Positions 1 through 28,809 of a DNA stretch of 28,809 bases are shown here, piece after piece. This DNA comes from a virus (taxonomy: Duplodnaviria > Caudoviricetes). Each line of letters begins with the position of its first letter. The first letter of the stretch is position 1. Location of the stretch: positions 1 to 28,809 of the IMG/VR virus record IMGVR_UViG_3300033076_000119; one strand, given 5' to 3'. The translations under genes were made by a program, and so were the position numbers. The notes beneath the pieces were generated by a model, which saw only the letters and a program-made list of their open reading frames with translations, made no database searches and was not told the origin of the DNA.

Positions 1-1058
1 TTGCACCGTGGATCTACAAAGAATGTACGCTCATCCTTTGCGTTGCATAACTTACTATTTACTGCATTTATACCATCTTTCACAGGGTTATGAGCACGTG
101 GGCTCTTTACTGTGAATCCCGCATTGCGGAGGATGGTGTGGTCAGTAACACCGATTTCTGCTGAGGTTTTGCGGGCTGAACCAGCTGAGTCTGGGTAGAC
201 GTAGAAACGAGCCTTGGGGTAGCGAGACTGTAGTTCACTGGCCATTTCTGAAGTATTGCTGGAACGCAAGTGGATCTCGTCAAATGCATGGATTACATTT
301 CCTTCTCTAGTGAATAATACTGCTGACATGTTGTCTACGTTAAAGTCCATGCCCACATAGATTAGGGCAGGGATGGCTCCTTCGTATAATTTAACGTTTA
401 AGTTGCGATCAAAACTGTAATAGATTCTATTTGCGTATTCTTCGAAAGATCCTTCAAATTCTTGTCTGAAGGTCTTTGCATCCAAGTCTTTACGTGCAGC
501 TTCAATTTCTTCCTGCGAAACATTACCGCCTTGAATAGTTGTGTATTGGAAACTTTCCCATTGATGTTCTGTAGGATCAAGTCCTTTCTGATACAGATCA
601 TATGCCCAGTTACGTCCCACCGGTGTAGAAATAAACATGGCATGCCCATTGCGATCGGCTAGTGCTGGACGAATAACATTTGTCCACGCTTCGCTATCAA
701 TAAATGCAAATTCGTCAAAACATGCAAAGTCAATTGATTGACCGCGTAATGAGTCAGGGTTGTCTGCACCACGTAATGCTATCTTGGTACCGTTGCGTAA
801 TATAATTGATAGATCTGTTTCGTTAACTTTTGTTACCCAATTTAAGTCTTGTAACTTATATTTTAAGCCATCCCAGATAACGTTCTTGGCTTGCCTATAG
901 GTAGGGTAAATTCCCCAAACATTGCGATTAGGGTATCTTGCAAATCTAGCCATCTCACGTATAGCTAGATGTGTTTTTCCAAAACGGCGGCCGGCAATTA
1001 CCACACGAAAACGTGCTTCAGACTCAGCAATATTTTGTTGTGGTTTACTTAATGCCAT
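1..1058 (-). CDS. terL: Terminase large subunit, N-terminal part (continues across the circular junction at 28809..28626; 413 aa total)
   Basis: Not in the ORF track; translated manually from ATG 1058: MALSKPQQNIAESEARFRVVIAGRRFGKT (Walker A), LRGADNPDSLRG, FACFDEFAF (Walker B), FISTP, nuclease acidic motif VGMDFN, YPDSAGSARKT. Frame open down to position 1. Confidence 0.97.
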   Translation of the reverse strand, partial: MALSKPQQNIAESEARFRVVIAGRRFGKTHLAIREMARFARYPNRNVWGIYPTYRQAKNVIWDGLKYKLQDLNWVTKVNETDLSIILRNGTKIALRGADNPDSLRGQSIDFACFDEFAFIDSEAWTNVIRPALADRNGHAMFISTPVGRNWAYDLYQKGLDPTEHQWESFQYTTIQGGNVSQEEIEAARKDLDAKTFRQEFEGSFEEYANRIYYSFDRNLNVKLYEGAIPALIYVGMDFNVDNMSAVLFTREGNVIHAFDEIHLRSSNTSEMASELQSRYPKARFYVYPDSAGSARKTSAEIGVTDHTILRNAGFTVKSPRAHNPVKDGINAVNSKLCNAKDERTFFVDPRC

Positions 1059-1522
1059 TAGCGATCATCACTCCATGGAAGGACTTTGTCAGTGTCTGTG
1101 TTAACTGGACTATCACTCATGCCCAACATGTTCTTGGCTAGGAAAATTTGTAATGCTGCATTGCCTTTGAATGCATTGCTTAACATGGCTTGACGTAGTT
1201 TTTGTTTTGTCTCTTCGTAGCCCTTGTCGATGTACTCAGCAAAGTTATACTTCATGGTGCTTTCAGTAACACCAAACCATGTGGCCATTTCTTTAATGGT
1301 GCAGCCTAGACTAGCTAGGTAGTATACTTCATCGGGTGGTACTACTCGTTGATTAGGGGCACGTCCAACAATGAGACCTTGCTTGGTAACTGTGCCCCAC
1401 TTCTGCGCTTGCCGACCCCGAAATTCCCACTTATGTGTGGCCTGTTGTTCAGGAGCAACAGAGTCGATTTCTTGTTCGTCATCCGTGGTAGTTGTAGAGG
1501 CGGTAACAGAATTAGTATTCAT
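1058..1522 (-). CDS. terS: Terminase small subunit (HTH type)
   Basis: Directly upstream of terL with TAATG overlap; HTH-like LASLGCTIKEMATWFGVTESTM and C-terminal LRQAM..AFKGNAALQIFLAKNMLG typical of small terminases. Confidence 0.85.
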   Translation of the reverse strand: MNTNSVTASTTTTDDEQEIDSVAPEQQATHKWEFRGRQAQKWGTVTKQGLIVGRAPNQRVVPPDEVYYLASLGCTIKEMATWFGVTESTMKYNFAEYIDKGYEETKQKLRQAMLSNAFKGNAALQIFLAKNMLGMSDSPVNTDTDKVLPWSDDR

Positions 1523-1534
1523 ATTCTTATTTAG

Positions 1535-1603
1535 TTAGTGTTTGGATGGGGGTATTGTCTTATGGTCATGCTCGTCGTGTGGCACGTATGGGTCTTGTTT
1601 CAT
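1535..1603 (-). CDS. Possible 22-aa micro-ORF MKQDPYVPHDEHDHKTIPPSKH
   Basis: ATGA overlap with the glycosyltransferase stop; fills the gap up to the terS promoter motif. Confidence 0.3.
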   Translation of the reverse strand: MKQDPYVPHDEHDHKTIPPSKH

Positions 1604-2715
1604 AGTTCATACCATCCCGCTCCAGTGTATGTGTCTAGGATATCACTGAAGTAGCTTTCGTAGTGTGGGCGGATGCGATCTAGTGTGAACTGCAATCCGT
1701 GCTCATAACAGTCGCGGTGATTGATGGCACCAGCACGACAGTCAGTGAGTGCAGTAACAAAGTGTCGTAGTGTTCTGCAACGATAGCCAGTCTTGTTTTG
1801 AATGTTGAACTCACCAAATGCACCCCAATCAGGTGAGACGACTGGTGTGCCGCTTAACCACGCTTCAACCATAACGCCACCAAATGGTTCTGAGTAGCGC
1901 GATCCAATGATTAATGAACTGGCATTGCTCAGTAATGTCTTACGTGCTTCAGAATCTGCGTACCCATACTCTGTAACATGGTCGGGTACTTGCGTGTAAC
2001 CAAGATCTCTGAGTGATCCTTGTCCTGCTACAATCAATCGTTGCCCGGCAGCGGCTGTGGCTTCAATGGCAATGTCCACTCCTTTGTTGTAACCAATGCG
2101 TCCCAGGTAGAGTGCATAATCTTCTTTATTTGCATTAAATACAAAGTCACGAGCATCAAATGAATTAGGTATTACTGTGTGATACCAATCTTGACGGCAA
2201 TAATTAACTGAGTTGATGCCCTCACATGCGGCTCGTAGTGTGTAACTTTCATACACCCGCCAACGTGCGAATCCCGAACCATTTCCAATGCCAGGTTCCA
2301 CATTGATTAAGTCAGGATGTGCATCAGCAATGGGCTTTGTGCCTAATCCCCAAAAGTGTAGAACAAAGTCATGTGGTTGTTTACGTTCTGCAATCGCTTT
2401 TACAGTATTTGCACTAAATGTAGAATGTGCATAGTCATCAATGCGATAGTAGTGTGCAAATCCCCGTTCACGCCAGCTTTGATTATCTACGTAATCCGAA
2501 CCATAAGCTGTTCTAAGTGTTGAGTTGTCAGTTACAGTAACGTGATGTATGTTTGGGGCTAGTGTAATTTGGCTGTCTGCATGTCCATAGTGGAATAACT
2601 CATGTTCGGTATTTGCGAACATCTGTAAAAACTTGCGGACCTTTTGTGTAAATGCACATCCATTGTAATCGGGATGCGTGATGGTGTGGGGCAAGCCCAA
2701 AACATGTATTCTCAT
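1600..2715 (-). CDS. Glycosyltransferase, GT-B fold (GT4-like)
   Basis: YLGRIGYNKGVDIAI, EPFGGVMVEAWLSGTPVVSPDWGAFGE (EX7E motif). Start moved to ATG 2715 (MRIHVLGLPHT) because an AAGGA SD and TATAAATA lie just upstream. Confidence 0.92.
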   Translation of the reverse strand: MRIHVLGLPHTITHPDYNGCAFTQKVRKFLQMFANTEHELFHYGHADSQITLAPNIHHVTVTDNSTLRTAYGSDYVDNQSWRERGFAHYYRIDDYAHSTFSANTVKAIAERKQPHDFVLHFWGLGTKPIADAHPDLINVEPGIGNGSGFARWRVYESYTLRAACEGINSVNYCRQDWYHTVIPNSFDARDFVFNANKEDYALYLGRIGYNKGVDIAIEATAAAGQRLIVAGQGSLRDLGYTQVPDHVTEYGYADSEARKTLLSNASSLIIGSRYSEPFGGVMVEAWLSGTPVVSPDWGAFGEFNIQNKTGYRCRTLRHFVTALTDCRAGAINHRDCYEHGLQFTLDRIRPHYESYFSDILDTYTGAGWYEL

Positions 2716-2749
2716 GTGACTATAAATCCTTTTGGTATTTATAGTCACA
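2715..2749 (-). promoter_or_regulatory. T4-type late promoter TATAAATA (2736..2743) inside a 13-bp RBS/AUG-sequestering hairpin
   Basis: Perfect inverted repeat tgtgactataaat (2715-2727) / atttatagtcaca (2737-2749); mRNA UGUGACUAUAAAU-ACCAAAAGG-AUUUAUAGUCACA-UG. Confidence 0.75.
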
Positions 2750-2777
2750 AAAAAGCCCTGCTATAAAAACAGGGCTT
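2749..2777 (-). terminator. Intrinsic terminator
   Basis: AAGCCCTG-N9-CAGGGCTT followed by a T run, right after the 2785..3459 stop. Confidence 0.8.
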
Positions 2778-2784
2778 GTGTGGG

Positions 2785-3459
2785 TTATTTGTTTTCTAAG
2801 TAATAGTAGAGCGTTGGGTTATGACGTTGCCTTGATGCCATGGATCCTTTGGTAATTTTATAAAAGTTTGCAGCTTCTGTTTGACTATTAAAAATACCAT
2901 CTGGTGTAACAAAACGTTTAGAATTTGCTTTACGTGCTGCATTACCGGCATTTGCATATTGCTGTTGTTTTCGTTTTTGTCCAGCGGGACTGTTTGAAAA
3001 ATCATGGGCTTTTTTTGCTTTTCGTTTTCTATACTCTAATTGCTTAGAATTGCAATGATCAATTTTTGCCTGTCTCATTTGATCAATTTCTTTTTCATAA
3101 TTGATATCAAGCAAAGGTCTATAGAATGCCCAATTTTTAAATTTTCTTCTTTCTGATAATTTTATAGATCCATCAGCTGGGAACCATGCCAATGATGCAC
3201 CTTGAATAACTGGAGATTTGAAATATTCCGAACATTCAGCAACACTATTAAATTCATATCTGGTATTAGCAGTATCAACTACTACAACTTTATAACCTCG
3301 GGTTGATCTAAAATGCTCAACCATTTTTTGTTTTTCTTCTAATATAGAAAGACGAAGATGAGTTTTTAATCCTTTTTTAACGCCAGCGTCATCACTGAAC
3401 TCAGAGTCCAGCATCGAGTCCATTGCATCTAAATCACGAAGTGTTTGGGGCTTTTTCAT
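2785..3459 (-). CDS. Putative DNA-binding protein with two NUMOD1/IENR1-like motifs (homing-endonuclease-derived; no nuclease domain recognised)
   Basis: YEFNSVAECSEYFK and FVTPDGIFNSQTEAANFYKI resemble the F.S..EAA HTH motif; Lys-rich linker; visibly AT-rich. Confidence 0.6.
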   Translation of the reverse strand: MKKPQTLRDLDAMDSMLDSEFSDDAGVKKGLKTHLRLSILEEKQKMVEHFRSTRGYKVVVVDTANTRYEFNSVAECSEYFKSPVIQGASLAWFPADGSIKLSERRKFKNWAFYRPLLDINYEKEIDQMRQAKIDHCNSKQLEYRKRKAKKAHDFSNSPAGQKRKQQQYANAGNAARKANSKRFVTPDGIFNSQTEAANFYKITKGSMASRQRHNPTLYYYLENK

Positions 3460-3460
3460 A

Positions 3461-4363
3461 TCACATCAAAAAGTTTTGTTCAAACTCATCAGCAAAGCTA
3501 TCTGGACTATTGTGCAACATAGCTCCGGCTTCTTTAACTGTACGCATACTGTTTGCACTTAGATTGTCCCAGTGCTTGTGGAATGTGTTCAGCAATTGAA
3601 ACATCTGCATTGGTGTAAGTGCGAATCCATCGTCAGCAAACACATTGCTACTCAGCATAACACTACTCATCCAACCCCATGCTTCTTCTGAGTTGATATT
3701 GAAGGCACGCCACTTGCAACGGTCACGAACTGCATGTTCGTCAATGTTGATTTTCTTCTTGCCAATGTCTTGCTTGCTGGCTAGTTGTTTGTTTGTTGTT
3801 ACTGTGAAGCGGCAGTTGTGTAGTGGGATTTCAATGCCAACACCGCCGTTGTCAAAGTGTTTGAGTGCATTGGCCAAATCTAAATCGCCTTGTTTTTCTG
3901 CACGACCAATTTGACTAGACACATTCACATCCCACGAAATTGCAGGCTCGTCATTGTCCAACACAATCTTCATAAAGTCTAAACTGGCCTTATCAGAGAA
4001 GAACACATCACAGTCATCAATCCAAACTGGCACCACTTGTTTGTTCCCAAACAAATACATGGCCTTGGCCATTTTCATCACAAAGCCATTAAGACTTGCA
4101 CGACCGTGATATTTCACATAATCAATTTTGTGGCGGTCTGCAACATTGCGGACTGTAAATGTTTTACCTGCACCCGGGGGGCTCCAGATAATTGTGTTCT
4201 TTTTTGTTTCTGCTTCTTGTGTTACACCAAGTGCGTTTTCTGCATATTTCTCAAGACGTGCTGTGAGTTCAAGTCCATTGTGAATTGCGGACTTTTGTTT
4301 TGCAGTCAAGTAACCGGAATATTCTTCCAGGAACCACTCCAAGTTTGAATTGGGTTTTGCCAT
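3461..4363 (-). CDS. AAA+ ATPase
   Basis: Walker A SPPGAGKT, Walker B VWIDDCD, sensor-1 VTTN, arginine-finger-like AVRDRC; strong SD AAAGGA. Confidence 0.88.
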   Translation of the reverse strand: MAKPNSNLEWFLEEYSGYLTAKQKSAIHNGLELTARLEKYAENALGVTQEAETKKNTIIWSPPGAGKTFTVRNVADRHKIDYVKYHGRASLNGFVMKMAKAMYLFGNKQVVPVWIDDCDVFFSDKASLDFMKIVLDNDEPAISWDVNVSSQIGRAEKQGDLDLANALKHFDNGGVGIEIPLHNCRFTVTTNKQLASKQDIGKKKINIDEHAVRDRCKWRAFNINSEEAWGWMSSVMLSSNVFADDGFALTPMQMFQLLNTFHKHWDNLSANSMRTVKEAGAMLHNSPDSFADEFEQNFLM

Positions 4364-4376
4364 TTGTTTTTCCTTT

Positions 4377-4439
4377 GTGTGTTGCGATAGTGTTATTATA
4401 CAAAAGATCGCCTTTTTGGTGTGTTGCGTAAATGCAACA
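4377..4439 (-). promoter_or_regulatory. Sigma70-like early promoter (TATAAT) with operator-like repeats
   Basis: TCTTTTGTATAATA at 4394..4407 (identical to 6436..6449); palindrome TGTTGC-N6-GCAACA at 4422..4439; direct repeat gtgtgttgcg at 4377-4386 and 4419-4428. Confidence 0.7.
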
Positions 4440-4444
4440 TAAAA

Positions 4445-4654
4445 TTAATACTTTTGTTTGAATATGAGATCAGCCAATTCAATGAATATCCATTCCCACT
4501 CATCCACAGACTCTGGGTCAATCTTTGATTCCACAAAATCTGCCAATTTGCAAATTGCCTCGTGTATTTCTTGCTGACGATCTTGCTCCAAAATAATCAT
4601 GTTGGAGTCATTAAACATTTTAACAATAGATTTCCATTCTTGTTCTGTTGCCAT
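4445..4654 (-). CDS. Small acidic hypothetical protein
   Basis: 69 aa, SD AAGGA, adjacent to the upstream stop. Confidence 0.75.
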   Translation of the reverse strand: MATEQEWKSIVKMFNDSNMIILEQDRQQEIHEAICKLADFVESKIDPESVDEWEWIFIELADLIFKQKY

Positions 4655-4655
4655 T

Positions 4656-4832
4656 TTATTTCCTTTTAAGTTGTGGTTCTCTGCGTAGTATTTCCTGACC
4701 GCATACCAGTTGCAGTCCAGGTTCGTTTTGGTAGTTAAGCACTACCCATTTTAAGTAATCTGTTGGCACGTCTTTTAAATACCAACCTTTGTGTTTTCCC
4801 CACGGGAATCGCATGTATTGATCTGCTTTCAT
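4656..4832 (-). CDS. DUF3820/QSregVF_b-like small protein (58 aa; below ORF-track cutoff)
   Basis: MKADQYMRFPWGKHKGWYLKDVPTDYLKWVVLNY... matches the (M/F)PFGK(H/Y)KG..L.DVP..YL.W pattern; ATGA overlap with the upstream gene. Confidence 0.85.
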   Translation of the reverse strand: MKADQYMRFPWGKHKGWYLKDVPTDYLKWVVLNYQNEPGLQLVCGQEILRREPQLKRK

Positions 4833-5530
4833 AATTGAATACTCTGAGCTCCTTTGGGTTTGAAGTTTCTTACGGGTTCGCTGGATGCCATGTAGAACTT
4901 GCTGTCACTAGTAATGTTAAAGACCCCATCCACGGCCGCATTTTCTAACCAAAATCGATAAAACATCTGTTCGCCATCTGTCCACATAACAATTGCACTC
5001 AAGTTTACCAACTTCATTTTAGAAGCGCCTTCACGTTTATCCAGTCGATAGCAGGCTTTGCCAATCCACTTTGTGTAAGTTAGTTCGTTGTAAAATTCCC
5101 ATGCACTTCCATAAGCGAGATCTGATGCCCAATCCTGGGGCAAGTTTGCATAAAATTCACTGCGCTTGTTTGTAACACGCCATTTGAATTTTTGGAACTT
5201 GCTGTTGCTGTTAAAACTGCAATCCATGTTAATTGCCCAGCGAGTTGGTTGTGTTCCATCATGATCACTGGATTTGGGGTTGAGCAAACTTAGGCGTGCA
5301 TACGAAATAGTGTCCAATTCGATTTCTGGGCGCGATTCCATTATCTCTCTCCTTGACTCCCTACATGAGGGCACCTCATCCTCGACTTTCGCTGAAGGCG
5401 AAAGAGGTGGTAGCACCGCAGGTGCGTCCTGTCTCGAAGAGAGGCCAAGAGGCCCGACCGCCAGGTCGTTCTTACTTCTTACTTCTTTCTTTTTTAATAT
5501 TACTTTTGCAGAATTTTCTTGAGTTGCCAT
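4829..5530 (-). CDS. Orphan protein, 233 aa; candidate replication/origin-associated protein; possible internal start at 5341
   Basis: Strong SD AAAGGA; 5' part overlaps the hairpin cluster; in-frame Met64 (5341) has its own AAGGAG SD. Function is inference only. Confidence 0.7.
   Translation of the reverse strand: MATQENSAKVILKKKEVRSKNDLAVGPLGLSSRQDAPAVLPPLSPSAKVEDEVPSCRESRREIMESRPEIELDTISYARLSLLNPKSSDHDGTQPTRWAINMDCSFNSNSKFQKFKWRVTNKRSEFYANLPQDWASDLAYGSAWEFYNELTYTKWIGKACYRLDKREGASKMKLVNLSAIVMWTDGEQMFYRFWLENAAVDGVFNITSDSKFYMASSEPVRNFKPKGAQSIQL
5365..5468. repeat. Cluster of six consecutive short inverted repeats (DNA mini-hairpins)
   Basis: atgagg-GCA-cctcat; ctttcgc-tGAAg-gcgaaag; gcacc-GCA-ggtgc; tctc-GAA-gaga; ggcc-aaga-ggcc; cgacc-GCCA-ggtcg. 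Confidence 0.85.
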
Positions 5531-5561
5531 TTGTTTTTTCCTTTCTGATATCCTGTATTAA

Positions 5562-5580
5562 TATTTACCTATAATAGCAA
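5562..5580 (-). promoter_or_regulatory. Tandem extended -10 (TGcTATTAT) and TAAATA motif upstream of the 5530 gene
   Basis: Minus strand reads TTGCTATTATAGGTAAATA. Confidence 0.5.
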
Positions 5581-5613
5581 AAAAGCCGTGGAAATGCTAT
5601 CAAAATGAACAAT

Positions 5614-5799
5614 TTATTTGGGCTTGCGGGTAGTGTGCCCGTAGTCTGTAAACCGCTCCAGCAGGCGCTGTTCTGACTCACTACAGACGCCATAAGTGAT
5701 GATTTTCTGCTGAATTCGTGCCACAAGGCGCCGGAAATCTGCCGATGGCTTCTTTACCCCGGGTATTGTGTTATCTAGTGCTGTTGGTCTGTGTTGCAT
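5614..5799 (-). CDS. Small basic hypothetical protein (61 aa)
   Basis: Start reassigned to ATG 5799, which follows TAAATA-N5 and removes the overlap with the upstream gene. Confidence 0.65.
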   Translation of the reverse strand: MQHRPTALDNTIPGVKKPSADFRRLVARIQQKIITYGVCSESEQRLLERFTDYGHTTRKPK

Positions 5800-5803
5800 A
5801 CAC

Positions 5804-6019
5804 TTATTTAGGTTTACGTGTGCTTTTACGAGCAGCCAATTCTGCAATTGCGGTATCCAAGTCTGTGTCCATTTGCTCTAGTGCTATTTCAGCCCGGATA
5901 CGTGCAATTACTCCTGCCAGTTCTTCTGGTGTGTACGTTTCCGACACTTTACGCATTAAAGCCAGCAGATCCTCATTAACTGGCTTTGCTAATAGTGTTT
6001 TTATTAATTCTGGTGTCAC
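5804..6019 (-). CDS. Small helical hypothetical protein
   Basis: 71 aa, GTGA overlap with the upstream gene. Confidence 0.7.
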   Translation of the reverse strand: MTPELIKTLLAKPVNEDLLALMRKVSETYTPEELAGVIARIRAEIALEQMDTDLDTAIAELAARKSTRKPK

Positions 6020-6219
6020 TTCACGTAACCAATTCGTTGATTTGAGTTGTTGTAGATATATGTGCGTCCCGATCCGGCACCACAGTAAGAGGGGCGCTCA
6101 TAGCCTGGAGGGCGCCCAAGTTCTGCTCGCATTTGGCAAGGATCAGCACGATCATACATTGTAGCAATGGAACTGCAACCAGTTAGTAGAACTAGGGAAA
6201 TGAGTATTAGTGTTCGCAT
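6016..6219 (-). CDS. Small lipoprotein
   Basis: Signal peptide II with lipobox: MRTLILISLVLLTG-C. Confidence 0.8.
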   Translation of the reverse strand: MRTLILISLVLLTGCSSIATMYDRADPCQMRAELGRPPGYERPSYCGAGSGRTYIYNNSNQRIGYVK

Positions 6220-6413
6220 TAGATTTTCGCAATCGCAGAATTAAGAATAGAAATGAATGAATAGTATGCCATAACTCCCAAAGCAATACCTAAGACAATA
6301 GTAATCAAAGCTGAAACTGGATTTGCAATTGCATGTTTAATAGTTTGCACAAGAGTGCCCACTAGAGATATGCAGGCTGCAACTACCACAATAAAAATCA
6401 CAAATTCCAACAT
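6219..6413 (-). CDS. Small membrane protein with two predicted TM helices
   Basis: Two hydrophobic stretches; SD AAGGAG. Confidence 0.8.
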   Translation of the reverse strand: MLEFVIFIVVVAACISLVGTLVQTIKHAIANPVSALITIVLGIALGVMAYYSFISILNSAIAKI

Positions 6414-6435
6414 GGCCTTCTCCTTACTATGTGTA

Positions 6436-6465
6436 TATTATACAAAAGAATGTCTTTTACGCCAA
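6436..6465 (-). promoter_or_regulatory. Sigma70-like early promoter
   Basis: TTGGCG-17 nt-TATAAT; shares the 14-mer TCTTTTGTATAATA with 4394..4407. Confidence 0.75.
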
Positions 6466-6493
6466 AAAGAAACCCCGCGCTATGCAGGGTTCC
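6464..6493 (-). terminator. Intrinsic terminator
   Basis: GGAACCCUGC-AUAGC-GCGGGGUUUC followed by U5. Confidence 0.75.
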
Positions 6494-6565
6494 GGAACTG
6501 CACCCAAGAGAGAATGGATTTTGTTAGGGCACAGTTTGTTGTATATATGCCACATAACACAAAAG
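6464..6565 (-). ncRNA. Candidate 3'UTR/small RNA with an anti-RBS loop
   Basis: Stem 6496-6505/6527-6536 encloses a loop containing UCCAUUCUCUCUU, followed by the terminator. Confidence 0.35.
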
Positions 6566-6567
6566 TG

Positions 6568-7050
6568 TTACCTTGCGTAAATCACCATGCCATTGTAATC
6601 ATCGTTGACTATTTCGCCCATCTGCTCCAAATACCAAATGTTTGTGATTGTGTAAATGAACGTTTCAATCAGCGAGTCTGTTAATTCAGTTTCCATTACA
6701 GGCACATCTAGTCTGCGTCCCGGACTCCCAAATACCTGCTGATTGTATGAGGTGATGTTTTCACGTAAGTTAGTCCATGCTAACTCGATTCGTTCCGCAC
6801 GATTGGCGTCTGTTGTGGATGCAACTTCTTCGCGCACCAACTGTGCCAGTGTGTGAAATGTTAAATTGGTCCAACCCGGTGAGGGTTCAAATGAGTCTGA
6901 CAAGTAAATGCCCACTCCGTCCAATAAATTGTCATGATAGTATGCACCAAATGCTGTTACATGACGTTGACTAGGCTTTTGTGGTCGTGGACGTGGCCCA
7001 CGTGCCTTCAACTCCGCAATCTCTGCGCTTCTAATCTTTGCTTGACCCAT
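6568..7050 (-). CDS. Hypothetical protein, 160 aa
   Basis: Long ORF on the coding strand; basic N-terminus MGQAKIR. Confidence 0.8.
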   Translation of the reverse strand: MGQAKIRSAEIAELKARGPRPRPQKPSQRHVTAFGAYYHDNLLDGVGIYLSDSFEPSPGWTNLTFHTLAQLVREEVASTTDANRAERIELAWTNLRENITSYNQQVFGSPGRRLDVPVMETELTDSLIETFIYTITNIWYLEQMGEIVNDDYNGMVIYAR

Positions 7051-7061
7051 CTCAACTTTCT

Positions 7062-7097
7062 AAAAAAAAGCCCAGAGCATATTTCTACACCCTGGGC
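7062..7097 (-). terminator. Strong intrinsic terminator
   Basis: 12-bp stem GCCCAGGGUGUA/UAUGCUCUGGGC with GAAA tetraloop, followed by U8. Confidence 0.85.
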
Positions 7098-7182
7098 ACG
7101 TAACGGAAAAATTATGAAACACACACCTGTTAATTTAGGAAAAAAGTTTGGCAACTAAAAGGAAAACCAACTGGTGTGTAAA
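7062..7182 (-). ncRNA. Candidate late small RNA (~120 nt) with three anti-Shine-Dalgarno segments
   Basis: Bounded by TAAATA (7185-7190) and the terminator; stem 7120-7131/7169-7180; UUUUCCUUUU, UUUUUUCCU and CAUAAUUUUUCCG segments. Confidence 0.55.
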
Positions 7183-7187
7183 AATAT

Positions 7188-7736
7188 TTAGTCCTGTGAC
7201 CAAGGCAACCACTTATAACCTTTTCTAAACATACTGCGTTTGCTGGCAGCACGGCTTCTAGTTAGGTTATACTTTGCCATGATATCCGCAATGCTGGCAT
7301 CTCGTACCCACTGTATTTCTGACTCTGAGAATTTGTATTTGCGATTTGCTTGCTTGTGTTCATAGCTTCCGCAATTGCCGCCTTTAAATCCGTGAATCTG
7401 ATCACGCACCATATCAGCACGTTTTTGCTGTTGTGTGCCTTCCTCTAAATGCTCAGGAGACATGCATAGTCGATTATGGCATGTGTGATTTGCATTGTGT
7501 CCGGGTTTAATCTCTCGTCCCAGTTTAAGTGCAAGCACAATACGATGTGCTGTCATCATGCCACCACGTGGTTTTGATTCGCTGTAATATCCAATGAATG
7601 GATATCCAATACTATTTGTAACACCAGTCCACTCCGTGCAACCTGTAGCAGGATTGAACCGCTGATTCTTCTCAAATAGTTCTCGACTTATGTAACGATC
7701 GCCTATCTTAATCTTTTCAACTCTGGGTCTGCCCAT
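7188..7736 (-). CDS. HNH-family protein (HNH_3-like, apparently degenerate) with a C-terminal HTH-like domain
   Basis: CTEWTG..NSIGY, AHR, HTCHNRLCMSPEHLEEGT; SD AAGGAG. Confidence 0.85.
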   Translation of the reverse strand: MGRPRVEKIKIGDRYISRELFEKNQRFNPATGCTEWTGVTNSIGYPFIGYYSESKPRGGMMTAHRIVLALKLGREIKPGHNANHTCHNRLCMSPEHLEEGTQQQKRADMVRDQIHGFKGGNCGSYEHKQANRKYKFSESEIQWVRDASIADIMAKYNLTRSRAASKRSMFRKGYKWLPWSQD

Positions 7737-7737
7737 C

Positions 7738-8025
7738 TTAGCTCCTTGTTTCTTTTATAGTTGGGCCCATGAAGTCAACACGAATAGTTGCTTCAGGCCA
7801 TTTTAATACCAAAAATGTGTATGCTTCATCTGGTATAGTAAACATCATTGTTATATGAAAGTTGTCGGTGCGAGCTTCATAAGATCGTTTCACTGTGTGC
7901 GGATATGAATTTGCCAACAACCACGCAACTTGTTCCACTTCCGCAAATGCACGGCCCACTTCTGTGAAGTTTTGCTCCATCCATTCAGCCATGCCCCATA
8001 CTTGCGTGTATTCAACAGTTTTCAT
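7738..8025 (-). CDS. Hypothetical protein (95 aa)
   Basis: Start reassigned to ATG 8025 (ATGA overlap, GAGGA SD); contains TFLVLKW. Confidence 0.7.
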   Translation of the reverse strand: MKTVEYTQVWGMAEWMEQNFTEVGRAFAEVEQVAWLLANSYPHTVKRSYEARTDNFHITMMFTIPDEAYTFLVLKWPEATIRVDFMGPTIKETRS

Positions 8026-8342
8026 AGTGGTCCTCGTCTTGTTAATTCCAACAACACACGATATTGGTCCCATGCTTCTAATAGCGCAGGATGTGCAGCT
8101 CTTAGGTATCTAGCCGAACGACCTTCTTCTGCATCCGTTACAAGTCTCACATAGTCTTCTTCGCTGAGGCTAACATCTACTCCACGTAGAATTTCAGCAG
8201 TCATTCTGTGATCGATTACAGCCGACGGATCACTGGTGCCCATGGCGAGTGGAATTCTAACAGGTCTGTAGAATCGTCTTTCGCTTTCTTGCACAACAGC
8301 GTTGTAGTGTTTTGCAAAGTCTTGTTCGGATAAGTTTTTCAT
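8022..8342 (-). CDS. Hypothetical protein (106 aa)
   Basis: Preceded by CATAAATA; C-terminal HPALLEAWDQYRVLLEL helix. Confidence 0.75.
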   Translation of the reverse strand: MKNLSEQDFAKHYNAVVQESERRFYRPVRIPLAMGTSDPSAVIDHRMTAEILRGVDVSLSEEDYVRLVTDAEEGRSARYLRAAHPALLEAWDQYRVLLELTRRGPL

Positions 8343-8379
8343 ATAGCAATAATACTATATTTATGAACTACTAGTCAAA

Positions 8380-8709
8380 TTAAACTTTTTCCACATGTAA
8401 AACCCATTGGCTTGGGAACTCATGATCTATTGTGATCATGCCTAGTCGTTCAGATAGTTGTAGTGCTGTGGATAATTGGCATTGCACACCGGGCCATTCT
8501 CCAAGTTCCAACAACTCCCAATAGTCCATTGTGTAGTCTTGTAGTGGGTATACAAACCAAGCAGTCTTGATGTCCTTTTGCGTTTGCATTGTGCGTATAT
8601 CGACAGTGGGTGTTGCACCAACAACAAAGAACGGAACTGTTCCGGTTTTCAAATAGAACTCAGCACAAAATTCTCGGCGCCATTGCTGTTCCAATTGCGA
8701 CTGAGTCAT
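8380..8709 (-). CDS. Hypothetical protein (~109 aa)
   Basis: Start reassigned to ATG 8709 (ATGA overlap with the upstream stop). Confidence 0.65.
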   Translation of the reverse strand: MTQSQLEQQWRREFCAEFYLKTGTVPFFVVGATPTVDIRTMQTQKDIKTAWFVYPLQDYTMDYWELLELGEWPGVQCQLSTALQLSERLGMITIDHEFPSQWVLHVEKV

Positions 8710-9035
8710 CGTGGCCATGTTTTTCTGCTGGCCTTTGGCATACCTAATATGTTTCGATTGTAGGTAATCATGCTCCAGGCCTTTAACCAATTGTCTACTT
8801 GATATCTTGTCATCACATCCCCAATTGCAGAAGTTGCAATCCAATGGCGTTCTTCGAGTGTGTATTTTTCTTTGCGTCCAGCAAAATATTCTTTGCGTTT
8901 AACACCAATGCGAATTGATTGGTAGTCGCTACGACGCCCCATGATATCTCGTAGTGGCACACTACGGCCATCGGGCAAGTGAATATATTCAGGTGGTTGA
9001 TCACCCGGTAGTTGAGCGTATTTGGGCATAGTCAT
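8706..9035 (-). CDS. Putative DNA-binding protein (~109 aa) sharing a C-terminal domain with the HNH protein
   Basis: Start reassigned to 9035; RKEKYTLEERHWIATSAIGDVMTRYQV versus RKYKFSESEIQWVRDASIADIMAKYNL. Confidence 0.65.
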   Translation of the reverse strand: MTMPKYAQLPGDQPPEYIHLPDGRSVPLRDIMGRRSDYQSIRIGVKRKEYFAGRKEKYTLEERHWIATSAIGDVMTRYQVDNWLKAWSMITYNRNILGMPKASRKTWPR

Positions 9036-9054
9036 ATTTAAATGACTCGCTGGA

Positions 9055-9204
9055 TCACTTGCCTTTTTTCTTAGCTGCTGCTTGACTGGCTTTGATTGCT
9101 TGTGCTTGTCGCACAGCTTGTGCTCGGGTTGGATATACTTTGCCATGAGTACCATATTGGTACCCTTTTCCACCACGTGGACCTGTTGCTTGATGAATTG
9201 GCAT
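9055..9204 (-). CDS. Small basic phage protein (49 aa; not in ORF track)
   Basis: MPIHQATGPRGGKGYQYGTHGKVYPTRAQAVRQAQAIKASQAAAKKKGK; AAAGG SD; resembles a recurrent small phage protein pattern (MPI..GY.(W/Y)G..GKVY...A..Q..AI.AS). Confidence 0.75.
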   Translation of the reverse strand: MPIHQATGPRGGKGYQYGTHGKVYPTRAQAVRQAQAIKASQAAAKKKGK

Positions 9205-9206
9205 GA

Positions 9207-9278
9207 TTAACCTTTCTTTGGTGGTCGCTTGTTGCGATTCTTTTGAGTGCGTGATCCGCGAACAGGTAAACTTCTCAT
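9207..9278 (-). CDS. Very small, highly basic peptide (23 aa; not in ORF track)
   Basis: MRSLPVRGSRTQKNRNKRPPKKG; AAGGA SD 7 nt upstream; fills the intergenic gap exactly. Confidence 0.6.
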   Translation of the reverse strand: MRSLPVRGSRTQKNRNKRPPKKG

Positions 9279-9288
9279 GATCGTGTCC

Positions 9289-9561
9289 TTACTTTAATAC
9301 GTAGTGTGTTAACAGATAACCAGTTGCACCAATGAGCGTTGTGATAATGACGCCTGCCCATGCCAAATACATTTTGTAGTTGTCTTGAGATTCAGTGGAA
9401 ACTGCACGTTTGATTTCAAGTAGCGCAGCTTCAACCCTATCAAATCTCTGATCCATATTACTTAAACGATCAGTGATTTGCTCATAGCGTTGAGCACAAA
9501 GTTTTGTGTGTAGAACTAGATTGGTTTCTTCTTCTACTAGGGATTCAATAATTTCGCTCAT
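9289..9561 (-). CDS. Coiled-coil protein with C-terminal TM helix (XhlA/holin-like)
   Basis: H..LCAQRY, heptad coiled coil, C-terminal hydrophobic helix; position after the tail fibre module. Confidence 0.6.
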   Translation of the reverse strand: MSEIIESLVEEETNLVLHTKLCAQRYEQITDRLSNMDQRFDRVEAALLEIKRAVSTESQDNYKMYLAWAGVIITTLIGATGYLLTHYVLK

Positions 9562-9624
9562 GTTGGTTGTGTAGTTTTGGTGTGTGATTTAGAAATCATA
9601 ATTATATTTATTAAGGATTAAAAC

Positions 9625-9915
9625 ATGAGCCAAACTAGCTTCACATTTTTGTTAAAACACGTAAGAGAAGAATGCCGTCAACAGATATTAGATGATTCAC
9701 GCATACTAAAAATGTCAGCTGGTCCTGCAGAAGGTGTTCAACACGTAACTGAGATCACCGGACAAGAACACATATTTACAGCAGCACTTGCTAATCAAGC
9801 AGCCAATCCTATCGCACCAGAATCAGTGCAAAGTTTTCAAATCGATCGTGACCATCCAGAGTTTGGTTGGTTACTTCTCCACATGGCTTGGCAAAGCGAC
9901 CGATTCAACGCCTAA
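9625..9915 (+). CDS. Hypothetical protein; the only plausible plus-strand gene
   Basis: AAGGA SD plus ATG; occupies a gap with no minus-strand ORF; 45-nt convergent overlap with the next gene. Confidence 0.7.
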   Translation: MSQTSFTFLLKHVREECRQQILDDSRILKMSAGPAEGVQHVTEITGQEHIFTAALANQAANPIAPESVQSFQIDRDHPEFGWLLLHMAWQSDRFNA

Positions 9916-10521
9916 TAGCGCAGGTATATCATAAGCCCGAGAACTACTAGTCAACAGTTGTTGATATCCATCAGGTTCACGTAGGCTCAATTGCACACGT
10001 TCAATATGCGGCAATATTAGTGTTGCAAATGCAGGATGCAGTCTCATGGTATTGAAATGATCTGGCGGAATAGTTCCACTAGTTAACATATAGTTCTCTG
10101 CCCGATGCTTTAATTCGTGTGCCCATTCTTCCATTTGAACAGCTTCTGCTGCTTCCGCATCTGTCAAATGTGAATACTGTCTCATAGGCTGTATACGTGC
10201 AATACAATCTTCGATGAATGCCAATTCCGATTGTGCAGATTCAATCAGTGCCACTTGTTGGCGTTGCTGTATCTCTAAGTCTAGCAATCCAGCTTGCCCT
10301 TCTAATTGTTCTGCAAGATCATCACTAGCCACTCGACGCTCGCATCGCACTTGTTCAGCAGCTTGTTTCAATTTTACTGATTCAGCTGTATCTAACGCCA
10401 TTTGTCGTTCTTGGCGAAGATTAACTAATGCAATATAAGCTGCATCGGGAGTGTGGCAACTCCCGGCAATAAAGTAAGCAATCTGAAAGTTGTGGTTATT
10501 TCTATTAAACTTTGTAATCAT
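9871..10521 (-). CDS. Coiled-coil protein associated with the Kelch-like fibre gene (possible assembly factor)
   Basis: Helical, E/Q/A/L-rich; directly downstream of the propeller gene; AAGGA SD. Confidence 0.65.
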   Translation of the reverse strand: MITKFNRNNHNFQIAYFIAGSCHTPDAAYIALVNLRQERQMALDTAESVKLKQAAEQVRCERRVASDDLAEQLEGQAGLLDLEIQQRQQVALIESAQSELAFIEDCIARIQPMRQYSHLTDAEAAEAVQMEEWAHELKHRAENYMLTSGTIPPDHFNTMRLHPAFATLILPHIERVQLSLREPDGYQQLLTSSSRAYDIPALLGVESVALPSHVEK

Positions 10522-10528
10522 TGTATCT

Positions 10529-11470
10529 TTAACTGATTTGCAAACTATGGAATGCAGCAGGTGTGTCTGTTGCAGTTGTATAGATTTGCGTGGCAGTGGT
10601 CATGGTATCATCACTGTACTGATACTTAGTGTGTGCAGTTGACAGCGTAAAAGAACCAGCACTACCACCAGCAAAGATACCTTTAAAGTCATCTCCAGAG
10701 CCTTCACCAAAACGGATTGTGTAACCTAAGTTAGTTGCACTAGTCCAGGTGCCACCAGCAAAATCATAATAACGAACTGCGTTAGTCATGGTAACAAATG
10801 TGCCAGGACCAAAACCACTTAATGCCACAGCTTTGGTTTGATTACCAGTCATTGATACTTGACCTTGTGCAGCAGGTAAACTCTGATTGCTACCAGGTGT
10901 TTCAGTGGAGTATGTAAACAGCTTGTATTCTGTGTTTGGCGTAGATCCACTATAACCACCAAGAATCACAGCAGTGGTATCGTTGTTATGTCCAGCACAA
11001 CTAGTCCAGACAGTTGTCCAACCCAAACTAGTTGAGAATGTAGGCCATGTGTCATCGCTATACTGATATTTGGCAATGGTGTTTAATGCACTGGCATTAG
11101 AACCACCAAAGATATAACCTAATGTGCTAGTGCTTGAACCAGCATGAGTATCACGACGTGCGCTACTTAATGCAGTCGCGCTGGCCTTGCTTTCAGTGCT
11201 GAGTGTGTATTTTTCATGAGTGGTAATTGCACTACCAGTTGAGCCACCACAGCAGTGACCTTCAACAGCATTAGCAAAAGCAGACGATTGGTCACGTGCA
11301 GCATTCAATGCAGTAGCAGTAGTAACTGCATCGGTTCCAATAGTATACTTGTAAACAGTTGCAATGCGGCTATCCGCATAGCCACCCATGAAATATGAAA
11401 AGCCCCCGCTCACACCAGATGGAGCAGCAGGGTTTGCCGCAAATAGGGCAAGTCTACCTGCCCCAAACAT
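10529..11470 (-). CDS. Kelch-like beta-propeller protein, probable receptor-binding/fibre-tip subunit
   Basis: About six ~45-50 aa repeats with hydrophobic-GG and KY.YS.DT(W) motifs; TAATG coupling to the fibre gene. Confidence 0.75.
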   Translation of the reverse strand: MFGAGRLALFAANPAAPSGVSGGFSYFMGGYADSRIATVYKYTIGTDAVTTATALNAARDQSSAFANAVEGHCCGGSTGSAITTHEKYTLSTESKASATALSSARRDTHAGSSTSTLGYIFGGSNASALNTIAKYQYSDDTWPTFSTSLGWTTVWTSCAGHNNDTTAVILGGYSGSTPNTEYKLFTYSTETPGSNQSLPAAQGQVSMTGNQTKAVALSGFGPGTFVTMTNAVRYYDFAGGTWTSATNLGYTIRFGEGSGDDFKGIFAGGSAGSFTLSTAHTKYQYSDDTMTTATQIYTTATDTPAAFHSLQIS

Positions 11471-14400
11471 TATGCGTATCCTTTCACCAATGATGCTAGA
11501 TAATTAGTGCCATCATAAAACACATTAATCACGTCAATTGAACTTGGCGCAGTTGAAAGTGTTTTACTTCCGCCTGCATACTTCAAGTTACTAGTCAATG
11601 CACGAGCGCCAGTGGCATCTTGTGTGATAATGAAAGTAATGCTTGAACCAGCAACAGCGTTAGTGATGTCTGTGGTATTAAGTGTAACACCTCCAGTTGC
11701 AGTTAATGTTACTACTGAACCAGCAGCCACGTTGCCCACAATCGCACCAGTCACGTTACCAAGAGCAACAACTTTTTCGTTGTAGGTCTGCATTGTGCCA
11801 TAACGGTTAGCAGTGCCAGTAGAAACAATGCTACCGTTAGTTTGGATCAAACTACGTGAGTCTTCGTTTAAGATTGTGTATGCATTGTTTACTAGAGAAA
11901 CGTTGCTGCTTACCCAACCACTTGGAGTGTGAACTGCAATTGCGTTTGCCACAGTTACGTTGCCGCTTTGACCACTGATGCCACCTGCTAATAGTCGAGC
12001 ATAAGTGATTGTGCTTGCGCCAGCACCTGCTGTTTGGTTTACAACACCATATTGTGCAGTTGCGTATGTGACGTTTGCTGTGCCGCCTTGCGGAACAACA
12101 GAAACAGTTCCGTTAACACCAACTGCATGTCCTTGTAAACCACTGCCTAGAATTAATACTTGGTTACCAGATGCAACAGTTGATAATACACCGCCCATGG
12201 TAGTAGCGGTTGTGCCCCAGTTCTTGCCATTCAAGTTAACTTCTAGTGTGCTAGCAGTTGCACGAACTCGATCGCTTACGTTCACTGCTGCGTTAGCACT
12301 AGTTGCAGTCACTGAGTTGAATGCAGTGAACATGGAACTGGTTCTGTTGCCTGCGCCCCATTGGGTTAGCAAGTTAACGTTTCCGCTAACTACTTGTCCA
12401 ATAGTTTGGTTTAAGCCACTTGCGTTTGGAGCAATCAAGTTACCAGCAGTATAAACTGGTTGATATGTTACATAACTGGTTTGTGTGCCAGTTAGTGTAG
12501 ATACCATAGTGTTCTGCGGGAACGCATTTGCAAGAATACGGTTGTTAACCGAATCAGTTAGTGTTGATCCAGCCAAGTTGCCTGTAAATGGTGTTCCGCC
12601 ACTCAATAAGTTTGTGCTAACACCAGCACCAGCATCGCCAATATTAATGTAAGCTCCGCGATTAGTTCCACCTACTTCAAAGAATCTCAATTGATTTTGA
12701 TTGATATCAATAGCTACACTACCGCCACTCAATGTGGTATTAGTTTGTGCTGTGGCAAGTCTAAATTCACCACCTTCATCACCAGATGAGTAAAGCGATT
12801 CAATATTGCCTGTTGATACTTTAAAACTTGTGCCATCGTAAACCATTCCGCTAGTGCCTGTGGCCACATTGGAACTGTTTTTATATACAATTTGGTTGGC
12901 GTTTGCGCTGTCGTTTGCACCTGCTGGGCCGGTTGCACCTGTAGCACCCACGGGACCAGTTGGGCCCATTGGACCTGTAGCACCTGCACTACCTGGTGTT
13001 CCTGGATCGCCTTGCGGACCAGTTGGACCTGTCGCACCAGCAGGGCCTTGCGGACCAGTTGCGCCTGTAGCACCCACTGCTCCATCTGCGCCGTTACTAC
13101 CAGCTGGGCCGGTTGCGCCTGTAGCACCAGTTGCACCTACTGCTCCGTTTAATCCATTAGTTCCTGCTGGGCCAGTTGCGCCAGTGGCACCAACTGCTCC
13201 GTCTGCACCAGCTGGACCTGTAGCTCCAGTAGCACCAGTTGCGCCCGCTGGACCTGTTGCTCCAACAGCTCCGTTACTACCTGCAGGACCAGTTGCGCCA
13301 GTTGCACCTTCAGCACCCACATCGCCTTTATCACCAGTGCGAGAGAACTCAAGATATGCATAATCATAGAATGGACTATTAGTTCCATTTGCACTAATTA
13401 CTGTAACATCAATTTCGTGCCAACCAATAGCGCCAGTGTGATAAGTTACACCATCAACACGATATACGGCTGCACCGCCGTTGTCTGTTCTAATGCTTAG
13501 ATAGCCTTTAATTGTGCTTGTGCTGTCATCCCATGAATTAATGTAAGTGCTTAAATCAGTATCCATGTTATCGCTGACGCTGCTTACACAAATCTTAGTT
13601 GTGGTGCTCCAGAAAAGACTGTTAATAGTTAAACTGTTTGACCCTGGATCAGCAACAGTAACACCTTCATTAAACTGATATCCTAATACTGCTGTTGCAC
13701 CTGTTGCACCTACGGGACCCGTTGGGCCAGTAACACCGGTTGGACCTGTAGCTCCAGTAGCACCAACGGGACCAGTTGCACCAGTAGCTCCAGGTGCGCC
13801 TGTATTACCAGTGACGCCTTGAATACCCTGAATACCTTGTGGACCTGTGGCTCCAGTTGCGCCAACACCGCCTGTGTTGCCAGTTAATCCAGTTGCGCCT
13901 GTAGCGCCAACAGGGCCAGTAGCACCAGTTGCACCCGCAGGGCCAGTAGCACCCGCAGGGCCAGTTGCACCTTCTGGACCAACAATTTGTCCAGCATCAG
14001 TCCATGTGCTGCCCGACCAAACATACAAGTTGCCGTCAGCAACAACAATCCAAGCATCACCAGCAGAGTTACCAGAAGCTGGTAAATCTACAACAGCAGG
14101 AACTGTGCCTTTAACAGTAATACCTGTTCCGGTTGCGCCTGTAGCGCCTGTTAAACCAGTTGCGCCTGTAGCGCCAACAGGACCAGTAGCTCCAGTTGTG
14201 CCTTGTGGGCCAGTTGCTCCAGTTACACCAGTTGCGCCTGTGGCTCCAGTATCTCCCTGAACGCCTTGCACGCCCTGAATGCCCTGTGGGCCTGTGGCAC
14301 CAGCTGGGCCAGTTGCGCCTTGTGGGCCAGTGGCTCCAGTTGCGCCTTGTGGGCCAGTAGCACCCACTGCTCCGGTAGCTCCAGTGGCTCCAGTTGCACC

Positions 14401-14616
14401 CACTGCACCAGATGCACCTTGTGGTCCGGTAGCTCCAGTTGCTCCGGCTGGACCTGCGGCGCCCGCTGGGCCAGTAGCACCGGCCGGGCCCTCTACTGCA
14501 ATTGAGTTGAAGCTAACAGTAACAGGATTGCTTTGGCTAATGATGCTGACATTTGAAGTTTGTTCCGAAACAGAAACGTCTGAACGCAGTTCAGTGATTG
14601 TGATTGTATTTGCCAT
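11470..14616 (-). CDS. Collagen-like tail fibre (1048 aa)
   Basis: Three Gly-X-Y tracts (GAT/GPA/GPQ) separated by globular domains; C-terminal IITQDATG.R...[10 protein letters not shown].. fibre-type domain. Confidence 0.9.
12915..14490 (-). repeat. Collagen Gly-X-Y coding repeats (approx. 14125-14490, 13690-13980, 12915-13335)
   Basis: 9-nt periodic ccagt(t/a/g)gc(a/g/t) pattern on the plus strand; boundaries approximate. Confidence 0.9.
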
Positions 14617-14620
14617 GTGA

Positions 14621-15124
14621 TTATCCTAATGTTAGTGCTGTGTAACCGACAGCCAGTGTAGGGTCGCCTACGGTAACATCAGGTTCCCAGCAATTTATAA
14701 ATGCCCAACGATGTGTATTGATTTGTGCTGGAGTTGCATTATCAGTCCAGGTAACACCAACTACAGTAATTGGCACGTTTTGACGTGCATCAGGAATAAT
14801 TGGACCAGTATACATGCCTGCAGGAATGTAAACTTTAACTGTGCCAGCAGCAGCATCAATAACATCCGGTGCCGAATCGCCGGAGATTTCAACTTTGGCA
14901 AACGAGCCGATAACACGACTATCTGTAAAATTGGGTTGACCAGTGTTGCGATTGAACGTGACTGAGTCAACTACGAGTGTTTGGTAATCAACTGCGAAAG
15001 TCCATCCTGTGATGTCTTGTGCAAAGTTGTATAAGAATGTTTTTTGGTTTGATGGGAAGATCTGTTCTACTTTAATTTGATCTGGTCCACCAATATATTG
15101 TTGGAAATTTAATACGCCTGCCAT
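14621..15124 (-). CDS. Fibre attachment/baseplate-upper (BppU-N-like) protein
   Basis: DITGWTF and GTVKVYIP motifs; beta-rich; lies between tail tip and fibre genes. Confidence 0.6.
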
Positions 15125-15183
15125 TTAAGTGCTCCTGTAGGATAATGCTCCGGTACTGAGGCACAGGAGCATGTGTTTATTTA
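15125..15183 (-). promoter_or_regulatory. TAAATA promoter motif with a structured leader and 15-aa leader ORF
   Basis: TAAATA-AACAC-ATG(15172)...TAA-ATG(15124); AUGCUCCUGU can pair with GGAGCAU or with ACAGGAGCA (the SD). Confidence 0.55.
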
Positions 15184-15210
15184 TGGACGGCGAGATTACC
15201 AGATGCTGTG

Positions 15211-16992
15211 TTATGAAGTGCAGTAGATGTTATAACCTACGTCAAAACTTATATCACTAGTTGGGGCACTTTCAGTCCAATTAACATAAAAGAATTTTAT
15301 CGAATATGTGTCGCCAGCAACCAAATCAAGACGATCTGTTAACGCAAAATCGTTCCAATATTGTGCGCCGGAGCCGCCCGATGCTGAACCAGCAAGATAC
15401 CCGCCGATACTACTGTATATGCCAAAACTAGCTTGAATATTATCCTCGGGTTCCTGCAAGTATAGCTGTGCAACTTGTGCTGTTTGACTTGGATCAAAAC
15501 TAGTGCCAGCAGTTACGCCTGCCACAGTAATGCCATATGGACTTTGCGTGTTATCGCCATTTACAATAGCATACTTACATCCTCGGCCACCATTTGCACC
15601 TGAAGTATTTTGGTCAATGATAACATCAACTTTATATGAACCAGAAATCTTTGGAGTGAAAGTAATAGTGCTGCCCATTTGACTAAAGCTGCTGTTGCTA
15701 GAAGATTGTCCAAGTCCGCTAACAGTGAATTTGCCACTAGCAGCACTAATCATCACATTATTTGTGTTGCTGGTAATAGTATTAAGATTGCCAGCTTGAC
15801 TTACAAGATCATATCCGGTATTGCTACTAAACAAATCAAATACTTTCTTAAACATGCTGCCTGTTGCTGTGTTTCCTAAAAACAATTGATCTAAGTTGTT
15901 TAGTAGTGTTAATGCGCCAAGTGCTGTTACAAGAGCACCAGTGCTAGAACTTGCAGTTGTGTTTTCGTCGATGTTGTTTGTGGTCTGAACTGGAGTATAA
16001 ACAAATCCGCTAGGCTCAGAGAATGGGCCAAGAGTTTGTCCGTTAACACCACGTGTCTTAACATAGAAGTTGCCAGAATTCAAACTATCGGTTGTAATTG
16101 TAACTGTGTTGCCAAATGGGAATGTGTTGCCAAAGCTGGGCTTTACACGGTCAAGTAGTTGATACACGCGATTTTCATCAAGTGTATAAGTATCAGGTGT
16201 GTACCAAAACTCTAACGCATCTACTGTGCCAGTTGGTGTTGTGCTGGAAATAGTTACACGCGGACGTGCATCTTGTTCAATTTTACTAACACTAGGTGTT
16301 CCGGGAATACCAATGTTACCAATTGTTTGAATACCTGTGCTGTTTGTTCTAATGTAACGATACAAATCGTCAGTGCTGTAAACACTTTCAGAATATTCAC
16401 GTGCAGTAATGGCAATTTCGATATTGCCATCATCGGTGTCGCTTTCAACAAGTTTCTCTATGCGGAACATGCGATTAACAAAACCATATGTTGTGCTAGT
16501 AATGTCAATTAAGTCACCAGCCTTTAAACCAATTTGTGAAAAGTCTGTTTTAAACTGCACCACAAGATCAAGACGATTTTGTTTTAGTTCAACAAGTCCT
16601 AGGTATTCTGCTTGCAATGGATCGTTAATGATATCATATTGAATGTTCAACACATTATCAATTTCGTTTGGAAATAGATCGCCAGCAGGCATAGAGTCAT
16701 GAATGAAATCTTTTTCATCATTTAAATCAATATGCGGAAATTCAACTCGAACACTATTGTATAGTCCATCAAGTCCAGTTCCAGCAATTGCAATTGCGCC
16801 GATAATGTTGCTATCATCAAAACTTGCTACACTAGTGCCAGCTTCATTAATAACAACACTCCAAAGGCCATCATGGCTGTCATAGGTAACCCAGCTAGCG
16901 GCAGCGCCAGCAAGAGTTTCCATATTTTGTAAAACTGTTTTGTCAGTTCCTAAGATACCATTGATACTGTAGGTATATTCACTATAAGCCAT
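15211..16992 (-). CDS. Tail tip/central fibre protein, C-terminal part (gpJ/Phage-tail_3-like with FN3-like region)
   Basis: YSINGIL, YNSVRVEFP, LKAGDLIDIT...MFRIEKL...ITAREY motifs typical of gpJ-like hub domains; FYVKTRGVN...GPFS FN3-like strand. Confidence 0.85.
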   Translation of the reverse strand: MAYSEYTYSINGILGTDKTVLQNMETLAGAAASWVTYDSHDGLWSVVINEAGTSVASFDDSNIIGAIAIAGTGLDGLYNSVRVEFPHIDLNDEKDFIHDSMPAGDLFPNEIDNVLNIQYDIINDPLQAEYLGLVELKQNRLDLVVQFKTDFSQIGLKAGDLIDITSTTYGFVNRMFRIEKLVESDTDDGNIEIAITAREYSESVYSTDDLYRYIRTNSTGIQTIGNIGIPGTPSVSKIEQDARPRVTISSTTPTGTVDALEFWYTPDTYTLDENRVYQLLDRVKPSFGNTFPFGNTVTITTDSLNSGNFYVKTRGVNGQTLGPFSEPSGFVYTPVQTTNNIDENTTASSSTGALVTALGALTLLNNLDQLFLGNTATGSMFKKVFDLFSSNTGYDLVSQAGNLNTITSNTNNVMISAASGKFTVSGLGQSSSNSSFSQMGSTITFTPKISGSYKVDVIIDQNTSGANGGRGCKYAIVNGDNTQSPYGITVAGVTAGTSFDPSQTAQVAQLYLQEPEDNIQASFGIYSSIGGYLAGSASGGSGAQYWNDFALTDRLDLVAGDTYSIKFFYVNWTESAPTSDISFDVGYNIYCTS

Positions 16993-17002
16993 CTCTTAAT
17001 CC

Positions 17003-18667
17003 TTAATAAAATCTAATAATAACAAGTCCGCCAGTGCCGCTTCCGGGTGTTTGTGTGGAAGTTGCTCCGTTGCCGCCATGCCCGTATCCGGTATATGATT
17101 GCCCACCACCTGCGCCATTGCCGCCATGACCAAATGTTGTAAATGGTGATGCAGCACCAAGCAAATAGTAATCACTGCTGGTAATTCCGGGTCCGCCTGA
17201 TCCAGCACCACTAGGAGTGCCGTCTGTTCCGGGGCCGCCTGCACCGCCACCGCCGCCACCATATACATTAGATGAGCCACTTAGATGTTGCCATACGCCG
17301 CCTGTGATAGCATTGCCAGAAATGTTTGCATTGGTCCAGCCCCCACCAAGTGCAACAACAACGTTGCCAGAAGTTGATCCAGTAATGTATGTGTTGCCAC
17401 CTGGTTGTCCATCTGTTCCGACAACGGTGCCGCCAGCACCAACGTTAATAGTGTATGAAGTGTTGTCTAATCTAACACCAACGTTTGCAATAATAGTTCC
17501 TGCACGTCCGCCTAGTCTTGATCCTGGGCTTGTGGTTTTCTTATTGCCACCGGCACCACCACTGATAGTAATGATATCACAAAGTTGATATGCTTTTTCA
17601 GCAGCAGAAGGAGTAAATGTTCCACTACTTGTAAACACATAAGTGTTGGCCTGTGGAGGCACATTTGCAAGTATTGTCAAATCAACAGTCTTGTTCACTA
17701 ACGTTACGCTATCCTTTTGAATATTGATGGTCATAGACTTTGCACCAGTAACGTTTGCTGCGGGCTTAAAATGCAACGAACGAAGATTTGTGTTTGTTGT
17801 ACTTACGTTTGCAGTAAGTGTATAATAAGAACTTGTGGGATTTGCAGTCAATCCAATGTTGCCGCCAGTAACTGAAACATTTGATATGTAGGTGCTTGAT
17901 CCACTTTCATTAATAAATGGATAATAATTTCTAAAAATAAATTGATCTACGTTTTGGAATGCATAACGATCTTGTTCAAAGTTCACTAAATTTGCATTAA
18001 AACTATCAGTAGTGTCAACAGGAAGGCTTGCACCGTAATCAATACCGGCATTGCGTGTAAATGTGGTGCTCCATCTATCAGTTCTTAGTGATGTTTTCAA
18101 CTCAAATTCTAAAGTGGAACCTAAGTTAGAAACACTAATGAGAGGACACTTAACCAAGTTCCAATCATTCATGTTCTTAATACCACGAACTGTGTATATC
18201 CAGGAAATTGGATTTCCGCCACCATCATATTCGTATGCACCCCATTGGGCATACATTGTTCCAGACCCAATGCCAGTTAGAGGATATTGATATCCGTTCC
18301 ATGAATTTTGTATGCCGGCAAATGTCACATGATTTCTAAGTGATAGTAGAGTTGATAAATCAGTTAGAGAAGAACTGGATACTGTTCTATCAACAATAAC
18401 GCTAAATTCAAAACCCGATGTATAAACATTAGATGATGTGAAAGTTGTAGACCCACTTGACGTGAAGTCTAAGTATACTTTTGCTGGGTTAACAATACGA
18501 GAAAACCCATACGGAGTGCGATAAGGTAAGAAGTAATTTACATCAGCAACTTGAGCATCAGGTGTGCTAGGAGGTTCAGAACTAGTATATGCAATTTCGT
18601 GCGTACGATAATCAACAACTGGATACAAGCGACCGCTTGCTCGGTTTAAATCACTAAGACTTTTCAT
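17003..18667 (-). CDS. Tail-associated protein with a C-terminal glycine-rich domain, inserted within the split tail-tip locus
   Basis: FTSSGTFTP...ISGGAGG...SYTINVGAGG...GGLVIIRFY glycine-rich fibre domain. Confidence 0.8.
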   Translation of the reverse strand: MKSLSDLNRASGRLYPVVDYRTHEIAYTSSEPPSTPDAQVADVNYFLPYRTPYGFSRIVNPAKVYLDFTSSGSTTFTSSNVYTSGFEFSVIVDRTVSSSSLTDLSTLLSLRNHVTFAGIQNSWNGYQYPLTGIGSGTMYAQWGAYEYDGGGNPISWIYTVRGIKNMNDWNLVKCPLISVSNLGSTLEFELKTSLRTDRWSTTFTRNAGIDYGASLPVDTTDSFNANLVNFEQDRYAFQNVDQFIFRNYYPFINESGSSTYISNVSVTGGNIGLTANPTSSYYTLTANVSTTNTNLRSLHFKPAANVTGAKSMTINIQKDSVTLVNKTVDLTILANVPPQANTYVFTSSGTFTPSAAEKAYQLCDIITISGGAGGNKKTTSPGSRLGGRAGTIIANVGVRLDNTSYTINVGAGGTVVGTDGQPGGNTYITGSTSGNVVVALGGGWTNANISGNAITGGVWQHLSGSSNVYGGGGGGAGGPGTDGTPSGAGSGGPGITSSDYYLLGAASPFTTFGHGGNGAGGGQSYTGYGHGGNGATSTQTPGSGTGGLVIIRFY

Positions 18668-19437
18668 TATACATTAATCTCCGAATCTGTAAGACCAGCA
18701 CCATAGCGTGTATTGGTCATGTAATCATACAAGCAATCACCGGGCTGGCTCATTGAGTTTTCAATGTGAAACTTTAAGCTGCTTGGTGCTGCGGTCACGC
18801 TTTTATCTCTGTTGTAGTTTACTTCAATGACCGCAAAGATCAGCTCACTCATTGTGTGGTTTGAGGTCCATTCAGGAACAATACTATAAGCAGCACTCAA
18901 ACTGCCATTTGTGTATCCGCTAGGAACAACTGGTGTGGAACTAGATCCAGCAAAGCAATAGACTTTAACTAGACCTTGCATACTGTAATCAACATTACTG
19001 TCTCGATCTAGTGTGTAATCTACTGTGATACCATCACTTTTAAACACACAACGCTGGTCATTGATATAGATATCACGGAAGGTAAATGTGCTTGGCAATC
19101 CAGTGCTTAATAGTGAGCCAGTCTTTTCACAGATTGTATAAACAAAATGCATTCGTGTGTTACTATTAGAAATACGTGCTTCTGTTAACATGCCAGGCGC
19201 AAATGCAGATCCATATACAACTGGTATTCGATTATCGGGGCTTGCACTTAACGTAAGTCGATTTTTGGGATCAGGCGCAGAACTAGTGGCACCACCAGGA
19301 TTGCTACTGCTCTTGCCATTTCGGTTAAGTAGATATAGTGTCGCACCTAATGCAGCAGTTCGTGCAAGACTAGAACCCATACTATCGCCACCAAATACTG
19401 CTTTGCCTACATCTACGATATCATCTAAGAAACTCAT
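18667..19437 (-). CDS. Tail tip protein, N-terminal part
   Basis: IPVVYG motif and terminal PGDCLYDYMTNTRYGAGL, typical of the N-terminal half of gpJ-like proteins. Confidence 0.82.
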   Translation of the reverse strand: MSFLDDIVDVGKAVFGGDSMGSSLARTAALGATLYLLNRNGKSSSNPGGATSSAPDPKNRLTLSASPDNRIPVVYGSAFAPGMLTEARISNSNTRMHFVYTICEKTGSLLSTGLPSTFTFRDIYINDQRCVFKSDGITVDYTLDRDSNVDYSMQGLVKVYCFAGSSSTPVVPSGYTNGSLSAAYSIVPEWTSNHTMSELIFAVIEVNYNRDKSVTAAPSSLKFHIENSMSQPGDCLYDYMTNTRYGAGLTDSEINV

Positions 19438-19448
19438 CTGTTAATCCT

Positions 19449-20030
19449 TTATTTTATAACTGCACCAAAGTTGAAGTTGCTTTTTGTGATTGCGGTGACA
19501 CGATCCATACTTAGATCATTAGGAAAATACTTCTTTTGATCGTTGCTATTTGTTCTGCGTCCTGCAACTTTATTGTTTAATACATCAACTGTGCTGGAGG
19601 CAGTAAACATAATTCTATTCGAAGTTGTTTTTGCACCCATTTGCCAATCTTCTTCAAGGGCATAGTTGGTGATAATACCTTGAAAGCGGCCAGCTGGATT
19701 ACCGGTAATGCTTAACTGCTGTTTTGTGTTTGCATCAAAGAACACACGCCATACTTGAACGGTGGAGCCCTTAAACTTCTGTGCAAGCACTTCAGCAATA
19801 CTGCTATCAGGGATGCCACTAATACTAATGCTTAGTGTGCCTCCTGTTGCTCGCAAGTCGCTAGTGCTATCTGTGACACTTAGTAGTGTGCCTAAGTTTG
19901 TGTAGGTGTCTGTGCCAATAGTTACAGGAATGTTGTAATTGCTAAACAGTAGAACATCATAATCAGGCACATCAATGCGACAAAACATTGCTGCTTCAAC
20001 TGCTGAGTATGTGCTTAGATTGATGCTCAT
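19449..20030 (-). CDS. Minor tail/baseplate hub protein (DUF2163/gpL-like)
   Basis: YTNLGTLLSV, LSISISGI, GRRTN..DQKKYFPND; position after the distal tail gene. Confidence 0.78.
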   Translation of the reverse strand: MSINLSTYSAVEAAMFCRIDVPDYDVLLFSNYNIPVTIGTDTYTNLGTLLSVTDSTSDLRATGGTLSISISGIPDSSIAEVLAQKFKGSTVQVWRVFFDANTKQQLSITGNPAGRFQGIITNYALEEDWQMGAKTTSNRIMFTASSTVDVLNNKVAGRRTNSNDQKKYFPNDLSMDRVTAITKSNFNFGAVIK

Positions 20031-20638
20031 ACTAATACCTCAGAGAATCTAAATGGTCCAGACCAAGATACTTGATTTCGTGCATCAATGGTCCAACTTG
20101 GCATTTCTGTGCAAATAACAGTCCATGTAACAGCAGGTCCAATGATTAGTGATCCGGAGCCGTTTGCATCAACAATAGCTCTATTAAGATTAACAGTAGA
20201 TGAAATTGAATTTACATCTGCTACAACGGAATACACGTGGCCGCCGGATCCAAGTTGTATAAAATCACCTACACGGAATTTATATGTAGATGCTGATCCA
20301 CCGGATAGTGTGATTGACGTTGCACCTTGTGTCCATGACGCAGTGAAAGCTGTTCCATCACCACGATACTTGTTCAACCAACTAGTGTAACCTGTATTGT
20401 TCATCTGAACTGTGCCTTGCGTATAACGATCGGCATAGTCAATTGCTTCAATGTAAGGACGAGCAGCATCCCATGGCATGCCGTCGGGCAATCGCACTTC
20501 AAAGCGCCATACCTGACCTCCACGCGATACTGTTCGTACTGTGTTGTCACGAGAGATTGTTTGTGCTACTGTAGCACGACGATCAATGCCGATACTTTGG
20601 GCATTGTCGAATACGTATTGGAATGCAGTTGTTGTCAT
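20027..20638 (-). CDS. Distal tail protein
   Basis: Immediately follows the tape measure gene; beta-rich with GDFIQ motif. Confidence 0.72.
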   Translation of the reverse strand: MTTTAFQYVFDNAQSIGIDRRATVAQTISRDNTVRTVSRGGQVWRFEVRLPDGMPWDAARPYIEAIDYADRYTQGTVQMNNTGYTSWLNKYRGDGTAFTASWTQGATSITLSGGSASTYKFRVGDFIQLGSGGHVYSVVADVNSISSTVNLNRAIVDANGSGSLIIGPAVTWTVICTEMPSWTIDARNQVSWSGPFRFSEVLV

Positions 20639-20650
20639 TCTTTAATCCTT

Positions 20651-22903
20651 TTATCTGCGGCTTGTTGGGTATGAGCGAGCGCCAGCCATTGCCACTGCAT
20701 GAATGAAGCTTGGGTCACGAGCAACTAGTGCTTGGAAACTTGGAGCATCAACTGCTTGTATATTATATACCACAGATTGTCCACCACCCATTAAGTCCTT
20801 GTTTGGTACCATGCTGCCATTGCCATCTGGTAAGAACAATTCAGGTCCGCGCTCACCAACAATGTATGGTCGATTGCCGCTTACTGGACCACCACTTGCA
20901 AGAATACCAGGGATAATCTTGCCGCCAAATAGTCCGCCTGTGGCGCCTGTGCCACCGGAACCTAGACCCATGATCTTGGCAATACTTGCCTTAACTTGCA
21001 TACGTAGCAGGTCTTCAAGAATACTGTTAATCATACTCTTGAATTCAAACTTACCAGTCTTGGCAAAGTTCACAAATGCATCTTCCATAGAGCTTGTGAC
21101 TTTAGAGAAGATTTGTTGTGCTTGGTTTGCAGCATTGGTTGCATTGTCCACATACTCACGTAATGCGTTGTTCCAACCAGTTGAGAATTGACGACTTACC
21201 TCATACAATTCACTTTGCTTGGCTTTTAATGCTTCAGTGCCTTTGATGCTGATATCATAATACTTCTGTGCTTCTTCAGGAGTCAATTTGCGATTTAAAC
21301 GAGACTCTTCAGCTTGTATTGCGCTACGTGCAGATGCTTTAGCTGCTGCATCAATATCATAGTACTTCTTTTCAATTTCGCTCATGCCAATCTTTGCCAG
21401 GTCACCTTGAATGCCCAGCAATTGATTGTTCATGTCGATTTCGTGTTGGATACCATACAAGCGAACCTTTTCTGCGTTCTGTAGCATGTTGCTATTGTCA
21501 ATAGAACGCTTTAATCGATCACTTTCCGCAGCAGTTAACTTTTGAATCTTGGCAATTTGTTCGTCGTATGCTTTGCCAACACCACCGGCAAGTTCATCTT
21601 TGGTTAGTTGTTCTTTAGCAGCACGTAGACGATCGATTTCATCAGCACTACGCTTATACAATTCTTCTTGCGCTTTAATAACATCGCCGTATTCTTTGCT
21701 CTTACCAATTAGTTGGTTTTCAGTGTTGATGTTATCAATCACATGTGCATTGGCTTTTGCAAATGCTTGAGCACTTCGTTCAATTTCAGCAACTTTACGT
21801 TTGTATGCGTATTCAACTTCACGTTGTGCGCCCGCATTCTTCTTGGTCGCTTCTTCTTCTTTTTTGTTTTCTTCACTGCCGCCAAAGAAAGCAGCAGCGC
21901 CAGCAATAAGGCCGCCACCTAAACCAACTGCACTTGCAGCATCGCGTAAACCAGTAATGCCTTTGTTGGCTGCGCCGCCAGTGAGTGCTCGTCCAATGTT
22001 TAATTTACCTAAGCCATCAGCAATGAAAGATACGCCGCGACCGGCCATGCCCAATAAGCTAATGAATGATCGTAAGCCACTGGCAACGAATGTTGCAACA
22101 ATGATTGTGCCTAGCACTTTAAATGCAGTAATTAAACTTGGCATCTTGTCTAACAAGTCAGCAAGGCCAGATACAATAGGTTCGAATGCTTCTAAGAACG
22201 CAATACGAATCTTAGAAATACTTTCTTCCCACTTGTCATTTAATTCAGCAGCACGTTTAATGCTTTCTGCCATCTTGGTTGTGGCTGCATCACCATCGCG
22301 TAGTTTCTGAACAAAGCTTTCATCAATAGTAACACCACGGAAGCTCTTGCCTAGCAATTCACTTTGTAGTGCAGTCTTGTGTGCGCTCTGTTCCATTTTA
22401 GCAAGACCTTCAACAGTCTTCATGAACAGCTCTTGTTCAGTTAAGTTTGCAAGATCTTTAAGTCCAATATTCAACTCACCAAATACTGCTTGTAGGCGGC
22501 CCGAGCCTTCTGCGGCAGCATCAATTTGCGTGTAGAAATACTGTAGTCCTTTGGCAGCACCTTCGGCATTGCCGCCAGCAGTAATAGTGGCTTGTTGGAA
22601 TGCAACAATGCTGTTAACACCAATGCCAGTTGCTTGGCTTAGATCATTAATAGCATCTGCCATGGCAATTGCACTCTTGGCAAAGCCTAAAAATGCAGCG
22701 CCAGCAATAACTGTTTTAAGTTTTGTAATGCCAGTGGTTAAAGCACCAGTGTTGACATTAAGTTTGCTAAAACTGTCATTGGCATCTGACATAGCGGTTT
22801 TTGCAGTTTGAGCAAACTGTTTTGTTTGCCCTTCTGCTTTGCCTAATTCGGCAATGTAACTTTTGTTATCAATGGTTAGCGTTACGCTAATGTTAGTTGC
22901 CAT
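20651..22903 (-). CDS. Tape measure protein (750 aa)
   Basis: Long helical Ala-rich protein; lambda-like TMP C-terminal region (GWNNALREYVDNATN, MEDAFVNFAKTGK) and ASGGPV...YIVGERGPELF. Confidence 0.95.
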   Translation of the reverse strand: MATNISVTLTIDNKSYIAELGKAEGQTKQFAQTAKTAMSDANDSFSKLNVNTGALTTGITKLKTVIAGAAFLGFAKSAIAMADAINDLSQATGIGVNSIVAFQQATITAGGNAEGAAKGLQYFYTQIDAAAEGSGRLQAVFGELNIGLKDLANLTEQELFMKTVEGLAKMEQSAHKTALQSELLGKSFRGVTIDESFVQKLRDGDAATTKMAESIKRAAELNDKWEESISKIRIAFLEAFEPIVSGLADLLDKMPSLITAFKVLGTIIVATFVASGLRSFISLLGMAGRGVSFIADGLGKLNIGRALTGGAANKGITGLRDAASAVGLGGGLIAGAAAFFGGSEENKKEEEATKKNAGAQREVEYAYKRKVAEIERSAQAFAKANAHVIDNINTENQLIGKSKEYGDVIKAQEELYKRSADEIDRLRAAKEQLTKDELAGGVGKAYDEQIAKIQKLTAAESDRLKRSIDNSNMLQNAEKVRLYGIQHEIDMNNQLLGIQGDLAKIGMSEIEKKYYDIDAAAKASARSAIQAEESRLNRKLTPEEAQKYYDISIKGTEALKAKQSELYEVSRQFSTGWNNALREYVDNATNAANQAQQIFSKVTSSMEDAFVNFAKTGKFEFKSMINSILEDLLRMQVKASIAKIMGLGSGGTGATGGLFGGKIIPGILASGGPVSGNRPYIVGERGPELFLPDGNGSMVPNKDLMGGGQSVVYNIQAVDAPSFQALVARDPSFIHAVAMAGARSYPTSRR

Positions 22904-23225
22904 TGTTAGTTCTCCTTATAGCTTGTGGAATCAATACTCGAACAACGTAATCGACTGTAGGTTGTGTCATGCCTCGTGGTGCTTGCACACTACCACGCAT
23001 GCCTTTGGCTGTCATATGACGACCCATATCCAACACTTCTGCGTATGGATAATCAGCTTCAATAGTGCGTTGGTTCTGTGTAGTTGAGCGTCTAGCATTG
23101 CCAGTTTTAATTGGCGTTACTTTTAAAAAGTGCTTAAACGCATCATCGGCGACAGAATCAATTTCCTTTTCAGCCAAAGCAATGAGCTTTCGAAACTCAC
23201 TGGTATCTACAGTCATTTTAATCAT
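22893..23225 (-). CDS. HK97 gp10-like neck/tail completion protein
   Basis: TPIKTGNARRS and YAEVLDMG motifs. Confidence 0.8.
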   Translation of the reverse strand: MIKMTVDTSEFRKLIALAEKEIDSVADDAFKHFLKVTPIKTGNARRSTTQNQRTIEADYPYAEVLDMGRHMTAKGMRGSVQAPRGMTQPTVDYVVRVLIPQAIRRTNNGN

Positions 23226-23503
23226 GTTTTTGGATTCCTTACGTTATCAATCATGGCAAGCATTTCTTCAGTGCTTAATTTCTTACCACTTGGTGCTGCT
23301 TTACCGGTTCGCTTTGCTTCTTCCACTTCATACATGTGTGATTGGTATCGCATTGCAAGATCGGCAACATACAAATCAAATGTAGATGCCGAAGCCATGA
23401 CTTCACTGGGTAGTTTGCCGTATCTTTTACTAACAAAGTCCAGTGTCAACATGATGGTTAGTTCTGGGTCTGGTTCATCGAAGTTGACACTTGGGGCTTT
23501 CCC
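23222..23503 (-). CDS. Tail assembly chaperone, -1 frameshift extension (gpT-like)
   Basis: Frame is open from the slippery site: GKAPSVNFDEPDPELTIMLTLDFVSKRYGKLPSEVM... Confidence 0.8.
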   Translation of the reverse strand, partial: GKAPSVNFDEPDPELTIMLTLDFVSKRYGKLPSEVMASASTFDLYVADLAMRYQSHMYEVEEAKRTGKAAPSGKKLSTEEMLAMIDNVRNPKT

Positions 23504-23790
23504 AGCGTTTCAACTACCTTTTGAATAGCAGCCATCATTACATCTGTGGGTAATGCAAGGCCGTCTTTAACAACAGGTGTGCCATCTTCATTTAAGATCA
23601 TGTCATTGATCATGCCAGCAAGTTGATCAAACTTTGCTGTGTCTAGTGTTGCGATCTTGACAAAGTTGTCTAGTCCTTGACGATCATAGATGTAAAACTC
23701 AAGTGAGTCGCCGTAGGCTTCTACAATACTTGCGTCATCAAGGCTTAGTTTAATTAGTTGTGGCTTACTAGCCAATTGTGATAATTTCAT
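23458..23790 (-). CDS. Tail assembly chaperone (gpG-like, 110 aa)
   Basis: Start reassigned to ATG 23790 (AGGAG SD, ATGA overlap); lies between tail tube and TMP; G GGA AAG near the 3' end. Confidence 0.85.
   Translation of the reverse strand: MKLSQLASKPQLIKLSLDDASIVEAYGDSLEFYIYDRQGLDNFVKIATLDTAKFDQLAGMINDMILNEDGTPVVKDGLALPTDVMMAAIQKVVETLGKPQVSTSMNQTQN
23497..23503 (-). other. -1 ribosomal frameshift slippery site GGGAAAG
   Basis: Same heptamer as the lambda G/T site, in X XXY YYZ phase (CTG GGA AAG). Confidence 0.88.
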
Positions 23791-23966
23791 CGTGAATCTC
23801 CTGTTCTTTCTATCATTTTGTTTGCCAACACTAACAGAAAACTTAATCTGTTGTGGGCTTTCTCTAGATCTCCTTTTGCACATCGTATCTCGTTAGCTGC
23901 TTTAGCAATTTCAGCGAGCATTGTGCGAAGGATTTCTGCTTCGGTCTTTTTATCTAATACGTCCAT
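23787..23966 (-). CDS. Small coiled-coil protein (59 aa; not in ORF track)
   Basis: MDVLDKKTEAEILRTMLAEIAKAANEIRCAKGDLEKAHNRLSFLLVLANKMIERTGDSR; AGGAG SD; CATAAATA upstream. Confidence 0.8.
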   Translation of the reverse strand: MDVLDKKTEAEILRTMLAEIAKAANEIRCAKGDLEKAHNRLSFLLVLANKMIERTGDSR

Positions 23967-23994
23967 CGATCTTCTCCTATCTATTTATGGATAC

Positions 23995-24018
23995 AAGAAA
24001 AGGGCCTTGTGAGCCCTT
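23995..24018 (-). terminator. Intrinsic terminator after the tail tube gene
   Basis: AAGGGCU-CACAA-GGCCCUU followed by UUCUU. Confidence 0.75.
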
Positions 24019-24042
24019 AACTTGCTTAGTTACACCTGAGGA

Positions 24043-24537
24043 TTACTCAGAAGTTGCTACAGTATAGTCACCTGTTACAGTGATAGTAACTGGTGTTACC
24101 CATACTGGACTGTCTGCACTAATAGTTGGGGCTAAACCTGTGATGTAGCCTTGACCCTTAATGAAGTAGTCGGTTGTAGACTCTTGAACTTTCAAAGAGA
24201 AAGTTGTAAGTGTCTTGTTGCGGCTTAGACCCATAATACCTTGTTGGGCAGTAGTGTCGCCTTGGCCGGCAGTTACGTTGCTACCGAAGAAAGTAGTTGG
24301 ATCAACAACCAAGTTCATGCTAACAGAGTTAGTAGAAGTTGTTGCAACTTGTTTCTTAGCAGTAGCATCAAGTTGCGACCAAGTAAACACGTCATTAGCG
24401 TTGTTAATGGTAACATCTTGCAATGCTGGGATTGTAACGTTAGCACTTGTTAGTGCTAATGTGCCTAGTGCTAGGCCAGATTCGATCTTAAGAACGACTT
24501 GGCTTGTAGTACCAGGAGCTGGATTAATATAACTCAT
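24043..24537 (-). CDS. Major tail (tube) protein
   Basis: 164 aa, Thr-rich beta protein with G.GYITGLAPT...VTITVTG; position; followed by a terminator. Confidence 0.85.
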   Translation of the reverse strand: MSYINPAPGTTSQVVLKIESGLALGTLALTSANVTIPALQDVTINNANDVFTWSQLDATAKKQVATTSTNSVSMNLVVDPTTFFGSNVTAGQGDTTAQQGIMGLSRNKTLTTFSLKVQESTTDYFIKGQGYITGLAPTISADSPVWVTPVTITVTGDYTVATSE

Positions 24538-24555
24538 TTGTTATTCCTTTGCTGG

Positions 24556-24960
24556 TTAGTTAAGTTGTTTGGTAAAGCTGAATTCAAATTCAGTAACAAG
24601 TGCGTCAGCTTCAAAGCGTGTGCTAACTTGACAACGGCGTTGTGTAACACCAGTAATATCAGAGGTTAGTCGACATTCTTTGACTGCATCAACAAGTGTT
24701 TCATAGTTTGAAGGCAGCAGTTTGGCGTCTGTAACGAAGTATGCACGAACAGTTGTAGTTTCATCTACCCAAGTTGCACCACTTAATGTAGCTAATGTTG
24801 CGTCTTGACTAATTTGGTCAACGTCAACATAGATCTTTTTAAAGTTCTTTAGATACAATGGTGTGCCGCTTGCGTCATATGGCAGTTCAGTGCTCATTGA
24901 GAATGTGCCCAATGTGTTTGCACCTAGTGCTCGGATGCTGTCGTAGATGGCTTGTCTCAT
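24556..24960 (-). CDS. Tail terminator-like protein
   Basis: Size and position immediately before the tail tube gene. Confidence 0.6.
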   Translation of the reverse strand: MRQAIYDSIRALGANTLGTFSMSTELPYDASGTPLYLKNFKKIYVDVDQISQDATLATLSGATWVDETTTVRAYFVTDAKLLPSNYETLVDAVKECRLTSDITGVTQRRCQVSTRFEADALVTEFEFSFTKQLN

Positions 24961-25469
24961 TATCGTACTCGCTTAAGATTGCTGTATCCTGGTGATTTCT
25001 CACTGGATCCAATTGCGCCACTACCGTCAAAGTCGTACCAATCACCGGCAGTAATCAATTCCCCGAAGAGTTTATCAAACTTTGCTTGGTAATAGCCGAT
25101 CTTTTGACGCTCTGCATTATCCTCAGTGCTAAAATCTGCGATCTTAGGTAGAACATAATTGTAAAGTGCGTAGTAGACACAGAGATCAGTGAAGTCGTCT
25201 TGTCTGTCTTGAATCTTTACAGGATTCAGTGCAGGGATATCAGCTACAGTATTGATCACTTCTGATCCACTGCGGCGGACATAATAACTTCTCCACCAAT
25301 CACTTGCTCTTAATAGAGTAAGAATACGAGCAGTACTACGGATTAGAGAATCCTCAACTACATCGCTCGTTAGGCCTTCGTTAGTCTCGAATAGGCGTTG
25401 ATCCATTGCTTCAACGTCACCGTATTCAGCAAAAGATATTACCTGAGAACCGTTTAGTAAGAAGGCCAT
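24960..25469 (-). CDS. Head-tail adaptor/connector
   Basis: Helical protein directly after the capsid gene; FAEYGDV N-terminal motif. Confidence 0.7.
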   Translation of the reverse strand: MAFLLNGSQVISFAEYGDVEAMDQRLFETNEGLTSDVVEDSLIRSTARILTLLRASDWWRSYYVRRSGSEVINTVADIPALNPVKIQDRQDDFTDLCVYYALYNYVLPKIADFSTEDNAERQKIGYYQAKFDKLFGELITAGDWYDFDGSGAIGSSEKSPGYSNLKRVR

Positions 25470-25483
25470 TTCTTATTCCTTAA

Positions 25484-26329
25484 TTACAGGATAGAGCTGT
25501 CAGCGACAACGCCAATGCCGTAACCATCATACAACTCACCAACACCGTAGTGAGCAGAAGCAACAACGTCGGTACCCAAGAAACTAGCACGGCGTTGTGT
25601 TTCGATGTTGATGTCACCGATCATAGCCAAGCCAAGTGCTTGCTTGTGGAATACACCACCAACATAGTCACCAGCAGTACCGTTGTCAGCAATCAAGCTA
25701 GACTCGTATACTGGGATACCGAACAACGAACCAACATAGCCAGATGCCATTGCTTCGTTTTGTGCAACACCAGCGTTAGGGTTTGCAAATGTGTTTGTCA
25801 AGTTTGCTTTCAAGTCGTAAGCAACGTATGGGTTAACAACGCATGCCAAGTCTTGAGCTGGAACACCAGCAGCACGTAATTTAGCAGCAGCTTGAGCGAT
25901 AGTTGCTGCGCTTAGTGCAACGTTTGCAGCACCAACAGTACCAGAGAAGCCACTGAATAGGGCCATCAAGTCTGTGTCGATCTTGCGAGCGATAGCTTCA
26001 CCAAATAAGCGACCTAGGTCAGCAACAACGTTGCTAGCACCAGAAGCAACTGCCAAGTCAGTAACCAATGTACGGATACCAGCTGTAGAAACAGTTAGAG
26101 TTGCACCGCTTGTAGAAACAGCAGTATTGCTTACTTCGTCACCTTCGGTAACAGCAGCAGCAGATTGTGTTGGGTAGATAGGAACTGTTACAGTCTTACC
26201 TTGACCTGGGGCCAAAGTGTAAGTCTTAACAAGACCGCGCATGATCGATTGCTCACCAGCAACGAACATTGCTTCAGCGACAATGCTAGGTAGCAAGTCG
26301 TTTAGAGTAGTAGTTGTAGAACCAGCCAT
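25484..26329 (-). CDS. Major capsid protein (HK97 fold, 281 aa)
   Basis: GKTVTVP, EGDEV, GEAIARKIDTDL, GYVGSLFGIPVYES, FHKQALGLAM..DINIETQR; AGGAG SD. Confidence 0.96.
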   Translation of the reverse strand: MAGSTTTTLNDLLPSIVAEAMFVAGEQSIMRGLVKTYTLAPGQGKTVTVPIYPTQSAAAVTEGDEVSNTAVSTSGATLTVSTAGIRTLVTDLAVASGASNVVADLGRLFGEAIARKIDTDLMALFSGFSGTVGAANVALSAATIAQAAAKLRAAGVPAQDLACVVNPYVAYDLKANLTNTFANPNAGVAQNEAMASGYVGSLFGIPVYESSLIADNGTAGDYVGGVFHKQALGLAMIGDINIETQRRASFLGTDVVASAHYGVGELYDGYGIGVVADSSIL

Positions 26330-26351
26330 TATAATTCTCCTTTAATAAGTG

Positions 26352-27035
26352 TTAGGCTATACCGTTTGCTTTACGATATTCTCGGTAAAGCGCACGATGC
26401 TCTGGATTTTTCATATCTAGTTTTGAAATATCTAGAGACTTTGCGGAATTTGAGATACTAGATTTGGTATTGGTAGTTGCAGGTGTTGCACTAACAAAGT
26501 GTGGATTACTCAATAGGAATTCCTGCACTAAGTCTTCCACTGCTAGCGGTGTTCCGTTATCTGCATAACGTACTGAACCTTTAGCATCAACTACTTCTAC
26601 TTCACCGTCTCCATTAAGTCTAACATTATTAATTAGTAAACTCTTGACTTGTTCTGGCGCAACAGCACGAAACTTAGCGGCAGCGTTAACAAGAGGTACA
26701 TTAACTCGGTAGTCCTTAATAATAGCATCTCGTTTTTGGATCTCTTGATCCTTTTTAGCAGCTAAATCTTGCAGAGTTTTTTCAAACTCGCCACGTTTAA
26801 TTTGTTGTTCTGTTTGGCGCTTAGTTGCTTCTTCACGAAGTGCTCTAAGTTCCTCTGGATCACCCAAATCTTGGTATGGCTTTAGAAGTTTCTTTTCCAA
26901 TGAGCCACGCATACGGGCCATCATATTGTCAACATCTTCTTGCGTATATGTTTTAGTTGCTACTGCCTGATTTTCTGTTTGTAAAGTTGCCGCATCAGTT
27001 GCGTTATCTTGTGTGCCAATGTTTTGATCGGTCAT
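26352..27035 (-). CDS. Capsid scaffolding protein
   Basis: KTYTQEDVD motif, coiled coil, FLLSNPHFV; between portal and capsid genes. Confidence 0.9.
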   Translation of the reverse strand: MTDQNIGTQDNATDAATLQTENQAVATKTYTQEDVDNMMARMRGSLEKKLLKPYQDLGDPEELRALREEATKRQTEQQIKRGEFEKTLQDLAAKKDQEIQKRDAIIKDYRVNVPLVNAAAKFRAVAPEQVKSLLINNVRLNGDGEVEVVDAKGSVRYADNGTPLAVEDLVQEFLLSNPHFVSATPATTNTKSSISNSAKSLDISKLDMKNPEHRALYREYRKANGIA

Positions 27036-27067
27036 TGTTAACCTCGCCCTTTCTAAGGTAGTTGTAT

Positions 27068-27118
27068 AAGATTAGCTGCATTACCAAAATAACACAGCCA
27101 ATCCTGATATTTTATTTA
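27068..27118 (-). promoter_or_regulatory. ATAAATA promoter motif and long 5' hairpin ahead of the scaffold-capsid operon
   Basis: TAAATA at 27113-27118 overlaps the portal stop; stem AGGAUUGGCUGUG/UGCAGCUAAUCUU (27068-27105). Confidence 0.6.
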
Positions 27119-28614
27119 TCCTCGTATTCGACCCAGCCAGCAGCAAGAGCTTCGCGCTTGGCAGCAAAGTCTACAACCCAACCAGTTTCGCCTGTTACAG
27201 GATTGAAGATCTGCTCAGGTTCTTCAAATGGTTCAGCACTATCGTAAGGAACAGTAGAACCATCCATTAGAGTAACTAGCTCTGGCATGATAATGTCAGC
27301 ATCTTCGCCCAGCAATTCAATGATCTCGTGGTCAATTAGTGCTAGAACACGTGGATCAGTTGCGGCCGATTTAGCATCCATTAACTGTTTGAATTCGTTT
27401 TGTGTGTCTTGGATGTTGAAGCTGCCAGGATAGTCAACGGATCCTTCCCAGCTCATGCCCATGTATGCACACCATAGGCGCCACATTTGTTCTTCACACA
27501 ATTCCAAGTTGTCGGCTTTTTCAGCTAGACGGCTGTTTAGTAATTGGAATTCAGTTTGCATTGCAACGCCACTCATACTCTTGGCTTCTGTTGCACGAAC
27601 TGAACCAGTGTTAGCCATTTTATCAATGCTGGCAATAGTGTGTTCAATAGCAGAATAAATTGCTTGCACACTTGCGCCAGAAAATTCCAACACATAAGGC
27701 TTTAGTGCAGGGTCAATGTTCTCAGGCATAGAGATAATGCTGCCTGGACCAATGCCGGCATTTGTTTCCGGAGTCTTAACTAAACTTGGGTGACTATCAA
27801 GACGGATACTTTGTTCTACTTCACTAGTGTTGTTGTAGATGAAACGCTGTGCATCAGCAATATCAGCAATGTCACTAACACCAATACCACGAACAGTTGA
27901 ACGTGAGTTATAAGCAATAATTGCAGGAATACGACCTAAGCCGTTTATTTCCACTAATTCACTCTTAATCAATTTCTTGCCAGTGTCCACTTCCCACGTG
28001 GTGATTGTTTCTGGTGTCCACTCGCGTGTGACTTGGATATCGCCGTTGGTTTCTTCAATGTACTTAATATAGTCTAATTCATATGCACCATTGGGTTGAC
28101 GCTTCCAGCTCCAATCCAACATGCTTAGTGGCGTAATTAGGCTAACGTATGGACGCACTTCCAAGGCCACTTCATCAGCGCGAGTGATAGCGCCCACATC
28201 GGGTTTTGTCATTATGATCCAGCAGTGGCCAAATACTGAGGCCCATGTGCTAACGTCTTTCATGAAACCATCTAAACTGCGTCCATCACGATCAGCATCC
28301 GCTAAGAATGCAGTCAATTCAGGCATAGCTTCTAATCCAGCAAATTCACGCTCGGGTTCTTCGCGGAACATAAAGCTGTTGTAAACAGAGATAACACTAC
28401 GGCAGTGATTCTCTAATGGAGTTGCACGTAGACGTGCAGCATATTCAGCATCTGTTTCTAATTGGTAACGTGTTAGGTGGCCACCTTGACGATAGTCTTC
28501 TCCACCTAAATAACTTTCTAACATGTAACGCCAAAAGTTGCGATTGTCCTGATAGATTTGATTACTACTAGAAATATCTGCTAACTGTTGGTCCACTGTT
28601 TGCATTGAGCTCAT
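27112..28614 (-). CDS. Portal protein (500 aa)
   Basis: Follows terL; SYLGG..Y, EY.ARL, NGLGRIP, GVSDIADIA, SGVAMQ motifs of SPP1 gp6/DUF4055-like portals. Confidence 0.93.
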   Translation of the reverse strand: MSSMQTVDQQLADISSSNQIYQDNRNFWRYMLESYLGGEDYRQGGHLTRYQLETDAEYAARLRATPLENHCRSVISVYNSFMFREEPEREFAGLEAMPELTAFLADADRDGRSLDGFMKDVSTWASVFGHCWIIMTKPDVGAITRADEVALEVRPYVSLITPLSMLDWSWKRQPNGAYELDYIKYIEETNGDIQVTREWTPETITTWEVDTGKKLIKSELVEINGLGRIPAIIAYNSRSTVRGIGVSDIADIADAQRFIYNNTSEVEQSIRLDSHPSLVKTPETNAGIGPGSIISMPENIDPALKPYVLEFSGASVQAIYSAIEHTIASIDKMANTGSVRATEAKSMSGVAMQTEFQLLNSRLAEKADNLELCEEQMWRLWCAYMGMSWEGSVDYPGSFNIQDTQNEFKQLMDAKSAATDPRVLALIDHEIIELLGEDADIIMPELVTLMDGSTVPYDSAEPFEEPEQIFNPVTGETGWVVDFAAKREALAAGWVEYEDK

Positions 28615-28625
28615 GTGTTTATCCT

Positions 28626-28809
28626 TTAAATTGTTTTATGACCCCATCGCTGAGGAATTTGTGTAGCTGGGTCCACATCTCTGCGAACTGGGAATTCATA
28701 ATCAATGTAATAACGCAATGCGTCACTAAAGTGATCGTATCCAGACTCTTTGTCCGGAATTGAAGTTCCTTCTTTATACGTATGTTTCTCTAAACTTTCA
28801 ATCGTCTTT
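28626..28809 (-). CDS. terL: Terminase large subunit, C-terminal part
   Basis: Joins in frame to position 1: ...FFVDPRC-K-KTIESLEKHTYKEGTSIPDKESGYDHFSDALRYYIDYEFP...GHKTI*; DHxxDALRY is the typical TerL C-terminal nuclease motif. 1058+184=1242 nt=414 codons. Confidence 0.95.
   Translation of the reverse strand, partial: KTIESLEKHTYKEGTSIPDKESGYDHFSDALRYYIDYEFPVRRDVDPATQIPQRWGHKTI

Follow-up and report, generated by a model that had tools for sequence, protein, structure and literature searches.

A closed freshwater siphophage genome whose late genes may be switched on by a jumbo phage sigma factor

Phage satellites that build their own virions are known from Streptomyces. In the available text of PMC10690885, MiniFlayer and MulchRoom encode their own terminase, portal, capsid and scaffold as well as an HNH nuclease, lack a primase and exploit a large virulent helper, and MiniFlayer does not integrate. 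P4, PICI, cf-PICI, PLE, Ando and I55, the last of which has a jumbo phage as its helper, integrate and take helper capsids or tails (accessible parts of PMC10690885, PMC12772148 and PMC13587820). In eukaryotes, virophages make their own particle and their genes bear the late-promoter motif of the giant virus, yet they belong to another virion lineage and receive a whole RNA polymerase in the helper's factory (PMC10301787, available sections). Among phages, T4 reads a single −10-like box without a −35 by means of gp55, and CBB/GAP32, which encode a gp55-like sigma, are predicted to have such a box (PMC7892883, PMC5259590, as far as their available text goes).

The window, by which we mean the whole stretch of 28,809 nucleotides analyzed here, is a closed 28.8-kb siphophage genome from freshwater that shares traits with each of these systems. 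That it is closed, as the first-pass annotation had claimed, is supported by the terminase large subunit ORF, which runs in frame from position 1 into 28809, and by the longest contig with two window proteins, which at 28,839 nt is 30 nt longer than the window; no end repeats were found in the record. PHROGs and Pfam searches of 43 ORFs recovered the phage's own virion and packaging proteins, including the complete head and tail proposed earlier, and all window genes are co-oriented. The genes and gene groups are as follows.

1..1058, minus strand: terminase large subunit, N-terminal part (PHROGs, Pfam); continues into 28626-28809
28626..28809, minus strand: terminase large subunit, C-terminal part (PHROGs); in-frame junction
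1058..1522, minus strand: terminase small subunit (phrog_309, E 4e-7), predicted leaderless, ATG 5 nt past a box
1600..2715, minus strand: GT4 glycosyltransferase, common to T4-like cyanophages (48%) and jumbo phage G024 (47%)
2785..3459, minus strand: 224-aa ORF, weak intron-endonuclease-type C-terminal domain (TIGR01453, E 3e-4, below cut-off)
3461..4363, minus strand: AAA+ ATPase from a phage family (phrog_1250 / nrdC.10-like); not a conserved gene of the clade
4656..4832, minus strand: 58-aa protein with QSregVF_b domain (PF12843, Pfam)
4829..5530, minus strand: 233-aa orphan, predicted beta-barrel-like fold; family in other small TAAATA phages
7188..7736, minus strand: HNH endonuclease (PHROGs, Pfam)
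9289..9561, minus strand: 90-aa holin-like (XhlA-like) protein with family members in 10 of 11 genomes; matches a protein of jumbo phage G023 at 38%
9871..15124, minus strand: fibre unit (167-aa ORF, 1048-aa collagen-repeat fibre, Kelch-like protein, 216-aa orphan)
15211..20638, minus strand: tail tip (distal tail protein, hub, central-fibre pieces, glycine-rich fibre)
20651..22903, minus strand: tape measure protein, 750 aa (PHROGs, Pfam)
22893..23966, minus strand: Neck1-like protein, conserved 59-aa ORF and two tail chaperones presumed from their position
24043..25469, minus strand: major tail protein, tail terminator and head-tail adaptor, all presumed from position and conservation, without a family match
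25484..27035, minus strand: major capsid protein and scaffold (PHROGs, Pfam)
27112..28614, minus strand: portal protein (PHROGs, Pfam)

With virion-forming satellites already described, such a lifestyle would not be unprecedented. MiniFlayer and MulchRoom differ from the window in being 15-17 kb long with terminal repeats, whereas the window has 29 kb and a full siphoviral tail module; the short tail of MiniFlayer binds its helper's neck. Promoters go unmentioned in the available text on that pair, while the window has helper-type late boxes that suggest its dependence (PMC10690885). A dependence on a helper phage would be shared with P4, PICI, cf-PICI, PLE, Ando and I55. Unlike P4, PICI, cf-PICI and PLE, the window has a tape measure, distal tail protein, hub and fibres and no integrase detectable with PHROGs or Pfam. 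Unlike virophages, it would borrow one helper sigma for the host polymerase, and unlike T4 and CBB/GAP32 it has no recognizable gp55-type sigma of its own. A homologous capsid (52% and 41%), portal, terminase, scaffold and hub are shared with HTVC111P-type pelagiphages, which are cultured, have DnaD, HTH and lysin genes annotated and show no box signal (bioRxiv 2019.12.14.876532 and PMC10611076, available text), and DSL-LC06 (proposed 'Nanhuiviridae'), which shows a box signal at 7/9 and is not described as a satellite in the available part of PMC10611076. Our literature search found no case of a fully tailed phage capturing a helper's late sigma.

PHROGs and Pfam (43 ORFs) and NCBIfam (28 ORFs) agreed with the first-pass annotation in returning no polymerase, primase, SSB, integrase, repressor, endolysin, sigma factor or clamp. 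Its claim that lysis genes are lacking stands for the endolysin but not for the holin-like ORF at 9289-9561. About ten ORFs have no family; the 216-aa orphan has 88 unnamed homologs. Rfam gave no match and ESM Atlas nothing usable for the 233-aa and 160-aa ORFs. Folds were predicted for two of the window's ORFs, the two largest candidates for an unrecognized protein directing host RNA polymerase, and these are AAA+ and beta-barrel-like: the 233-aa orphan shows no sigma-like helical fold, and the predicted fold lends no support to the AAA ORF's weak cross-matches (E 0.02-0.03) with helicase and RFC models. We rejected the AAA ORF as a clamp loader or helicase, since in structure it is most similar to phage AAA proteins, nrdC.10 among them, and clamp loaders rank low.

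The relatives are similar. Families of gp55 occur in 0 of 19 small records versus 3 of 3 near-complete jumbos, and a four-sequence gp55 profile run over 13,184 six-frame segments from 21 genomes gave no match below E 2. Scanning the relatives, two proteins over 900 aa excepted, turned up neither a gp55-type sigma nor a polymerase, integrase or endolysin. The families present in 10-11 of 11 genomes are virion, terminase and holin-like only; by profile clustering, other non-virion families reach at most six. Two of 12 relatives scanned (G002 and G012) carry primase/helicase genes, so dependence for replication is not clade-wide.

All 13 minus-strand TAAATA copies reported in the first reading lie where it had placed them. 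Twelve are listed here; the remaining one, at 56, lies inside the large terminase gene.

1528..1533, minus strand: TAAATA box 5 nt before the small terminase ATG
2736..2743, minus strand: full TATAAATA box heading the glycosyltransferase-terS-terL-portal unit
5562..5567, minus strand: TAAATA box lying 31 nt upstream of the 233-aa ORF
5805..5810, minus strand: TAAATA box that overlaps a stop codon and is followed at 5 nt by the ATG of ORF 5614-5799
7185..7190, minus strand: TAAATA box where the HNH gene ends; next start 135 nt away, with a terminator-like hairpin between
8358..8363, minus strand: TAAATA box 15 nt upstream of the unit of 106-aa ORF and HNH
9035..9040, minus strand: TAAATA box 5 nt before the ATG of ORF 8706-9029
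9605..9610, minus strand: TAAATA box before the holin-like gene
9773..9778, minus strand: TAAATA copy in a 309-nt intergenic gap
15178..15183, minus strand: TAAATA box heading the fibre unit
23982..23987, minus strand: TAAATA box after hairpin 24000-24018; in 6 of 7 genomes with the gene concerned
27113..27118, minus strand: TAAATA box 77 nt upstream of the scaffold gene, shared by all 10 clade genomes

With three further copies on the plus strand the total is 16 versus 21.4 expected by chance; there is no excess over shuffles, and we rejected the raw count as a signal. What is unusual is placement. Ten of the 13 sense copies fall within 110 nt upstream of a gene start. TAAATA ranks first of 3884 hexamers upstream of starts, both with hand-set starts (three author-chosen) and with automatic gene calls. 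Nine of 13 sense copies lie in the 6% of the window that is non-coding (1.6 expected; maximum 8 in 2000 shuffles), while gene interiors hold 1 versus 6.9 expected and the antisense strand 2 versus 6.4. The hexamer is enriched at gene starts and depleted inside genes. At 27113 and 5805 the box runs over the final codons and stop (AAA-TAA) of the gene that precedes it; such a stop-codon artefact accounts for at most 2 of 13, and anagram hexamers are far less enriched. In T4, transcription starts about 5 nt after the late promoter box; an ATG lies exactly 5 nt past the box at 5 of 13 window sites. We also compared the box with the archaeal TATA box and sigma28 consensus, and rejected an archaeal TATA box or sigma28 −35 because an ATG can follow at 5 nt and there is no partner element.

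Across 80 capsid-related loci (not dereplicated), 158 of 289 TAAATA copies lie upstream of starts, making it the best non-Shine-Dalgarno hexamer. Its upstream rank is 1-11 in nine of ten near-complete relatives, 67 in the tenth and 2 in DSL-LC06. All 10 related genomes have the box ahead of their scaffold gene, and 4 of 10 lack it before the small terminase. Gene interiors hold 24 copies versus about 93 expected and antisense strands 19 versus about 121, each lower in 11 of 11 genomes (G008, a near-copy of G004, was left out of counts). No −35 or second element and no conserved flanks appear among 89 clade sites. Only 2736-2743 in the window is the full TATAAATA (1 of 13), as first noted, and clade-wide TA stands in front at only 17 of 89 sites; the consensus is (A)TAAATA, which resembles the ATAAATA predicted in RaK2-like jumbo phages, and not the strict T4 octamer. 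An ATG at exactly +5 follows 13 of 144 boxes in 11 small genomes, 27 of 300 in jumbo G023 and 0 of 73 in pelagiphages; this peak is unclear in the 80 capsid loci and not sharp in jumbo G024. In the controls HTVC111P and HTVC026P, cultured autonomous SAR11 phages, TAAATA ranks 98 and 129 without depletion inside genes, in genomes that are far more AT-rich than the window clade and have a different host. A capsid tree, one row of which is partial, did not resolve where the pelagiphages belong. Among 29 distant terminase loci only L136 ranks TAAATA high; lineages with unrelated capsids also keep the hexamer. The candidate scan took in 129 of 188, and a separate scan covered part of the remainder.

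The window also carries promoter- and terminator-like sites of ordinary type.

6418..6465, minus strand: sigma70-type early promoter TTGGCG-17-TATAAT; −10 and downstream identical to jumbo G023 at 22/22 nt
4394..4416, minus strand: early-promoter-like site, TATAAT with conserved spacer but a poor −35; these 23 nt recur in jumbo fragment L156
2753..2777, minus strand: intrinsic-terminator-like hairpin at the end of the early region, directly ahead of the 2736 box
7070..7097, minus strand: terminator-like hairpin downstream of the 7185 box
24000..24018, minus strand: terminator-like hairpin just before box 23982-23987

Terminator-like hairpins precede 19 of 88 boxes versus 14 of 344 other starts (P 1e-6).

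Where might a reader of the box come from? A T4-like helper had been proposed; the candidates do encode a gp55-like sigma (in G024 at L274:11837-12778), but the best of them are RaK2/PA5oct-like freshwater jumbo myophages rather than classical T4. TAAATA is the top upstream hexamer in jumbos G023 (114/300) and G024 (87/175), with the same loose flanks, and precedes sheath, tube, baseplate, adaptor and endolysin genes. In G024 it also precedes DNA polymerase, nrdA, ligase and PhoH, so by gene content it is not purely late. The available text of PMC5259590 gives the ATAAATA box as predicted before structural genes in RaK2-like phages and neither gp33 nor gp45 as detected in CBB; PA5oct RNA-seq, as partly available, reports only TTGAC/TATAATA promoters. 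Our own gp45 search (phrog_223), run without a positive control, gave no match in any record. gp33 and gp45 may not be involved.

The jumbos and the window share glycosyltransferase, holin-like and fibre proteins. Codon usage (RSCU) of the window correlates at r 0.94 with L156 and 0.87 with G023/G024, versus 0.42-0.53 with three control loci; GC is 0.43 in both window and candidate helper, a match that may reflect a shared host. For relative G009 the codon correlation with the jumbos is only 0.46-0.65. No long shared DNA with G023/G024 was found: between window 1-10000 and five jumbo records the sole match is the early promoter, in one record (G023), and 10 of 14 matches to the early-promoter pattern are in other or unplaced viruses. 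Contigs at least 90% like L156 number 166, 106, 48 and 61 in four runs that hold the window phage and 24, 27, 1 and 5 in four same-study runs that do not, a comparison of 4 versus 4 runs that includes the likely source run and may reflect habitat. With about 3400 stretches, the jumbo clade is itself very common. Two other links were set aside: the 80% homolog of the AAA ORF, on a 336,589-nt contig, has as its nearest examined locus a 35-kb small phage, and a 334-kb phage of GC 0.22 shares nothing with the window beyond a chance match to the early pattern. Heavy AGGAG use, TTGAC/TATAAT promoters and the best solved matches of the jumbo bS21, which we take to be proteobacterial, point to a Proteobacteria host. 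A simple repeat scan found no CRISPR array in G023/G024. A Bacteroidota host was rejected: it came from one 16-kb all-phage contig, probably misplaced in a Chitinophagaceae bin. This contig was all that 185,579 genomes yielded, which gives no sign of residence in a bacterial chromosome.

Taken together, these data suggest that the window phage, whose virion, packaging and holin-like genes follow (A)TAAATA boxes, is probably a satellite needing a co-infecting RaK2/PA5oct-like jumbo whose gp55-type sigma is predicted to read them. The earlier idea of an own virion with helper-dependent late expression held in every test and gained a helper candidate, though the dependence itself is what we infer. 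The phage would inject its DNA via its own tail. Early transcription, by host RNA polymerase with sigma70 from the two putative early promoters (6437-6465 and about 4400), would stop at hairpin 2753-2777. Late genes would stay silent until the helper sigma redirects the polymerase to the boxes, with several late transcripts predicted to begin at the ATG 5 nt downstream. The helper would presumably also provide DNA copying and endolysin.

Other readings share much of this evidence. The phage could be an autonomous lytic one that relies on host replication and an unrecognized lysin, with a small protein of its own guiding host RNA polymerase to TAAATA. The window has many orphan ORFs, the gene caller overlooks ORFs below about 42 aa, and autonomous phages, HTVC111P-type included, often have no polymerase or recognized initiator, so that cultured relatives replicate with few recognized genes. 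Yet no non-virion family but the holin-like one is found in more than six of 11 genomes while all keep the hexamer, as do lineages with unrelated capsids, and the folds of the two largest candidates also argue against it; we consider this reading unlikely. Somewhat less probable still is facultative use, in which read-through or antitermination from the early promoters allows low-level solo growth and the boxes rescue or boost late genes under a jumbo. Co-oriented genes, the early promoters and the primase/helicase retained in some members fit this scheme, but terminator-like hairpins stand immediately before key boxes, and no antiterminator, endolysin or integrase was found. It is least likely, in our estimate quite improbable, that a host sigma reads TAAATA and that jumbo and small phages merely use host promoters. 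The box precedes some non-late jumbo genes, and the shared early promoters and codon usage indicate a common host as much as dependence. Against this, TAAATA fails the sigma70 −10 pattern in genomes with separate TTGAC/TATAAT promoters, the 89 sites lack a −35 or second element, and single-box TAAATA promoters are of the known gp55 type (PMC7892883, PMC2984593, available text).

Known phage satellites mostly take structural parts, and the few virion-forming ones are small, their dependence unexplained. On balance we lean slightly toward a broader reading of helper dependence, in which freshwater tailed phages of 26-38 kb, with siphoviral and podoviral members, form a widespread, polyphyletic guild that is a bacterial counterpart of the virophages: virion-competent, obligately switched on by a RaK2-like jumbo late sigma, drawing on promoters and an accessory gene pool common with the jumbos, and detectable by one hexamer. 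If so, many 'complete' small phage genomes in viromes would be hyperparasites. Their dependence would be regulatory and readable in DNA, providing a rule by which to match uncultured small phages to helpers and a reason why such abundant phages escape culture, and it would bear on how commonly jumbo phages are parasitized, a question raised in the available text of PMC13359090.

The TAAATA hexamer (hereafter the box), likened to the gp55-type late promoter of T4, has 13 copies on the coding strand of the window and 3 on the other. The first-pass annotation had described it as a motif of gene boundaries. When its positions were compared with shuffled sequences, the total count was not above chance, but the placement stood: 10 of the 13 coding-strand copies lie just upstream of starts, which ranks TAAATA first of 3884 hexamers, and 9 of the 13 fall in the non-coding DNA that makes up 6% of the window. 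Within genes the box is rare on either strand. The early region ends in a terminator-like hairpin, 10 nt ahead of the sole full TATAAATA, and an ATG follows the box at exactly 5 nt at 5/13 sites. Local features near individual boxes are as follows.

15124-15172, minus strand: short upstream ORF (15 codons), its ATG 5 nt downstream of box 15178, its stop overlapping the next gene's start
9561-9599, minus strand: short upstream ORF (13 codons), its ATG 5 nt downstream of box 9605, its stop overlapping the next gene's start
7070-7190, minus strand: strong terminator-like hairpin about 90 nt after box 7185, with no intervening ORF and no Rfam match
9562-9870: the genome's largest gap (309 nt), with two boxes, a candidate origin region; it contains a 96-aa plus-strand ORF that may well not be real

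Leaderless messages may be translationally coupled at the two short ORFs, and the stretch from box 7185 to its hairpin is possibly a small late RNA.

A capsid search of IMG/VR returned 121 relatives, and in the 80 loci fetched 158 of 289 TAAATA copies stand upstream of starts. All ten near-complete relatives are enriched for the box (ranks 1-11, with one at 67), as is the further relative DSL-LC06. It precedes scaffold at 31-77 nt in 10/10 genomes having that gene, a 59-aa tail gene in six of seven, and terS at 4-6 nt in four of ten. Flanks of the clade's boxes are unrelated, 60% having A at -1, and the boxes lack a -35 element. In the gene interiors of 11 genomes 24 sense and 19 antisense copies are seen, where synonymous-codon shuffles predict about 93 and 121, and terminator-like hairpins lie upstream of 19/88 boxes versus 14/344 other starts. 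A short, self-sufficient promoter would be expected to leave such traces: enriched at starts, avoided elsewhere and preceded closely by terminators. Judged from these sequence patterns, the box is under selection across the clade.

The cultured pelagiphages HTVC111P and HTVC026P, capsid relatives reported to be dilution-purified and sequence-checked, carry annotated DnaD, HTH and lysin genes. They lack the signals described above, and none of 73 pelagiphage boxes has an ATG exactly 5 nt after it; being more AT-rich, they are an imperfect control. Elsewhere in the clade, the record of G004 (L090-L091), a near-copy of G008, repeats about 3 kb from portal end to capsid, with a fused terL-portal call and a split tape measure, all likely assembly artefacts. 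L149, a 16-kb all-phage contig of the clade inside a Chitinophagaceae MAG, was probably misbinned.

The window comprises an entire virus record, and all its called genes lie on the minus strand. The claim that the genome is closed and encodes a full head and tail was borne out: head, packaging and long-tail module were identified, and the terminase ORF is open in frame across the window ends while a 28,839-nt contig also carries two window proteins, so a circularly permuted genome fits. Replication, late-transcription and lysis genes had been called missing; the window gave no recognisable polymerase, primase, SSB, integrase, repressor, sigma, clamp or endolysin, although it does have a holin-like ORF. 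Two orphan ORFs were covered by fold prediction for sigma or replication functions: the AAA ORF resembles phage nrdC.10-type ATPases in its fold, and a 233-aa ORF has a predicted beta-barrel-like domain with no close structural match. An 80%-identity AAA homolog (P0005) is recorded on a 336,589-nt contig.

Among 142 non-core proteins of ten relatives there was no sigma, polymerase, integrase or endolysin, and by profile clustering the families present in 10-11 of 11 genomes are virion, terminase and holin-like only. Primase and helicase genes are confined to two clade members, G002 (D5-type helicase; L086:1528-4082) and G012 (L310:4582-7080). No gp55 family was found in sets of 19 and 12 small records, nor gp55 in six-frame translations of 21 genomes. 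By these scans, the small phages encode no recognisable box reader. In G006, a ParB-like gene lies beside a TET-associated / glucosyl-HMC glucosyltransferase (L095:5835-7443), a putative DNA modification locus that could possibly depend on helper-made modified bases.

Accessory genes led to five complete phages of 32-38 kb (G030, G035, G036, G037 and G039; L299-L308) that differ from the window in capsid, portal and tail types. TAAATA ranks 2-10 in these five, 57 in G012 and 19 in G013, and the proteins scanned from the five phages include no gp55, polymerase or integrase. A G030 virion protein has a lytic domain, and G035 has an Rz-like gene. Back-to-back boxes separate divergent genes in G030.

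Two early-promoter-like window sites have a spacer in common, and a scan for it gave 14 stretches, four of them large-myophage fragments with nrdA/B, bS21, Hsp20, PAAR or UvsW-like helicase genes. Following their nrdB reached a clade that is very common and includes the RaK2/PA5oct-like jumbo myophages G023 and G024, candidate helpers. In both of these TAAATA is the first-ranked upstream hexamer, with loose flanks as in the small phages. A gp55-like sigma, nearest to those of Phosso, PA5oct, RaK2 and Atu_ph07, is present in all three near-complete jumbo records; G023 and G024 encode T4-like gp43 and gp44 homologs, and G024 additionally gp46 and gp47. For RaK2-like phage CBB, ATAAATA has been predicted before structural genes; a gp55-like gene was reported there, while neither gp33 nor gp45 was detected (PMC5259590). 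The G024 box stands upstream of sheath, tube, baseplate, adaptor, fibre and endolysin genes, and also of polymerase, nrdA and ligase. In L156, one of the four jumbo fragments, ribosomal protein bS21 (969-1205) has a box upstream and Hsp20 adjoining.

Further ties between window and jumbos are of several kinds. L156 carries 23 nt identical to window 4394-4416; in a comparison with five jumbo records, the early promoter at 6418-6465 is the only DNA match, in one of the five. An ATG lies exactly 5 nt past the box at 27/300 sites in G023, a spacing that does not stand out clearly in the 80 capsid loci. The two share glycosyltransferase, holin-like and fibre proteins, codon usage of window and L156 correlates (r 0.94), and four runs with the window phage have more L156-like contigs than four runs of the same study that lack it. 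A shared host or habitat could account for each of these links instead of dependence.

We think it reasonably probable that the window phage builds its own virion and has its late units fired by a helper's gp55-type sigma through the boxes. Its DNA would be delivered through its own tail, and host sigma70 would express an early accessory block, halted at terminators. Helper sigma would then fire the boxes in time with the helper's late phase, turning on packaging, head, tail, fibre and holin-like units. The helper's T4-like replisome would copy the DNA and its endolysin would lyse the cell, as suggested solely by the absence of the phage's own genes; one may speculate that the HNH nuclease starts recombination-dependent copying or harms the helper.

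The traits that define P4, PICI, cf-PICI and PLE are missing from the window phage. Searches of full-text literature, with few subscription papers and no supplements, yielded no phage said to borrow the late sigma of a helper. MiniFlayer, a satellite phage of Streptomyces, makes its own virion, lacks a primase and has a large virulent helper, and virophages carry the late promoter of their giant virus; the window phage would work like both.
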